Shown: positions 1 to 64,000 of the stretch, piece by piece
How positions within the stretch are numbered: position 1 is the stretch's first letter
How the letters are laid out: each line of letters begins with the position of its first letter
Origin: Bacteroidia bacterium
GTDB lineage: Bacteria; Bacteroidota; Bacteroidia; M30B66
Reading direction: 5' to 3'
NCBI GenBank assembly: GCA_965279035.1
Contig: OZ257142.1
Location: 3,680,001-3,744,000, forward strand
Length of the DNA: 64,000 nucleotides
The notes under the pieces: generated by a model
Databases searched by the model: none
Seen by the model: only the letters and a program-made list of their open reading frames with translations
Told to the model about the DNA's origin: nothing
Translations under genes and position numbers: made by a program

Positions 1-1313
1 AGATCCACTTTCTTTTGAAACGATTCTTCGATGTAGGTATTGAGGTCGCCCTGAAGATGATGATCGGCCTCGTCGCGCCCGTATTTATGCTCATTCCAGA
101 GATATTCACCATAGGTGGCAAAAGATTCATTAAGCGGCAAGTTTGACCATGATTCGCAGGTAACTAAATCGCCAAACCAGTGATGAAAAAGTTCGTGGGC
201 AATTACATCTTCATAATCATCGTCGATCATTTCGGTTGGTGTTTGTTGTACAAATTCACCGAAAAGCGTGGCGGATGTATTTTCCATCGCACCCGAAACA
301 TAATCACGCACCACAACTTGCGAGTATTTAGGCCAAGGATAATCAACTCCCATGCGGGTTGAGAAGAATTCAAGCATTTCGGGCGTATTACCGAAAATGT
401 TGCGCGCATAGGGTTCGAACTCCTTTTCTACGTAATAATCCACGGCAATTTTTCGCCAGGTATCTTTCACAATTGCGAATTCACCAATAGCCATCATCAC
501 CAAATACGGGGCATTGGGCTGATCCATTTTCCAGGTATCGGTGCGGGTGCCGTCGCTGTTCTTTTTACTGATTGTCTTTAGTCCGTTACTGAGTGTGCTA
601 TATTTTTCGGGAACCGTGATGAGGATTTCATGCGTCATCTTCTCATTGGGTTTGTCGATGGTAGGAAACCAGCATGAGGATGATTCGGTTTCACCTTGAG
701 TCCAAATTTGAGTTGGCTTTGATGGATCTTCATCTTTCGGATCGATGAAATACAAGCCTTTTGCATCCGAAATGGCCGAACTGCCAGGTGTTTTTACGCG
801 TTGTGGATTGGCAGTGTATTGAATAAAAATCGTGTATGGTTCGCTTCTAGTGAATGATTTACCTAAATAAATATGCAATTGCTCATCGTCGTTTTTGTAA
901 GCTAAGTCGGTCATTACTTCGCCCTTTCCAACGAGTGCGATACGTTGAACATCAAACGCTTTTGCATCTAGAATCAATGAATCGGTTGGATAATAATACG
1001 GTTTGATATCGATACGAGCTTTCCCATAAAGCTGCTGACGGGCTAGGTCGAAACTGACCTCTAGCCGGGTATGCAGAATGTCGTTAACACGCTTGGCGGA
1101 AGGATTATAGCGTTTTGCATCATTCGAAAATTGCATGTCGCTAAAGTCGATTTCAGGAAGGTTGACAACTGAATCGACATTCGCAAAAACAGCTGAATCG
1201 AGGAAAGATTGGGAGTCTTTTCCGGATTTATCGCGGTGGTTTTTACAAGAAGGAACGAGAATTAGCGCGCTAAGAACAGCGGTTGCAAAAGAAAGACGGA
1301 GTTGGGTCGTCAT
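1..1313 (-). CDS. M1 family aminopeptidase, probable lipoprotein (3' end runs off window)
   Basis: Not in ORF track. Manual translation from ATG at 1313 gives MTTQLRLSF..LILVPSC (lipobox-like), GAMEN and HELFHHWFGDLVT..LNESFA (M1 HEXXH-x18-E zinc motif). Confidence 0.92.
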   Translation of the reverse strand, partial: MTTQLRLSFATAVLSALILVPSCKNHRDKSGKDSQSFLDSAVFANVDSVVNLPEIDFSDMQFSNDAKRYNPSAKRVNDILHTRLEVSFDLARQQLYGKARIDIKPYYYPTDSLILDAKAFDVQRIALVGKGEVMTDLAYKNDDEQLHIYLGKSFTRSEPYTIFIQYTANPQRVKTPGSSAISDAKGLYFIDPKDEDPSKPTQIWTQGETESSSCWFPTIDKPNEKMTHEILITVPEKYSTLSNGLKTISKKNSDGTRTDTWKMDQPNAPYLVMMAIGEFAIVKDTWRKIAVDYYVEKEFEPYARNIFGNTPEMLEFFSTRMGVDYPWPKYSQVVVRDYVSGAMENTSATLFGEFVQQTPTEMIDDDYEDVIAHELFHHWFGDLVTCESWSNLPLNESFATYGEYLWNEHKYGRDEADHHLQGDLNTYIEESFQKKVD

Positions 1314-1454
1314 TGAGGTATTTAAAAATGGAGGGTAAATATAACGGGATTCCGTTGGATTCAGTATTTAGCACAGGAACTAGCTCAAATACTAATTAAA
1401 GGGATAAAATATGTGAAGTATAAAATGGGAAAATCATAGTAAGATTTTGCATTC

Positions 1455-1953
1455 GTTGACCTCACCCCTAGCCCCTCTCCTCGGGAGAGGGGAAGAGAAT
1501 TTAGTAAAATTTATCATTCTGCATTGAATTGAATCCATTTCTAGTTTGCATATATTCAGACAATCAATTAAAAAACTAGGATAACAACGCATTCAATTGT
1601 TCCCATGTGCCGGCTTGCTGGGTTGACCTCACCCCCTAACCCCTCTCCTCGGGAGAGGGGGAGAGATTATAGTAATATTTATCATTCTGCTTTGAATTGT
1701 ATCCTTTTCTAGTTTGTATTTATACAGACTATTAAACTAAAACTAGGATAACAAAGCATTCAATTGCTCCCAAGTTCCTGCTTGCTGGGTTGACCTCACC
1801 CCTAGCCCCTCTCCTCGGGAGAGGGGGAGAGATTATAGTAATATTTATCATTCTGCTTTGAATTGTATCCTTTTCTAGTTTGTATTTATACAGACTATTA
1901 AACTAAAACTAGGATAACAAAGCATTCAATTGCTCCCAAGTTCCGGCTTGCTG
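1455..1953. repeat. 3 tandem ~167-bp units, each = REP-like hairpin + spacer + copy of the ligase 3' end
   Basis: Units start at 1455, 1622 and 1789 with gttgacctcacccc..cccctctcctcgggagagggg and end in ctaggataac..cttgctg. Confidence 0.93.
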
Positions 1954-3489
1954 AATGGATATAGGTTCGAGTGGCATTTTCATTCGTACGTTGTTTAGCA
2001 CCATGCCCGATTTATGGCGGCGACTGGATTGAATTTCATCGAATTGAAGTTGAAATACGAGTTCGGCATCTACGCTTTTAACCGGACCAAAACGTTCGCG
2101 AGTATGAAGCTTTACCCAAGCATCGAGCTGTTGAATTTGTTCGGGTGAAAGTCCTTCGCTGGAGCGGGTGATGGAAACGATTTCGGGTTGTCCAGATGCA
2201 TTTTCACGCCAAACACCAAAGCCACATTCTGTAATGATTTTTTTATTCTTGTCGGGAATTTTGCTCACATAGAGAAGCACTGCATTGATTTCGAATGGTG
2301 CAGCTTTCAATTTAAGAAGTGGGTGAGCATCCCATGGAGTATGAAGTTTTTGCAAGGAAATTCCGTCTGCTAACTTTTCACGGATTTGAGATTGAAATTC
2401 ACGGATTTCATCCCAGGATTTGAATTCAATTGCTGGAGCAAATTGAAATTCGTAATCATTCGCTTTCTTCAAGCACACTTGCAAGCGTTTCCTTCGTTCG
2501 AGTAAGGATAAATTACGGATGTCTTTTTTGCCCTCAAACAACATATCCTGAATAACCAATTTAACAGGCGATCGCTCCATCAAATCGTGACGCATTTTCT
2601 TGCTTTGAATGCGTTTAATGAGGTTGGAAAAAAATCCTGGAAATTGATCATCGGCAGGTTGAACGATTAAGTCGGCAATCAGTAACGTGCCTTCTTCAAA
2701 ATAGCTGGCAGCGTTGCGTACTTCGGGAAAAACATCGGGTAAAAGCTCTTCGTTGCGCGTCCAAAGTTGTATGCCTTTCTTCAGCACGCGGGCTTGAACA
2801 TGAATTCCCTGAAAGGTAAAAAGTGCTAGCCAATCGCTCGGGTTTCCTAATCGTTCAGGATCAGAGATGATTTCTGAAACCGGACGAAAAGGAACATAGG
2901 AAGGAACAAAATTACTGTCGTTGGATTTTTCAACGATGTTTGTCCATTCGTGGATTTCCCATTTTTGAGAGAAGGCTTGAATGAGTTCCGAAATGGGTTT
3001 GGTGGTGATGGGTTCGATTGCTTTTGCCGCTTCGACTGGACGAATTTTATATCGAAAAGTACCTGTAAGGAGCTTATTGAATACGAGTCGTTGCTCAGCA
3101 TCCATGCGCTTCCAGAGTTCTGCAATGATTATTTTTTGATTTTCTGGAGTTTCGGTTTTAAGATTTTGAACTACCTGCATTACCTGTGGCAGTGAAATAG
3201 GATCGGGAATGGTTGAATCGGAAATGACCATGGCCAATGCAGCAGCAGGATCACCAATCATTTCGATACTTTCTTCTAAAAGCCATTCGGGGATTCCACT
3301 TTCTTCGAGCACCCATTTACGCAATGTTGCAGAATTGATGCAGCGTTCGGTACGATTCTCAAGCAGCAGATGAAAGGCATGAGCTAAACTTTCTTCATCA
3401 ACCGACTTTACATAATCGGATAGAATCCGCTCCTTTTGATTAGCAGCAGCTTGATTAAGGTGGAGACACAGGCGGGAGAAGGAATGCAT
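1909..3489 (-). CDS. ATP-dependent DNA ligase homolog with degenerate catalytic motifs
   Basis: Ligase landmarks IPEWLLEES..GD, FNKLLTG, L.ERR.RL and ERFGPVKSV..ELVF....IQ.S.RHKSG are present. Motif I reads LFTFQGIH instead of E-x-K-x-D-G-x-R. Confidence 0.85.
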   Translation of the reverse strand: MHSFSRLCLHLNQAAANQKERILSDYVKSVDEESLAHAFHLLLENRTERCINSATLRKWVLEESGIPEWLLEESIEMIGDPAAALAMVISDSTIPDPISLPQVMQVVQNLKTETPENQKIIIAELWKRMDAEQRLVFNKLLTGTFRYKIRPVEAAKAIEPITTKPISELIQAFSQKWEIHEWTNIVEKSNDSNFVPSYVPFRPVSEIISDPERLGNPSDWLALFTFQGIHVQARVLKKGIQLWTRNEELLPDVFPEVRNAASYFEEGTLLIADLIVQPADDQFPGFFSNLIKRIQSKKMRHDLMERSPVKLVIQDMLFEGKKDIRNLSLLERRKRLQVCLKKANDYEFQFAPAIEFKSWDEIREFQSQIREKLADGISLQKLHTPWDAHPLLKLKAAPFEINAVLLYVSKIPDKNKKIITECGFGVWRENASGQPEIVSITRSSEGLSPEQIQQLDAWVKLHTRERFGPVKSVDAELVFQLQFDEIQSSRRHKSGMVLNNVRMKMPLEPISIQQAGTWEQLNALLS

Positions 3490-3537
3490 GGATTTAAATT
3501 ATGTTTTCTAAAATTGATTTTAATCTACCCAATATGC

Positions 3538-4250
3538 AATTGACTTTTGATATGATATTTCAAAGTCATTTTATTTATGGTGTATTAGCATCGTTTCTTT
3601 TTATCATTCATGTTTGTCTACGACGCCATACTTTCTTGTCTTGAAACACGCTTCGACAAGCTCAGCGTGCTTTTAAAGAAGGTCAAGTCTGGACGATGCT
3701 GCTTAAGCGCAAGGCCCTTTTTCGACCATTTTGCTAGGACAAGCTCTTTTCTCGTCAATGTCGAAACACACCCTCGCCGCCCAGACATAGCCACCGCACT
3801 GATACGTGAATAAACATACTGCTAATACTATCCTTTTCAAAACCCTTCAATATCCCTCTTGCCATAAAGATATTGCCTTCGCTAATTCCATAAGAGATCT
3901 TTCTATTCTAGCCGTTGTTCAATTGACAAATCAATATAATTTTCAAGTCAAATGATTAATGCTGTGGTAGCATCGTTTCAATTTATCATTCATGTTTGTC
4001 TACGACGTATTAATTCTTGTCTTGAAACAAGAAAGTAATCAAAGAAGTTCAAGTCTGGACGATGCTGCTTACGCGCAAAGCCATTTTTCGACCATTCTGC
4101 TCGGACAAACTTTTTTCTCATCAATGTCGAAACGCACCCTCGCCGCCCAGACATAGCCACCGCACTGATACGTGAATAATATATTGCTACAATTGCTAAA
4201 TTCATCTCGCACTCAAGATTTTGCCTTCGCAAAATTGGAGCTCTCTATTC
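3538..4250. repeat. Two diverged tandem copies of a structured intergenic element (cores 3586-3813 and 3968-4179)
   Basis: Shared blocks tagcatcgtttc..atcattcatgtttgtctacgacg, ttcttgtcttgaaaca, tcaagtctggacgatgctgctta and caccctcgccgcccagacatagccaccgcactgatacgtgaataa. Confidence 0.9.
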
Positions 4251-5541
4251 ACCTCATTAATACGATTCGTTCGCGTTTAACATATCCCGTTGGAAGTATC
4301 AGTTCCACAAGAAGAACACCTGAAGGAATATTTGCTAAGAATGTAGGTTGTTGTGAATTTATTAGCTTCGTTAAAAGCAATTTACCGGTGATGGAAAAGA
4401 CATGGAGTTGCGCCAGTTCGTATGGAAATTCGCATACCAGTGTTCCTGTGTTGGGATTAGGAAACAAGCGAATTCCTACTTTTTCTTTTTCAATTCCCGT
4501 TAAATCAATCACCACGGTATCGCTCATCTCGATGCGACAATTCCGGGTGTGCAGCGAATAGGACGCTCCATCGCTTACGTGGAGATATAGACTATCGCCG
4601 GTTCCGAGTAAAAGGTCATCGTCGGTTTTGAACCAGCTTTTTTCTTCTTGCGAGGTGGTGTCTACTAACCACACAAATCCATTTCCACCATCAACAACTT
4701 CAATGTTCGGCTTTCGAATCGGGATGACATACATGTCGTCGAAATAAATTATAAATCCGCTTCTATAGTATGAGGTAGGAACTTCCGACATGGGCAAAGC
4801 ATAAATCGAATCTTGGTTCATATTCGAGTAAAGTATAAAACCAGAAGCGGTATCCGACAATAAATTCCCCATCACAATATGAGATTCGTTTCCTTGTGCG
4901 AGGTAAGGAGTACGCATATGTGCCCATCCCAATGTATCGTATACAACAGATGAATCTTCTTGAGTGAGTGTTGCGATATGATTAATACCCGAAAGCAACC
5001 AAGTTTTATTCATCACTGGCAATGAATTATGGAAACCTATTGAAATCCGATCTGTTCTTACAGTCCAAAACTTTGTAAGTTCAGGAGGTATATAATTAAG
5101 ATTACGATTATTCATATATCCTCCTACACAATACAAAACCTGTGGTTGCATAGGTTCTATGAGTTCTGCTGCGAAATATTCTCTTGAATGATTCATTTCT
5201 CCAAGAAATAAATCTGGTCGATTAAATAACATTCCATATAAAGCACCCACAAACCCATCACCACTATGCGGATATTGAAAAGTTAACCATGTGTATGGAA
5301 AATTAAAACGATTAGGTGGTCCTAATGAATTACACGCATTGTAAACATCGGGTGTTCCGTAATCTATTCCATCGTAAAATCCCAAATTGGTCCACGCAGA
5401 TAAATTCCAAAGCCAATTGGGTTCGGTATTACACGTGTCTACCAAATCAAAACTCGGATTGGGAATGAGGTTTTGGGCGTTTACTACTGGAGTAAAAGGC
5501 AAGAATACTAGCAGAAATAAAGAATAGCGAATGCTGGACAT
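4249..5541 (-). CDS. Secreted protein with T9SS type-A C-terminal sorting domain
   Basis: Signal peptide ending NA-QNLIPNPSF. C-terminal LFPNPNTG..VFSITGK..SGVLLV..ERIVLMR. ATG at 5541 preferred over the ORF-track start at 5568. Confidence 0.82.
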   Translation of the reverse strand: MSSIRYSLFLLVFLPFTPVVNAQNLIPNPSFDLVDTCNTEPNWLWNLSAWTNLGFYDGIDYGTPDVYNACNSLGPPNRFNFPYTWLTFQYPHSGDGFVGALYGMLFNRPDLFLGEMNHSREYFAAELIEPMQPQVLYCVGGYMNNRNLNYIPPELTKFWTVRTDRISIGFHNSLPVMNKTWLLSGINHIATLTQEDSSVVYDTLGWAHMRTPYLAQGNESHIVMGNLLSDTASGFILYSNMNQDSIYALPMSEVPTSYYRSGFIIYFDDMYVIPIRKPNIEVVDGGNGFVWLVDTTSQEEKSWFKTDDDLLLGTGDSLYLHVSDGASYSLHTRNCRIEMSDTVVIDLTGIEKEKVGIRLFPNPNTGTLVCEFPYELAQLHVFSITGKLLLTKLINSQQPTFLANIPSGVLLVELILPTGYVKRERIVLMR

Positions 5542-5673
5542 AAAGAATCGAATACGTAAATATACCAAAGCTGTCGCGATAGAAGAGAACAGATAATTTA
5601 AGGTGTCGGTTGGTTTCGAGGGTAGATGATAAATGAAGGTGGAAAGTGAAATTACGGTAAAATTGGGGCATTC

Positions 5674-5712
5674 GTTGACCTCACCCCCGGCCCCTCTCCT
5701 CGGGGAGAGGGG
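5674..5712. repeat. REP-like hairpin, same family as 1455/1622/1789
   Basis: gttgacctcacccccggcccctctcctcggggagagggg. Confidence 0.85.
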
Positions 5713-5803
5713 AGGATTAGGCTGCTATATTTTGCAAGGTTAGAGGGTTTAATTTTAGCAATTGAGATACTTTAAACGATAAAAAATTAATTCCCAAAAT
5801 TTT

Positions 5804-5992
5804 GATAACCGAAATCAAAAAATGAAAAACAGTTATCAAGATTCTGATAACCGAAATCGTGATAACCGAAATCAAAAAATGAAAAACAGTTATCAAGATT
5901 CTGATAATCGAAATCGTGATAACCGAAATCAAAAAATGAAAAACAGTTATCAAACTTTTGAGAATCGAAATCTAAAATGAAAAACGGTTATC
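5804..5992. repeat. 57-bp tandem repeat (~3.3 copies)
   Basis: gataaccgaaatcaaaaaatgaaaaacagttatcaagattctgataaccgaaatcgt at 5804, 5861 and 5918, plus a degenerate partial copy. Confidence 0.92.
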
Positions 5993-6000
5993 TAATATTC

Positions 6001-6038
6001 GTTGACCTCACCCCCGGCACCTCTCCGCGGGAGAGGGG
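6001..6038. repeat. REP-like hairpin, same family
   Basis: gttgacctcacccccggcacctctccgcgggagagggg; downstream ~25 bp also resembles the 5674 copy. Confidence 0.85.
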
Positions 6039-6137
6039 AGATTTAGGCTGGTACATTTTGCGCGACTAACTTGTTTCATTTTAGTAATATTTCAATTTCA
6101 TTCAGGAAAATCAAATTACTAGGAAACGTTCAAGCAT

Positions 6138-6164
6138 AAAAAAGAGGACCGAAGCCCTCTTTTC
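6138..6164 (-). terminator. Intrinsic terminator, near-identical to the sdhB terminator
   Basis: aaaaaagagg-accgaagc-cctctttt, ~20 bp after the stop of 6185..7573. Confidence 0.75.
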
Positions 6165-6184
6165 AATTTTATGTTATTCTGTTT

Positions 6185-7573
6185 TTATTCAACGAATATT
6201 TTTTCAATGAAAATCTCATTCCTAGTTTTTATTTGAATAAAATAAGTTCCAGAAGAAACACTGGATAAATCAATTTGCAAATTTGAATTCTTGTTGCCTA
6301 AAATGCTTTTATGGAGAACCTTTTCGCCAAGAATATTAAATAATTTAATTTCTGAATTTTGTACGTCTCCACTAAATTCCAAATTTAGAATGTTAGAAGT
6401 TGGATTGGGATACATTCGATTCATTCTAACATTCGCGGATGCGACATGAGTAACATTGTCTCCAAATTTAGCTACATAGCTGTAACCTGATGTGTTTGTG
6501 AATTCTCCTCCTGCATAAATATTTCCTGCAAGATCGCTTGTAATAGAATTGATATACATATTTGCGTTAAGTGTGTCAGCAGGCAGAGCTAATTCAGACC
6601 ATAGCGTTCCATTCCATTTAGCTACAAACTCTTTCCCATTTGAGTTGGTAAAATGTCCGCCGACATATACATTTCCTGCGTTATCAGAAGTAATGGAACT
6701 AATTACATCATTAAAAACAAATTGTCCTGGAATACCTACTGGTTCCCAGTTAACTCCATTCCATTTAGCTAAATAATTATATCCACCTGAATTTAAATAT
6801 CCTGCAGCATAAACATTCCCTGTATTGTCTACTTGAATACACGTAATAAAATCACCAGGAAGAAATGCATTTGCAACTGTTCCAAGGTGAGACCAGCTAG
6901 AACCATCCCATTTAGCAACATATCTAGCACCGCTACCGGTAGTATCTACCAAGGCAAAAACATTATTAAAATTATCCGTTACTAAATCTAAAATTCCTGC
7001 GACTCCTGCAGAGTTATTCGCGTTTAAATATGTTGAACTTGATCCGAGATCAGACCAATTTGTGCCATTCCATTTTGCAACATATTTTTTACCATTTGAT
7101 GAAGAAGTAAAACTCCCACCAGCATAAATATTTCCAGCTGCATCAGAAGTTAATGCGATAATTGTACTATTCGCAAATCCCGAATTACCTGTTCCTAATT
7201 CAGTCCAATTAGTACCATCCCATTTAGCTACAGAATTTGTTGTTGATCCAACAACTGTAGTATAAACATTCCCTGCTGCATCTATAGCAATTCTAAAATC
7301 AGCACTAATAATTCCACTGTTTAAATTATTCGTCCACAATGAAGTCCATGAGGTTCCATCCCACTTTGCAACAATATGATGTGAACTTGCATCAGTAAAA
7401 TAACCACAAGCATATATATTTCCAACAGCATCGGCCTTTACGCAATATATTGGTCCATTTGCATTTAATGGATTAGCTGATGCTCCTCCTACTTCTGCCC
7501 ATTGTGCTTTACAAATGGATGTAGTAAATAATAAAAGTGTAAAGAGGTTCATAATTTTTTTCATGGTTACCAA
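6185..7573 (-). CDS. T9SS type-A cargo with ~50-aa YVAKWNGxxW beta-propeller-like repeats
   Basis: Six AKW(D/N)GxxW repeats plus a final AKF variant, recurring D..GN.YAGG.F, C-terminal MYPNPTSN..SGTYFIQI..KIFVE. Start may be ATG at 7564. Confidence 0.85.
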   Translation of the reverse strand: MVTMKKIMNLFTLLLFTTSICKAQWAEVGGASANPLNANGPIYCVKADAVGNIYACGYFTDASSHHIVAKWDGTSWTSLWTNNLNSGIISADFRIAIDAAGNVYTTVVGSTTNSVAKWDGTNWTELGTGNSGFANSTIIALTSDAAGNIYAGGSFTSSSNGKKYVAKWNGTNWSDLGSSSTYLNANNSAGVAGILDLVTDNFNNVFALVDTTGSGARYVAKWDGSSWSHLGTVANAFLPGDFITCIQVDNTGNVYAAGYLNSGGYNYLAKWNGVNWEPVGIPGQFVFNDVISSITSDNAGNVYVGGHFTNSNGKEFVAKWNGTLWSELALPADTLNANMYINSITSDLAGNIYAGGEFTNTSGYSYVAKFGDNVTHVASANVRMNRMYPNPTSNILNLEFSGDVQNSEIKLFNILGEKVLHKSILGNKNSNLQIDLSSVSSGTYFIQIKTRNEIFIEKIFVE

Positions 7574-7640
7574 TTTTGGAGCAGGTTAAAAATTTTATCA
7601 AAAAAAATTTGCTGGAAGTTCGTTTATTTTTTAAAGAGAA

Positions 7641-8623
7641 TTAATTTATTGAATTAGTCATTTAAGCAATAATCATTTTATAAGTATATGGTTCTGCTTT
7701 TACCATTCTCATCATTAGATTTTCGAAGATTCCTTCATTCATTTTATGCCTGTTAAATCGATATGTATACTCATCAATATAAGGCTGTAAATGTCTAACA
7801 GAATGATGGACACCTCTAAGCCAAGCTTTAAACATCATTATTGTTCGATGGAGTTCTTTAAAATTCCTTCCTTTCTTCTCAGACTTTTCTTGAATTAGGT
7901 TCGGAAATTCAGACTCCAAGCCTTTATATCCAGCCCATTTATCAGTTCTAACATTCGCATTGGGAGCAATATGATCCCTCATAAATTCACTCAAATTCTT
8001 TTTGTTAGCTGTCGCCACAACTTTCCCATAGAATCTTGATACGCCTCTTGATTTCTTTTCAATGGCTAGAACTACAACTTTTTTCTTTCCTTCATTTCTT
8101 CCAATGGATTTATCATCTTGTCCTCCAACATATGTTTCATCAACATCAACTTTCCCTTTCATTGGATTTTTCTTACTGCTTTTCATTGCATTCATAACCT
8201 TTTGTTTAAACAACCAACAAGTCTTCTGCCCCAAATCAAGCTTTCTACTTAGCTCAGTACTGCTTATTCCTTTCTTGCTAGTTGATACATAGAAAACAAT
8301 ATAAAAAGCCTTCAGAATTGAAAATTTACATTTGTGAAACAGTGTTCCAGATGTTGGCGATTCTAAATGCCTGCAAACAGTGCATTGCCGCTCGTAAAGA
8401 CTAATGCCTTTACAAAAGTTTTTGTTCTTACATCGTCGACAGGAATAACCATTTGACCATTTCAAATTTGCCAAATATGCGTAACAACTTTCTTGATTTG
8501 GAAACTGAGCCTGAAAATCAAATAATGAAAGGCTTTTAAATTGTGCATTCATATTGTATCTTTTGATTGCCCTAAATTATTAAAGAAATCAATATTGACT
8601 AAACTACTAATTCAATTAATTTA
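7641..8623 (-). mobile_element. IS1595-family insertion sequence (ends approximate)
   Basis: Transposase flanked by imperfect 18-bp inverted repeats ttaatttattgaattagt (7641-7658) and actaattcaattaattta (8606-8623), 16/18 match. No clear target duplication. Confidence 0.75.
7662..8552 (-). CDS. IS1595-family (ISXO2-like) DDE transposase
   Basis: N-terminal zinc ribbon CRRC..CTVC, GISSTELSRKL, VDVDETYVGG, VRTDKW.GY, HLQPYIDEYTYRFNR. Confidence 0.93.
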   Translation of the reverse strand: MNAQFKSLSLFDFQAQFPNQESCYAYLANLKWSNGYSCRRCKNKNFCKGISLYERQCTVCRHLESPTSGTLFHKCKFSILKAFYIVFYVSTSKKGISSTELSRKLDLGQKTCWLFKQKVMNAMKSSKKNPMKGKVDVDETYVGGQDDKSIGRNEGKKKVVVLAIEKKSRGVSRFYGKVVATANKKNLSEFMRDHIAPNANVRTDKWAGYKGLESEFPNLIQEKSEKKGRNFKELHRTIMMFKAWLRGVHHSVRHLQPYIDEYTYRFNRHKMNEGIFENLMMRMVKAEPYTYKMIIA

Positions 8624-8889
8624 AATAGAAATTATCAAGAAGAATCAAGATGAGAAACATTTGAAGATGAAAATAAAGGCTGCTATATATTGTGATTTCT
8701 TTGAAAATCTTATTCTTTTTTAAATGCTAGATTCAAATTTAAATAATTAGTTAATCATTGAAAAATCCCCTTTTTTAAATATAAAACTTAAAAATACTAT
8801 CTCAAATACCTACCTAAAAAAGCTTCGTTTTTATTGGTTTTTTTTCAAAATTTGATTCCTTGAAATTAGTACTGTATAATAAACTTCAT

Positions 8890-8916
8890 AAAAAAAGAGG
8901 ACCGAAGCCCTCTTTT
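8890..8916 (-). terminator. Intrinsic terminator of sdhCAB
   Basis: aaaaaaagagg-accgaagc-cctctttt, ~20 bp after the sdhB stop. Confidence 0.8.
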
Positions 8917-8937
8917 CAATCTTATAAAATGATTGGA

Positions 8938-9681
8938 TTAATCAATCGCGTTGGCTACTAAGAAATCGCGGTTCATGCGGGCAATGTTTTCGAGGCTGAT
9001 GCCTTTGGGACATTCTACTTCGCAAGCACCAGTGTTGGTACAGTTACCAAATCCTTCGGCATCCATTACTTCTACCATGCGTTTTACACGGATGTGACGT
9101 TCTGGTTGTCCTTGTGGTAATAAGGCTAGCTGGCTCACTTTTGCAGAAACGAATAGCATGGCAGAAGCATTTTTACAGGTTGCTACACATGCACCGCAGC
9201 CAATACAGGCAGCTGCATCGAATGCTTTATCGGCATCGGGTTTTGGAATAGGAAGACAATTTGCGTCAACGGCATTACCGGTATTTACGGAAACAAATCC
9301 TCCGGCTTGAATGATGCGATCGAAGGCAGAACGATCTACCATCAAATCTTTAATCACAGGAAATGCTTTTGCGCGGAATGGTTCAACTGTAATGGTTTCG
9401 CCATCTTTGAATTTACGCATGTGCAGCTGGCAGGTAGTTGTTCCTTCGGCTGGTCCATGTGCGCGACCGTTTATATGCATGGAGCACATTCCACAAATAC
9501 CTTCGCGGCAATCGTGGTCGAATGCTACAGGTTCATCGCCTTTGCGAACCAGGTCTTCGTTCAATACATCAAACATTTCGAGGAACGACATGTCTTCCGA
9601 CACATGATCCATGGGATATGTTTTGAATTCTCCTTTGGCCTGGTTGTTTTTTTGGCGCCAGACTTTCAGCGTGAGTTTCAT
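8938..9681 (-). CDS. sdhB: Succinate dehydrogenase/fumarate reductase iron-sulfur subunit
   Basis: [21 protein letters not shown] and [13 protein letters not shown] Fe-S motifs; operon context. Confidence 0.97.
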
Positions 9682-9708
9682 ATGCTTGTTGTTTTAGGTC
9701 TGTTAGGA

Positions 9709-11625
9709 TTATTTGTAAGAACGTTGAACGAGTTTCACATTGTCGAACACCAATGGTTCTTTATGTAATTCTGCTTGTTGCCCTTCGCCTTTGAATTCCC
9801 ATGCTGCTACATAAGCATAGTTATCATCGTCGCGGCGTGCTTCACCGTCCTCAGTTTGATATTCTTCGCGGAAGTGACCACCACAGCTTTCGTTGCGGTT
9901 GTAAGCATCATCAATCATCAACTCTCCTAATTCAAGGAAGTCGGCTACGCGAAGTGCTTTTTCCAATTCTTGGTTGGTTTCGTTTGCCGTTCCGGGGATG
10001 CGCACATTGCTCCAGAATTCGGCACGGATATCCTGTACCATTTTCTTCGCTTTTTGCAATCCTTCGGCATTACGCGCCATTCCGCAGTATTCCCACATCA
10101 CCAATCCTAATTTCTTGTGGAAATAATCAACTGGCTCCTTGCCTTGAACACTCATCAACTTCTGAATTTTTGAAGCAACTTCTTGTTCTGCTTTAGCAAA
10201 TTCAGGATGATCGGTTGGAATTGATTTCGTACGAATGTCTTTGCTTAAGTAATCACCAATCGTGATCGGTAATACGAAGTATCCATCCGCTAAACCTTGC
10301 ATCAAGGCGGAAGCACCCAAACGATTTGCACCATGATCAGAGAAATTACATTCTCCTGTTGCGTACAAGCCTTCTACAGTCGTCATCAAGTTGTAATCAA
10401 CCCAAAGTCCGCCCATGGTATAGTGAACAGCCGGATAAATACGCATGGGTGTTTGATACGGATTTTCGCCGGTGATCTTTTCGTACATCTCGAACAAGTT
10501 TCCGTAACGCGCTTCAATTGCAGGTTGTCCTAAGCGGTTGATTGCATCACTGAAATCGAGATAAACTGCCATTTTAGAGGCACCTACTCCGTAGCCAGCA
10601 TCGCAACGTTCTTTCGCTGCACGTGAAGCAATATCACGCGGAACTAAGTTTCCGAAAGCAGGATAACGACGCTCTAAGTAGTAATCGCGTTCTTCTTCAG
10701 GAATATCAGCTCCTTTACGTTTATCGTCTTTTTGTTTTGGCACCCAAATACGTCCGTCGTTACGAAGTGATTCAGACATCAAAGTCAATTTCGACTGATG
10801 ATCGCCCGAAACCGGAATACAGGTTGGGTGAATTTGCGTGAAACAAGGATTTCCGAAAAAAGCTCCTTTTTTATGTGCTTTCCAAGCAGCTGTCACGTTA
10901 GAACCCATGGCGTTGGTCGAAAGGAAGAATACGTTTCCGTATCCACCTGTTGCAAGTACAACAGCATGTCCGAAGAAACGCTCTAGTTTTCCAGTAACCA
11001 TATCGCGAGCGATGATTCCGCGTGCTTTTCCATCAATCAATACCACATCCATCATTTCGTGACGGTTGTACATATCGACTTGCTTGCGACCAATTTGACG
11101 ACTTAAAGCAGAGTATGCACCCAACAATAATTGTTGTCCCGTTTGACCGCGTGCGTAGAATGTTCTAGAAACCTGAACACCACCAAATGAGCGGTTATCA
11201 AGCAATCCACCGTATTCACGAGCAAAAGGAACACCTTGAGCCACGCATTGGTCGATGATAGCAGTACTTACTTCCGCTAGGCGATGCACATTCGCTTCGC
11301 GAGAACGGTAGTCACCACCTTTCACTGTATCGTAGAAAAGACGGTGCACAGAGTCACCATCGTTAGCGTAATTTTTAGCGGCATTGATACCACCTTGGGC
11401 AGCAATGGAGTGAGCGCGGCGCGGACTATCTTGAAAGCAAAACACTTTCACTTTGTAACCCATCTCCCCTAAAGTTGCAGCAGCCGAAGCACCTGCAAGA
11501 CCAGACCCAACTACAATGACTTCGATGTGTCGTTTGTTGGCAGGATTAACTAGCGGAATGGTTGCTTTATAGCGCGTCCATTTTTCTGCAATGGCTCCTT
11601 GAGGAATTTTTGCATCCAATTTCAT
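9709..11625 (-). CDS. sdhA: Succinate dehydrogenase/fumarate reductase flavoprotein subunit
   Basis: [40 protein letters not shown]. Confidence 0.97.
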
Positions 11626-11639
11626 AGGTCGGGTGATGA

Positions 11640-12332
11640 TTAATTATTCAAAAGGAAAAACAGTGGCATAGCGGCAAAGAGAGCCGGAATGATGATCGCA
11701 AAAACACCTACACCAATTCCTTTGATGATGGGAGTGTATTTGTGGTGATTGAGTCCAAGTGATTGGAAAGCACTAGAGAAACCATGAAATAAGTGGAACG
11801 CCAATGCGAACATGCAAACCACGTAAAGTACCACGTACCATACTTGTGTGAATGCTTCGGAAACGATGAGGTACATGTCTTTGTAGAGGATATCGCTGCC
11901 ATCGTAATTGATAGTTGGCATGTGTCCAAAGTGCATTTCGAACCAGAACGATTTCATGTGAATGACAAGGAAAGTAAGAATAAGTGTTCCTAGTATGCCC
12001 ATGTTACGAGAGCTCCAAGTAGAACTTTTACTTTGGTTCACCGTGGCATATCCTTGAGGACGAGCGCGACGGTTAGCAGCTATAAGCATGAATCCATCGA
12101 GCACATGCAGGAGAATGAGTGCATAATTGACATAAGACACAATCTTGATGAGCGGATTGTGTGTCATGAAATAGGTGTATTCGTTGAAGGCTTGTCCGCC
12201 GTCGTCTTTAAAAAGCTGCAAGTTTCCGATGCAGTGAACGATGAGGAAAGTACAGAGGAAAAGGCCTGAGAGCGCCATGAGGTATTTACGCCCGAGTGAT
12301 GATTTAAACAGACCTGCCGAGACAGTAGCCAT
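11640..12332 (-). CDS. sdhC: Succinate dehydrogenase cytochrome b subunit
   Basis: Five TM segments with His ligands (HCIGNL, H, H, HLFHG); precedes sdhA. Confidence 0.95.
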
Positions 12333-12360
12333 AAGAAAGGTTGGTTTTTAAGATGGTGTG

Positions 12361-12368
12361 CAAATGTA
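12361..12368 (-). promoter_or_regulatory. Bacteroidota -7 promoter element (TACATTTG) for sdhCAB
   Basis: Matches TAnnTTTG, 28 bp upstream of the sdhC ATG. Confidence 0.7.
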
Positions 12369-12693
12369 GACAGCGAGGTGGTTCATTGCAACATTCCTAC
12401 AATCAGTTTTGCACTCGTTAATTACCAGATTAAAATGAAATTGTTTTCAAATAAAATAATTCTAGAACTGAGTAATGAAGCACAATTGCAAGAAATTGAA
12501 TTGAAAAATAGAGGCTTTCAGGTCGTTCGTTTTCTTATTTAGAATGATAATAAATTATCACCAAGAGGGATTGAATAGTAAAATATGAAATGATTGTCAG
12601 TAATGAAGAATTGAATGTTAAGAAAAGTGTTGAGTTGTTATCTGATTCAAATTTAAAAACAGGTTAGGTTTGGGAAATCTATAAAACCCAAAG

Positions 12694-13458
12694 ATGAAAC
12701 TAACAACACGCCTTATTCTATTTCTAGTTGCTGGAAATATGGTTTTGAGTTCTTGTAAGAAGGACAAAGAAGAGGAAACTCCTACGCCAACGCCAACGCC
12801 AGCTGCGCCTGGAAATCCAAACCCAGCTCCTGATTCAGCATTTGGTGCTTTGGTAGCTATTCAAACTTCTAATTACATTACAGTTCCATTGGTTGGAGAA
12901 ATCAATCAGCCTATTGGTGTTGCTTTAGGTGTATTTGGGAATTTGATAACACCAGCTTATGTAGATGCAGGAACAGTAAGTGTAAACGCTTCTGCATTAA
13001 CGAAGCAGAGTAATGGATCGTATGTGTTCACACCATCAGGGACAGCAACAACAGGAATTGATTTTGGAGATGAAGTGCATTGGATTGCAAGTGGAAATGC
13101 AACAACATCGGTTCCTGCAATTGATGTGATGGTAAGTCGTCCAGTTCCAACGGGACCAAAATATTCTGGAGCGACAAGTATTCCAATCAATGCTGCATTC
13201 ACATTGAGTTCATCCGTTACAATAGCAGATGCTGATTCCATTTATTACAGTGTGATTGGCAATGGAGCAACGGTACAAAAAGTTGTTGATGGCAATGTAC
13301 AATCGGTGACTTTTTCGGCAGCAGAAATGACATCTTTAGGAGCAGGTGGTGGTTATGTACAAATTGCCCCGTATAATATTAGCTCGCAATTGATTAGTGG
13401 AAAAAGAATCTATTTTGTAAATGAGTCCGTTGCTACGAAATCGGTAACATTCCAGTAA
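12694..13458 (+). CDS. Hypothetical lipoprotein with Pro/Thr linker
   Basis: Lipobox LSSC followed by KKDKEEE and PTPTPTP. Confidence 0.82.
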   Translation: MKLTTRLILFLVAGNMVLSSCKKDKEEETPTPTPTPAAPGNPNPAPDSAFGALVAIQTSNYITVPLVGEINQPIGVALGVFGNLITPAYVDAGTVSVNASALTKQSNGSYVFTPSGTATTGIDFGDEVHWIASGNATTSVPAIDVMVSRPVPTGPKYSGATSIPINAAFTLSSSVTIADADSIYYSVIGNGATVQKVVDGNVQSVTFSAAEMTSLGAGGGYVQIAPYNISSQLISGKRIYFVNESVATKSVTFQ

Positions 13459-13477
13459 AAATATATTTCTTAAATTT

Positions 13478-13511
13478 AAAAGAGCTGTTGAAATTCAACA
13501 GCTCTTTTTTT
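13478..13511 (+). terminator. Intrinsic terminator
   Basis: aaaagagctgttga-aat-tcaacagctctttt followed by a T tract. Confidence 0.9.
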
Positions 13512-13627
13512 TGCAATTCAAATTAGGGTTAAATCACCTATTAATATATTTTAATCACATAATTGATTTTGATTCATCTACATTTGCCATTGTCGGGGGC
13601 GATACATTGGAATTAATATATCGCGTT

Positions 13628-14047
13628 ATGCTAGAAAAGAGATTTGTATTATTGATAGATGATGACCCGATTCTCATTTACATTGTAGAACAACAGTTCA
13701 AAAAACAGCTTTACTGTGATGAAATATTGTCTTTTGACAATGCTGAAAATGCTGTTGAATACCTAGAGAATCCAAACAATCCAAGGCCTGATCTCATTTT
13801 ACTTGATATCAATATGCCGGGTATGAATGGATGGGATTTTTTGCAGGTTTTAAAGAATGGTAGCATTCCAAATTCCTGTGATTTGAAGGTGGCAATACTT
13901 TCCTCATCTGTAGATCCTCAAGATCATATTCGGGCAGAGGTGTATACAAATGTGCTTAGTTTCATGACCAAGCCATTGAATATCGATCTGCTGAAAGTTT
14001 TGTTAAATAAATCAACTCCCGAATCTGAAATCCAATCCGGGAGTTGA
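13628..14047 (+). CDS. Single-domain response regulator (receiver)
   Basis: LLIDDD, PDLILLDINMPGMNGWDFL, ILSSS, KPL. ATG at 13628 chosen because TACATTTG lies at 13579-13586. Confidence 0.9.
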   Translation: MLEKRFVLLIDDDPILIYIVEQQFKKQLYCDEILSFDNAENAVEYLENPNNPRPDLILLDINMPGMNGWDFLQVLKNGSIPNSCDLKVAILSSSVDPQDHIRAEVYTNVLSFMTKPLNIDLLKVLLNKSTPESEIQSGS

Positions 14048-14050
14048 TTT
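14009..14050. terminator. Hairpin between convergent genes, overlapping the response regulator 3' end
   Basis: 13-bp stem aaatcaactcccg / cgggagttgattt. Confidence 0.7.
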
Positions 14051-14054
14051 TCGA

Positions 14055-17000
14055 TTAACGTTTAACGATGCGCTTAACAAGGTTGATTTTAGGACTGAAT
14101 ACTTGAATGGTATAAACACCCGGCATGCGGTCCTTCAAGCTAATTTCAAAACCTGCTAAATCAGTATGTTTCACCGTTGCTGAGCCAACGAGATTCCCTG
14201 CTGCATCGGTAATCGACATTTGATAAATTCCTGCTTCAGCACCTGGTAATTGAAGTGTAAAGCTTTCTTCAAATGGGTTTGGAAATACTTGCAATTCATG
14301 CTCTGCGGCAGTATTAAATTGCACCATTTGAGGATTGTAAATTCGACGAGCACCATCGAAATCGGTCTGAACCAAACGATAATAAGAGATACCATGAATC
14401 GGTTTCATATCAAGTGCTTGGTATGATTTCAAGGCGTTTGAATTTCCAGATCCATCAACACGAGCAACCTCTTCGAAAGAAATTAAATCAGCACTTCGCT
14501 CAACAGTAAAGAAATGATTGTTGCTTTCACTAGCAGTTGTCCAATCCAATTCCACATGATCTTTCACTGCATCTGCTTTAAAGCTGAGTAATTCAACCGG
14601 AAGTGGATTTTGAGTATTAGATGATCCCATTGTGAAAGGACTAAAACTTGTCACCGCACCTGATGTTCCAATTGTTTGACCTACAATTCCGCCATTACCA
14701 TGATCTTTCCATTGTGTTCCATTCCAACGAACCACTTTCAAATCAGAAGAGCTAGTCACACCACCCGAAACATAAGTATCCCAACTCAATGTTACTATTA
14801 CATTGGATGATCCACCTGTGCGGTTTAATATCCAATATTCGTTCGTACTGATGTGGTTGATGGATGCGTCTTTGGATGAATGCGAATAGGTAGCATTTGA
14901 ATTCGACATGAAATATTCAGCGGTAAAATGATCGGTAGCAACTGCTGGTGCAGCAATTTGTATTGGACGATAGTACCCTACTTTTCCAACAGGGAAAGTA
15001 AAAGCAGTATTTCCAATTTTACGAATCGGTCCATTGATGTATGAATTGTTTGAAGCCCCAGTTGCCGTAACACCACTGTTTAATACCAACAAATTGCTCG
15101 ATGTCGTGGTCATTGTACCCGTTGTGAGAATTAAAGCACGAGTAATTGACAAAGAAAAATTCGGTGTGAGTGTTGTTCCAACAGTTTTTGCTAATTCGAG
15201 ATTAACAACTACTGGAAGTTTTGCTGCATCGGCCGAAAAGGTTTGATTGGCAGCACCATCAAATACTAATTTTCCTGTAGCACTTCCTGCCAAGGTATAA
15301 GTAATTAATGTAGTAGAACCTACCGAAGTTACATTCCCTGCAAAGGTTACAGGCATTGAATACGCAGGATAAAGCTTAGTTGCACTGGTTGAAAGAAATG
15401 TCACATTACCATTGTAATCATCGGTTGTAGTAGTTGCTTGACGCCATTCTCCCGAACCTGTGCTATTTAAAGTCGTTGTTCCATTAAACACATTTCCTCC
15501 TAAACAGCCAACAGTAGCTGAGCCATTATTTTGAAGCGTTGTAGTACCATTGAATGTTCCACCATTGAGGAAAAACTGATTAAAATTCAAATTCAAAGTA
15601 CCTGCGAATGAAGTTCCTGTTTCCATGTATGCAGAAACACCATTGGTAGCATTACTTAATGTGATAGCCGCAGTTCCTGTTTGTACAAAGCGACGGAAGC
15701 GAAGCGATCCAGATACAAATCCACCTCCACCAAATGCAAGCGAAGCAGTTCCTGCAAGTACCGAAGAGCCATTTGCTCCTTGACCAAAGCGAATTCCTCC
15801 AGCAGTTCCAGTTGAAGTCATGGTAATTGTACCATTAAAGGTTGTTCCAACTCCATTATTAGCCATGTATAGAATGGCTGTATTTCCCGAAACATTTAAT
15901 GCCAAAGTTGAATTGTAGGTATCGACCGTTGTATTGCTTTGTGTCCAATTAGCAGCACCAGTTAAATTGAACGTTGTAGCGCCATTGAAGGTATTTCCTC
16001 CATTACATGTGATAGCTGTTGCTCCATTTTGGGTAAATGTTCCAGCGGCGAAGGTTGTTCCGTTGAGATAGATTTGAGGTGCAACAACTGTCATTGCACC
16101 AGTAAACGTATTTCCGGTTTGGAAATAAAGGGCGTTGGTTGTTCCTCCAATTGCTAATGAATGCGCCGTTGTTCCAAGTTGAGATGTATTGCGGATGTAC
16201 AATGAACCTACAGGGAATCCAACAGCAGTACAAGTGAAATTAGCACTTGCTCCGATTTGAGCTGTCCCAGTTCCTTGACCAATACGAATCCCTTGGGATG
16301 AACCACTTGATTCGAAAGTACAAGCTCCGTTAAATTGAGTTAGAACACCATTGAAGGCTAGTTGAATGAGATTTGATCCAGTATTGCGAACAAGCAAGGT
16401 GCTTGAAAAAATATCGGACGTTGAATTAGCAAGCGTCCACTGAGCTGTACCAGAATTAATCAAGGTTGTAGCTCCACCAAACGTATTTCCTCCATTACAC
16501 GTAACTGCTGTTGGACCATTTTGGGTAAAAGATCCAGCAGCGAACGTAGTTCCATTTAAAAATACCAAAGGAGCAACAGCCGTTACAGTTCCTGTAAGTG
16601 TATTTCCAGTTTCAAAATAAAGAGAAGCCGTTGTTCCACCTAGAGTTAAACTGTGTGCAGCAGAACCAAGTTGAGTTGTATTGCGAATACGCAAAGCTCC
16701 TGCAGTAAAACCGATAGCGGTTGATGTAAATCCAACACCTGCACCTATACGGGCAGTTCCGGTGTTTTGTCCGATACGAATTCCTTGTGAAGTTCCTGTA
16801 GATTCAAACGTAACATTCCCATTGAATTGGTTGAGAGCACCGTTGTAGGCTAAATGCATTAATCCACTTGAATTGTTTCGTGCCAATAAAGTTCCATTGA
16901 AAACATCTGGGCTAACATTCGAAAAGAGCCATGTGCCAGTTCCACTGTTTACAAGAGTAGTTGCAGCACCAAATGTATTTCCTCCATTCGAATTGATAGA

Positions 17001-20000
17001 GAACGTACTGGTTTGTTCTAAATAGGCGGTGTTAGCGTAAGTTGTTCCGTTGAGATATAGCTGAGGAGCGATAAACGTAACTGGACCATTAAAGGTATTA
17101 CCCGTTTCGAGGTACATCGTTCCAGATGCTCCAGTAATCGTAATTGCTTGAGCAGTTGTTCCAACTTGAGTTAGATTACGAATACGCAATGAACCTGCAG
17201 AAAATCCTCCAACTCCAACAGAAATTGTTTTTGTAGCGGCCAAAGTGGATGTTCCGTTATTATTTCCAAAACGAATTCCTCCTGAACCATTGTAGGAACT
17301 GATTACAACATTTCCGTTAAACTGATTTCCTGCTCCAGTTTGTGCAAGTTGGATTAATGAATTTACGCCCGATGCTACCACATCCAATGTAGATTGGAAA
17401 ATATCGGCCGAAGTATTTGCTAATGTCCAAGTAGCTGTTCCAGAATTTGTAAGCGTTACGGCTCCAGTAAAAGTACATCCACCAGCAGAAGTTACTGCAG
17501 CAGCTCCTGTTTGAGTGAGCGACAAAGAATTGGCGAAGCTCGTTCCATTCAAGAAAATTTGAGGAAAATTAACCGATACAGCAGCATTGAAGGTAGAACC
17601 AGTTTCGAAATAAATACTTGTTGTTGCTCCGGCAGAAGTAAAGGAATGAATGCTCGTTCCTAATTGGGTAAAATTCCGGAATCGTAAAGTTCCTGCAGTA
17701 AAACCATCTGTCCCTATTTGGATTTTTTTACCCGATATTAATGATGTTGTTCCACCACCTTGACCAAAATAAATTCCTCCGGTAGCATTAGTACTGTTAA
17801 TATATACATCATCATTGAAAACATTTCCAGCTCCTGTATGAGATGCATAAATACCTCCTGCACCTAATGAGGACAAGGTTGTAATTGCACTGAACGTATT
17901 GGCAGTTGTTGTAGCCAATTGCAATGCACCAGAACCTTCGTTAGTAATACTAGTTGTTCCTCCAAAGACAATACTTCCAGACCAAGCATTTGTTGAAGCA
18001 CCATTTTTACGAAGCGTTGCCGAGTTATTGAACGTTGTATTATTGACAATAAGCTGAGGAAAATTAAAGTTGACAGGTCCGTTAAATTGGCAACCTGTTT
18101 CAATTTGAAACAAAGCCGTTCCCGAAGTTTGTGCTATAGTTTGAGCTGTTGTTCCAGTTTGAACAAAATATCTCAAAATGGTTGATCCTGTACTTAAGCC
18201 TGAAACACCAGCTGAAATGGAATATGAATCAGCCAAAGTTGATCGACCGTTATTTTGTCCAAATCGGATTCCTTGTCCAGAACCGGATGAATTCAAAATC
18301 AAATTCCCATTAAATTGGTTGCCAACCGCTGTATGTGCGAGATAAAAAATGGCATTTCCAGTTTGAGTAATTGTTGTTGTTCCATTGAAAATATCTGCAT
18401 AGGTATTTCCTAAAGCAATTTGTCCTGCAACAGGATTCGTAAAAGTAATATTGCCATTAAACGTACAACCTCCAGCACATGTATTTGCAGTTGCTGCTCC
18501 TTTTGTGTAGGTAAAGCTTCCGTTAAACGTTGTGCGATCGAGGTTGATGTTTGGAAATGTTAAAGCAACTGGACCGTTGATGATTGTTCCTTGAAGAAAT
18601 CCAATTGTGGCCGAACCACTTGCTTGTGTAAGTGAAATTCCATCCGATCCTAAACGAGTAACACCTTTTAAATTCAAAGTACCAGCAGTGAATCCATCAT
18701 TATAAAATGCTATAGTACTTGTTCCTGAAATGCTAGTTGTTCCAGCAGTTGTTCCAAATCCGATTCCTCCTGTGCTCGAATTATTCAAGTAAAGATTCCC
18801 ATTAATCTGACTTCCCGTTCCTGTTGCACTCATGTTAAGAGCAGCAGAAGTTGCATTATTATCTAGGTAAACACTTCCGTTAAAAATATCTGGCAAAGTG
18901 CTCGACATCGTTACAGCTCCATTTCCATTCAGGTTGAAAGTAAAATCTCCATTAAAGGTATTTCCACCCACCGAAGTCACAGCAGTTGCCGACATTTTAG
19001 TAGCAGTTATGCTATTATTAAATGTGGAACTTTGAAAGGTGATGTTTGGGAATTGAAGAGTTATTGGGGCATTGAAAACCGCATTCAACTGAAATGCGAA
19101 AATGGCAGAACCAGTTGTTTGGGTGATGGTGATAGGAGTTGTACCTAGTTGTGTAAAATAGCGGAAACCGAGTGTCCCGGCTGTGCATCCATCATTCCAA
19201 AGCTGAATTGTTTTTCCTGAAGCAAGGGTTGAAGTTCCACCGTTTGCTCCGAAATTAATCCCTGCAGAATTCATGTTAACGTAAATATTCCCATTAAACT
19301 GATTTGCTGCAGCAGTATAAGCCATGCTGATAGTTCCTGTTCCAGAATTATCATCTAGGTAAAGATCATAATTGAATATATCGGGTGTAACAGCAGCAAA
19401 TTGAATATTTCCACTGTTGGTTTTTACGATATAAACAGGGGCATTAAATGTACATCCACCATTCCCTGCTATGTTTCCATTTCCATTTTTCGTAACACGT
19501 AAGGTATCATTGAATGTAGATCCGCTTAAGTGTACAAATGGGAACGTACAGGTCACTTTCCCAGTAAATGTTGAATTTTGTTCGAAACGAACACGACCGG
19601 AAGCTGTTCCAGTTAGTGTTATTTGAGCAGTTCCAGATTGAGTTAAACCTCGAATATCCAATTCACCATTTGTAAAACCATCAGCTCCAACTACCATTGT
19701 TTTACCACTTGCCAAAGTAGATGTTCCACCATTCTGTCCAAAGCGAACACCGCCTGTACCTGTAGAATTTACAGTTACATTTCCGTTGTAATGTGTTCCA
19801 GCAGCAGTTCTTGCAGCGTAGATCACACCGTTTCCGAGAGCGCGAAGATTAAGTGTTTGATTATACGTTGATGCAGTTGTATTTTCTAAATAGATGTAAA
19901 AAGCTGTCGAGTTTGACAAGACAACTGAACTATTGAAAGTACACCCACCATTACAGATATCATTAGTTCCTCCTGTTTTAGATAAATTAACAGTACCGTT

Positions 20001-20426
20001 AAATGTACCGCCATTTAACAAGAATCGATTACCAGTATACTGCACATTCGCATTGAATGTCGTATTCGTAAACGTTACCGATGCACCTGTCATGAGCAGT
20101 GTTCCATTGGTCACAGTTCCTCCATTAAAGAGACAGGTACCGGTAACAGTCATAGTGAAACCAGCCATATTCAGAGTCCCGTTTGTGAGGGTTAGGTTCT
20201 GAATGCCTGGATTTTCTTCCCAAACAGGCTGATTGGTAGCAGCACTGTTTATCGTTACATTGTCTAAAGTTCCCGGTACCCCTGCCGGTGTCCAATTAGA
20301 CGGATTGCCCCATTCTGTAGAAATCGCACCATTCCAAGAGTAATTCGTAGCATGAGCCACTGAAATACCTCCGAAGAAAAATGCAAAGACAAAAAAGAGC
20401 ACATGAATCTGGTAGATTTTTTTCAT
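14055..20426 (-). CDS. 2123-aa T9SS type-A cargo with nine ~165-aa Thr/Gly/Asn-rich repeats (probable beta-helix)
   Basis: Signal peptide; G(I/V)x(F/I)G motif recurs every ~495 nt; LPVELLSF..WTTASE..F.VERS Ig domain; VFPNPF..GVYTI..KRIVKR CTD. Confidence 0.88.
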   Translation of the reverse strand: MKKIYQIHVLFFVFAFFFGGISVAHATNYSWNGAISTEWGNPSNWTPAGVPGTLDNVTINSAATNQPVWEENPGIQNLTLTNGTLNMAGFTMTVTGTCLFNGGTVTNGTLLMTGASVTFTNTTFNANVQYTGNRFLLNGGTFNGTVNLSKTGGTNDICNGGCTFNSSVVLSNSTAFYIYLENTTASTYNQTLNLRALGNGVIYAARTAAGTHYNGNVTVNSTGTGGVRFGQNGGTSTLASGKTMVVGADGFTNGELDIRGLTQSGTAQITLTGTASGRVRFEQNSTFTGKVTCTFPFVHLSGSTFNDTLRVTKNGNGNIAGNGGCTFNAPVYIVKTNSGNIQFAAVTPDIFNYDLYLDDNSGTGTISMAYTAAANQFNGNIYVNMNSAGINFGANGGTSTLASGKTIQLWNDGCTAGTLGFRYFTQLGTTPITITQTTGSAIFAFQLNAVFNAPITLQFPNITFQSSTFNNSITATKMSATAVTSVGGNTFNGDFTFNLNGNGAVTMSSTLPDIFNGSVYLDNNATSAALNMSATGTGSQINGNLYLNNSSTGGIGFGTTAGTTSISGTSTIAFYNDGFTAGTLNLKGVTRLGSDGISLTQASGSATIGFLQGTIINGPVALTFPNINLDRTTFNGSFTYTKGAATANTCAGGCTFNGNITFTNPVAGQIALGNTYADIFNGTTTITQTGNAIFYLAHTAVGNQFNGNLILNSSGSGQGIRFGQNNGRSTLADSYSISAGVSGLSTGSTILRYFVQTGTTAQTIAQTSGTALFQIETGCQFNGPVNFNFPQLIVNNTTFNNSATLRKNGASTNAWSGSIVFGGTTSITNEGSGALQLATTTANTFSAITTLSSLGAGGIYASHTGAGNVFNDDVYINSTNATGGIYFGQGGGTTSLISGKKIQIGTDGFTAGTLRFRNFTQLGTSIHSFTSAGATTSIYFETGSTFNAAVSVNFPQIFLNGTSFANSLSLTQTGAAAVTSAGGCTFTGAVTLTNSGTATWTLANTSADIFQSTLDVVASGVNSLIQLAQTGAGNQFNGNVVISSYNGSGGIRFGNNNGTSTLAATKTISVGVGGFSAGSLRIRNLTQVGTTAQAITITGASGTMYLETGNTFNGPVTFIAPQLYLNGTTYANTAYLEQTSTFSINSNGGNTFGAATTLVNSGTGTWLFSNVSPDVFNGTLLARNNSSGLMHLAYNGALNQFNGNVTFESTGTSQGIRIGQNTGTARIGAGVGFTSTAIGFTAGALRIRNTTQLGSAAHSLTLGGTTASLYFETGNTLTGTVTAVAPLVFLNGTTFAAGSFTQNGPTAVTCNGGNTFGGATTLINSGTAQWTLANSTSDIFSSTLLVRNTGSNLIQLAFNGVLTQFNGACTFESSGSSQGIRIGQGTGTAQIGASANFTCTAVGFPVGSLYIRNTSQLGTTAHSLAIGGTTNALYFQTGNTFTGAMTVVAPQIYLNGTTFAAGTFTQNGATAITCNGGNTFNGATTFNLTGAANWTQSNTTVDTYNSTLALNVSGNTAILYMANNGVGTTFNGTITMTSTGTAGGIRFGQGANGSSVLAGTASLAFGGGGFVSGSLRFRRFVQTGTAAITLSNATNGVSAYMETGTSFAGTLNLNFNQFFLNGGTFNGTTTLQNNGSATVGCLGGNVFNGTTTLNSTGSGEWRQATTTTDDYNGNVTFLSTSATKLYPAYSMPVTFAGNVTSVGSTTLITYTLAGSATGKLVFDGAANQTFSADAAKLPVVVNLELAKTVGTTLTPNFSLSITRALILTTGTMTTTSSNLLVLNSGVTATGASNNSYINGPIRKIGNTAFTFPVGKVGYYRPIQIAAPAVATDHFTAEYFMSNSNATYSHSSKDASINHISTNEYWILNRTGGSSNVIVTLSWDTYVSGGVTSSSDLKVVRWNGTQWKDHGNGGIVGQTIGTSGAVTSFSPFTMGSSNTQNPLPVELLSFKADAVKDHVELDWTTASESNNHFFTVERSADLISFEEVARVDGSGNSNALKSYQALDMKPIHGISYYRLVQTDFDGARRIYNPQMVQFNTAAEHELQVFPNPFEESFTLQLPGAEAGIYQMSITDAAGNLVGSATVKHTDLAGFEISLKDRMPGVYTIQVFSPKINLVKRIVKR

Positions 20427-20877
20427 GATGCTTTGGTAGATTTGAATTGCATGGCAAAGATGGGTTCAGCTACCTAGGTAGTACACCTCAGAGAGCGTAG
20501 GCTCTTTCAGATGTAAGAACTTACGAATTCCAACTACCGTTAAATCACGTGATTTTAGACTAAATTAGTTTTTTATATATTTGATTATGTGGAACATAGA
20601 AACATATTTCATTTTAGTAAATTCTACAATTAGCTTAAAAAAATTAAGTAAGAAATCTTGGCTATTTATAAAATTGACTGAATAGCTCTAGCTTAAAGTG
20701 GAGATCGTCTAAAAATCTTACAAGGGACATTTGGAGTTTGGAGGAAAATTCTTCCCAAATAGTTTGAAGAGGGTGAAAAAACGGTAGTTAAAAAGAAACT
20801 ATGTAAGAATTGCATAGAACGCTTAATCAATCAAATACAAGAATGAGTTAAATTAGCGTTGTTAGGAAAAACTAATT

Positions 20878-21387
20878 ATGTATTACCATCCCGAAGAAGA
20901 AGAAGTGCTGCCTTTTTTCAAAGCAATTCGCTGGATTGCTTTAGGGAGTTTGTTATTTGCTTCATGTTTATTGGTCGATTTTTTCTTGCCCGAACAATGT
21001 AAAGAGGAGGTTGTCACAAAACGGGTTTATTTGAAAGAGAGCAATCGCTTTGGAGGCAATACATACGAATTGAAGTTGTTCACTCCAAGATTTGAAATCC
21101 AAGTCAATCCTGATTTATTTAGGGATGCACCTGAAAAAACTCCAATTAAAGTTTACCACTCTCCATTATTTAATACGATTAAAAAAGTAGGAGGTATAAA
21201 GTCTCCAGGAGGTGAAAAATTTTTACATGAAACAGAACTTCCCGTATATAGAGGCTTTGCTGCTTTTCCAATTGCTTTGTTGCTCCTTTCCTTCTTTACA
21301 CTTATTTATAAGAAAGACGAGGTTATTTCCTACGGAGCAGGAATTATTACTATAATTATTCTGGTTACTATTCTAATGATATTTTAA
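20878..21387 (+). CDS. Hypothetical membrane protein
   Basis: 169-aa ORF with one N-terminal and two C-terminal hydrophobic helices. Confidence 0.7.
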   Translation: MYYHPEEEEVLPFFKAIRWIALGSLLFASCLLVDFFLPEQCKEEVVTKRVYLKESNRFGGNTYELKLFTPRFEIQVNPDLFRDAPEKTPIKVYHSPLFNTIKKVGGIKSPGGEKFLHETELPVYRGFAAFPIALLLLSFFTLIYKKDEVISYGAGIITIIILVTILMIF

Positions 21388-21419
21388 AAATAAACCATGT
21401 GCTGGTTTACATTTGCAGC

Positions 21420-22031
21420 ATGCTTCGTTATCTCGCTAATTTTTTTTCTTGGGTATTTCAACCACTGCTTATGCCCATTTACGGAGCATTGCTTTTTTTA
21501 AGCCTTCCCTTTTATGCATTTACTATGCTCTCAGAACAGGTGAAGCTATATGTTATCTCATGCAATATCTTGTTTACGTTTATTATGCCCATCACACTCA
21601 TATTACTTATGTATCGTATGGGAATGATTACTTCTTTGCAATTGGAGAAAAGGGAAGAAAGAAAATACCCACTCATTTTTAGCTCCGTGTTTTATATTGC
21701 TAATTATTATTTCTTGAGTAAAGTTCACCTTCCAGCCCCTTACTTATTTTTTCTTTTGGCTGGATTATTTTCATTGATGCTCACTTTGGTTATTACTTAT
21801 TATTGGAAAATCTCTATGCACATGACTGGCATTGGAGGTTTATGTGGAGCTTTTTTATTGCTGAGTATAGTTTGGCCTATAGATATAAGATTGTTATTAG
21901 CAGTATTATTCTTAATTGCAGGAATAACAGGCACTTCGCGACTTTTATTACAAGCGCATACACCATCTCAATTAGCTGCTGGTTTCGCGGCTGGAATTCT
22001 CCCTCAACTTTCATTGTTGCTTTTGGTGTGA
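21420..22031 (+). CDS. PAP2-like integral membrane protein
   Basis: Multi-TM; WKISMH..G.GG and SRL.L.AHT..Q...G motifs. ATG at 21420 lies 4 nt after TACATTTG. Confidence 0.75.
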   Translation: MLRYLANFFSWVFQPLLMPIYGALLFLSLPFYAFTMLSEQVKLYVISCNILFTFIMPITLILLMYRMGMITSLQLEKREERKYPLIFSSVFYIANYYFLSKVHLPAPYLFFLLAGLFSLMLTLVITYYWKISMHMTGIGGLCGAFLLLSIVWPIDIRLLLAVLFLIAGITGTSRLLLQAHTPSQLAAGFAAGILPQLSLLLLV

Positions 22032-22206
22032 TGTGATTTTTTTTATTTTATCAACATCAGGCTCCTGTTCAGTTTCGTTCGAAATCTTCATTTAGAATGA
22101 TTCCAAATGTTAATAAGTGATTAAAATATATAGGGAATTTTTGTATGTTGCACGCTGTTGGGCAATTCTAAACAGAAACAATTCTTGACGCTAAGAATTT
22201 TCGCTG

Positions 22207-22953
22207 TTGATAATTTCACCCTCTAGACATAAATTCGTGTATTCAACCAACACTTTTATGGCAGAATTGCTGCGTAGACTTTTTATTATTTATACATATA
22301 AGTATAAATCAAATTTCTATTTCAATATCCCTCAAAACCGTAATAATTTAGGTCTTGATATCGTCAACAATTTGATTAAAAAAGTAATTCATCAGTTCTC
22401 TAACTGGCTTCGAGTTCATCGCATTTTTGAAAAGTCACTCTTTGTTTTTTATCCTGTATTACCTCTTAAAAAAAAGCAAATTGCCTTTACTCTGAGCATA
22501 CTGGCATTTACACTGAATGGTATAAGTCAGGATAATCATCCTCGTATTCAACGTAAAGAAGACTGGCCAAAATTCTGGATTGTAGGTGTTTCTGATGCTG
22601 GATTTCCGGTTCTAACAAATCAGTTTGACGAAAACAGCATGACCGAATACGGGAAACAAATTCTGAATTGGATCGATTCCCATCCTGAGCAATATGCTAA
22701 GTTAAGTCAAGACACGAATGCAATCGATGCGATCCGATATCGTGATGTGTATGCATTTAAGCCAGAGCAGAAAGCACAATTCAAAGAGATTAGTGCTCGA
22801 TTTCGATTAGCCTTAGAATTTCAGAAAAATCGATATTTCACTTCAAGTCCTAACCAAGAAGCGAAGAAACATGTGAAGCCTAAAACAAGGCCTGCAGTTT
22901 ATCTCATTTCTCAATACGACCTTCTTTACTGGAGAAAGCAAACCGGACTTTGA
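22207..22953 (+). CDS. Hypothetical protein translationally coupled to the giant adhesin (true start uncertain)
   Basis: TGA overlaps the TTG of the next gene (ttga, 22950-22953). Internal KKKQIAFTLSILAFTLNGISQ looks like a signal peptide. Confidence 0.5.
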   Translation: MIISPSRHKFVYSTNTFMAELLRRLFIIYTYKYKSNFYFNIPQNRNNLGLDIVNNLIKKVIHQFSNWLRVHRIFEKSLFVFYPVLPLKKKQIAFTLSILAFTLNGISQDNHPRIQRKEDWPKFWIVGVSDAGFPVLTNQFDENSMTEYGKQILNWIDSHPEQYAKLSQDTNAIDAIRYRDVYAFKPEQKAQFKEISARFRLALEFQKNRYFTSSPNQEAKKHVKPKTRPAVYLISQYDLLYWRKQTGL

Positions 22954-25900
22954 AAAACACTATCAAATACCTAGTATTCATGCTGATCTGGCTTTTCTTC
23001 CAAGAAGCCCAAGGTCAGACGTATACTATGGGAACAGGGAGCAACAGTAATTCTGTAACAACATGTAGTGGTACTTTTTACGACAATGGAGGTTCTGGTG
23101 CCAACTATGCAAATAATTGTAGTTCAACCTATACCTTTTGCAGCAATGTTCCCGGGCAATGCATCATGGTCAATTTCACGCAATTCAATGTGAGTGATTT
23201 TGATTTTTTTGGATTTCCATACGATTATTTAACTGTATATGATGGGCCAAGTACCGCTTCTCCCTATATGTTCGATATTAGTGGTGGTCCATTTCCTGCT
23301 CCATTTCCAGTTGCATCTTCATCAGGATGTTTAACATTTGAATTCACTTCTGATGCTTCAAATCGTTCTCCAGGATGGACTGGATTATTAACCTGTCAAC
23401 CTTGTCCAATTCCGGTTTCTCCTACCCAACAAGATTGTGATGGAGCTATCCCCATTTGCGAAGAGCAATATTATCAACCCTATGCCTATACAGGAAATAA
23501 TGGAACCGATATATTGCCTGCATCTTCTTGCTTATTAGATGGAGAATTAAATAATTCCTGGTATGTATTTACCGCTCAAACGAGTGGAAATCTATCGTTT
23601 GTCATTTCTCCCAATTTTAGCGACGACGATTACGATTGGGCGGTTTATGATATAACTAATGAAGGATGCGAAGGGATTACTGATGAATCAAGTCCAGAGA
23701 TAAGTTGTAATTTTTCTGCTGATGTTTTTGCATGGGCGGGGCAAACAGGAGCATACGGTGCGGCACCTTATTTAGGAACAGGTACAAGTACTGGTTCTGG
23801 AGGTGATCCATTTAATACCGATATCCCTGTAATTGCAGGCAATTCATACGTAATTGTTGTTAGTAATTACAGTTCTTCACAAGGAGGATATTATTTAGAT
23901 CTTTCGCCATCAACAGCCATACTTTTCGATAATACACCACCTTTAATTGCCGAAGTGGATGAAGTATCCTGTGGAGCTACTATCGTTGAAATTACTTTTT
24001 CAGAACCAACATTATGTAGTAGTATTCAAACAGGAGACTTCCAACTAAATGGTCCTGGTGGTCCTTATACAGTTACAGCAATCGATCTAGGATCATGCAC
24101 TGGTTCAGGTGTAGAATTTACACAATCGGCCGAATTAACTATAAGTCCAGCAATTACCCAAAGTGGAACCTATACACTTTGTTTAACGAGTGCTGCAGGT
24201 GGAATTAGCGATTTATGCGGAAATACAAGTACAAGCGGATGTGTTTCAGTTAGTACTTCGATAACAGTAACGGCCAATGCTGGTCCCGATAAAACAATCT
24301 GCTCAGCAGGTGCTGTAACAATAGGAGGAAGTCCAACAGCCAGCAATGGAACAGGACCATATACTTATGTTTGGTCACCATTAACAGGAATTGTATCAGG
24401 AAGTACAAGCGCCAATCCGAGTGTAAATCCTTCAATCACTACAACCTACACAGTTTTAGTTACAGACAATACAGGATGTTCTGCATCGGATGATGTGAAT
24501 GTTATTGTTTCAAATGCTGCTGCAACAAATATATCTTATACAGGCTCTCCGTTTTGTACAGCAGTTAGTACAGCTCAACTACCAACCATTTCTGGAACAA
24601 CAGGTGGGACATTTTCTGCAAGTCCATCAGGTTTAACAATCAATTCAAGTACAGGAGCAATTACCCCATCAACGAGTACAGCCAATACCTATACAATAAC
24701 TTATTCTGTTGCAGCAGCGGGGGCATGTCCGGCATTTTCGGTAACTACATCTGTTACCATTAATACTTCTGTTGCTACAAGTATATCCTATACAGGCGCA
24801 CCATTTTGCACCTCATTAGGAACAGCTCAATTACCTACAATTGTTGGGACAACTGGCGGAACATTTTCTTCAAGTCCTTCGGGTTTAACTATAAACTCAA
24901 GTACAGGAGCAATTACTCCATCAACAAGTTCAGCTAACGCATATACAATTACCTATACTGTACCTGCTTCTGGTGCCTGTCCATCGTATACAGTTACTAC
25001 TTCTGTTACAATCAATACAGCGGCATCTGCTAGCATTTCATATGCTGGCTCTCCGTATTGTACATCTGTTGTCACAGCTCAATTACCAACAATAACAGGC
25101 ACAACTGGCGGAACTTTTTCTTCAAGCCCATCTGGTTTATCTATAAATGCGAGTACTGGAGCAATCACACCATCTACAAGTACAGCTAATACTTACACAA
25201 TAACTTATACGATAGCAGCAGCTGGAGCATGTCCTGCATTTACAACTACGACCTCAGTAACAATTAATACTTCAACAACACCAACGTTTACAATTCCTAC
25301 AACATTATGTTCAGGAAATACCGCTCCCTTATTACCTGGAACATCAACAAATGGAATATCGGGAACTTGGAGTCCTTCAACAGTAAGTAATACTATTTCG
25401 GGAACCTATGTTTTTACCCCTTCATCGGGAACATGTGTCAATACATACAGCATCACAATTACTGTATTTGAAAGACCAGTAATTTATGCTCATGGAGTAG
25501 ATCCAACGTGTTCATCGCTTTGTGATGGATCAGCTACAGTAGATGTGGTTGGTGGAACAGGTTCTTACTCCTATTTGTGGAATACTACAGCTGCAACACA
25601 ATCTATTTCGGCATTATGTGCAGGAACCTATTCGGTAATTGTTACAGATGCCAATGGCTGTACATCAACTGCTTTTACTCCCGCTTCGGCTTGTTTCCAA
25701 ATTCAGGGAATCCTAGTTAATTCTTGTTCCTCAACGGAATGGAATGAGGAGATGGTATTTTTCCAAGTTGGTTCATCACCACTTAATACGAGTGCTTTAA
25801 CAGTCACATGGCCAACTTTAGCTGATAGTTGGAGAGGATTGTGTACGAATCCAACCTATATAGCAGCAGTAAATGCAACAATTACGGGTGGAGGAGTTGT

Positions 25901-28900
25901 TTTACCAATGCCTGGAACAGGAATATTACCTGCAAATGCTAACGTTGTTTTAGTTACTGAAAACGTTTTAAATGCACCTATTGCGGATTATTCCAATTTG
26001 AGCGGTCCACTATACATGATCTTTCAATGTTCGGGAAATACGCAAGGTCAATTTGTTAATTCAGGTGCTGGTACGTCCAATCCTCTCATTTTAAACTTCG
26101 GCTCAGGCTGTAGTGAATCAATTACTTACGCACCAAATTCACTGCCCAATTATAGCGGAAGTGGTGATGGTGGCTATGCACTTTATTCCTCCAATGGAAC
26201 AGCTACTTATTTAAACTATGGTTGTTCGATTCCTTATACTATTCAATCGGATGATATAACCTTAGTAGCACCTCCTCCTGTTCCAGTTGCTGTTACACCT
26301 GCTACCACTACCATTTGTTCTGGAGGAAATGTAAGTTTAACTGCATCTGGCGCCACTACATATACTTGGGCTCCATCAACCAATTTGTCGGCAACTACTG
26401 GAGCGACTGTAACTGCTAGTCCAACCGGAACAATTACATATACCGCTACAGGTACTTTAGCTGGATGTACTGGTACTGCAACAGCTATCGTTACAGTTGT
26501 AGCACCCGCAAATGCTGGATCAAATGGGCTAAAAGCTGTTTGTTCTAACGGAAGTGCTGTTGATCTTTTCAATTCACTCGGAGGAACACCTGCAACAGGA
26601 GGAACTTGGACCGGACCATCTTCTTTAGGAAACGCTTACCTTGGAACTTTCACTCCAGGAACAAGCTTAGCTGGAGTTTATACCTATACTGTAACAGGGA
26701 CTTCTCCATGTGCCAATGCAAGCGCTACTGTTACAGTTAGCCAAACTACAGAAGCAAATGCTACAATATCCTATCCTGGAGCACCTTATTGTAAAAGCAT
26801 TTCAACTGGACAAGTCCCAACCATTTCTGGCAGCACTGGCGGCACTTTTAGCTCAAGTCCTGCTGGTTTAACTTTGAATACCGTACTTGGAACAGTAACA
26901 CCTTCAAGTAGTACAGCTGGTACTTATACTGTAACATATACCATTGCTGCATCTGGTGCTTGTCCTGCATTTTCGACAATTGAAAGCTTGACCATTAATG
27001 CACTACCAGCTACACCTACGCTAACACCTAATCCACCTTGTGCCGGACAAGCCGTAACCTTTACTGCAGGAAACGGTTCTTGGTATGAATTTACTTTAAA
27101 CGGAACTCAAGTACTTGCTCCATCGGCTACGAATACATATTCAATCCCAATCCTTGTTTCTGGTGATCAAATTTGTGTAAACTCTTACCCAACTCCACCT
27201 TTTATTTTAGATGGAAATATCATTGAACCACAATGGGGAACAGCCTATGCTACTTCTGCTGGAGGTCCTGCTAGTAGTGGATTTGGGGCAGGAAATAATC
27301 TAGATGCGCTTTTCTTAAGTAATATGAGTGGCAATTTTTATGGAGCAATTGCCAGTTCTGTAGTAAACAACACAAACAATCGCGTTTTACTCTTTATAGA
27401 TTGTGAAGCGGGAGGGTATAATAGCCTTGCTGGTTGGACTGTTAGAACAAATTCACCTTATTATTCTGTTGAAAATTTAAGTAGTTCCATTTCTTTCGAT
27501 GCTGGTTTCAGCCCTGATTATGTATTAGCGATGAATCAGGCGACTGGGGATGCATTTTTCGATTTGTATCATATGTCGACCAATGTGAATAATTTCCTCG
27601 GACAAGCAAGCACATCGACCCAACTTGGATATGTGAGTAATACAAGTGTAGGAGATTATACCAAAGGGTTTGAATTTGCTTTTCCTTTATCAGCCATTGG
27701 AAATCCAACAGGAACAATGAAGCTATTTGCCATGATAGTAAATGATCCTGGCTTTGGAGTTCCAACCTTTGTAAGTAATCAATTTCTAACACACTGTGGA
27801 AGTGCTGAAAGTAATTATGGAAATGGTTTTATTGATTTTAATTCTGCTACTCCCAATCCTATAAATTATCAACTCAGTGCAGATTGCTTTTCGACTACAT
27901 GTGTAACTGCAGGTTCTCCTGTAACACCAACGTTTACAGCTGTTGCTCCAATATGTTCGGGAGCTAGTTTATCGGCTTTGCCAACTACTTCCAACAATGG
28001 TATTACTGGAACTTGGGCACCTGCATTGGATAATACAACAACAACACTTTACACATTCACGCCTTCGGCTGGACAATGTGCCACTTCAGCAACATTAACC
28101 ATCACCGTAAATCCGAATGTAACACCAACGTTCACAGCTATTGCACCTATTTGTTCGGGAGCTAGTTTATCGGCTTTGCCAACCACTTCGAACAATGGTA
28201 TCACCGGAACATGGGCACCGGCTCTTAGTAACACAACAACAACGCTTTATACATTCACGCCTGCTGCTGGGCAATGTGCAACGTCAGCAACATTAACCAT
28301 CACAGTCACACCGAATGTAACACCAACATTCACGGCTGTTGCTCCTATTTGTTCGGGAGGAAGTCTTTCGGCTTTGCCAACCACTTCCAACAATGGAATT
28401 ACCGGAACTTGGTCGCCTGCATTGGATAATACAACAACAACGCTTTACACATTCACGCCTTCGGCTGGACAATGTGCCACTTCAGCAACATTAACCATCA
28501 CCGTAAATCCGAATGTAACTCCAACGTTCACGGCTGTTTCTCCAATATGTTCGGGAGCTAGTTTATCTGCTTTGCCAACCACTTCCAACAATGGTATCAC
28601 CGGAACATGGACGCCAGCATTGGATAACACAACAACAACGCTTTACACATTCACGCCTGCTGCTGGACAATGTGCCACTTCAGCAACATTAACCATTACA
28701 GTAAATCCGAATGTAACACCAACATTCACCGCTGTTGCTCCGATTTGTTCGGGAGGAAGCCTATCGGCTTTGCCAACTACTTCCAACAATGGTATCACCG
28801 GAACTTGGGCACCTGCATTGGATAATACAACAACAACGCTATACACATTCACGCCTTCGGCTGGACAATGTGCCACTTCAGCAACATTAACCATCACAGT

Positions 28901-31900
28901 AAATCCGAATGTAACACCAACATTCACGGCTGTTGCTCCAATATGTTCGGGAGGAAGCCTATCGGCATTGCCAACTACTTCCAACAATGGTATCACCGGA
29001 ACTTGGGCACCTGCATTGGATAATACAACAACAACGCTTTACACATTCACGCCTTCGGCTGGACAATGTGCCACTTCAGCAACATCAACCATCACAGTAA
29101 ATCCGAATGTAACACCAACGTTCACACAGGTTGCAGCTATTTGTTCGGGAGGAAGTCTATCTGCATTGCCAACGACTTCAAACAATGGCATTACCGGAAC
29201 TTGGGCACCCTCGCTAGATAATACCACAACAACTGTTTATACTTTCACACCAAGTGCTGGGCAATGTGCTACAACAGCAACGATGACTATCATAGTCACC
29301 CCGAATTTAACACCAACATTCACCGCTATTGCTCCGATTTGTTCGGGAGCTAGTTTATCGGCCTTGCCAACTACTTCCAATAATGGCATCACAGGAACAT
29401 GGACGCCAGCATTGGATAACACAACTACAACGCTTTACACCTTTACTCCTTCGGCTAGTCAATGTGCAACGACTACAACATTAACCATCACAGTAAATCC
29501 GAATGTAACACCAACATTCACCGCTGTTGCTCCTATTTGTTCGGGAGGAAGTCTTTCGGCTTTGCCAACCACTTCCAACAATGGAATTACCGGAACTTGG
29601 TCGCCTGCATTGGATAATACAACAACAACGCTTTACACATTCACGCCTTCGGCTGGACAATGTGCCACTTCAGCAACATTAACCATCACCGTAAATCCGA
29701 ATGTAACTCCAACGTTCACGGCTGTTTCTCCAATATGTTCGGGAGCTAGTTTATCTGCTTTGCCAACCACTTCCAACAATGGTATCACCGGAACATGGAC
29801 GCCAGCATTGGATAACACAACAACAACGCTTTACACATTCACGCCTGCTGCTGGACAATGTGCCACTTCAGCAACATTAACCATTACAGTAAATCCGAAT
29901 GTAACACCAACATTCACCGCTGTTGCTCCGATTTGTTCGGGAGGAAGCCTATCGGCTTTGCCAACTACTTCCAACAATGGTATCACCGGAACTTGGGCAC
30001 CTGCATTGGATAATACAACAACAACGCTATACACATTCACGCCTTCGGCTGGACAATGTGCCACTTCAGCAACATTAACCATCACAGTAAATCCGAATGT
30101 AACACCAACATTCACGGCTGTTGCTCCAATATGTTCGGGAGGAAGCCTATCGGCATTGCCAACTACTTCCAACAATGGTATCACCGGAACTTGGGCACCT
30201 GCATTGGATAATACAACAACAACGCTTTACACATTCACGCCTACTGCTGGACAATGTGCCACTACAGCAACATTAACCATCACAGTAAATCCGAATGTAT
30301 TACCAACGTTCACTCAGGTTGCTGCTATTTGTTCAGGCGGAAGTCTTTCTGCATTGCCAACGACTTCAAACAATGGCATTACCGGAACTTGGGCACCGGC
30401 GCTAGATAATACCACCACAACTGTTTATACTTTCACGCCAAGTGCTGGGCAATGTGCTACAACGGCAACGATGACTATCATAGTCACCCCGAATTTAACA
30501 CCAACATTCACCGCTATTGCTCCGATTTGTTCGGGAGCTAGTTTATCGGCCTTGCCAACTACTTCCAATAATGGCATCACAGGAACATGGACGCCAGCAT
30601 TGGATAACACAACTACAACGCTTTACACCTTTACTCCTTCGGCTAGTCAATGTGCAACGTCTGCAACATTAACCATTACTGTAAATCCGAATGTAACACC
30701 AACGTTCACGGCTGTTGCTCCGATTTGTTCGGGAGGAAGTCTATCGGCTTTGCCAACTACTTCCAATAATGGCATCACTGGAACATGGACGCCAGCATTG
30801 GATAACACAACTACAACGCTTTACACATTCACACCTGCTGCTGGACAATGCGCCACGACTGCAACGTTGACCATCACTGTGAATATTCCAACAACGCCCA
30901 CATTTACGTTGACTTCAACTATATGTAATGGAGATGCCGTTTCGGCTTTGCCAACCACTTCAAACAATGGCATCACCGGTATTTGGACTCCTGCTTTAAA
31001 TAATACAATTACCACCTTATATACATTCACTCCATCGGCTGGACAATGCGCTTCAGTTTTTACTTTCACATTGAATGTAATTCAACCGACAACACCGATA
31101 TTCACTCAGGTTCCAGCAATATGTACAGGAGGAGCATTAGCCGCTTTACCTACCATTTCGAACAATAGTTATTCGGGATCTTGGTCACCTGCAATTGACA
31201 ATACAACTACTACAACGTATACATTCACTCCATTTGCTGGTCAATGTGCTGCTACAGCTAGCATGACAATTACCGTAAATCCGAATATAACACCAACGTT
31301 CGCTCCTATTCCAGATATCTGTTTAGGAGATGTTGCTCCCGTGTTACCTACTACTTCAACTAATAGTATAACCGGAACTTGGTTTCCAATAACAGTTAGT
31401 ACTTCGATTTCTAATACGTATACGTTTACAGCATCAGCTGGGCAGTGTGCAACAACAGCAACACTAACTACTACGATTATTAGCCCAACGATTCCTTTGT
31501 TTAATGCTGTTGCTCCAGTATGTTCTGGGGGCACTGCACCAATATTACCTTTAACTTCAACGAATGGAATAACAGGAACTTGGCTTCCTGCATCAGTTAG
31601 TAATACAGTATCGGGTACTTATACATTTACACCTTCTGCTGGACAATGTGCTTCGGCTACAACAATTACAGTGACTGTTGCAACACCCAATGTTCCATCT
31701 TTTAATACAATTCCACCAATTTGTTCAGGTGATCTAGCTCCTTCTTTACCAAGTTCATCTCTTAACTCTATTGTTGGTACTTGGCTTCCTGCATTAGTAA
31801 ATAATACAACTTCAGGAACATATACTTTCACCCCCAATGCAGGACAATGCGCAACAACAACCACAACAAGCATAACAGTAAATCCCATTGTGACTACTGT

Positions 31901-32936
31901 TTTATCGCCTTTGGGGCCATTTTGTCAATTTGATCCACAACCAATTTTATTAAATACTTCTGCTAATGGATTAAGTGGAACTTGGAATCCTTCAACAATA
32001 AGCACAAGTTCACTCGGGACATTTATATTTACTTTCACACCAGATCAAGATCAGTGTGGAACAATAGAAACACTTCAAGTTGTTGTTACAACTCCTTTTG
32101 GTGCAACTTTTTCATTTCCTACAACTTTTTGTGAGAATGATCCTTCTTTTATACTTCCTTTAATTTCTGACAATGGATTATCCGGAACTTGGGCAACTAG
32201 TTCCATTAATACATCACTAATTGGTGTTACTCCTTATAAATTTATTCCCAATCCAAGTAGTTGTGGATTTGCTGTTATAGTTGATGTAACCGTAAATCCA
32301 ATTTCAACTCCAACATTTTCATTTAACACAAGCATTTGTACAGGATCAAGTCCCGATGCACTTCCTTTAGTTTCTGATGAAGGAATACCGGGAACATGGT
32401 TACCAGCAACTATTAACAATACAACAAGCGGCAATTATACTTTTACTCCTGATGTCGGTCAATGTGCTGCACCTGTTGATGTTTTTGTTACTGTTGGTTC
32501 CGCTATTTTACCAACATTTAATGCTATCCCAGCATTCTGTTCGGGAACAATAGCACCAACTCTTCCAGCTATTTCTACCAATGGAATCACAGGAACTTGG
32601 ATTCCTTCAACAATTAGTAATACTTCATCTGGCACTTATACTTTCACACCCGATGCAGGTCAGTGTGCAACAGGTGCAAGTTTAAGTGTGAGTGTTACAG
32701 CATTAACAACGCCTATATTTTCAGCCATTCCAGCATTTTGTTCAGGTGCAACAGCACCATTGCTTCCAGCTACTTCTACCAATGGAATAACAGGAACTTG
32801 GTTACCAGCAACGATTAATAATACAACTAGTGGGACATACACATTTACTCCGAATTCGGGACAATGTGCCTCAACAACAACCTTAACAAGCACATTAAAC
32901 CCATTGCCAACAACTACACCTATTTACCACGATTAA
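22950..32936 (+). CDS. 3328-aa secreted Ig-repeat adhesin (protein A); no T9SS CTD, ends PTTTPIYHD
   Basis: Signal peptide ..AQG-Q; CUB-like domain (CSGTFYDNGG..DYLTVYDG..FTSD..GW); SprB-like repeat; 25 tandem 66/68-aa TPTF..IC..GITGTW..YTFTP..GQCA units. Confidence 0.9.
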   Translation: MKNTIKYLVFMLIWLFFQEAQGQTYTMGTGSNSNSVTTCSGTFYDNGGSGANYANNCSSTYTFCSNVPGQCIMVNFTQFNVSDFDFFGFPYDYLTVYDGPSTASPYMFDISGGPFPAPFPVASSSGCLTFEFTSDASNRSPGWTGLLTCQPCPIPVSPTQQDCDGAIPICEEQYYQPYAYTGNNGTDILPASSCLLDGELNNSWYVFTAQTSGNLSFVISPNFSDDDYDWAVYDITNEGCEGITDESSPEISCNFSADVFAWAGQTGAYGAAPYLGTGTSTGSGGDPFNTDIPVIAGNSYVIVVSNYSSSQGGYYLDLSPSTAILFDNTPPLIAEVDEVSCGATIVEITFSEPTLCSSIQTGDFQLNGPGGPYTVTAIDLGSCTGSGVEFTQSAELTISPAITQSGTYTLCLTSAAGGISDLCGNTSTSGCVSVSTSITVTANAGPDKTICSAGAVTIGGSPTASNGTGPYTYVWSPLTGIVSGSTSANPSVNPSITTTYTVLVTDNTGCSASDDVNVIVSNAAATNISYTGSPFCTAVSTAQLPTISGTTGGTFSASPSGLTINSSTGAITPSTSTANTYTITYSVAAAGACPAFSVTTSVTINTSVATSISYTGAPFCTSLGTAQLPTIVGTTGGTFSSSPSGLTINSSTGAITPSTSSANAYTITYTVPASGACPSYTVTTSVTINTAASASISYAGSPYCTSVVTAQLPTITGTTGGTFSSSPSGLSINASTGAITPSTSTANTYTITYTIAAAGACPAFTTTTSVTINTSTTPTFTIPTTLCSGNTAPLLPGTSTNGISGTWSPSTVSNTISGTYVFTPSSGTCVNTYSITITVFERPVIYAHGVDPTCSSLCDGSATVDVVGGTGSYSYLWNTTAATQSISALCAGTYSVIVTDANGCTSTAFTPASACFQIQGILVNSCSSTEWNEEMVFFQVGSSPLNTSALTVTWPTLADSWRGLCTNPTYIAAVNATITGGGVVLPMPGTGILPANANVVLVTENVLNAPIADYSNLSGPLYMIFQCSGNTQGQFVNSGAGTSNPLILNFGSGCSESITYAPNSLPNYSGSGDGGYALYSSNGTATYLNYGCSIPYTIQSDDITLVAPPPVPVAVTPATTTICSGGNVSLTASGATTYTWAPSTNLSATTGATVTASPTGTITYTATGTLAGCTGTATAIVTVVAPANAGSNGLKAVCSNGSAVDLFNSLGGTPATGGTWTGPSSLGNAYLGTFTPGTSLAGVYTYTVTGTSPCANASATVTVSQTTEANATISYPGAPYCKSISTGQVPTISGSTGGTFSSSPAGLTLNTVLGTVTPSSSTAGTYTVTYTIAASGACPAFSTIESLTINALPATPTLTPNPPCAGQAVTFTAGNGSWYEFTLNGTQVLAPSATNTYSIPILVSGDQICVNSYPTPPFILDGNIIEPQWGTAYATSAGGPASSGFGAGNNLDALFLSNMSGNFYGAIASSVVNNTNNRVLLFIDCEAGGYNSLAGWTVRTNSPYYSVENLSSSISFDAGFSPDYVLAMNQATGDAFFDLYHMSTNVNNFLGQASTSTQLGYVSNTSVGDYTKGFEFAFPLSAIGNPTGTMKLFAMIVNDPGFGVPTFVSNQFLTHCGSAESNYGNGFIDFNSATPNPINYQLSADCFSTTCVTAGSPVTPTFTAVAPICSGASLSALPTTSNNGITGTWAPALDNTTTTLYTFTPSAGQCATSATLTITVNPNVTPTFTAIAPICSGASLSALPTTSNNGITGTWAPALSNTTTTLYTFTPAAGQCATSATLTITVTPNVTPTFTAVAPICSGGSLSALPTTSNNGITGTWSPALDNTTTTLYTFTPSAGQCATSATLTITVNPNVTPTFTAVSPICSGASLSALPTTSNNGITGTWTPALDNTTTTLYTFTPAAGQCATSATLTITVNPNVTPTFTAVAPICSGGSLSALPTTSNNGITGTWAPALDNTTTTLYTFTPSAGQCATSATLTITVNPNVTPTFTAVAPICSGGSLSALPTTSNNGITGTWAPALDNTTTTLYTFTPSAGQCATSATSTITVNPNVTPTFTQVAAICSGGSLSALPTTSNNGITGTWAPSLDNTTTTVYTFTPSAGQCATTATMTIIVTPNLTPTFTAIAPICSGASLSALPTTSNNGITGTWTPALDNTTTTLYTFTPSASQCATTTTLTITVNPNVTPTFTAVAPICSGGSLSALPTTSNNGITGTWSPALDNTTTTLYTFTPSAGQCATSATLTITVNPNVTPTFTAVSPICSGASLSALPTTSNNGITGTWTPALDNTTTTLYTFTPAAGQCATSATLTITVNPNVTPTFTAVAPICSGGSLSALPTTSNNGITGTWAPALDNTTTTLYTFTPSAGQCATSATLTITVNPNVTPTFTAVAPICSGGSLSALPTTSNNGITGTWAPALDNTTTTLYTFTPTAGQCATTATLTITVNPNVLPTFTQVAAICSGGSLSALPTTSNNGITGTWAPALDNTTTTVYTFTPSAGQCATTATMTIIVTPNLTPTFTAIAPICSGASLSALPTTSNNGITGTWTPALDNTTTTLYTFTPSASQCATSATLTITVNPNVTPTFTAVAPICSGGSLSALPTTSNNGITGTWTPALDNTTTTLYTFTPAAGQCATTATLTITVNIPTTPTFTLTSTICNGDAVSALPTTSNNGITGIWTPALNNTITTLYTFTPSAGQCASVFTFTLNVIQPTTPIFTQVPAICTGGALAALPTISNNSYSGSWSPAIDNTTTTTYTFTPFAGQCAATASMTITVNPNITPTFAPIPDICLGDVAPVLPTTSTNSITGTWFPITVSTSISNTYTFTASAGQCATTATLTTTIISPTIPLFNAVAPVCSGGTAPILPLTSTNGITGTWLPASVSNTVSGTYTFTPSAGQCASATTITVTVATPNVPSFNTIPPICSGDLAPSLPSSSLNSIVGTWLPALVNNTTSGTYTFTPNAGQCATTTTTSITVNPIVTTVLSPLGPFCQFDPQPILLNTSANGLSGTWNPSTISTSSLGTFIFTFTPDQDQCGTIETLQVVVTTPFGATFSFPTTFCENDPSFILPLISDNGLSGTWATSSINTSLIGVTPYKFIPNPSSCGFAVIVDVTVNPISTPTFSFNTSICTGSSPDALPLVSDEGIPGTWLPATINNTTSGNYTFTPDVGQCAAPVDVFVTVGSAILPTFNAIPAFCSGTIAPTLPAISTNGITGTWIPSTISNTSSGTYTFTPDAGQCATGASLSVSVTALTTPIFSAIPAFCSGATAPLLPATSTNGITGTWLPATINNTTSGTYTFTPNSGQCASTTTLTSTLNPLPTTTPIYHD
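27921..32903 (+). repeat. Intragenic tandem array: 17 x 198 bp then 8 x ~204 bp
   Basis: 15 near-identical 198-bp units (27921-30890), 2 diverged units, then 8 diverged 68-aa units. Confidence 0.92.
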
Positions 32937-32946
32937 CAACCAAACT

Positions 32947-35310
32947 ATGAGAAAAATTCGACTCTTGTTGCTAATGATCTTCGGGCTTCTTGCCGGGCAG
33001 AAGATGATAGCACAAACCGATGCAACAGACCCTCAGGTCATATGTATCGGAGAAACCCGTCCCTATCGGGTTGACTATCTCGAAAATGCTGGAGCAGGAA
33101 CAACAGGTTCAACCTATACCTGGGCAGTTCTAACACCTGGCTTTTTGGGAACCATTGCAACCAACCAAGGTCCGGGAGCAAGCAGCAATGCTATCTCCAT
33201 AAACTGGGGCGCAACACCCGCGGGATTGTATGTCTTGCAAGTGATTGAGACCAATGGTGGTTGTCCGGGTACTCCCATGACATTGAATATTCAACTCACA
33301 CCTTTAATTACTCCAACATTCAATGCCATTGGACCATTGTGTCAGAATTCAGTGGCTCCAACATTGCCAACTAGTTCGACCAATATTCCTGCAATTACAG
33401 GAACATGGGATGCGGCTATAAATACTTCCAGTGTTGGAACTGTAGTTTATACATTTACCCCAGATCCTGGACAATGTGCTACTACCACTACATTATCTGT
33501 TACGATAACTAATCAGATTACACCAACATTTACTCAGATTGGACCATTGTGTCAGAATTCAGTAGCACCAGTATTACCAACCAGTTCGACCAATATTCCA
33601 GCCATCACTGGAACTTGGGATGCTGCAATTAGCACAGCATCGGCAGGTACTACGGTATATACTTTCACGCCAGCGAGTGGACAATGTGCAGGAACAGCCA
33701 CTATGAGTATTGATGTTAACCCGCAGGTAACACCAACATTTACTCAAATTGGGCCACTGTGTCAGAATTCGGTAGCTCCAGTATTACCAACTAGTTCGAA
33801 TAATATTCCGGCGATAACAGGAACTTGGAATGCTGCGATAAGCACAACTTCTGCAGGAACGGTTGTTTACACATTCACACCAACCGCAGGACAATGTGCT
33901 ACTACTACCACAATGAGTGTTACTGTTGATCCTCAAGTAACACCAACGTTTACTCAGCTTGGACCACTTTGCCAAAATTCAGTTGCACCTGTATTGCCAA
34001 CAAGTTCGACCAATATTCCAGCAATAACGGGAACTTGGGATGCCGTATTAAGTACTGCTTCGGCAGGAACAGTTGTGTATACTTTCACTCCAACAGCTGG
34101 ACAATGTGCCACTACACAAACAATGAGTGTAGTCGTAAACCCTCAAATAACTCCAACATTTACTCAGCTTGGACCATTGTGTCAGAATTCAGTAGCGCCA
34201 GTATTACCAACTAGTTCAACCAATATTCCAGCAATAACGGGTACATGGGATGCCGTATTAAGTACTGCATCAGCTGGAACAGTTGTCTATACATTCACTC
34301 CAACTGCTGGACAATGTGCAATAACTGCTACCATGAGTGTAACAGTTGACCCTTTGATAACACCGACTTTTGCTGCTATTGGACCATTGTGTCAGAATTC
34401 GGTTGCTCCAACATTGCCAACAAGTTCGACCAATGTTCCAGCAATTACTGGTACTTGGAATGCTGTATTAAGCACAGCATCGGCAGGTACTGTTGTTTAT
34501 ACGTTCACACCAGATCCTGGACAATGTGCAACAACTGCAACCTTGAGTGTAGACGTAAATCCTACACCTACAATTACCATCGTAGGCGGACCAACCTGTT
34601 CGGTAGATTTACTCACTTGGTCGGTTGATGTAACTGTATCGGCTGGAACATTGACTAGCACTGCAGGTACAGTAGTAAATACATTAGGAAATGCTTGGAC
34701 AATCAGTGGAATTCCAGCTGCAACAAACATTACATTAAGTTCAACTGCTTTAGGCTGTCCAGGAACCTTGGCTATTACTGCTCCGAATTGCAACTGTCCA
34801 ACCGTTGCTCAACCAGTAGGAACAGGAGCCGCATATTGTATTGGATCTTTACCAGTGCCAGCCATTACAGCAACAGTATTGGCTGGACAAACACTTAATT
34901 GGTATGATGCAGCTACTGGAGGAACACTTGTGGGAACTGGTTCTCCTTTCAACCCAAGCGGTCCAGGAACCTATTATGCTGAAGCAGTTGATAATTCTAC
35001 ATTGTGTGTGAGTCAGCGAACACCTGTTACGTTAACCGAAAATGCATTGCCTATTGTATCAGCATTCGGTGGAGCTACACTTTGTCAAGGAAGTTCAACA
35101 ACACTTTCGGCAACGGGAGCTGTAAGCTATACATGGAACCCAACTACTGGATTATCACCAATAACTGGAACACCTGTAACTGCAACTCCTCCAGTAGGAA
35201 CAACCGTTTATACTGTTACTGGAACTGATGGAAATAACTGTCAAAACACAGATACAGTTACTGTAATTGTAACTCCAACACCAACAACTTCACCTATTTA
35301 TCACGACTAA
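32947..35310 (+). CDS. 787-aa secreted Ig-repeat protein (protein B); N-terminal PKD-like domain, ends PTTSPIYHD, no T9SS CTD
   Basis: Own signal peptide (MRKIRLLLL..IA-Q), six 70-aa repeats, Ig-like domains. Confidence 0.9.
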   Translation: MRKIRLLLLMIFGLLAGQKMIAQTDATDPQVICIGETRPYRVDYLENAGAGTTGSTYTWAVLTPGFLGTIATNQGPGASSNAISINWGATPAGLYVLQVIETNGGCPGTPMTLNIQLTPLITPTFNAIGPLCQNSVAPTLPTSSTNIPAITGTWDAAINTSSVGTVVYTFTPDPGQCATTTTLSVTITNQITPTFTQIGPLCQNSVAPVLPTSSTNIPAITGTWDAAISTASAGTTVYTFTPASGQCAGTATMSIDVNPQVTPTFTQIGPLCQNSVAPVLPTSSNNIPAITGTWNAAISTTSAGTVVYTFTPTAGQCATTTTMSVTVDPQVTPTFTQLGPLCQNSVAPVLPTSSTNIPAITGTWDAVLSTASAGTVVYTFTPTAGQCATTQTMSVVVNPQITPTFTQLGPLCQNSVAPVLPTSSTNIPAITGTWDAVLSTASAGTVVYTFTPTAGQCAITATMSVTVDPLITPTFAAIGPLCQNSVAPTLPTSSTNVPAITGTWNAVLSTASAGTVVYTFTPDPGQCATTATLSVDVNPTPTITIVGGPTCSVDLLTWSVDVTVSAGTLTSTAGTVVNTLGNAWTISGIPAATNITLSSTALGCPGTLAITAPNCNCPTVAQPVGTGAAYCIGSLPVPAITATVLAGQTLNWYDAATGGTLVGTGSPFNPSGPGTYYAEAVDNSTLCVSQRTPVTLTENALPIVSAFGGATLCQGSSTTLSATGAVSYTWNPTTGLSPITGTPVTATPPVGTTVYTVTGTDGNNCQNTDTVTVIVTPTPTTSPIYHD
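33307..34566 (+). repeat. Six intragenic 210-bp (70-aa) tandem repeats
   Basis: TPTF..(I/L)GPLCQNSVAP.LPTSS.N.PAITGTW occurs six times. Confidence 0.9.
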
Positions 35311-35327
35311 GCAGTGAATCTGTAGGA

Positions 35328-38129
35328 ATGAAACGTATTCTAACATATCTACTTCTGCTTACTGCAGGAATATTGAGCCTGACTCCTTCATGGGGTCAGG
35401 CCGATACCCTGTGCGTATCCAATCCGGTAGGCACTTATTATGTGCAAGGCTGGGCAGGAAGTACATTCAGTTGGAATACACAAGGCGATGGAGTGATACA
35501 AAGCGGTCAAGGAAATGATACTGTTGTAGTACAATGGAATACACTTTCGGGGACGTTTCAACTTGAAGTAATTGAAACCAGTTTGGAAGGCTGTGTTGGT
35601 CCTCCTCGATTGATGGATATTGTTATTCTCCCTTCATCGACAAGTACCGTAAATGCAGCAATATGTTCAAGTTCTACCTATACTCTACCTGATGGGTCGA
35701 CGGTTTCAAGCACGGGAACTTATCCTGTTACATTAACAGCAAATAATGGTTGTGATTCAATCATTACAACCCATTTAACAGTTCAATCGGTATTAACAAC
35801 TTCGGTGAATGCTTCCATTTGTTTGGGGGATGATTATGTCCTTCCAGATGGAACACATGTTAATACGAATGGCTCCTACCCAGTTACATTGAATAGTTCT
35901 GGTGGTTGCGATTCTATCATTACTACATTTTTGAGTGTAAATCAACCGATAAACACTGCCTTAAATGCAAGCACATGCTTTGGAACTGCCTATACTTTAC
36001 CAGATGGATCTCAAGTGAATTCTGCCGGAGTTTATCCAGTAACTATTCAAGGAAGTACCGGTTGTGACTCAACCATTACTACAACACTATCTATTCATCC
36101 AACGGAACAAACTGTTTTAGATATCAATATTTGTTCGGGGACATCGTATTTATTACCCGACGGACAAATCGTATCAACAACAGGCTCATATAATACAGTT
36201 TTGCAAACCACATTGGGATGCGATTCATTGGTTATAGTTAACCTCAACGTTGCTCCAACTCCAACTGTAAGTATAAGTTCTTCGGCAGGAAATTCCATCT
36301 GTCAAGGATCGTCTATCACCTTAACAGCCAGTGGAGCAAATTCATATACTTGGCTTCCAACTACAGGATTATCAGCTTCGAATGTTGCTGTTGTTGATGC
36401 AGCGCCTGATACAACTACAACCTACACCGTTGTTGGAACTTTAGGAAATTGCTCTTCGGTTGCATCGTTTATGCTAACAGTCAATGCAAGTCCAATTGTA
36501 GCGATAACACCCAATAACCCAACAATTTGCTTAGGAGATTCAGTTAGTTTAACTGCTTCTGGAGCCAATACCTATCAATGGTCTCCAGCAACTTGGTTGA
36601 GTTCTAGCACTGTGGCTTCTGTTATGGCTAGCCCTCCAGTTGGATCAACTCAATTCACAGTTATCGGTTCAAACGGAAATTGTTCTTCAACGCAAACGGT
36701 TACTGTCCTTGTTACTTCTAGCATTCAATTAAGCCTTGTTGCCCAATATCCGGTAATTTGTACTGGCTCTTCTACCTTAATAATAGCCAGTGGAGCGGCA
36801 TCGTATTCTTGGCAAAATGATCCAAGCCTTTCGACACTTTCTGGTGATAGTGTTTATGCTTCACCCGGAATACAAACAAGCTATTTTGTAACTGGCGTAT
36901 TGGGCAATTGTACTGCGATCGATTCAATCTCGATTGATGTTCAAGCTTATCCTGTTATCTCTTTAACTTCAACACCCGATTCCACTTGCGCGGGAACTCC
37001 TATTCTTCTCAGTGCACTAGGTGCTGAATCATATTCTTGGTCTCCATCGAATGGTTTATCACAAACGTTTGGAGATACTGTTATTGCTACTGTATTTGAC
37101 GATTTTACATATTATGTAAATGGAACAACAGGAAACTGCACTACGCTAGATTCCGTTTTAGTAAACATTATCCCATCTCCTCACCTTATTTTACAACCTG
37201 AATCCACTGTACTTTGTGCTGGTGATACTGTTCAACTTTCGGCAAGCGGAGCAGATGCTTATTCTTGGAATCCATCAGATAGTATTGCTTGTCCAACCTG
37301 TCCAACTATTCTGGTTTCACCTTCCTCAACCACCAATTACGAAATTATTGGTACACGAACAGGATGTGCCGATACGAGTTCCGTTTTAGTGCAAGTAATT
37401 GAACGTCCAATTCCTCTCATCACGGGTGATACTGCTATGTGTGCAAATGGTGAGATTACCTTAGAAGCATCAGGAGGTTCAAGCTATTTGTGGAGTACAG
37501 GAGATTCGATTAGTACAATAACGGTTCATCCAGAAATAACTACCGTGTATTCGGTTTTAGTAAACGAAGGTCTTTGTCCCGATTCTGCCGAACACCTCAT
37601 TGTAGTTTTTCCTGCACCTGATGTTCATGCAAGTGAAGACACTACAATACGACAAGGTGGTTCTGCGAATTTAGCTGCTGTAGGTGGCTATCAATATTAT
37701 TGGTCGCCTTCGCTATTTTTAAGTTGCGACAATTGCCCAAATCCAATTGCAAGTCCTGAAGCAACTACAACCTATTGTGTTACCGGTACAAATTTTTATG
37801 GTTGTGAAGCTTCCGATTGTGTGGAAGTGAAAGTGGAAATTATTTGTGACGATTTCTTTATTCCGAATGTGTTTTCACCAACCAAAGGAGGTGATCCTGA
37901 AAATGATTGTTTCCGATTGTATGGAACAAATTGTATTACAGAATTGAAGTTTCGGATTTTTAATCGATGGGGTGAATTAGTATTTGAAACGAACGATAAA
38001 TCCGATTGTTGGGATGGAACCTTTAAAGGTCAAGATCAAAATTCAGGTGTATTTGTATATTACCTTGAAGCCAAGTTGATTAATGATGAAAAAATTGAGA
38101 AGCAGGGTAACATCACCTTGCTCCGTTAA
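35328..38129 (+). CDS. 933-aa Ig-repeat protein with type-B T9SS CTD (protein C)
   Basis: Signal peptide; N-terminal PKD-like domain; GCDS repeats; C-terminal FIPNVFSP..D..ND.F..IFNRWGELVF..WDG..GVFVY..GNITLLR. Confidence 0.93.
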   Translation: MKRILTYLLLLTAGILSLTPSWGQADTLCVSNPVGTYYVQGWAGSTFSWNTQGDGVIQSGQGNDTVVVQWNTLSGTFQLEVIETSLEGCVGPPRLMDIVILPSSTSTVNAAICSSSTYTLPDGSTVSSTGTYPVTLTANNGCDSIITTHLTVQSVLTTSVNASICLGDDYVLPDGTHVNTNGSYPVTLNSSGGCDSIITTFLSVNQPINTALNASTCFGTAYTLPDGSQVNSAGVYPVTIQGSTGCDSTITTTLSIHPTEQTVLDINICSGTSYLLPDGQIVSTTGSYNTVLQTTLGCDSLVIVNLNVAPTPTVSISSSAGNSICQGSSITLTASGANSYTWLPTTGLSASNVAVVDAAPDTTTTYTVVGTLGNCSSVASFMLTVNASPIVAITPNNPTICLGDSVSLTASGANTYQWSPATWLSSSTVASVMASPPVGSTQFTVIGSNGNCSSTQTVTVLVTSSIQLSLVAQYPVICTGSSTLIIASGAASYSWQNDPSLSTLSGDSVYASPGIQTSYFVTGVLGNCTAIDSISIDVQAYPVISLTSTPDSTCAGTPILLSALGAESYSWSPSNGLSQTFGDTVIATVFDDFTYYVNGTTGNCTTLDSVLVNIIPSPHLILQPESTVLCAGDTVQLSASGADAYSWNPSDSIACPTCPTILVSPSSTTNYEIIGTRTGCADTSSVLVQVIERPIPLITGDTAMCANGEITLEASGGSSYLWSTGDSISTITVHPEITTVYSVLVNEGLCPDSAEHLIVVFPAPDVHASEDTTIRQGGSANLAAVGGYQYYWSPSLFLSCDNCPNPIASPEATTTYCVTGTNFYGCEASDCVEVKVEIICDDFFIPNVFSPTKGGDPENDCFRLYGTNCITELKFRIFNRWGELVFETNDKSDCWDGTFKGQDQNSGVFVYYLEAKLINDEKIEKQGNITLLR

Positions 38130-38140
38130 AATCTGATCGT

Positions 38141-39187
38141 ATGAAGAAACTCTTTTCTACATTATGGATTATCGGATTGATTGGAATCTCCAAACTTTCG
38201 GGGCAGGATATTCACTTTTCTCAATTCACCATGGCGCCTTTAACACAAAACCCGGCTATGGCTGGAGCTTTAAATAATGCCGAAGCGTATTTGAATTATA
38301 AAAGTCAATGGAAAGCTGTAACAAATCCCTATAAAACCTATGCTGTTTCAGCAATGGCTCGTTTGGGTAAACCTAGAAAAGACAAAAGCTTTTGGGCTGT
38401 TGGTTTAAACTTTTTTAATGATCAAAGTGGAGATGGTAAATTAACTCAAACAACCGGAACGTTCACTCTTGCTTATCAAATTCATTTAACACGCTATCAC
38501 AAGCTAGGATTGGGTTTGCAAGCTGGTTTTGGACAAGTTAAAATCAATACGGGAGATTTCCAGTGGGGAAGTCAATATGTTTCGGGAAATGGATTTGATC
38601 CTTCCATGGCAACAGGTGAAAATATTCAAAATCCAACGTTCGGATATTTCGATTTTGGAAGTGGTCTTGTATGGTCGTTCAATAATACGGCAGGTTTAGT
38701 GAAGACAAGTAACAATGTGTTTAATAAAGGATGTTTTGGAATATCTGTTTATCACATCAATCAACCGAACTTTTCTTTCATCAATACAGGTGATAAACTC
38801 CACATGAAATACGTTGCTCACGGACAATATCTATTTAGTGTAAATGGTTCCAAAGTGGCGATAAATCCGGGATTCATGTTTTATAGCCAAGGAACAGCAA
38901 AGGAACTTTTCTTTGGATCCATGGTGCGATACAACATACTTCCTGAATCAAAATACTCTGGTTTTTACAAAGGTGCAGGAGCCTATTTAGGAGCTTATAT
39001 GCGTGCTGGTGATGCGATAGTTATTTCTACAATGCTGGAGCTTTCGCAGTTTGCTGTTGGCTTTAGCTACGATATTAATACATCTTCACTTCGCCCTGCC
39101 AGCAATGGACGTGGAGGATTTGAAATTTCCGTTCGCATGACCGGTCAAGGTCCTTTTGCGAATAAAGTTCGAAGCTTTAGAAGATAA
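38141..39187 (+). CDS. PorP/SprF family T9SS outer-membrane protein
   Basis: QDIHFSQF..PL..NPA.AG, Y..QW, HINQPN.SF, GFSYD..S.L..GGFEIS; directly follows a type-B CTD gene. Confidence 0.93.
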   Translation: MKKLFSTLWIIGLIGISKLSGQDIHFSQFTMAPLTQNPAMAGALNNAEAYLNYKSQWKAVTNPYKTYAVSAMARLGKPRKDKSFWAVGLNFFNDQSGDGKLTQTTGTFTLAYQIHLTRYHKLGLGLQAGFGQVKINTGDFQWGSQYVSGNGFDPSMATGENIQNPTFGYFDFGSGLVWSFNNTAGLVKTSNNVFNKGCFGISVYHINQPNFSFINTGDKLHMKYVAHGQYLFSVNGSKVAINPGFMFYSQGTAKELFFGSMVRYNILPESKYSGFYKGAGAYLGAYMRAGDAIVISTMLELSQFAVGFSYDINTSSLRPASNGRGGFEISVRMTGQGPFANKVRSFRR

Positions 39188-39225
39188 AAAAACGGACAAG
39201 CTGATTAACAACATTGTCCGTTTTT
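39187..39225. terminator. Bidirectional terminator between the PorP/SprF gene and the tRNA
   Basis: aaaaacggacaa..ttgtccgttttt stem. Confidence 0.8.
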
Positions 39226-39226
39226 G

Positions 39227-39299
39227 TGGGCCTGGCAGGAATCGAACCTGCGACCCGCGGATTATGAGTCCGATGCTCTAACCCCTGAGCTACAAGCCC
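39227..39299 (-). tRNA. tRNA with CAT anticodon, most likely tRNA-Ile2 (lysidine)
   Basis: GGGCTTGTAGCTCAGGGGTTAGAGCATCGGACT-CAT-AATCCGCGGGTCGCAGGTTCGATTCCTGCCAGGCCCA folds as a cloverleaf; CCA not encoded; TATATTTG promoter at 39314-39321 (-). Confidence 0.92.
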
Positions 39300-39419
39300 G
39301 TTTTCAGGGAGGGCAAATATAGACTGTCAGCGCTTAATTCCAAAATCAAAGCTCTCAATAATTAAATTAATTCAAAGCCTCTGTTTTAGCCTGTTTGAAG
39401 CAAAAATGCAATTATCAAA

Positions 39420-40526
39420 TCATGGATGAAATGATTCTAAAACAGGTAATTCTTTATTACTGAAATCAAATACCGCCTGATTCTCCCAAGTAGATCCATT
39501 CGTAGCTTGCGGTCCTTGTGTCGAAACCAATTCGCCTCCCCAATACAAAAACCCAATTCCTCGGTTTGTATTTTCTATGATTTGACGAATTCGTAAAACA
39601 AATTGTTTTTGCCCTTCCGTACTAGCTGGAAAATCAGGTAAAATCAATTGATCTTCGCCTCCAACAACATTGTTTGTCCAATCGTTCCAAGTAAGCGTAA
39701 ATGGATAAGCCGTTTCGGCAACTACAATGTCTTTGTGATGTTCTTGAACGAGTGTATTTAACGTTGATTGCAAAGCATCGAGATCTTTTCCATGCCAAAT
39801 GGGATAATAAGAAAGTCCGATAATATCATAATCGACCGAATCGACTTGATTAAAAAACCATTCTGCATTCGTTAATCCAGCAAAATGAATTACAATGCGT
39901 GTTTGGTTTGAATGATCCCGAACGGCATGTGAGCAAGTTGATAATAATTCAATGAATTGATTTTGATGTGAAGAAATATCGCCGACAGGAAGCATCATTC
40001 CGGGATTTATTTCATTCCCTAGTTGAATAAAATCGGGTTGAATTTCTTCGATGATTTTAGAAGTATATTGATATACACTGTCCTTCAAATTTGAATATGA
40101 TAAACTTGACCAAACAGCTGGAATTTGTTGATGTGCAGGATCTGCCCAGGTATCGGAATAATGAACAGTCAACCACACTTTCATTCCTTTTTGATGCACC
40201 TGTTCGGAAAACAATTTCACTTCATTAAAACCAGAATGAACTGTTGAAGGATCTTTCCAAAGTCGAATGCGGATGGTATTTACGCCACGATCTTTTAGAA
40301 TCGAAAGCATATCCTTTTCCAATCCAAGAGATGAAAAAAAGACCGTATTTCCTGCCTCAATTTCGGGTAAAGAGGATATATCAATTCCTCGAATGAAGGT
40401 ATCCGGCTTTTCAATGACAATTGGATTTGAATTCTTGGATGAAATAGCTAGTTGATCTTTCGAACAAGAACCAAACAGGATGAATAAAAAATAAATAATC
40501 AGAAATCCCCTCGATTTTATCATCAA
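39420..40526 (-). CDS. GH53 arabinogalactan endo-beta-1,4-galactanase, lipoprotein
   Basis: RGIDIS, GVN.IRIRLW..P, HYSDTWADP.HQ, Q.GNE, GLSYYP.WHG, ETAYP, WENQA.FD; lipobox FGSC. Confidence 0.92.
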   Translation of the reverse strand: MMIKSRGFLIIYFLFILFGSCSKDQLAISSKNSNPIVIEKPDTFIRGIDISSLPEIEAGNTVFFSSLGLEKDMLSILKDRGVNTIRIRLWKDPSTVHSGFNEVKLFSEQVHQKGMKVWLTVHYSDTWADPAHQQIPAVWSSLSYSNLKDSVYQYTSKIIEEIQPDFIQLGNEINPGMMLPVGDISSHQNQFIELLSTCSHAVRDHSNQTRIVIHFAGLTNAEWFFNQVDSVDYDIIGLSYYPIWHGKDLDALQSTLNTLVQEHHKDIVVAETAYPFTLTWNDWTNNVVGGEDQLILPDFPASTEGQKQFVLRIRQIIENTNRGIGFLYWGGELVSTQGPQATNGSTWENQAVFDFSNKELPVLESFHP

Positions 40527-40656
40527 CGCAAGTAACTAGAAAACAGAATTATGAATTCAAAGCTAGGACAATCAAACGGGATTGCAGTATTTAGAAACAA
40601 ATCCAATTAATTCTAGTTCACATCCTTCTAATAAATATTGCTTTTACATTTGCACC

Positions 40657-41289
40657 ATGATTTTCGAAGGACAACATATCGACGCCATTATTTTCGACTT
40701 AGGAGGTGTAATTCTCAATATTGATTATCAACTCCCTATTAAAGCATTCCAAAAACTGGGAATTGACGATTTTGCCAATCATTTTTCTCAAGCAAAACAA
40801 AGTGGATTGCTCGATGAATATGAAACTGGATCAATTAGCTCAGAAGATTTTATTTCTGAACTTCGTCGCTACGTTAAGCCCGAAACAACCGATATTCAAA
40901 TCATCTCTGCTTGGAATTCCATCTTACTCGATTTGCCCGAAGATCGATTATTCATCCTCGAAAAAGCAGCCGAAAATCATCGCACATTTTTGCTTTCAAA
41001 CACAAACGATATTCACATCCAAGAATTTAATTCTTATTTACTCGAGGAGCATAATCTGCCTTCGTTAGAACCCTTCTTCGAACAACTCTATCTTTCATAC
41101 GAAGTAGGATTGCGTAAACCCGATCTGCGCATTTTCGAATATGTGTTGCAAGACGCTGGATTGAACCCTTCTTCTACCCTATTCATCGACGATTCCATAC
41201 AACACATTCAAGCTGCTAAAGAACTTGGAATCATCACACATCATTTAACTGGACAAACACTTATTGAATTACTCGAGGACAAACTTTGA
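40657..41289 (+). CDS. HAD-family phosphatase
   Basis: IIFDLGGV, LLSNTN, RKPD, FIDDS. ATG at 40657 lies 4 nt after TACATTTG. Confidence 0.9.
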   Translation: MIFEGQHIDAIIFDLGGVILNIDYQLPIKAFQKLGIDDFANHFSQAKQSGLLDEYETGSISSEDFISELRRYVKPETTDIQIISAWNSILLDLPEDRLFILEKAAENHRTFLLSNTNDIHIQEFNSYLLEEHNLPSLEPFFEQLYLSYEVGLRKPDLRIFEYVLQDAGLNPSSTLFIDDSIQHIQAAKELGIITHHLTGQTLIELLEDKL

Positions 41290-41299
41290 GAAAATCTTT

Positions 41300-41887
41300 A
41301 TGGAATTAAAAAACGGCATCGCTACATTCTACGCTTCAACTCGACAAGATTGGCGAAACTGGTTGGAGCAACATGTCGAAAACGAAAATTCTGTGTGGCT
41401 CATCATCCATAAAAAAGCAAGTCCACATCCGAGTATTTATTATCCCGAAGCTGTTGATGAAGCACTATGTTTTGGCTGGATCGATAGCAAAGCCAATACA
41501 CGTGATGAATTCACCTATTTTCAATTTTTCTCCAAACGAAAACCAAAAAGCAATAGGAGCAAAGTCAATAAAATCAAAGTTGCTCAGTTAATCGAACAGG
41601 GATTGATGCGTCCTTCGGGTTTGAAAATGATTGAGCTAGCTAAATCAACTGGTACATGGGATGCTTTAAATGAAGTGGAAGAAATTCGGGTGCCGGATGA
41701 AATGCAGAAATTATTCGACCAACAACCTGTTGCCTTTCATCATTGGAATTTATTTTCCCGTTCAACCAAACGAGCCATTTTAGAATGGATACTCAATGCC
41801 AAACGTCCCGAAACACGAAGCAAACGAATTGCAGAAACGGTTTCATTGGCAGCTGAGAATAAAAAAGCCAACCAATACAAGCCTTAA
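41300..41887 (+). CDS. YdeI/OmpD-associated family protein
   Basis: WR.WL, EAVDEALCFGWIDS, G.M.P.G, AKRPETR..RI. Confidence 0.88.
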   Translation: MELKNGIATFYASTRQDWRNWLEQHVENENSVWLIIHKKASPHPSIYYPEAVDEALCFGWIDSKANTRDEFTYFQFFSKRKPKSNRSKVNKIKVAQLIEQGLMRPSGLKMIELAKSTGTWDALNEVEEIRVPDEMQKLFDQQPVAFHHWNLFSRSTKRAILEWILNAKRPETRSKRIAETVSLAAENKKANQYKP

Positions 41888-41974
41888 GAATCTTCTTAAA
41901 CTTATTCAGAGGGATAGAGGAAAAACGCTTTCTAAGTGTTCATTTTTCTATCTTTGCGCTCCTTTTTACATACT

Positions 41975-43660
41975 ATGTCAGACGATAAAAAAGTCATCTT
42001 TTCGATGGTGAAGGTTAGCAAGACCTTTCCTCCTCAAAAACAAGTTCTGAAAGACATTTACCTCAGTTTTTTCTATGGTGCCAAAATCGGTATCATCGGT
42101 TTAAATGGATCAGGTAAATCAACACTCTTAAAAATTATTGCTGGCGTTGAAAAATCCTTCCAAGGGGATGTGGTTTTTTCGCCCGGATATCGTGTTGGTT
42201 ATTTGGAGCAAGATCCTCAATTAGACGATAGTAAAACGGTAATCGAAATAGTACGTGAAGGTGTTCAACCCATCATGGATATTTTGGCCGAATACAACGA
42301 GGTGAACGAAAAAATGGGCCTCGAAGAATATTACATGGATGGCGATAAGATTGACAAGCTACTTGCCCGTCAAGGTGTGTTGCAGGATGAAATTGATTCC
42401 AAAAATGCCTGGGAAATTGATTCAACCTTGGAGCGCGCCATGGATGCATTACGTTGTCCAGATTCTGACCGAATAATCGGAACACTATCGGGTGGAGAAC
42501 GTCGTCGAGTAGCATTGTGCCGTCTCTTACTTCAACAACCCGAAATTCTCTTACTCGATGAGCCTACCAACCACTTGGATGCTGAATCGATTGATTGGTT
42601 AGAGCAACATTTACAAAACTATGCAGGTACTGTTATCGCCATTACCCACGATCGATATTTCTTAGATAATGTTGCAGGATGGATTCTTGAATTAGATCGT
42701 GGTGAAGGAATTCCTTGGAAAGGAAATTATTCTAGCTGGCTAGAACAAAAAGGAAAACGTCTTCAACAGGAAGAAAAAACCGAATCAAAACGTCAGAAAA
42801 CCTTGGCTCGTGAGCTTGAATGGGTTCGTCAAGGTGCAAAAGGTCGTCAAACGAAACAAAAAGCGCGTCTTCAAGCATACGACAAGTTAATGAGTGAAGA
42901 TGTACGAGAGAAAGAAGAAAAACTCGAAATCTTTATCCCGAACGGACCACGTTTAGGAAATGAAGTGATTGAAGCGCAAGATGTGTCGAAAGCGTTTGGA
43001 GATAAATTGCTTTATGAGCATTTGAATTTCCGACTTCCACCAGCTGGAATTGTTGGAATTATTGGTCCTAACGGTGCGGGAAAAACGACCATTTTCAAAA
43101 TGATTATGGGACAAGAAAAAGCCGATGTGGGAGAATTTAAAATTGGTCCAACAGTAAAGATTAGTTACGTAGATCAAACGCACGAATCACTTGATCCGAA
43201 CAAATCGGTTTGGGAAGTGATTACAGGTGGAAACGAAACCATGGAAATTGGCGGTCGCTCTATGAATTCACGTGCTTATGTAAGCCGTTTCAATTTTAAC
43301 GGAGCTGATCAAGGGAAGAAAGTGGGTGTGCTATCAGGTGGTGAACGTAACCGTTTGCATTTGGCTATGGCATTAAAAGCAGAGGGTAATGTGCTCTTGC
43401 TCGATGAGCCAACAAATGACATCGACGTAAATACTTTACGTGCATTAGAAGAAGGTTTAGAGAACTTTGCAGGATGTGCTGTAATTATTAGTCACGACCG
43501 TTGGTTCTTAGATCGTGTATGTACGCATATATTAGCTTTCGAAGGCGATTCTCAGGTGTATGTATTTGAAGGAGGATATTCGGAATACGAAGAGAATAAA
43601 AAGAAGCGGCTCGGTGATCATGAACCCAAACGTATCCGGTATAAGAAACTGGTAAACTAA
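41975..43660 (+). CDS. ettA: Energy-dependent translational throttle ABC-F protein
   Basis: Two ABC cassettes (GLNGSGKST/LSGGERRR and GPNGAGKTT/LSGGERNR); LSFFYGAKIG and ELDRG.GIPW.GNYSSWLEQK; promoter TATCTTTG at 41949-41956. Confidence 0.95.
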   Translation: MSDDKKVIFSMVKVSKTFPPQKQVLKDIYLSFFYGAKIGIIGLNGSGKSTLLKIIAGVEKSFQGDVVFSPGYRVGYLEQDPQLDDSKTVIEIVREGVQPIMDILAEYNEVNEKMGLEEYYMDGDKIDKLLARQGVLQDEIDSKNAWEIDSTLERAMDALRCPDSDRIIGTLSGGERRRVALCRLLLQQPEILLLDEPTNHLDAESIDWLEQHLQNYAGTVIAITHDRYFLDNVAGWILELDRGEGIPWKGNYSSWLEQKGKRLQQEEKTESKRQKTLARELEWVRQGAKGRQTKQKARLQAYDKLMSEDVREKEEKLEIFIPNGPRLGNEVIEAQDVSKAFGDKLLYEHLNFRLPPAGIVGIIGPNGAGKTTIFKMIMGQEKADVGEFKIGPTVKISYVDQTHESLDPNKSVWEVITGGNETMEIGGRSMNSRAYVSRFNFNGADQGKKVGVLSGGERNRLHLAMALKAEGNVLLLDEPTNDIDVNTLRALEEGLENFAGCAVIISHDRWFLDRVCTHILAFEGDSQVYVFEGGYSEYEENKKKRLGDHEPKRIRYKKLVN

Positions 43661-43666
43661 AACTCA

Positions 43667-43699
43667 AAAGCACATCAACAACATGGTGTGCTTTTTTTT
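43667..43699 (+). terminator. Intrinsic terminator after ettA
   Basis: aaaagcacatca..tggtgtgctttt followed by a T tract. Confidence 0.8.
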
Positions 43700-43749
43700 A
43701 GTGATGTTTGTTTTTACGTATGAAATAAATATTTTTGTGGTATAAATAA

Positions 43750-44022
43750 ATGGTCATGGATTCTAAAATAACGCTCAGCTTCAATACCAGTGTTATTGAT
43801 AAAGCAAAAGCATATGCCGAAGAACAAGGTATTAGCCTCAGCAGGCTTACCGAAATCCTTTTGCGTAGGCTCACTAGTGGAGGTTATAAAAACATCGAAG
43901 ATTTCCCTGTTTCTGATTGGGTTCATTTAATTTCCGAAGGAGAAACCGAATACATACGCAAACCTAAAAGCAATAAAGCACTTCGCGCAGAGCACCATAC
44001 TGCAAAAAAGAAAAAGGCATGA
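43750..44022 (+). CDS. Putative antitoxin (DUF6364-like ribbon-helix-helix)
   Basis: KITLSF...VI.KAK.YA...GISLSRL.E; ATGA overlap with the PIN gene. Confidence 0.8.
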   Translation: MVMDSKITLSFNTSVIDKAKAYAEEQGISLSRLTEILLRRLTSGGYKNIEDFPVSDWVHLISEGETEYIRKPKSNKALRAEHHTAKKKKA

Positions 44023-44435
44023 AGGTGTTTGTGGATGCGAATGTTATCATCAATGTTCTTAATCGAGAATATCCTCAATTTGAATTCTCCTCGCGCTTTT
44101 TGAGTTTAGCGGATGACAAATGCTTTACGCTCTATACTTCTACTTTGTCTTTGGGAATCTGTTGGTTTTATGCAGAGAAAAAATCAGGACGCGCTTTAGC
44201 CAATAAGAAAATCGCCCAATTGCTTCAAAATATTCGAATAAGTGAATGTGGCGAATCGGAAGTTCTAAAAGCAATGGCAGATAAAAAGGCCGACGATTTT
44301 GAAGATGCGCTTCAAGTATATTCTGCCATCAAAAGTGGATGCACTCATATTGTCACTAATAATTTAAATGACTTTCATTTTTCTTCTCTTAAAATATCCA
44401 AACCGAAGGATTTTTTAATTCAAGAAGTGAGTTAA
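44019..44435 (+). CDS. PIN-domain (VapC-like) toxin
   Basis: VFVDANVII, DFEDALQ..SA, IVT.N..DF. Confidence 0.88.
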   Translation: MKVFVDANVIINVLNREYPQFEFSSRFLSLADDKCFTLYTSTLSLGICWFYAEKKSGRALANKKIAQLLQNIRISECGESEVLKAMADKKADDFEDALQVYSAIKSGCTHIVTNNLNDFHFSSLKISKPKDFLIQEVS

Positions 44436-44671
44436 TAAAATCATTACATAATAATTATTCTAACATTTAAATTTGATTTTAGTATATATCAAAACCCTAT
44501 ATAGTAGTACACATCAAGCCTATTAAAACTAATAATTCAAGCAATATTTAGGAATTAATTAAATAATAAATAACTAAATATTTATCAACTATTTCTGAAT
44601 TCATTATTTATTCCTGCTTGTTCGAACATTACAGGTTGTATATGGTTTCTATTCCTAACGATTTTTAAATT

Positions 44672-45142
44672 ATGCTTAATCGCTTTTTACGTCTATTACT
44701 CTGCATTTCGATTCCATTAATTGTTGGAGGAATTTCAGGATACTTTACCATCGAAGGAGTTAAAACCTGGTATTTAACACTTAACAAACCTGTATTCACT
44801 CCTCCCAATTGGCTATTTGGTCCCGTGTGGACTACCTTATATGCCCTCATGGGATATGCATATTTCAGAATTTTAGAAAAGGCAAAAAGTCCTGTTCGAT
44901 TGCGTGCAATGCGCATTTATTTCATCCAACTCTTCCTAAATTTTTGTTGGAGTATTTTATTTTTTAGTGCTCATCAAATTGGAATTGCCCTTTTAGATAT
45001 TCTACTTCTTTGGATATGCATTCTTATCATGATATTCCGTTTTCAGCGTGTAGATAAATTCGCAGGATATTCTCAGATTCCCTATATACTTTGGGTTAGC
45101 TTTGCAACAGCTTTAACAGCGAGCATTTGGTGGTTGAATTAA
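44672..45142 (+). CDS. TspO/MBR family protein
   Basis: WY..L.KP.FTPP.W.FGPVWT.LY, QL.LN..WS..FF, PY..WV.FA..L. Confidence 0.92.
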   Translation: MLNRFLRLLLCISIPLIVGGISGYFTIEGVKTWYLTLNKPVFTPPNWLFGPVWTTLYALMGYAYFRILEKAKSPVRLRAMRIYFIQLFLNFCWSILFFSAHQIGIALLDILLLWICILIMIFRFQRVDKFAGYSQIPYILWVSFATALTASIWWLN

Positions 45143-45152
45143 ATATTATTCA

Positions 45153-45608
45153 ATGTTAGTAGGATTGAAAAAAGAAATAATCAAAGAGTGTATATCCATA
45201 TTAAGTATCCGGATTAATGAATTAATTCTAACCGAAAAATCAGCCCAAGAATCAGCTGCTGGTGATACCAAAAGTAGTATGGGCGATAAACACGAAACCT
45301 CACGCGAACTTTTGCAGCAAGAACGAGAAATGGTTGGCCGAAGAATGGCTGAAGCAATTCGCCAAAAAGAAGAAATAGAACGCATTTTACCTGATCATAT
45401 TTTGAATCAAATCCAAACTGGCGCATTGGTAGAAACCTCCATTGGAATATTCTTCTTTTCAACAGCATTGGGATTTATCACTATTCAGGAAAAGAAAATT
45501 GCCGTTCTATCTATAGCATCTCCCATTGGACAAGCTTTAAAAGACAAACGAATTGGTGATATCGTTTCTTTTCAAAACAAAGACATCCGGATAGTAAACA
45601 TAGCATAA
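45153..45608 (+). CDS. GreA/GreB-like hypothetical protein
   Basis: TKSSMGDKHETSR coiled-coil; C-terminal S..SPIG.AL..K..GD.V.F. Confidence 0.75.
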   Translation: MLVGLKKEIIKECISILSIRINELILTEKSAQESAAGDTKSSMGDKHETSRELLQQEREMVGRRMAEAIRQKEEIERILPDHILNQIQTGALVETSIGIFFFSTALGFITIQEKKIAVLSIASPIGQALKDKRIGDIVSFQNKDIRIVNIA

Positions 45609-45645
45609 TGCTCTAGTTTTTACACGTTTCCTGAGCAAACTCTTG

Positions 45646-45928
45646 GCATCCTCGGACTTCAGTCCGAGTGTCAGTCCGCGGAGACTTCTACTCCTCTTGA
45701 AAAGCAGCCTCACATCCTCGGACTTAAGTCCGAGGTTACTTGAGGTATACCTTTCATATTCATCGTAACTAAGGCACCCTCGGACTTCAGTCCGAAGATG
45801 CTAGAGGCATAACTTTCATTTTTGTATTAGCATTCGATTCCTCGGACTGAAGTCCGAGGTTACTTGAGGTATACCTTTCATATTCATCGTAACTAAGGCA
45901 CCCTCGGACTTCAGTCCGAGGATGCTAG
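45646..45928. repeat. REP-like palindrome array, 5 copies, ~62-bp period
   Basis: ctcggact-nn-agtccgag at 45651, 45717, 45779, 45841 and 45903. Confidence 0.92.
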
Positions 45929-45990
45929 ATTATTTTCAACCTCTTTGTAAGGTTTGAGTTTTAGACTCGACCAATACCAAAAACCAACTC

Positions 45991-46965
45991 ATGAAATCAT
46001 TTTTATTTACAATCGGATTTTCCATGTTCGCACATTTGATAGATGCTCAGGTTCCTAAAAAAGTAATTGTAGAACATTTCACCAATAGTCGATGCAGTAT
46101 TTGTGCAAACAGAAATCCCGGATTTTTCAATAACCTTATTCAGCATCCCGATGTCTTACACATTTCGATGTTTCCAAGTTCGCCTTATCCGAATTGCGCA
46201 TTTAGTCTACAAAACCCTACCGAAAATGATGGACGAACAAACTATTACAACGTATATGGCTCAACACCTGTTTTTGTCATTCAAGGTCAAGTAATTAGTC
46301 AGTCAGCTAATTATGCTTCAGCAAGTTTATTTACTCCTTTTATTGGTCAAAGTAGTCCAGTCTCGATACACGTTAATCAATTGCAAAACACCGATTCATT
46401 AATTACAGTAATTTCCATTAAAACAGAAGCTATTCATACTTTAGGAAATCTTAGTTTGTTTGCTGCTATCACCGAAGACACCGTATTTTATGCTTCGCCA
46501 AACGGAGAAACAGAACATTACAATGTACATCGAAAATCTCTTTTTGGAAATTCAGGCTTGACAATCACAATTCCCAATTCAGTAGGAGATTCTGTAGTAT
46601 TTAGAAAAGCAGTTTCAACCAATTTAATTTGGAATCAAGCACGATTAAAGAGTCTTGTTATTTTACAAGAATCGGATACAAAATCAGTAGTGCAAGCTGC
46701 CGAATCATATGGTAATGGAGAAATCCCAACAGGATTAATGAATCAATCGAATATGGATTTTCAGGTGTTCCCCAATCCCACAGAAACAATTTTAACCATT
46801 CGGATTAAAGAGGAAAATGTGCAGCATTATTTTTTATTTAATTCACTTGGACAAATTCAAAAAAGCGGATCATTAAATAAAGAAATGCAATTAAATTTTA
46901 GCAATCTACCACATGGAATTTATTTTCTTAAAATTGGAACTTCGACAAAAAAAATCATCCATTAA
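45991..46965 (+). CDS. Omp28-like thioredoxin-fold protein (CxxC) with T9SS type-A CTD
   Basis: KKVIVEHFTNSRCSIC, YYNV..TP, ITED..H.NV.R; C-terminal VFPNPT..GIYFLKI. Confidence 0.82.
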   Translation: MKSFLFTIGFSMFAHLIDAQVPKKVIVEHFTNSRCSICANRNPGFFNNLIQHPDVLHISMFPSSPYPNCAFSLQNPTENDGRTNYYNVYGSTPVFVIQGQVISQSANYASASLFTPFIGQSSPVSIHVNQLQNTDSLITVISIKTEAIHTLGNLSLFAAITEDTVFYASPNGETEHYNVHRKSLFGNSGLTITIPNSVGDSVVFRKAVSTNLIWNQARLKSLVILQESDTKSVVQAAESYGNGEIPTGLMNQSNMDFQVFPNPTETILTIRIKEENVQHYFLFNSLGQIQKSGSLNKEMQLNFSNLPHGIYFLKIGTSTKKIIH

Positions 46966-47011
46966 CGTCTGACAAAGGTACGGGGAAAATGAAAATTTTT
47001 ATGATACCACT

Positions 47012-47224
47012 AGCATCCACGGACTTCAGTCCGTGTTTGCTAGAGTTATACTTATCATCTTAATCTTACCTCTGGCACCATAGGACTGAAGTCCGAGTTT
47101 GCGAGCGTTATACCTTTCATATTTATCTTAACTAAGGCATCCTCGGACTGAAGTCCGAGTTTGCTTGAGTTAAACTTGTCATTTTTGAGTTTCCCTCTGG
47201 CATCCTCGGACTTCAGTCCGAGGT
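47012..47224. repeat. REP-like palindrome array, 4 copies, ~62-bp period, same family as 45646
   Basis: Copies at 47018 (cacggacttcagtccgtg), 47080, 47142 and 47205. Confidence 0.9.
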
Positions 47225-47267
47225 CAAATCCCCAATGCGTTTTTAAAGTACCCAAATAGTTTAACGT

Positions 47268-47352
47268 GTAAGCGATAGCAGCGAAAAGCCCGCATCGTAT
47301 GCCGTAGCCTTTGGCGAAGGCATAAAGAGAGGACTTGCAGCGTATAGCGCGG
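47268..47352 (+). repeat. Structured repeat with nested hairpin; inverted partner at 49570-49656
   Basis: gtaagcgatagcagcgaaaagcccgca-[tatgccgtagcctttggcgaaggcata]-gaggacttgcagcgtatagc. Confidence 0.8.
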
Positions 47353-47387
47353 TTTGAAACGGAGTTTACGGAGTTTCAAATACACCC

Positions 47388-47425
47388 AAAAAAAATGCCC
47401 CGCCGGAAAACCGACGAGGCATTTT
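47388..47425 (-). terminator. Intrinsic terminator of 47449..49338
   Basis: aaaatgcc..ggcatttt stem with adjacent A tract (T tract on minus strand). Confidence 0.75.
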
Positions 47426-47448
47426 GAACAATCCTATTTCTTTTCTTT

Positions 47449-49338
47449 TTAGAATTTTATTGTACGAATTACTTCGTTTGTGTTAGTCGAACGAACACTA
47501 ATTAAGTACGTTCCTTTTGCTAATGTTGAAGCTGGTAGCATGTGGCGAATGTTGCTGCTGCTTGATACTTCTACATTTTCGCGGCTCATTACTTGTCCAA
47601 GTGTGTTGATTACTGATACTTCGAATGTTTCGCTTGTATTGCTTGTGCTCAAGTTAACACTGAGTGTTTCGTTGAATGGATTTGGATACACACTAATTTC
47701 ATCTACTTCGTTTGCAGTTGTTGTATTATCCTGTGTTTGAACATGAGCGATACGTGCTGCTGAAGTTGAAGAACATCCTGGTTGAGCTACAACAATTCCG
47801 TCAACATCAAAACCATCGGCTGTTCCAGGGAAATGTGCATTGCTCATAGCTGATGCGTCCGTGATGCGAACGTATTGGAACATTTCGGTACCTGATCCAT
47901 CGATGTCGATTGATTGATCTAGGCAGAAAGATTCAGAAAGCATGTACCACGTTGAGTTATCAAGCGATACTTCGATACGAGCAGTTTCTGGATAATTATC
48001 GCAAGTTGGGTTTCCGAAAGAAGTTTCAACAAGCATTAAGTCAGCACCTGGCTTGTTAAATACTACGTAACCAAGTTTCAAGCTTACTTTTCCGCCAAAT
48101 CCAAGGCTTACAAAATTTACTACATCGCTGTATTGTGGAGCTCCTACTGCATTGTCTTTATTGCTACGCGCTGCTGGAATTACACCACTGTTTTTCATAG
48201 TACCTGGGAAATAATCGTAAGCTTCTATTGCATATTCATTGCTTACTGCTGATGCAACTGGATTCGCTTCTTCGCCATTTAAACATACGATTCCGTCTAG
48301 GTCATAACCATCTGCTAAACCACCGTAAGGGAAATCGATGCGAGAGATGTCGATTAGTTTAACATATTGTGCCCAAGCTAATCCTTGCAAGTCGAAGTAC
48401 GTGTTTTGACAGCCTTCTCCTAAGAAAACCCAGTCACAGTTGTTTTGAGATGCAAAAGCGCGGATTTTTTCTGGGTAGCGATTACAGTTTTGAGCATTAT
48501 TTCCGAATGTAGTTTCAACTACATAAATATCATCTCCATCACCGTTGTGAATTGGATTTGCAAACTTCAAGGTAATTTCTCCGCCAAATCCAAGTGATAC
48601 AAAGTTGTATGATGAAGATGGTGTAGCAACATCGCTATTTTCTGGAGAACCTAATGCATTAATCAAGTTCTGACGAGAAGCTTCAATTGGAGTTAATAAA
48701 TCGTTCGTTGTTCCTGGTATATAGCTCATCACTTCAACTGCATTACATCCAGCAGGCGATGGTTGCTCAACTACTGTGGTGTCGCCACCTGTATTAGTTT
48801 GATCATCATCATCTCCATCGTCGTTCCCATCATCATTTCCGTCATCTTCTCCATCATCGTTTCCGTTATTCCCATCATCATTTCCATCATCTTCTCCATC
48901 GTCGTTTCCGTTATTCCCATCATCATTCCCATCATCGTCGCCATCGTCGTTTCCGTTATTCCCATCATCATTTCCATCATCTTCACCATCTTCGTTTCCG
49001 TTATTCCCATCATCATTTCCATCATCTTCTCCATCGTCGTTGTTATCATCATCCCCATTTTCATTACCCGTTGTACAAGCACCTATATAATCACCATGAT
49101 TTAAATGTGCTTGAAGTGCATTGACACTAACAGTTATCGTGTGAGAACCACCATTTCCAGTTTGGTGACAAATGGTAATGTGTTGATTGTTGCCATTTCC
49201 TTGATTTTTTACAGAACCCTGAACTGTAGTATTTTTATTTACTCCAGCAGATTGATTTTGGATTTGTTCTGTTTGTGCATTCAGTCCGCCTATAGTCAGA
49301 ATCAGAATTGCTAAGAGTTGAGAAATACGTGTCATCAT
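47449..49338 (-). CDS. T9SS type-A cargo with Cys/His mini-domain, Asp/Gly/Asn repeats and two tandem FVSLGFGG domains
   Basis: Signal peptide; ITICH..HTITV..AHLNHGD..GAC; 5 x 15-aa repeats; FVSLGFGG..DG(Y/F)D(L/V)DGI twice; VYPNPF..GTYLI..IKF. Confidence 0.85.
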   Translation of the reverse strand: MMTRISQLLAILILTIGGLNAQTEQIQNQSAGVNKNTTVQGSVKNQGNGNNQHITICHQTGNGGSHTITVSVNALQAHLNHGDYIGACTTGNENGDDDNNDDGEDDGNDDGNNGNEDGEDDGNDDGNNGNDDGDDDGNDDGNNGNDDGEDDGNDDGNNGNDDGEDDGNDDGNDDGDDDDQTNTGGDTTVVEQPSPAGCNAVEVMSYIPGTTNDLLTPIEASRQNLINALGSPENSDVATPSSSYNFVSLGFGGEITLKFANPIHNGDGDDIYVVETTFGNNAQNCNRYPEKIRAFASQNNCDWVFLGEGCQNTYFDLQGLAWAQYVKLIDISRIDFPYGGLADGYDLDGIVCLNGEEANPVASAVSNEYAIEAYDYFPGTMKNSGVIPAARSNKDNAVGAPQYSDVVNFVSLGFGGKVSLKLGYVVFNKPGADLMLVETSFGNPTCDNYPETARIEVSLDNSTWYMLSESFCLDQSIDIDGSGTEMFQYVRITDASAMSNAHFPGTADGFDVDGIVVAQPGCSSTSAARIAHVQTQDNTTTANEVDEISVYPNPFNETLSVNLSTSNTSETFEVSVINTLGQVMSRENVEVSSSSNIRHMLPASTLAKGTYLISVRSTNTNEVIRTIKF

Positions 49339-49569
49339 AAGGATAAGGTTAGGTTGTTTGCTATCCTTTACCGAATTCCGACAAAAAGTGTTTCATTCTT
49401 ACAAATAAAAAATACAAGCTTCCGAGCGAAATAAGTTTTATCTATTTGATTATATGGTATTTAAATAAATATCAAAATTCAACTTTATCCTCATAACGAG
49501 GTAATTCTTACACATGTAATACTAGAAATTAGCTCTCTATTCGATAATAAATGAATGGATTGGGCGGTC

Positions 49570-49656
49570 GGGCAGGCTATCCGCTATAGTCCTCATCGTA
49601 TGCCATAGCCTCTGGCGAAGGCATACACTGCGGGCTGTCGCTTCTATCCTTACCGC
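49570..49656 (-). repeat. Inverted copy of the 47268 element
   Basis: Reverse complement of the outer arms reads gtaaggatagaagcgacagcccgca..gaggactatagcggatagc. Nested hairpin tatgccatagcctctggcgaaggcata at 49599-49625. Confidence 0.8.
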
Positions 49657-49707
49657 TCGATTAAACTATCTAAAGCACGTTTAATTGTAATCTACTCGCC
49701 TATTGAA

Positions 49708-50469
49708 TCATTTCACTTTCTCCACTCCGATCATCACCCCAAAATCTCCATCCAAGGAGTTTTGCTTCTTTTCCGGACAATACATTCGAGATACAAAACC
49801 ATCTAAATACAAGGCATTACGGCATCCTTCGTTTTTAAAAAACAATGCAAAATCGTATAAATTAATTTCCTCTTTCGAAATAGCAAACAACACATTTCCA
49901 TTCGATAATAGTCCAACACCATTCCGAATATTTATATGGCTTGAACCTATTTTAAATTCAGGGTGAATTTTTCCATCAATCACCAACATAGGACCCGATT
50001 GTGTGGCAAATCGAATATTTGCATCTTGCTTAAAATCCTCCGTCCGACAAACAAGTGCATTTCGATTTTTCAATACATAAAAAACACCATTGGGCTTTAA
50101 ATAAAAATTTCCATTTCCCGATTTAGTATTCAACGATTGAATTGTTTTATATTCTTCAATATACAATCCCAAGGGAGACTGATCTTCGGTGTACATGCCA
50201 CCATTCATGGCAAATTGCAAGATTTTACCATTTAATTCCACCTTGCTTTTTAATTGCTGAATTGATTTTATTTTATTGCCTGCTGCATCTTTCCAATAAA
50301 ATCTCAAGTCTTGTTTTTGGGTATTTATTTCGAGAGAAATTATTCTAGAATCAGCATAATCTTTCACTATTGATGGAAAATCAAAACTTACCAAAAAGCT
50401 AACTAGAACAACTATCCAAACGAGTACGATAATATTCTTGAACTGATTAAATAAAAGATGCTGTTTCAT
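49708..50469 (-). CDS. Phosphodiester glycosidase (YigE/NAGPA-like) family protein
   Basis: FAMNGGMY, PLGLYIE, GNFYLKPNGVF, ATQSGPMLV, RNGVG, ALYLDG.VS. Confidence 0.88.
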   Translation of the reverse strand: MKQHLLFNQFKNIIVLVWIVVLVSFLVSFDFPSIVKDYADSRIISLEINTQKQDLRFYWKDAAGNKIKSIQQLKSKVELNGKILQFAMNGGMYTEDQSPLGLYIEEYKTIQSLNTKSGNGNFYLKPNGVFYVLKNRNALVCRTEDFKQDANIRFATQSGPMLVIDGKIHPEFKIGSSHINIRNGVGLLSNGNVLFAISKEEINLYDFALFFKNEGCRNALYLDGFVSRMYCPEKKQNSLDGDFGVMIGVEKVK

Positions 50470-50481
50470 TTTTCCATTCAG

Positions 50482-50868
50482 CTATTTAGTTTTCCCAACT
50501 CTCCAAGGTGGATTCATTCTATTTTCTCCAGCCGTGTAAAATATCAATTGATTACCATCTAAATCTTTTAAACGAGCTTCACGCCAAAGCCAAGGTTTAT
50601 CAATTGGCAATTCATCAAATCTAATTCCCTGAGTAATTAATTTAGCAACATATTCATCGAGATTTTTTAATTCAAAATACACCCAAATTCCATCTCCTTG
50701 AGGCAAGCTTTCAACGCGATGAAGCGATAGTGTAGAGCCTTTATCTGGACAAACAAATCGTGCATATTCAGGAATCGATTGAACAATTAATTCAAGTCCC
50801 AATGTTGAATAAAATGCAATAGATAGCTCTACATTCAAAACGGGAAGAGTTACCTGATTCAAATTCAT
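50482..50868 (-). CDS. VOC/glyoxalase family protein
   Basis: LNQVTLPV..S..FY..LG; PWLWREA.L.D.DGN. Confidence 0.9.
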   Translation of the reverse strand: MNLNQVTLPVLNVELSIAFYSTLGLELIVQSIPEYARFVCPDKGSTLSLHRVESLPQGDGIWVYFELKNLDEYVAKLITQGIRFDELPIDKPWLWREARLKDLDGNQLIFYTAGENRMNPPWRVGKTK

Positions 50869-50871
50869 CTC

Positions 50872-53217
50872 TTAATTGTCTTTATTACGAATACACGATT
50901 TATCTCCGGGATTTAAATACGTACAAAAATATCCGCATTCCTCAATTACATCCTGATAATATTGAGTATCCGAAAAACTCGATTTCATTAAATTAAAATA
51001 AATGCCCGCTTTAAAATCTCCTTGTACATTCTCTTCATTGCCATTCACCAAATTATACTCGCCTTCTAACCATAAATTGTGTTCACACTTTGCAGCCATC
51101 CATGCACATTTAGCTTTAAATTCTTTATTCGGACTCCAATTCATCGCTTTTAAATACCAACGTTGTGCTTCTGCACAATCATAATAAGAAGACTTCTTGC
51201 GAGGTTCGTTATCGTACGATTCCAAATGATAGGTATCAATATAATCCCAATTTACTACCGTTGAAGAAACCGTACGTGCATTGCCATACCATGTCATATT
51301 ATACAATCCATTGGCATATAAAAACGCATTATTCGCTTTTTCTTGTGCATCTTTCGGACTAACTGTCTTATTACGTAATTCAAGCATCTTGATAGAAAAG
51401 CTTCTCTTGGTGTATTTTACTTTCTGAAACTTTTGATGATCACAATCGTGACAATCTTGAATGCTCATATTAAATGGATTTCCCAATAATTCATCATTAC
51501 CGCTAGTTGAATGTTTTTCAAAATAAGCATTCGCTAATTCAAAATTGTATTTATACATCTGCCCAACTGCTTGCACTTCATATAACTGCTGAATTTGAAC
51601 AGGATAAGAACCCAATAAAAAGTCCTGCAATGGTGTTTTATCGGGACGTTTCATAAAATCAATCATCAATTGTACTTGTGCTGAATCATTCAAAAAATCG
51701 AAATAATGATTCTCACTTAATTCCGACATCAGAGGATTGTTCATGCGCGTATAAATTCGAGACATTCCATTTCGGATAAAACGTTCCGTTGCTTCTGTTC
51801 TCAATGGATATCCATTCGATTGATAACCCGATATTTCTTTTAATTGTTGCAATAATTTTTCTTCATCAGCCGAAGTCATTTGATTAATCGATTCAACAGT
51901 TCGCAATGCTTTAATGATGTATAGTTGACGAGCTATAATTCCTTCTGCGCCTTTATCCGCAATGGCTATCCATTCGTCACAAGCGGCTGGTTTATTCGCA
52001 AGCCAATTTAAATATGCAGCTGATGTTGCCCACACATCCTTACGAACTGGAAAATTGCGTGCTGTGTTTTCGACAAATTCCAACAATTCGGTTGTGGCCT
52101 TAGTGGAATCAATACTTTTCCATGAATTAAATGCATCCGAAGAAGTTGTTTCTTCTCCTGTATAATCCGAATACATATAATCGTACTCGCTCATTTCAGG
52201 AACGTTTTTCAATAAACGTACTTCCGCTAAATTCACCGAACGAACCAATAAAAGATCTAATAAATTGGATGTTGGATCAATAGCAATAATTTCCCGCATT
52301 CCCTTTAATGGATCAGCATACACGCCGAATAAATGCCATAGCAAACATTTCTCTCTTGTCGTTTTTGCCATGGCCAACAAGGCATTCCAATCGGCTTCTT
52401 CCAAAGGATGAAAACTGGTAAATGCATCTATGCGATGTGGTTCATATTCATCATAAATGCGAGCATAAATAAAATTAGATTCTGCATAACGATGAAGCTT
52501 ATATAAGCAAGCTGCTTTATATCCCAACGTGCGATAAAACATACTTCCATCCACTGGTTCCATCTTTACATGCTCCTCATAAAAACGAACGCCATCAGCA
52601 TAATTCCCCAATAAATAATTCACACGCATTACTTGAAATGCATAGCGATTTTTAATTCTTTTATCTTTTTCCCCTTTCCAGCCTTTAATTAATTCGGGTA
52701 AAAGTGTTTTTTGTCTAAACGTATCTAATGGCGCTGCATTCCAAGAATAATATTCGTAAGTAAATGCATGCTCCACTTCTTTTGCTTTGCGCAAATAGCT
52801 CAAACCTGGAGCGTATTTCTTTGTATTAATTAGTTTAGAATAATTGGTAATTCCAGGATTCATTTTCCCATTCGTCATTTGAATCAAAGAATCAAGATGA
52901 ACAATGGGGCTTTTATGCACTAGATATTGAACCGATTCAAGAGAAATTAAATGATCAAAATACTGTTCCCATTCAGCAGCATTATTAGGCTCATTACTGA
53001 GATTTCGATCACCATCGTTGTATCCATAATAATTCTCATATGTGAGAAAAAAAGGTTCAAATTGAGAACTACTTATTATCTCAGGTGAAAAAAGCGACAT
53101 CTCAATAATGTCAATCGGATCACCACCTCCACATCCCATCATGGGTTGAGGAATGATAGGAATTAATAAAAAACTAATCGAAAACAGAATAGATATCTTC
53201 GAAAGATTGATTGCCAT
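50872..53217 (-). CDS. Large secreted helical/TPR-like hypothetical protein
   Basis: Signal peptide followed by Cys; helical motifs RYAFQ..R..Y, KA.C.WMAAKCE, T.YY..VI.ECG.F. Confidence 0.75.
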   Translation of the reverse strand: MAINLSKISILFSISFLLIPIIPQPMMGCGGGDPIDIIEMSLFSPEIISSSQFEPFFLTYENYYGYNDGDRNLSNEPNNAAEWEQYFDHLISLESVQYLVHKSPIVHLDSLIQMTNGKMNPGITNYSKLINTKKYAPGLSYLRKAKEVEHAFTYEYYSWNAAPLDTFRQKTLLPELIKGWKGEKDKRIKNRYAFQVMRVNYLLGNYADGVRFYEEHVKMEPVDGSMFYRTLGYKAACLYKLHRYAESNFIYARIYDEYEPHRIDAFTSFHPLEEADWNALLAMAKTTREKCLLWHLFGVYADPLKGMREIIAIDPTSNLLDLLLVRSVNLAEVRLLKNVPEMSEYDYMYSDYTGEETTSSDAFNSWKSIDSTKATTELLEFVENTARNFPVRKDVWATSAAYLNWLANKPAACDEWIAIADKGAEGIIARQLYIIKALRTVESINQMTSADEEKLLQQLKEISGYQSNGYPLRTEATERFIRNGMSRIYTRMNNPLMSELSENHYFDFLNDSAQVQLMIDFMKRPDKTPLQDFLLGSYPVQIQQLYEVQAVGQMYKYNFELANAYFEKHSTSGNDELLGNPFNMSIQDCHDCDHQKFQKVKYTKRSFSIKMLELRNKTVSPKDAQEKANNAFLYANGLYNMTWYGNARTVSSTVVNWDYIDTYHLESYDNEPRKKSSYYDCAEAQRWYLKAMNWSPNKEFKAKCAWMAAKCEHNLWLEGEYNLVNGNEENVQGDFKAGIYFNLMKSSFSDTQYYQDVIEECGYFCTYLNPGDKSCIRNKDN

Positions 53218-54199
53218 AACGTGCAGTATTTGCAGAATCTAAATGAAAAAACACGACGTGAAATGTACTGCTTTTCATGTATGGATTCACCTGCTCTGCT
53301 GCTCTTTTACAGATTTCGGGATTTATTTCTTCTACCCGCAATTCATCTCCTTCTTGAAAATAATCTCCCCTGAAAAAACAGCCTTGCATTGGTAAAAATA
53401 AACCAGCTGCTTGTTCTCGAAAAAGACCGCTTTTGCGAACATCGACTAAGGTTAAATTATTTAATATTGAAATCATATCACCCGGCTTCTTATGAACTCC
53501 CCACGTAAATATGGGCAATGCCACATCTAAAGGCAAAGGGTAATCTTCCACATATGTTACATAGCGAACAGCAATATCTGGATCGTAAATCGAATTACGC
53601 ATACCCGGTTCTTTCAAACTTCCCATGTTATAATACATGAGCATCCCTCGATCTACGGGAGGAATTCCTGTTTTTTGAGGATATTTTATTTGATGCAATC
53701 GAATCGTACAACTGATCTGCTTCGACGTTCCTGCCTGCTTTCTTAATTCGTTGATAAAAGCAAAAAACACCTCTTTATTCGCATCCGTCCAATCACAATC
53801 TAATTGTATTTCTTTCCAATGAATTCTTCGTAACGAAAGTGTTTGGGAAATCAACAGAAATACATTCTTTGCTAATGCTGGAATTTCTTTCGCCGGAATC
53901 TTATTGATCGATTCATTCGTGATATATACTACCGGAACAACTTCTAAAAAGGCGGGTACTGAATTTTGAAAACTCAACTTCCCAATGGGAACTGCTTGTT
54001 TTTTCGTTTCATCCCAACCAACATCAAACATCCGTAAATACAATCGATCATTCTTCAATTCTGATAATAAAGCGCTGTCTTCATTTGTAAATCGAAATTC
54101 TGTTTTCCAATAATAAAATGCCCGATGTACTTCCCTATCCGATGAACAGGCTTGCACAATCAACAAAAAAATCAGAAGAAATCGAATCATCCATTTCAT
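53174..54199 (-). CDS. Hypothetical lipoprotein, DUF3142-like / GH18-like barrel
   Basis: Lipobox VQAC; FYYWKT, LYLR.FDV, EIQLDCDW, TIRLHQ.K, PPVDRG.LM.YNMG, LDVALP.F.W. Confidence 0.72.
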   Translation of the reverse strand: MKWMIRFLLIFLLIVQACSSDREVHRAFYYWKTEFRFTNEDSALLSELKNDRLYLRMFDVGWDETKKQAVPIGKLSFQNSVPAFLEVVPVVYITNESINKIPAKEIPALAKNVFLLISQTLSLRRIHWKEIQLDCDWTDANKEVFFAFINELRKQAGTSKQISCTIRLHQIKYPQKTGIPPVDRGMLMYYNMGSLKEPGMRNSIYDPDIAVRYVTYVEDYPLPLDVALPIFTWGVHKKPGDMISILNNLTLVDVRKSGLFREQAAGLFLPMQGCFFRGDYFQEGDELRVEEINPEICKRAAEQVNPYMKSSTFHVVFFHLDSANTARYGNQSFEDIYSVFD

Positions 54200-54329
54200 T
54201 CAGCGAAAGATAAAATGCTCTGCACAAATTTCTCCGACAAAATTGACACGCTTCATGCATCCGATTTTTTAAAAACCTTTTCCTCCCTTGCCTGTTTCCT
54301 TCGTACTTTTATCGCCCGAAACCTGAACT

Positions 54330-54920
54330 ATGTCATTTGTCCCAACAACCGTGTACGCCGAATCAACGCCCAATCCCAATACCATGAAATTCGTGGCAAA
54401 CCGGCTTATCGTTGAACCGAATCGTATTGCTGAATACTTAAATGCGGAAGGTTGCGAAGGTGCACCTCTTGCTCAAGAATTATTTAAAGGTGGCTATGTG
54501 AAATCGCTATTCTTCAGCAACAATTTTGTTTCAATCACCAAAACAGATGCGCAAGATTGGTCGAGATTAACCAGTGCTGTTCGAGAGTTTTTGACCGATT
54601 ATTTTACCAAAGGACTTCCCGTTATTGAAAAATATCCCGAACAAACGAATCCTGTTCAAGAGACACAAACAGTTCAACCTATTGAAGGAAGTACCGAAGA
54701 AGCAATCATTGGGATTTTAGAAGAGTATATTCGTCCAGCCGTTGAACAAGACGGTGGAGCCATTACATTTCGCTCATACAACGATGGCGTTGTTACAGTT
54801 GCACTTCAAGGATCTTGCTCTGGTTGTCCTTCTTCTAAAGTAACACTCAAATCGGGTATTGAGAACTTACTGGTTCGTATGGTTCCGGGTGTTAAAGAGG
54901 TAGTTGCAGAAGAAATTTAA
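54330..54920 (+). CDS. NifU/NfuA family Fe-S carrier
   Basis: TPNP.TMKF N-domain; IRPAVE.DGG; GSCSGCPSS..TLK.GIE. Confidence 0.93.
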   Translation: MSFVPTTVYAESTPNPNTMKFVANRLIVEPNRIAEYLNAEGCEGAPLAQELFKGGYVKSLFFSNNFVSITKTDAQDWSRLTSAVREFLTDYFTKGLPVIEKYPEQTNPVQETQTVQPIEGSTEEAIIGILEEYIRPAVEQDGGAITFRSYNDGVVTVALQGSCSGCPSSKVTLKSGIENLLVRMVPGVKEVVAEEI

Positions 54921-54965
54921 TTCCGATTTATTTTTTTACTCGGTGAGATTGTTTAGTTTCACCCT

Positions 54966-56654
54966 ATGAAAAACGGCTACACTTTTCTTAAGGGTTTGAT
55001 ATTGGCACTCGCCATTTCCCCTGTTTCTGCTCAAACATCCGCAATTCAAGTTGACACCACACTGAATTGGCAACAATGGATTCCAACTATTTTAGGAGGA
55101 AATTGTGTTCAAGTGAGTAATGTCACTTTTACGAATCAACCTGGCTCTGCTTCTCGATTTACTTCAGGAAGTGGAATAGGCTTAAGTCAAGGAATCGTTT
55201 TAAGTTCGGGTGCTTTAGGAGGCGACGTAAGTAACGACCCAACTTTTTTCTTAGGAAGCACTTTCCCTTTAGGTACGAGCGATCCTCTTCTTGAACAATA
55301 TGCTTTACAAGATTTAGGATACACAGGAAATACAACTTCTTTCGATGCTACTCGTCTTGAGTTCGACTTTACGCCACCAGCAAACCAAACAGTTACCATT
55401 CGTTTCGTATTTGCTTCCGAAGAATATCCCGAATTTGCTCCTCCTGTCAGCAATTTTTACAATGATATTTTTGGCTTTTTTGTCCGCCAAATCGACAGTA
55501 CCAATTATACAAACATTGCGATGGTGCCGGGAACAACACTTCCTGTAACAATCGGAAATATTAATGCCGTTACCAATTCTGAATTTTATTTAGAAACCGA
55601 TTCATTAACAAGTTTTGCTTTTGATGGATACACTACACCAATGACCGCTACCTTCAATTGCATTGGTGGCGTAACATATCATATGATTATTGCCATTAGC
55701 GATATTGGAGATAGCTATTTTGATTCGGCTGTTTTCCTTGAACAACAAAGTAATAGTAGTCAAGATGTAAACGGAATGGCAAGTACGCTTATCGGTCCAA
55801 TGGAACATGGAGATGCCGAACTGTTTGGATTCTCAATCAACCCAGGTGCTTTTCCAAGAATCGATAGTACAAGTATCGGAACGGGTGGAAATTTCAGTTT
55901 TCATAATGTAGAAGACGGACTTTACCTCATTCATATATTACCTGATACAAGCATTTATACCTTATCAGTGCCAACCTATTTCGGTGGAGCCTATTTGTGG
56001 GAAGATGCACAACCAGTTGCCATTGCTTGTGATGCTTATGCAACTAGCGCTTCTAGTTTAGTTATCAATACTGGTCCTGGAGGAATAAGTGGAACTATTG
56101 GAGGAAGTTCTGAAGGTTTCCGTCTACGCTCCGAAGACTTAATTCCGGTTCCAAACGTAAGTGTATTCTTACAAGATTCAGCAAGTACCGAACTTCGTGG
56201 ATATGCTCGTTCCGATGCCAATGGAATCTATCATTTCAACAATTTGGCATACGGTACTTATTATGTATTGCCTGATGTTGCTGGTGTTCCTTTGCTAGAT
56301 TACCGCAAAGTGGTGATTAGTCCTTCTAACCAACAAGTCGATTTGATCAGTTTCCAATTGACAATGGCTGGTGTATTAGATGTGATTGAAGATCCTACAG
56401 GAATTGAAGAAACTACTGTATCTGGATTTAGTATTTATCCTAATCCTGGTCATTCACTTGTTACTATAAACCAAACAAAAGATCAAGAAGCTGTTTTGAT
56501 TGTACGCGATTTAAGCGGTCGTGAGCAAATTCGTCAGTTAATTACTACTCGCCAAACAAGCATTGATTTGAGTTTACTCAGCGCAGGTGCCTATTTGATC
56601 GAATATCGTAATGCAAACAATCAAAGCGAATACGCTCGTTGGATTAAGGAATAA
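54966..56654 (+). CDS. T9SS type-A cargo with choice-of-anchor-L-like domain
   Basis: GIVLSSG, DA..LEFDF, FASEEYPEF..ND.FGFF, NIA.VPGT, FDG.T, I.D.GD..DSAVFL; IYPNP..GAYLI..RWIKE. Confidence 0.85.
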   Translation: MKNGYTFLKGLILALAISPVSAQTSAIQVDTTLNWQQWIPTILGGNCVQVSNVTFTNQPGSASRFTSGSGIGLSQGIVLSSGALGGDVSNDPTFFLGSTFPLGTSDPLLEQYALQDLGYTGNTTSFDATRLEFDFTPPANQTVTIRFVFASEEYPEFAPPVSNFYNDIFGFFVRQIDSTNYTNIAMVPGTTLPVTIGNINAVTNSEFYLETDSLTSFAFDGYTTPMTATFNCIGGVTYHMIIAISDIGDSYFDSAVFLEQQSNSSQDVNGMASTLIGPMEHGDAELFGFSINPGAFPRIDSTSIGTGGNFSFHNVEDGLYLIHILPDTSIYTLSVPTYFGGAYLWEDAQPVAIACDAYATSASSLVINTGPGGISGTIGGSSEGFRLRSEDLIPVPNVSVFLQDSASTELRGYARSDANGIYHFNNLAYGTYYVLPDVAGVPLLDYRKVVISPSNQQVDLISFQLTMAGVLDVIEDPTGIEETTVSGFSIYPNPGHSLVTINQTKDQEAVLIVRDLSGREQIRQLITTRQTSIDLSLLSAGAYLIEYRNANNQSEYARWIKE

Positions 56655-56748
56655 AGTCGAATTCAATCTTGATAAATGAATATTTCACATTCCACTTCTT
56701 TGGATGTAAATTTCTATTATCTTTGCCCTCCCTTAAAAAAGCCCTGAT

Positions 56749-57294
56749 TTGGATTATTTACGTCAATTCAACGTCCAGTTCTCCGGTTTAAGCGAGGATG
56801 TCCATGAGTTTCATTATGAAATAAAGGACGAGTTCTTTAAGGAATTTGATAATGCTGTTGTGGATGGTGGCGACATTCAAGTTGATCTGGAATTAGATAA
56901 ACAGACCAATTTGATGACGCTGAATTTCCGTTTCGCGGGTATTGTACAGGTAATGTGCGATCGATGTGCGGCGGTAAATCCCTATCCGGTGGAAGGCAAA
57001 TCCCGCTTGATATTAAAGCTGGGAGAAGGTGACACACATGATGATGAATTGGTAATTCTGCCTCGAGGCGAATACGAGTACAACATTGCACAGCATTTAT
57101 ACGAAGAAATCTGTCTTTCACTTCCCTTGCGCGTTGTACCTTGTGAAGTGACTGGCGATACGAGTATGTGTGATCAGTCGGTTATTAATCGATTGGAAAA
57201 CTTGCTCGTTGATGAAATCCCTGAAGAAGGAGAGGAAGAAGCGATTGATCCCCGTTGGGAGAAATTGAGAAACCTCAACAAAGAGACTGAGTAA
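56749..57294 (+). CDS. YceD/DUF177 family protein
   Basis: CDRC and DPRWEKL; precedes rpmF; promoter TATCTTTG at 56718-56725. Confidence 0.9.
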   Translation: MDYLRQFNVQFSGLSEDVHEFHYEIKDEFFKEFDNAVVDGGDIQVDLELDKQTNLMTLNFRFAGIVQVMCDRCAAVNPYPVEGKSRLILKLGEGDTHDDELVILPRGEYEYNIAQHLYEEICLSLPLRVVPCEVTGDTSMCDQSVINRLENLLVDEIPEEGEEEAIDPRWEKLRNLNKETE

Positions 57295-57324
57295 GCATTT
57301 TTTTGAACGATTATATAAGAACCC

Positions 57325-57516
57325 ATGGCACACCCGAAACGGAAAATTTCGAAGACCCGCCGAGATAAACGCAGAACACACTACAAGGCTGAATTGCCTA
57401 CATTGTCGAAGTGTTCTACAACCGGAACGATTCACCTCTTTCACCGCGCCTACTTTGTAGACGGAGCCCTTTATTACAAAGGGAAACTAGTGGTTGAGGC
57501 TAAAACCAACGCCTGA
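57325..57516 (+). CDS. rpmF: 50S ribosomal protein L32
   Basis: [19 protein letters not shown]. Confidence 0.97.
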
Positions 57517-57554
57517 TATTCCTGAGGTCTAACGGCTGAACGGGGAAGATATCC

Positions 57555-58499
57555 ATGCGCATCGGCCTCGATATCATGGGAGGGGATTTTGCCCCTCAGG
57601 CTACCATTGGCGGAGCTGCGCTGGCGGTTGATGCTCTTAATGCATCCTGCCGGCTTGTTCTCATTGGGGATGAGCCTTCAATTCGTACATCCCTACTTCA
57701 AGCTGGAGTTGATTCCAATCGTTTCGATTTTGTTCAAGCAACTGAAGTAATCGAAATGGGCGAAAATCCAACACGGGCTTTTACTCAAAAACCATTATCT
57801 ACCATCAGCACTGGATTCCGACTTTTAAAAGATGGAGAATTAGATGCTTTTGTTAGTGCAGGAAATACAGGTGCGATGTTAGTCGGATCTGTCCTTAGTG
57901 TGAAACCCATTGATGGAATTCAACGCCCATGTATCATGTCTCTCATGCCCAAAGAACATGGTGGATTTGGCATTTTGCTAGACGTTGGGTCAAACGCCGA
58001 TTGTAAACCCGAAACGCTCTATCAATTTGCACTCATGGGTTCGATGTATGCAGCTAATGTGCTCGGTATTTCCAATCCTAAAATTGGACTTATCAATATT
58101 GGTGAAGAACCCGAAAAAGGGAACGAACTTTCGAAAGCTGCATTTCAACTTATGAATACTACTTCCGATTTTAATTTCATCGGAAATATCGAAGGGCGCG
58201 ACTTGTTTAACGACAAAGCAGATGTCATGGTATGTGATGGCTTTACTGGAAATGTCGTTTTGAAATTGGCAGAATCCTTTCACAGCCTTTTCGCTAAACG
58301 TGGATTTTCTGATCCTTACCTCGATCGATTCAATTATGAAAACTATGGTGGCACTCCAGTTTTAGGAATCAATGCTACCGTAATCGTTGGTCATGGAATT
58401 TCCAATGCTCCAACAATAAAAAATATGATTCTTCTAGCGCAAGAGGTTGTCAGCGCTGGACTTACAGATAAAATCAAAGCAGTTTTACAACATGACTAA
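57555..58499 (+). CDS. plsX: Phosphate acyltransferase
   Basis: [43 protein letters not shown]. Confidence 0.96.
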
Positions 58500-59487
58500 A
58501 CTTCGCGCAGCCATTACCGGCGTCCAAGGATATGTACCTGAGTACATCCTTACCAACAAAGAATTGGAGAAAATGGTGGACACAACGGATGAATGGATTT
58601 TAACGCGAACTGGAATTTCTGAGCGCCACATCTTAAAAGGTGAAGGTTTAGGTGTTTCTGATATGGCTGTTGAAGCTGTAAAAGGATTGCTTGCTAAAAC
58701 CAATACCAAAGCAGAAGACATCGAAGTGGTGATTTTCTGTACCGTTACTCCTGACATGGTTTTCCCTGCAACTGCTAATATTCTTTCCGATAAAGTAGGA
58801 ATGAAAAACGCCTGGGGCTTTGATTTGGGTGCAGCTTGTAGCGGATTTCTTTATGGTTTAACTACCGGAGCCCGACTCATTGAATCGGGCGCTCACAAAA
58901 AGGTATTGGTTGTTGGTGGTGATAAAATGTCGGCCATTGTTGATTATACCGATCGTGCAACCTGTGTTATATTTGGTGATGGTTGTGGTGCCGTTTTATT
59001 AGAACCGAGTGTGGATGAAAACGGAGTGATGGATTCAATATTAAAATCCGACGGTTCGGGACGTGAGTATTTGCATCAAAAAGCGGGTGGTTCTGTTAAA
59101 CCTGCTTCACATGCTACCATTGATGCAAAAGAACATTTTGTATATCAAGAAGGGAAATCAGTTTTCAAATTTGCTGTTACGAATATGGCAGATGTTTCGG
59201 CTGAAATCATGGATCGTAATAATCTAACTGCCGACGATGTTGCTTGGTTAGTTCCTCATCAAGCCAACAAACGTATTATTGATGCAACAGCAAATCGTAT
59301 GGGAGTTGGAAGTGAGAAAGTGATGATTAACATCGAAAAATACGGAAATACAACCAGTGGAACCATTCCGCTTTGCCTTTGGGAATGGGAGAAAAAACTA
59401 AAAAAAGGAGACAACATTATCCTTGCTGCTTTTGGTGGTGGTTTCACCTGGGGAGCAGTTTGGATAAAATGGGCGTATAACTCCTGA
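58492..59487 (+). CDS. fabH: Beta-ketoacyl-ACP synthase III
   Basis: AACSGF, FGDG, PHQAN.RII, YGNT; ATG at 58492 overlaps the plsX end. Confidence 0.96.
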
Positions 59488-59546
59488 GTTTGTCGCTTAC
59501 ATAATTTTATATATTTACCGCCTCATCACCCAAATACCGAATCTCT

Positions 59547-60035
59547 ATGGACATCCGGGAAATCCAGGATCTTATAAAATTTGTCGCCAAATCGGGCGTA
59601 AGTGAAGTATCACTTGAAACCGACGATTTCAAACTAACTGTTAAAACAGAATCTGCCAAGTCGGGCAAAGAAACAATCGTATATCAGGTTCCTGCCGAAG
59701 TGAGCGCTCCTGTGGCAGTAGCTCCTGCTCCTGTTTCAGCGGCTCCAGCGCCAGCTCCTGCTGCTGCAGCCCCTAAAGTGGAAGTGCCTTCCAATACGAT
59801 TACGATCAAATCTCCAATGATTGGTACTTTTTACCGTTCAGCTGGACCTGACAAAGCAGTCTTTGTAAATGTTGGTGACGAAATCGCCGAAGGCAAAGTA
59901 ATTTGCATCATAGAAGCTATGAAATTGTTCAATGAAATTGAATCAGATGTAAAAGGACGTATTGTTAAGGTATTGGTGGATGACGCCTCTCCTGTTGAAT
60001 ACGACCAACCTCTGTTCCTTGTTGAACCAGCATGA
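59547..60035 (+). CDS. accB: Acetyl-CoA carboxylase biotin carboxyl carrier protein
   Basis: SPMIGTFY, EAMKLFNEI, Ala/Pro linker. Confidence 0.96.
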   Translation: MDIREIQDLIKFVAKSGVSEVSLETDDFKLTVKTESAKSGKETIVYQVPAEVSAPVAVAPAPVSAAPAPAPAAAAPKVEVPSNTITIKSPMIGTFYRSAGPDKAVFVNVGDEIAEGKVICIIEAMKLFNEIESDVKGRIVKVLVDDASPVEYDQPLFLVEPA

Positions 60036-60067
60036 ACCACCGTTTAGACGGTTAAAACCTAGGTAAC

Positions 60068-61408
60068 GTGTTCAAAAAAATCCTGATCGCCAACCGCGGC
60101 GAGATCGCATTGCGCATCATCCGCACGGCCCACGAAATGGGAATTAAAACCGTAGCGGTATATTCAACGGCAGATAAAGAAAGTTTGCATGTTCGTTTTG
60201 CCGACGAAGCTGTTTGCATTGGCCCACCGCCAAGTAAAGATTCCTACCTCAACATTGCCAATATCATTTCGGCAGCAGAAATAACCAATGCAGATGCAAT
60301 TCATCCTGGTTATGGTTTCCTTTCTGAAAATGCTAAATTTTCGAAAATCTGCCAGGATCATAACATCAAATTCATTGGTGCTACTCCTGAGCAAATTGAA
60401 AAAATGGGTGATAAATCCATGGCTAAAACAACCATGCGTGAAGCGGGAGTTCCTACCGTTCCCGGTTCTGAAGGCTTGTTGGAAAGTTTAGAGGACGCAA
60501 AAAAAACTGCCAAAAAAATCAAATATCCAGTCATCATCAAAGCAACTGCTGGTGGTGGTGGTAAAGGAATGCGCATCGTTTGGAAAGAAGATGAGCTCGA
60601 AAATGCATGGGACTCTGCCCGTCAGGAAGCTGCTGCTGCTTTTGGAAACGATGGCATGTACATGGAAAAATACATCGAGGAACCTCGTCACATCGAAATT
60701 CAAATTATTGGAGATCAATATGGACGTGTGAGTCATCTAAGCGAACGCGATTGTTCTATTCAACGACGTCACCAAAAATTGATGGAAGAAACTCCATCTC
60801 CTTTTATGACGCAGGAATTACGAGATGAAATGGGCGATGCTGCCGTTCGTGCTGCCAAAGCAGTAAACTACGAAGGCGTTGGTACGATTGAGTTTCTTGT
60901 TGATAAGCACCGTAACTTCTATTTCATGGAGATGAATACCCGAATTCAGGTTGAACATCCCATTACCGAAGAAGTAATTGATTATGACTTGATTCGTGAG
61001 CAAATCAAAGTGGCTGCTGGAGTTCCTATCTCAGGGAAAAATTATTACCCACAAATGCATGCTATTGAAGTTCGAATCAATGCGGAAGATCCAAACAATA
61101 ACTTCCGTCCTTCACCCGGTTTGATTACTACATTTCATGCACCGGGCGGACATGGAGTTCGTCTCGATACACATGCGTATGCTGGTTATACCATTCCTCC
61201 GAATTACGATTCAATGATTGCAAAACTCATTACCATTGCTCAAACACGCGAAGAAGCCATTGCTAAAATGCGTAGAGCATTGCACGAATTTGTGATTGAT
61301 GGTGTAAAAACAACAATTCCTTTTCATAAAAAGTTGATGGATAATGCCGATTTTATAGCAGGGAATTATACCACCAAATTCCTTGAAGACTTTGACTTTA
61401 AAGATTAA
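60068..61408 (+). CDS. accC: Acetyl-CoA carboxylase biotin carboxylase
   Basis: [47 protein letters not shown]. Confidence 0.97.
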
Positions 61409-61418
61409 TTGAAATCAA

Positions 61419-61446
61419 GAACCAGAGTTAATCCTCTGGTTTTTTT
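61419..61446 (+). terminator. Intrinsic terminator after accC
   Basis: aaccagag-ttaatc-ctctggtt followed by a T tract. Confidence 0.8.
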
Positions 61447-61458
61447 ATGCTTGTTTCT

Positions 61459-62295
61459 ATGAAAAAAATCCTTCTCCTTCTCAGCTTGATTATTTCGGGA
61501 AGTATTCATTCACAATCGAAATTATTCCAACCCGGATGGCAACTTAGCTTTGGAGCAGGTGTAGGCTTGCAACGATTAGATGCTAATTTCGATTCATTAT
61601 CCCGTTTTTTTAATGGTGATGCAACACTCCAAATTCCTGCTCAGCCAGCCATTCGCTTATATAATAAACCAATGTTTGGGGTTGAACTCAACTACATTCA
61701 TAACCTACAAAATACTATCACTTGGAAAGCCGGATTAACTGGCAGCATACAACAGATAGCATATAGTTATGGAAATACATATAAAGATTCAAGTTCTATA
61801 AAATTGAGTTCTGCAGGAATACAAGCACAAGCAATCAAAGCCTTTCATCCAACTGAGGGTAGTATTTTGATGATTGGTATTGGAGCATCCATTCAGGGAG
61901 TTTTTCTTCAAAACACTCAGATTATCAACCGCATAGATACATTAGTTAGTTTCCAGAATTATTTGAATGTTTCTGCAACTTCAAACTTAGATATGAACTT
62001 AACAAGCAAACTCTTAATTCAAGGAATTGCTAGTTTGGAATGGATTAATAAATTAAATGATCATTGGAGTTTATCGGCATCAATTCAAGGAAGATTGCCC
62101 TTAACTGATAATTTCAATTTCACGGGAACTACAATTGCAAACGGAAAATTGGATTTGTTTGGAAATTCAATCGCAATTCCTATTTCCACAACAACCGCAA
62201 CAACATCTTCGTCACGAATGCCTTATTGCCAATTCAATATTGGAATTATTCGCACACTTAATATGAAACATGTAGTTGTTTCGAATCTTCCCTAA
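61459..62295 (+). CDS. Hypothetical secreted protein, possible outer-membrane beta-barrel
   Basis: MKKILLLL signal peptide; alternating amphipathic beta-strands. Confidence 0.6.
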   Translation: MKKILLLLSLIISGSIHSQSKLFQPGWQLSFGAGVGLQRLDANFDSLSRFFNGDATLQIPAQPAIRLYNKPMFGVELNYIHNLQNTITWKAGLTGSIQQIAYSYGNTYKDSSSIKLSSAGIQAQAIKAFHPTEGSILMIGIGASIQGVFLQNTQIINRIDTLVSFQNYLNVSATSNLDMNLTSKLLIQGIASLEWINKLNDHWSLSASIQGRLPLTDNFNFTGTTIANGKLDLFGNSIAIPISTTTATTSSSRMPYCQFNIGIIRTLNMKHVVVSNLP

Positions 62296-62303
62296 AACAA
62301 ATT

Positions 62304-63443
62304 TCACATCTCTTTAAAGAGCCATACATAGGCTTCTGGAAATTCGACTCTCCAAAAGCTTTCGGTATGCTTTCCTTCTGGTTTTATAATAAGTTGTATT
62401 GATTTTTCTGATAGCCCATTCTTAATCAATGATTTTCGAAATTCAATCATATCGGAAATCATTTTTTTACTTTCCTGTTCGCCAGCAACCCAATACATTT
62501 TTATAAGATACTGTATTGGAATTTCATTGATCCACTTTAGAAATTCTTTCTTTGAAATCCAAAGTGAAGGAGAGAAAATGGCCGATTTTCCAAAGACTTC
62601 GGGATGTTTTAATTGTGCATAGAGTGAAATGAATCCTCCCAAAGAGCTTCCAGCAATTCCTGTAAATTTAGGTTTTGATAATGTTCTGAAATGTTCATCA
62701 ACATAGGGCTTTAGTGTATAAACTAAGAAATCTACATAGGCTTCACCTTCGGGATGATGTCCATTTACTTTATGACCCCAAGGAGTATATTCACTCATTC
62801 GCTCAGAACTATTCTCAATTCCAATGATGATGGCATTTTGAATTCCTTTTTCATAAAAATTGCGCATGCTTTCATCAATTCCCCATTCCCCCTTGAACGC
62901 AGTTCGATCATCAAATAAATTCTGCCCATCCTGCATATATATGACTGGATAACGTTTCTCATCCGAACTTTTATAATCGGGTGGCAAACAAATCCAAATT
63001 TTACGTTTCCTTCCTAATTGAGGAATATAGAATGAATCGGCCAAAATCTGAACTTCGGGTAAAGCAGTAGATTGCAGTTTTACATCTGTTTGATTTTCCC
63101 AGTTCTGAATTGAAATATCAATGGTATCATGTGGATGAACATTGGATATTCTATTCGGTATCGATTGACCTTTTTCATCAACTTCTACGTTTGACCAAGT
63201 TCCTTGAGTGAATTTATATTCGATCGAACCTTTGCAATGTATCGTGAGATAATAGTTCCCATTCGAACTCTGCTTGAATTTATAGTCGGATAAACCAGGA
63301 TTCCACTGATTGAAATTACCAGCAATGAAAATGCTATCACCCGAATTTGTTGAATTAGGAAGGGAAGTAATCCGAAATGTAACTTGAGCGAAATCCTGAA
63401 GAAACAGGAAGCAGAAAAAAGAAAATAAAAGGATTTTTCTCAC
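62304..63443 (-). CDS. Alpha/beta-hydrolase esterase with N-terminal carbohydrate-binding-like domain
   Basis: IFIAGNFN.W..EYKFT.G.W; YPVIY..DGQNLFD; GSSLGG nucleophile; H.E..W. Confidence 0.88.
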   Translation of the reverse strand: MRKILLFSFFCFLFLQDFAQVTFRITSLPNSTNSGDSIFIAGNFNQWNPGLSDYKFKQSSNGNYYLTIHCKGSIEYKFTQGTWSNVEVDEKGQSIPNRISNVHPHDTIDISIQNWENQTDVKLQSTALPEVQILADSFYIPQLGRKRKIWICLPPDYKSSDEKRYPVIYMQDGQNLFDDRTAFKGEWGIDESMRNFYEKGIQNAIIIGIENSSERMSEYTPWGHKVNGHHPEGEAYVDFLVYTLKPYVDEHFRTLSKPKFTGIAGSSLGGFISLYAQLKHPEVFGKSAIFSPSLWISKKEFLKWINEIPIQYLIKMYWVAGEQESKKMISDMIEFRKSLIKNGLSEKSIQLIIKPEGKHTESFWRVEFPEAYVWLFKEM

Positions 63444-63446
63444 CTT

Positions 63447-64000
63447 TTAAGCTTGAATTGTAAATTGATCTGCATCCAACAAAGCAGGAAAACTCAACCT
63501 AAAATCATCTAAATCGGGTTTTGAAATGTTAATCGTTTCGCATCGATCTCCAAAACGTTCGGTTTGACTTAATCGTTCACCTTTAAAATCAACCAAAACA
63601 GAATCACCCGAATAGCTCACATCATTTCCATCGGTGCCAATCCGATTCACGCCAACGACGTATGCCTGATTTTCTATTGCTCTAGCTACAAGTAACGATT
63701 TCCAAGCATGTGCTCTTCGTTCTGGCCAGTTTGCAACATAAATAAGGACATCATAATCGTAAGTAGCATTCAACATACGGTTTCGCGACCAAACAGGGAA
63801 ACGTAAATCATAACAGATTAATGGACAAATCTTCCATCCTTTTAATTGGAAAATCGTTCGTGAAGTACCGGCTGTATAATGTTCCTGTTCATTTGCCATT
63901 CGAAACAAATGCCGCTTGTCGTACACCTCGTATTTACCATCCGGATTCATCCAGATTAAACGATTATAAAATGCACCAGCATCTTTCATCATCATGCTAC
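63447..64000 (-). CDS. Nitrilase-superfamily amidohydrolase (YafV-like omega-amidase), 5' end outside window
   Basis: YDKRHLF, CYDLRFPVW.R, VANWP..R, ARAIENQ.YV.GVNR.G. Confidence 0.9.
   Translation of the reverse strand, partial: SMMMKDAGAFYNRLIWMNPDGKYEVYDKRHLFRMANEQEHYTAGTSRTIFQLKGWKICPLICYDLRFPVWSRNRMLNATYDYDVLIYVANWPERRAHAWKSLLVARAIENQAYVVGVNRIGTDGNDVSYSGDSVLVDFKGERLSQTERFGDRCETINISKPDLDDFRLSFPALLDADQFTIQA

What the first reader, a model, noticed from the sequence alone, without database searches (positions are those of the whole stretch)
22950..39187. Candidate donor-strand-linked tip-shaft-anchor filament exported with a type-B T9SS/PorP module
Seen in sequence: three adjacent genes in different frames, each with its own signal peptide, followed by porP/sprF. 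A (3328 aa) ends PLPTTTPIYHD* (32901-32936) and B (787 aa) ends PTPTTSPIYHD*. The tails differ at synonymous sites (tac/tat, gat/gac), so the peptide is what is conserved. Neither protein has a T9SS CTD. Each tail sits where the first strand of the next Ig repeat would begin (compare ..TVNP-NVTPTFTAVAPIC). B (~33013-33303) and C (~35397-35633) start with a homologous domain (C..Y.V..G..GST[YF].W..G.I...QG..W..G.[YF].L.VIET..GC.G.P) whose first Cys comes 6-11 residues after the predicted cleavage site, as if the preceding strand is missing. A has a tail but no such domain, B has both, and C has the domain plus a type-B CTD. Established: type-B CTD cargo such as SprB needs a cognate SprF/PorP, and donor-strand complementation builds chaperone-usher and type V pili. 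Inference: the tail completes the N-domain of the next subunit, giving A(tip)-B(n)-C(anchor). B could self-polymerise, and A and B could be exported by riding on C. I do not know of a description of this system.
Basis: partly seen in the sequence, partly recalled or inferred. Interest (0 to 1): 0.93.

Follow-up and report, generated by a model that had tools for sequence, protein, structure and literature searches.

The report
Split T9SS adhesin joined by strand-swapping
Four neighbouring genes appear to encode one long surface fibre made as three separate proteins, each plugging a short conserved tail into the unfinished first domain of the next, so that two proteins with no export signal of their own could reach the cell surface attached to a third that has one.

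Summary
A (22950-32936) and B (32947-35310) end in ..T[TS]PIYHD*. B and C (35328-38129) start, just after their signal peptides, with homologous PKD-like domains. Only C has a type-B T9SS CTD, and a PorP/SprF gene follows. The set of tail-only gene(s), N-domain+tail gene, N-domain+type-B-CTD gene and PorP recurs in 4 genome loci, 11 metagenome loci and 7 further genome loci. A wider relative has the same three protein types in the order B-C-A. In multi-repeat relatives, the junction before each internal copy of this domain reads VNPxPxTSxIxG-xxx-[VI]C. That is the tail motif, and I sits exactly 7 residues before the Cys in 68 of 125 junctions. So the tail is the linker plus first strand of the domain type whose remainder opens B and C. 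A co-fold of the B tail domain with the B N-domain scored ipSAE 0.82 (best control 0.00), with the tail lying against strands 38-45 and 97-113. The best reading is a GhpA/SprB-like T9SS adhesin split into A-(B)n-C by strand complementation in trans. Co-export of A and B on C, and polymerisation of B, are inferred and were not tested. I found no published description.

The parts
22950..32936 (+). Gene A. Tail-only 'tip' subunit, 3328 aa: signal peptide, CUB-like N-terminal domain, about 30 Ig-like repeats, no T9SS CTD, C-terminal tail.
   Evidence: Pfam CUB 8.6e-07 and no CTD. NCBIfam gives nothing. 15.8 tandem copies of a 198-bp unit at 27920-31048.
32901..32933 (+). Tail of A, PLPTTTPIYHD (stop codon at 32934-32936). 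Proposed donor strand.
   Evidence: Same motif as internal domain junctions. A-type tails are conserved in the related loci.
32947..35310 (+). Gene B. Shaft or adaptor subunit, 787 aa: signal peptide, acceptor N-domain, 6 Ig-like repeats and other Ig-like domains, Ig_7 domain, tail. No CTD.
   Evidence: Ten orthologues found, nine of them aligned with B.
33013..33309 (+). B N-domain (residues 23-121). PKD-like domain lacking the first strand; proposed acceptor.
   Evidence: Pfam PKD_5 0.0016, below the cut-off. Invariant C33, Y40, V42, D43, Y57, W59, V99, E101, C106 in 32 sequences. Interface residues 23-28, 30, 38-45, 97, 99-113 in the co-fold.
35275..35307 (+). Tail of B, PTPTTSPIYHD (stop codon at 35308-35310). 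Proposed donor strand.
   Evidence: T781, I784 and H786 are invariant in 32 sequences. Residues 776-787 form the interface in the co-fold. It is the most conserved segment of B.
35328..38129 (+). Gene C. Anchor subunit, 933 aa: signal peptide, acceptor N-domain, Ig-like domains, type-B T9SS CTD.
35397..35633 (+). C N-domain (residues 24-102). PKD-like domain with its first Cys at mature residue 6; proposed acceptor for the B tail.
   Evidence: Pfam PKD_6 4.5e-04, matching profile positions 13-67 of 82. Homologous to the B N-domain. Conserved in 10 orthologues.
37860..38126 (+). Type-B T9SS C-terminal domain of C (residues 845-933).
   Evidence: PF13585 CHU_C 2.8e-16. TIGR04131 2.8e-11.
38141..39187 (+). 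Gene D. PorP/SprF-family outer-membrane protein; presumed cognate carrier and anchor of C.
   Evidence: PF11751 1.5e-42. TIGR03519 4.4e-57.

Best explanation
A-B-C-D encodes a GhpA/SprB-like T9SS surface adhesin made as three polypeptides. These are re-joined head to tail, without covalent bonds, by beta-strand complementation in trans.

The last roughly 11 residues of A and of B (..P.P.T[TS].I[YF]H[DN]) are the linker and first strand of a PKD-like (PKD_5/PKD_6) domain. The rest of that domain sits at the mature N-terminus of the next protein, B or C. The tail lies between strand 38-45 and strands 97-113 of the acceptor. Its invariant Ile is buried against Y40, V42, L97, V99 and L113, and its invariant Thr lies next to D43 and E101.

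This would give A (variable tip, tail only), then B (acceptor plus tail; one or more copies), then C (acceptor plus type-B CTD). C is exported by the T9SS and held on the surface by its PorP/SprF partner D. A and B have no CTD and most likely cross the outer membrane attached to C.

Shown: the anatomy, its conservation, the motif identity with internal domain junctions, and a controlled co-fold. Inferred: physical binding, where assembly takes place, co-export, and the number of B copies.
For: 1. Anatomy.

2. Conserved module.
- Genome contigs: 4 of 80 loci fetched with the B alignment carry tail ORFs, always as an adjacent tail-only then N-domain+tail pair. These are followed by N-domain+type-B-like C-terminus and PorP where the contig goes on (L001 and L004 complete; L002 and L003 cut).
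- Metagenome contigs: 11 of 11 loci have a tail ORF directly upstream of a B-type N-domain ORF. 9 of those 11 B ORFs end in the tail (L084 is cut; L091's B ORF stops without one). 7 go on to C with a CTD-like end and then PorP. L081-L083 are near-identical, as are L088 and L089.
- Sampled genomes: the B N-domain profile hits 13 of 400 genomes sampled from one class. Seven regions were fetched. All 7 have tail-only gene(s) and then N-domain+tail; 6 of 7 continue with C and a PorP-like gene (L111 is cut).
- Pfam confirms CHU_C and PorP_SprF in L004 and L109.

3. Same three types in another gene order. In 10 loci of a wider relative, a roughly 210-aa N-domain+tail gene is followed by a roughly 355-aa N-domain gene in 10 of 10 (CHU_C checked by Pfam only in L137). 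A tail-only gene comes next in 9 of 10.

4. Tail equals first strand. In 18 multi-repeat relatives, 125 internal junctions have the consensus [VI]-N-P-x-P-x-T-S-A-I-T-G-x-x-x-[VI]-C. 68 of 125 carry T[STG].I.G; in 67 of those the I is exactly 7 residues before the Cys, and 8 in the other one. The N-terminal copies match Pfam PKD_6 only from profile position 11-13, whereas an internal copy matches from position 5.

5. Co-fold. B residues 23-121 with B residues 698-787, using a 32-row alignment: ipSAE 0.80, 0.84 and 0.82 (median 0.82). The best of 3 controls scored 0.00. The tool's mark was reached by 58 of 80 solved complexes and 2 of 110 mismatched pairs, and these counts hold only roughly because my own alignment was used. 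The runs agree in at least 98% of contacts, and partner pLDDT is at least 91. The interface on the partner is residues 713-714 and 776-787.

6. Interface residues are the conserved ones. Y40, V42, D43, V99, E101, T781, I784 and H786 are invariant in 32 sequences. The tail is the most conserved segment (mean majority fraction 0.82, against 0.57 for the middle, which is only 58% occupied).

7. Covariation. Residue 41 is R/Q/K together with an aromatic residue after the tail Ile in 27 of 28 proteins, against 13 of 48 for other residues at 41. This covers 76 of 157 proteins examined; Fisher p 1.3e-09, not corrected for relatedness.

8. In the AF2 monomer of a 199-aa member the tail is not a strand, so there is no complementation in cis.
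Against: - No experiment of any kind supports binding.
- The co-fold may only re-create the contiguous domain that the model knows from solved tandem repeats: the family profile hits GhpA, 9flp, at 4e-150. It is therefore not independent of the homology argument, and the tool itself says a pass does not show binding.
- AF2 folds the N-domain with pLDDT 93-96 without any tail. An open groove is not demonstrated.
- I know of no precedent for CTD-less proteins passing the T9SS attached to a cargo, and none turned up.
- In the B-C-A variant no PorP gene is adjacent.
- The covariation count is confounded by phylogeny.
- A and B tails differ systematically (TT.IY against TS.IF). This fits either pair specificity or drift, and it leaves the number of B copies open.
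Confidence: 0.62

Rival explanations
1. Fixed 1:1:1 split adhesin. The strands complement as above, but each tail is specific for one acceptor (A tail to B N-domain, B tail to C N-domain). B is then a single adaptor and not a polymerising shaft.
For: In the 18 loci listed, 14 of 19 A tails carry T at the second tail position and all 18 B tails carry S. B-type and C-type N-domains differ at contact positions 41 and 43: R/Q-V-D in B against H/Y-V-x in C. There is one gene of each type per module, in a tight operon with gaps of 8-22 nt.
Against: The B tail with the B N-domain co-folds at 0.82, though the tool warns that cousins of a true partner also pass. In the window both tails end IYHD. Minimal B proteins of about 200 aa look pilin-like. 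Several modules have two tail-only genes (L086, L110, L112).
Confidence: 0.3
2. The tail is a vestige of gene fission. A giant adhesin gene was cut at domain borders, signal peptides arose, and the leftover first strand has no role. A and B act on their own in the periplasm or are exported some other way.
For: The tail is homologous to the start of an internal domain, as fission would leave behind.
Against: The tail is the most conserved segment of B, with T, I and H invariant at 30-60% overall identity. It is kept through synonymous change. It follows unrelated last domains. It is kept in two gene orders. It never appears without an acceptor gene next to it in the loci examined.
Confidence: 0.06
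3. The tail is a short sorting or processing signal read by something other than the N-domain, for instance the PorP-like protein, a T9SS component or a C-terminal protease. A and B would then each be exported independently.
For: It is strictly C-terminal and conserved. A and B need some route across the outer membrane and have no CTD.
Against: This does not explain why the motif equals the first strand of the same domain family, why acceptors lacking that strand always accompany it, or the covariation with N-domain residue 41. No PorP gene is adjacent in the B-C-A variant.
Confidence: 0.07

Closest known systems
GhpA grappling hook of Aureispira and SprB of Flavobacterium johnsoniae (giant Ig-repeat type-B T9SS adhesins with PorP/SprF-family carriers)
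   Same: Same repeat family: the profile of the small tail proteins hits GhpA chain 9flp_A at 4e-150 in 30 stretches, and GhpA fragments appear in the fold search. Also shared are a Sec signal peptide, a C-terminal T9SS sorting domain and a PorP homologue downstream. GhpA details come from passages of bioRxiv 10.1101/2024.01.29.577165. The SprB-SprF carrier pairing comes from passages of PMC12635249.
   Different: GhpA (5898 aa) and SprB are single polypeptides. Here the fibre is encoded as three (sometimes four) secreted proteins, and only the last has a CTD. The joints fall inside a PKD-like domain. D has no Cys in its C-terminal tail, unlike the twin-cysteine tail of SprF described in PMC12635249 (passages).
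Type V pili of Bacteroidota (FimA/Mfa1)
   Same: Tip-shaft-anchor logic, and a C-terminal strand of one subunit filling a groove in the next. The mechanism is recalled; titles and abstract openings of PMC4789730 and PMC13655056 were seen in the listing.
   Different: No lipoprotein signal: the proteins here have type-I-like signal peptides followed by Q. No FimA/Mfa Pfam family. No sign of a protease-removed N-terminal strand. The acceptor is a PKD-like domain, and the anchor is a type-B CTD with PorP.
Chaperone-usher pili (donor-strand complementation and exchange)
   Same: An incomplete Ig-like fold completed by a strand from the neighbouring subunit (recalled).
   Different: In chaperone-usher pili the donor strand is an N-terminal extension that replaces the missing last strand. 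Here a C-terminal tail replaces the missing first strand. The module has no chaperone or usher gene.
Type-B CTD cargo anchored by PorP-like proteins (P. gingivalis PG1035; F. johnsoniae cognate CTD/shuttle pairs)
   Same: C plus D fit this pattern. PMC9143113: title and start of abstract, seen in the listing. PMC12618676: passages.
   Different: Neither source, in the parts I saw, mentions extra CTD-less subunits coupled to the cargo.
Surrogate light chain (VpreB completed by a strand of lambda5)
   Same: An Ig domain that lacks one strand, which a second polypeptide supplies in trans (recalled; start of the abstract of PMC12859133 seen in the listing).
   Different: It is eukaryotic, the missing strand is the last one, and there is no chain formation or secretion coupling.

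Membership tests
T9SS type-B cargo with cognate PorP/SprF carrier (tested on C and D) | C-terminal type-B sorting domain (CHU_C PF13585 / TIGR04131) | tested here: met
   C residues 845-931: PF13585 2.8e-16, 59.9 bits against cut-off 27. TIGR04131 43.4 bits against cut-off 35.
T9SS type-B cargo with cognate PorP/SprF carrier (tested on C and D) | Adjacent PorP/SprF-family outer-membrane protein gene | tested here: met
   D: PF11751 1.5e-42; TIGR03519 193.8 bits against cut-off 90.55. D starts 11 nt after the stop codon of C.
T9SS type-B cargo with cognate PorP/SprF carrier (tested on C and D) | Secretion and surface anchoring depend on the T9SS and on the carrier | not testable with these tools
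   This needs genetics. No whole genome is held for the window, so even the core T9SS genes could not be checked. A type-A CTD protein lies at 14055-20426.
T9SS cargo (tested on A and B) | A type-A or type-B C-terminal sorting domain | tested here: not met
   No CTD model hits A or B in Pfam or NCBIfam, even at E<=10 on the last 150 residues.
Pfam PKD-like domains PKD_5 / PKD_6 (N-domains of B and C) | Match above the gathering score | tested here: inconclusive
   Window B: PKD_5 18.8 bits against 25. Window C: PKD_6 20.9 bits against 25. Orthologous and wider N-domains pass: 27.1, 28.7 and 29.3 bits; 38.3 and 27.0 bits. All N-terminal copies start at profile position 7-13, so the beginning of the profile is missing.
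Type V pili (FimA/Mfa1) | Lipoprotein signal peptide and FimA/Mfa fold family | tested here: not met
   No Cys at the predicted cleavage sites. No FimA/Mfa Pfam hit.
Type V pili (FimA/Mfa1) | C-terminal donor strand inserted into the next subunit | tested here: inconclusive
   An analogous contact is predicted (ipSAE 0.82, best control 0.00), but in a different fold and by prediction only.
Chaperone-usher pili | Periplasmic PapD-like chaperone and outer-membrane usher in the cluster | tested here: not met
   The module has four genes, and none has such a domain. The flanking ORFs at 20878-22953 have no such hit.
Donor-strand-complemented fibres in general | Subunit with an incomplete Ig-like domain plus a complementary terminal strand on the neighbour | tested here: met
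   At the level of sequence and prediction only. The tail motif equals the internal first strand (68 of 125 junctions). The N-domains start after it. The co-fold supports it.
Donor-strand-complemented fibres in general | Stable physical polymer or complex | not testable with these tools
   This needs biochemistry or imaging.

The most novel reading that the evidence does not exclude
This is a new class of bacterial surface fibre and a new mode of type IX secretion. Subunits without any CTD are linked in the periplasm, tail into N-domain, to form a train behind one CTD-bearing anchor, and are pulled through the SprA translocon as a pre-assembled chain. B acts as a polymerising, pilin-like shaft of variable copy number, and interchangeable tip proteins (two tail-only genes in some modules) give plug-in adhesin variation. 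Minimal pilin-like members of about 200 aa would make it widespread in Bacteroidota.
Probability: 0.3. Interest if true: 0.93.

Novelty: new variant of a known kind. Interest (0 to 1): 0.84.

Why it matters
In the T9SS papers I saw, substrates are described as carrying a C-terminal sorting domain. If CTD-less proteins are exported by non-covalent coupling to a CTD-bearing partner, T9SS secretomes predicted by CTD searches would be incomplete, and the translocon would have to pass multi-protein chains.

The module would also be a donor-strand-type assembly system with its own geometry (a C-terminal strand replacing the first strand of a PKD-like domain). It would show how giant adhesins can be split into exchangeable tip, shaft and anchor cassettes.

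The connector pair, an 11-residue tail and a domain of about 100 residues, is small and conserved, so peptide binding, structure and deletions can test it directly. If the binding is strong, it might also be usable as a protein-joining tag.

Tried and rejected
- Whole genome of the window: none is held. T9SS core genes and other modules in this organism could not be checked.
- The first homologous-protein search was swamped by generic Ig_7 proteins. Only 10 of the 120 listed hits were true B orthologues.
- The genome-contig scan used one generic pattern, so 76 of its 80 loci are unrelated Ig-repeat proteins. They served as a background for the tail count.
- The genome search with the C-like protein P0183 matched mostly through its CTD and middle domain and gave nothing on N-domains. 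It was dropped.
- The genome search with the profile of the small proteins hit 123 of 400 genomes, but most hits are internal repeats of big proteins. That number is not a prevalence of the module. Only the roughly full-length small hits were followed up: 10 regions were fetched, chosen from the top of the list.
- NCBIfam and Pfam give no name to the small tail proteins.
- Fold search of the AF2 model gave only generic tandem-Ig matches and GhpA fragments.
- RNA evidence: no RNA holder was listed.
- The second structure prediction, the two remaining homologous-protein searches and the protein-atlas search were not used.
- Considered and rejected: frameshift or read-through fusion of A-B-C, because each gene has its own signal peptide and there are stop codons and gaps of 10-17 nt between them.
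- Considered and rejected: an assembly artefact splitting one gene, because the same split recurs in more than 20 independent contigs.
- Considered and rejected: complementation of B in cis, because A has no N-domain and the tail is not a strand in the AF2 monomer.
- Literature searches that found no description of such a system. Papers of subscription journals and all supplementary files were not visible and could hold relevant data. One example is surface or secreted proteomes listing CTD-less T9SS-dependent proteins.

Full report
**What is in the window.**
Four co-directional genes lie at 22950-39187.
- A, 3328 aa. It has a signal-peptide-like start, a CUB-like domain (Pfam 8.6e-07) and about 30 Ig-like repeats, including 15.8 near-identical tandem copies of a 198-bp unit. 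It ends PLPTTTPIYHD*.
- B, 787 aa. It starts 10 nt after the stop codon of A. It has its own signal peptide, an N-terminal PKD-like domain, six 70-aa repeats, further Ig-like domains and an Ig_7 domain. It ends PTPTTSPIYHD*.
- C, 933 aa. It starts 17 nt after B. It has a signal peptide, a homologous N-domain, Ig_7-type domains and a type-B T9SS CTD (CHU_C 2.8e-16; TIGR04131 2.8e-11).
- D, a PorP/SprF-family protein (1.5e-42; 4.4e-57).

Neither A nor B matches any CTD model, even at E<=10 on the last 150 residues. The two tails differ at synonymous positions. The B and C N-domains are related: BLASTP E 2e-07 and profile-profile probability 98.85%. If cleavage falls before the Gln that follows each hydrophobic stretch, the first Cys is mature residue 11 in B and 6 in C. 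That placement rests on my reading plus the recalled 'Q-rule' for Bacteroidota signal peptidase I substrates; no call tested it. The only slip is that A and C share a reading frame.

**The tail and the module are conserved.**
- B orthologues. A search with the last 98 residues of B listed 120 proteins. Ten of them (751-837 aa) are true B orthologues. All ten have a signal peptide and the same N-domain, none has a CTD Pfam family, and all end in ..T[ST].IFHD. In the alignment of nine sequences (B and eight of these orthologues), the N-domain and the tail carry runs of invariant residues.
- Genome contigs. Only four of 80 fetched loci hold ORFs ending in [IVLM][FYW]H[DNE]. In each of the four these are an adjacent pair: a tail-only protein, then an N-domain+tail protein. 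Next come an N-domain protein with a type-B-like C-terminus and a PorP-like gene where the contig continues. The other 76 loci, rich in Ig_7 T9SS proteins, have none.
- Metagenome contigs. Using the N-domain alone as query gave 11 loci. All 11 have a tail ORF directly upstream of the B-type N-domain ORF. Nine of the B ORFs end in the tail (one is cut by the contig end; L091's stops without a tail). Seven continue to C and PorP. Three of the loci are near-identical to each other, and so are two others.
- Sampled genomes. The N-domain profile hits 13 of 400 genomes sampled from one class. All seven regions I fetched show the module, six of them complete. Pfam confirms CHU_C and PorP_SprF in two of these relatives.
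- Sizes vary widely: A 324-3328 aa, B 392-953 aa, C 331-2850 aa. The ends do not vary. In 32 B-like sequences the tail is the most conserved segment (mean majority fraction 0.82) and the N-domain is fully occupied (0.66). The middle is only 58% occupied (0.57).
- Three modules have two tail-only genes, one of about 1200-1500 aa and one of about 330 aa (L086, L110, L112).

**A wider family.**
The N-domain profile found 304 representative proteins at E<=0.001 and 136 at E<=1e-10. I examined 157 proteins: the top 150 plus seven of the B-family sequences. Of these, 86 end in a tail-like T[STG].[IVL] followed by 2-4 residues, 43 in the strict I[FYW]H[DNE] form, and 13 in a type-B-CTD-like end. Most carry the domain directly after a signal peptide. 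Many are only about 200 aa: signal peptide, N-domain, one Ig-like domain and tail (alignment of 24). Neither Pfam nor NCBIfam names these small proteins.

In ten loci of this wider group the order is B-like (about 210 aa), then C-like (about 355 aa; CHU_C 1.1e-13 in the one I checked), then a tail-only protein (413-931 aa) in nine of ten. No PorP gene is adjacent, and a response-regulator-like gene lies upstream in the one locus checked (L137). The same three protein types therefore travel together in two different gene orders.

**What the tail is.**
Eighteen of the representative proteins carry many internal copies of the same PKD-like domain. At 125 internal junctions the consensus is [VI]-N-P-x-P-x-T-S-A-I-T-G-x-x-x-[VI]-C. 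Sixty-eight of the 125 carry T[STG].I.G; in 67 of those the Ile sits exactly seven residues before the conserved Cys, and eight in the other one. The tails read V-N-P-x-P-x-T-S-P-I-[FY]-H-[DN]-stop.

The tail is thus homologous to the linker plus first strand of the very domain type whose remainder forms the N-domains of B and C. Those N-domains begin just after where that strand would be. In agreement, the N-terminal copies match Pfam PKD_6 only from profile position 11-13 of 82, while an internal copy matches from position 5. In effect a PKD-like domain is split between two polypeptides, with a stop codon, a short gap and a signal peptide in between.

**Does the tail dock?**
I co-folded B residues 23-121 with B residues 698-787 (last Ig_7 domain plus tail), each taken from a 32-row alignment.
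- Score: ipSAE 0.80, 0.84 and 0.82 (median 0.82). The best of three controls scored 0.00.
- Calibration: the tool's mark was reached by 58 of 80 solved complexes and 2 of 110 mismatched pairs. These counts hold only roughly because my own alignment was used.
- Consistency: the runs agree in at least 98% of contacts, and partner pLDDT is at least 91.
- Interface on the partner: apart from residues 713-714, it is exactly residues 776-787.
- Interface on the acceptor: residues 23-28, 30, 38-45, 52, 55, 57, 97, 99-109 and 111-113.
- Key contacts: I784 touches Y40, R41, V42, L97, V99 and 111-113. Y785 touches 40-42. H786 touches 30, 40 and 113. T781 touches 42, 43, 99, 101 and 111.
- Geometry: as the tail index rises, the index on strand 38-45 falls and the index on 99-113 rises. 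This is what a strand lying between those two elements would give.
- Conservation: the contacting residues are the invariant ones (C33, Y40, V42, D43, V99, E101; T781, I784, H786).

Across 76 proteins that have both features, residue 41 is R/Q/K together with an aromatic residue after the tail Ile in 27 of 28, against 13 of 48 otherwise (Fisher p 1.3e-09; relatedness not corrected).

An AF2 model of a 199-aa member (pLDDT 82.7) gives a confident N-domain of seven strands and a tail that is not a strand, so there is no self-complementation.

Caveats: the family's repeats are solved in GhpA (profile hit 4e-150), so the co-fold may simply rebuild a contiguous domain from memory. The N-domain also folds confidently without the tail. 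The tool itself says a pass supports binding but does not show it.

**Most likely mechanism.**
- Shown: the gene anatomy, its conservation, the identity of the tail with an internal first strand, and the predicted docking.
- Inferred: in the periplasm, or at the translocon, the tail of A completes the N-domain of B and the tail of B completes that of C (and perhaps of another B). This gives a linear A-(B)n-C chain of Ig-like domains.
- C is a standard type-B cargo. According to the literature, such cargo stays bound to its own PorP/SprF-family carrier (PMC9143113, title and start of abstract seen in the listing; PMC12618676 and PMC12635249, passages). The translocon is described as about 70 Å wide and able to pass folded substrates (passage of the GhpA preprint).
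- A and B have Sec signals but no CTD. Leaving with C is the simplest route. A head-to-tail chain led by the C-terminal CTD of C has the right topology for threading.
- The number of B copies is open. The B tail/B N-domain co-fold passes, but cousins of a true partner also pass. A tails (mostly TT.IYHD) differ consistently from B tails (TS.IFH[DN]), which hints at pair specificity.
- D has no Cys in its C-terminal tail, unlike SprF's twin-cysteine tail that links it to the gliding track (passages). This suggests a static fibre rather than a motile one.

**Comparison with known systems.**
- By homology the module belongs with GhpA/SprB-type giant Ig-repeat adhesins that carry a type-B CTD and a PorP-family partner. 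Those are single polypeptides.
- By mechanism it resembles donor-strand-complemented fibres (chaperone-usher pili, type V pili, TasA, archaeal threads). It shares no components with them. The donor is a C-terminal strand replacing the first strand of a PKD-like domain. There is no chaperone, usher, lipoprotein signal or protease-processing signature.
- Five literature searches found no paper linking T9SS cargo with strand complementation or hitchhiking. Subscription-only papers and supplements were not visible.
- I therefore file it as a new variant of type-B T9SS adhesin systems. A bolder reading, a new fibre class and a new export mode, is not excluded.

**Verdict.**
- Observation: confirmed.
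- Interpretation: supported in its core (tail into N-domain). Export and polymerisation are untested.
- Confidence: about 0.6 for the overall mechanism, higher (about 0.75) for the tail/N-domain contact alone.
- Interest: high.

Noticed in passing
window 14055-20426 (- strand): A 2123-aa protein with a type-A T9SS sorting domain (Por_Secre_tail, 2.8e-06, residues 2047-2121). The organism therefore very likely has a T9SS.
   Followed up: partly
window 27920-31048: 15.8 tandem copies of a 198-bp (66-aa) Ig-like repeat in A at 84% matches, with strongly negative GC skew (-0.21 to -0.23) over 28-32 kb. This looks like a recently expanded repeat array. The close relative L082 has an A of 2390 aa against 3328 aa here.
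   Followed up: partly
L086 8599-9573; L110 8876-9883; L112 10184-11188 (- strand): A second, short tail-only gene (about 324-335 aa, no Pfam hit) lies between the long tail-only gene and B in three modules. It may be an alternative tip.
   Followed up: partly
L135-L144 (for example L137 8631-13169): A wider relative of the module with gene order B-C-A. No PorP gene is adjacent. Upstream lie a roughly 475-aa gene with no Pfam hit (checked in L137; a similar-sized ORF is seen in seven of the other nine loci) and, checked only in L137, a response-regulator-like gene (PF00072, 7.6e-07, just below the cut-off). The tails read ..VVTPSIQHN and ..KPVTG.IQ...
   Followed up: partly
window 38141-39187 (D), C-terminus: D ends ..GQGPFANKVRSFRR with no cysteine. 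SprF's periplasmic tail carries a twin-cysteine motif that is disulfide-linked to GldK (passages of PMC12635249). This suggests D is a static anchor and not a track-coupled carrier.
   Followed up: no
L091 1197-2021: This B-like ORF is only 274 aa and stops without a tail, 38 nt before the contig end. The upstream tail is the variant ..TGLIFHE. It may be a truncated or diverged module.
   Followed up: no
window 20878-22953: Three small ORFs upstream of A (169, 210 and 248 aa) have no significant Pfam family. The 210-aa ORF is conserved upstream in the close relatives L082 and L083, but not in the more distant modules, so they are probably not part of the module.
   Followed up: partly
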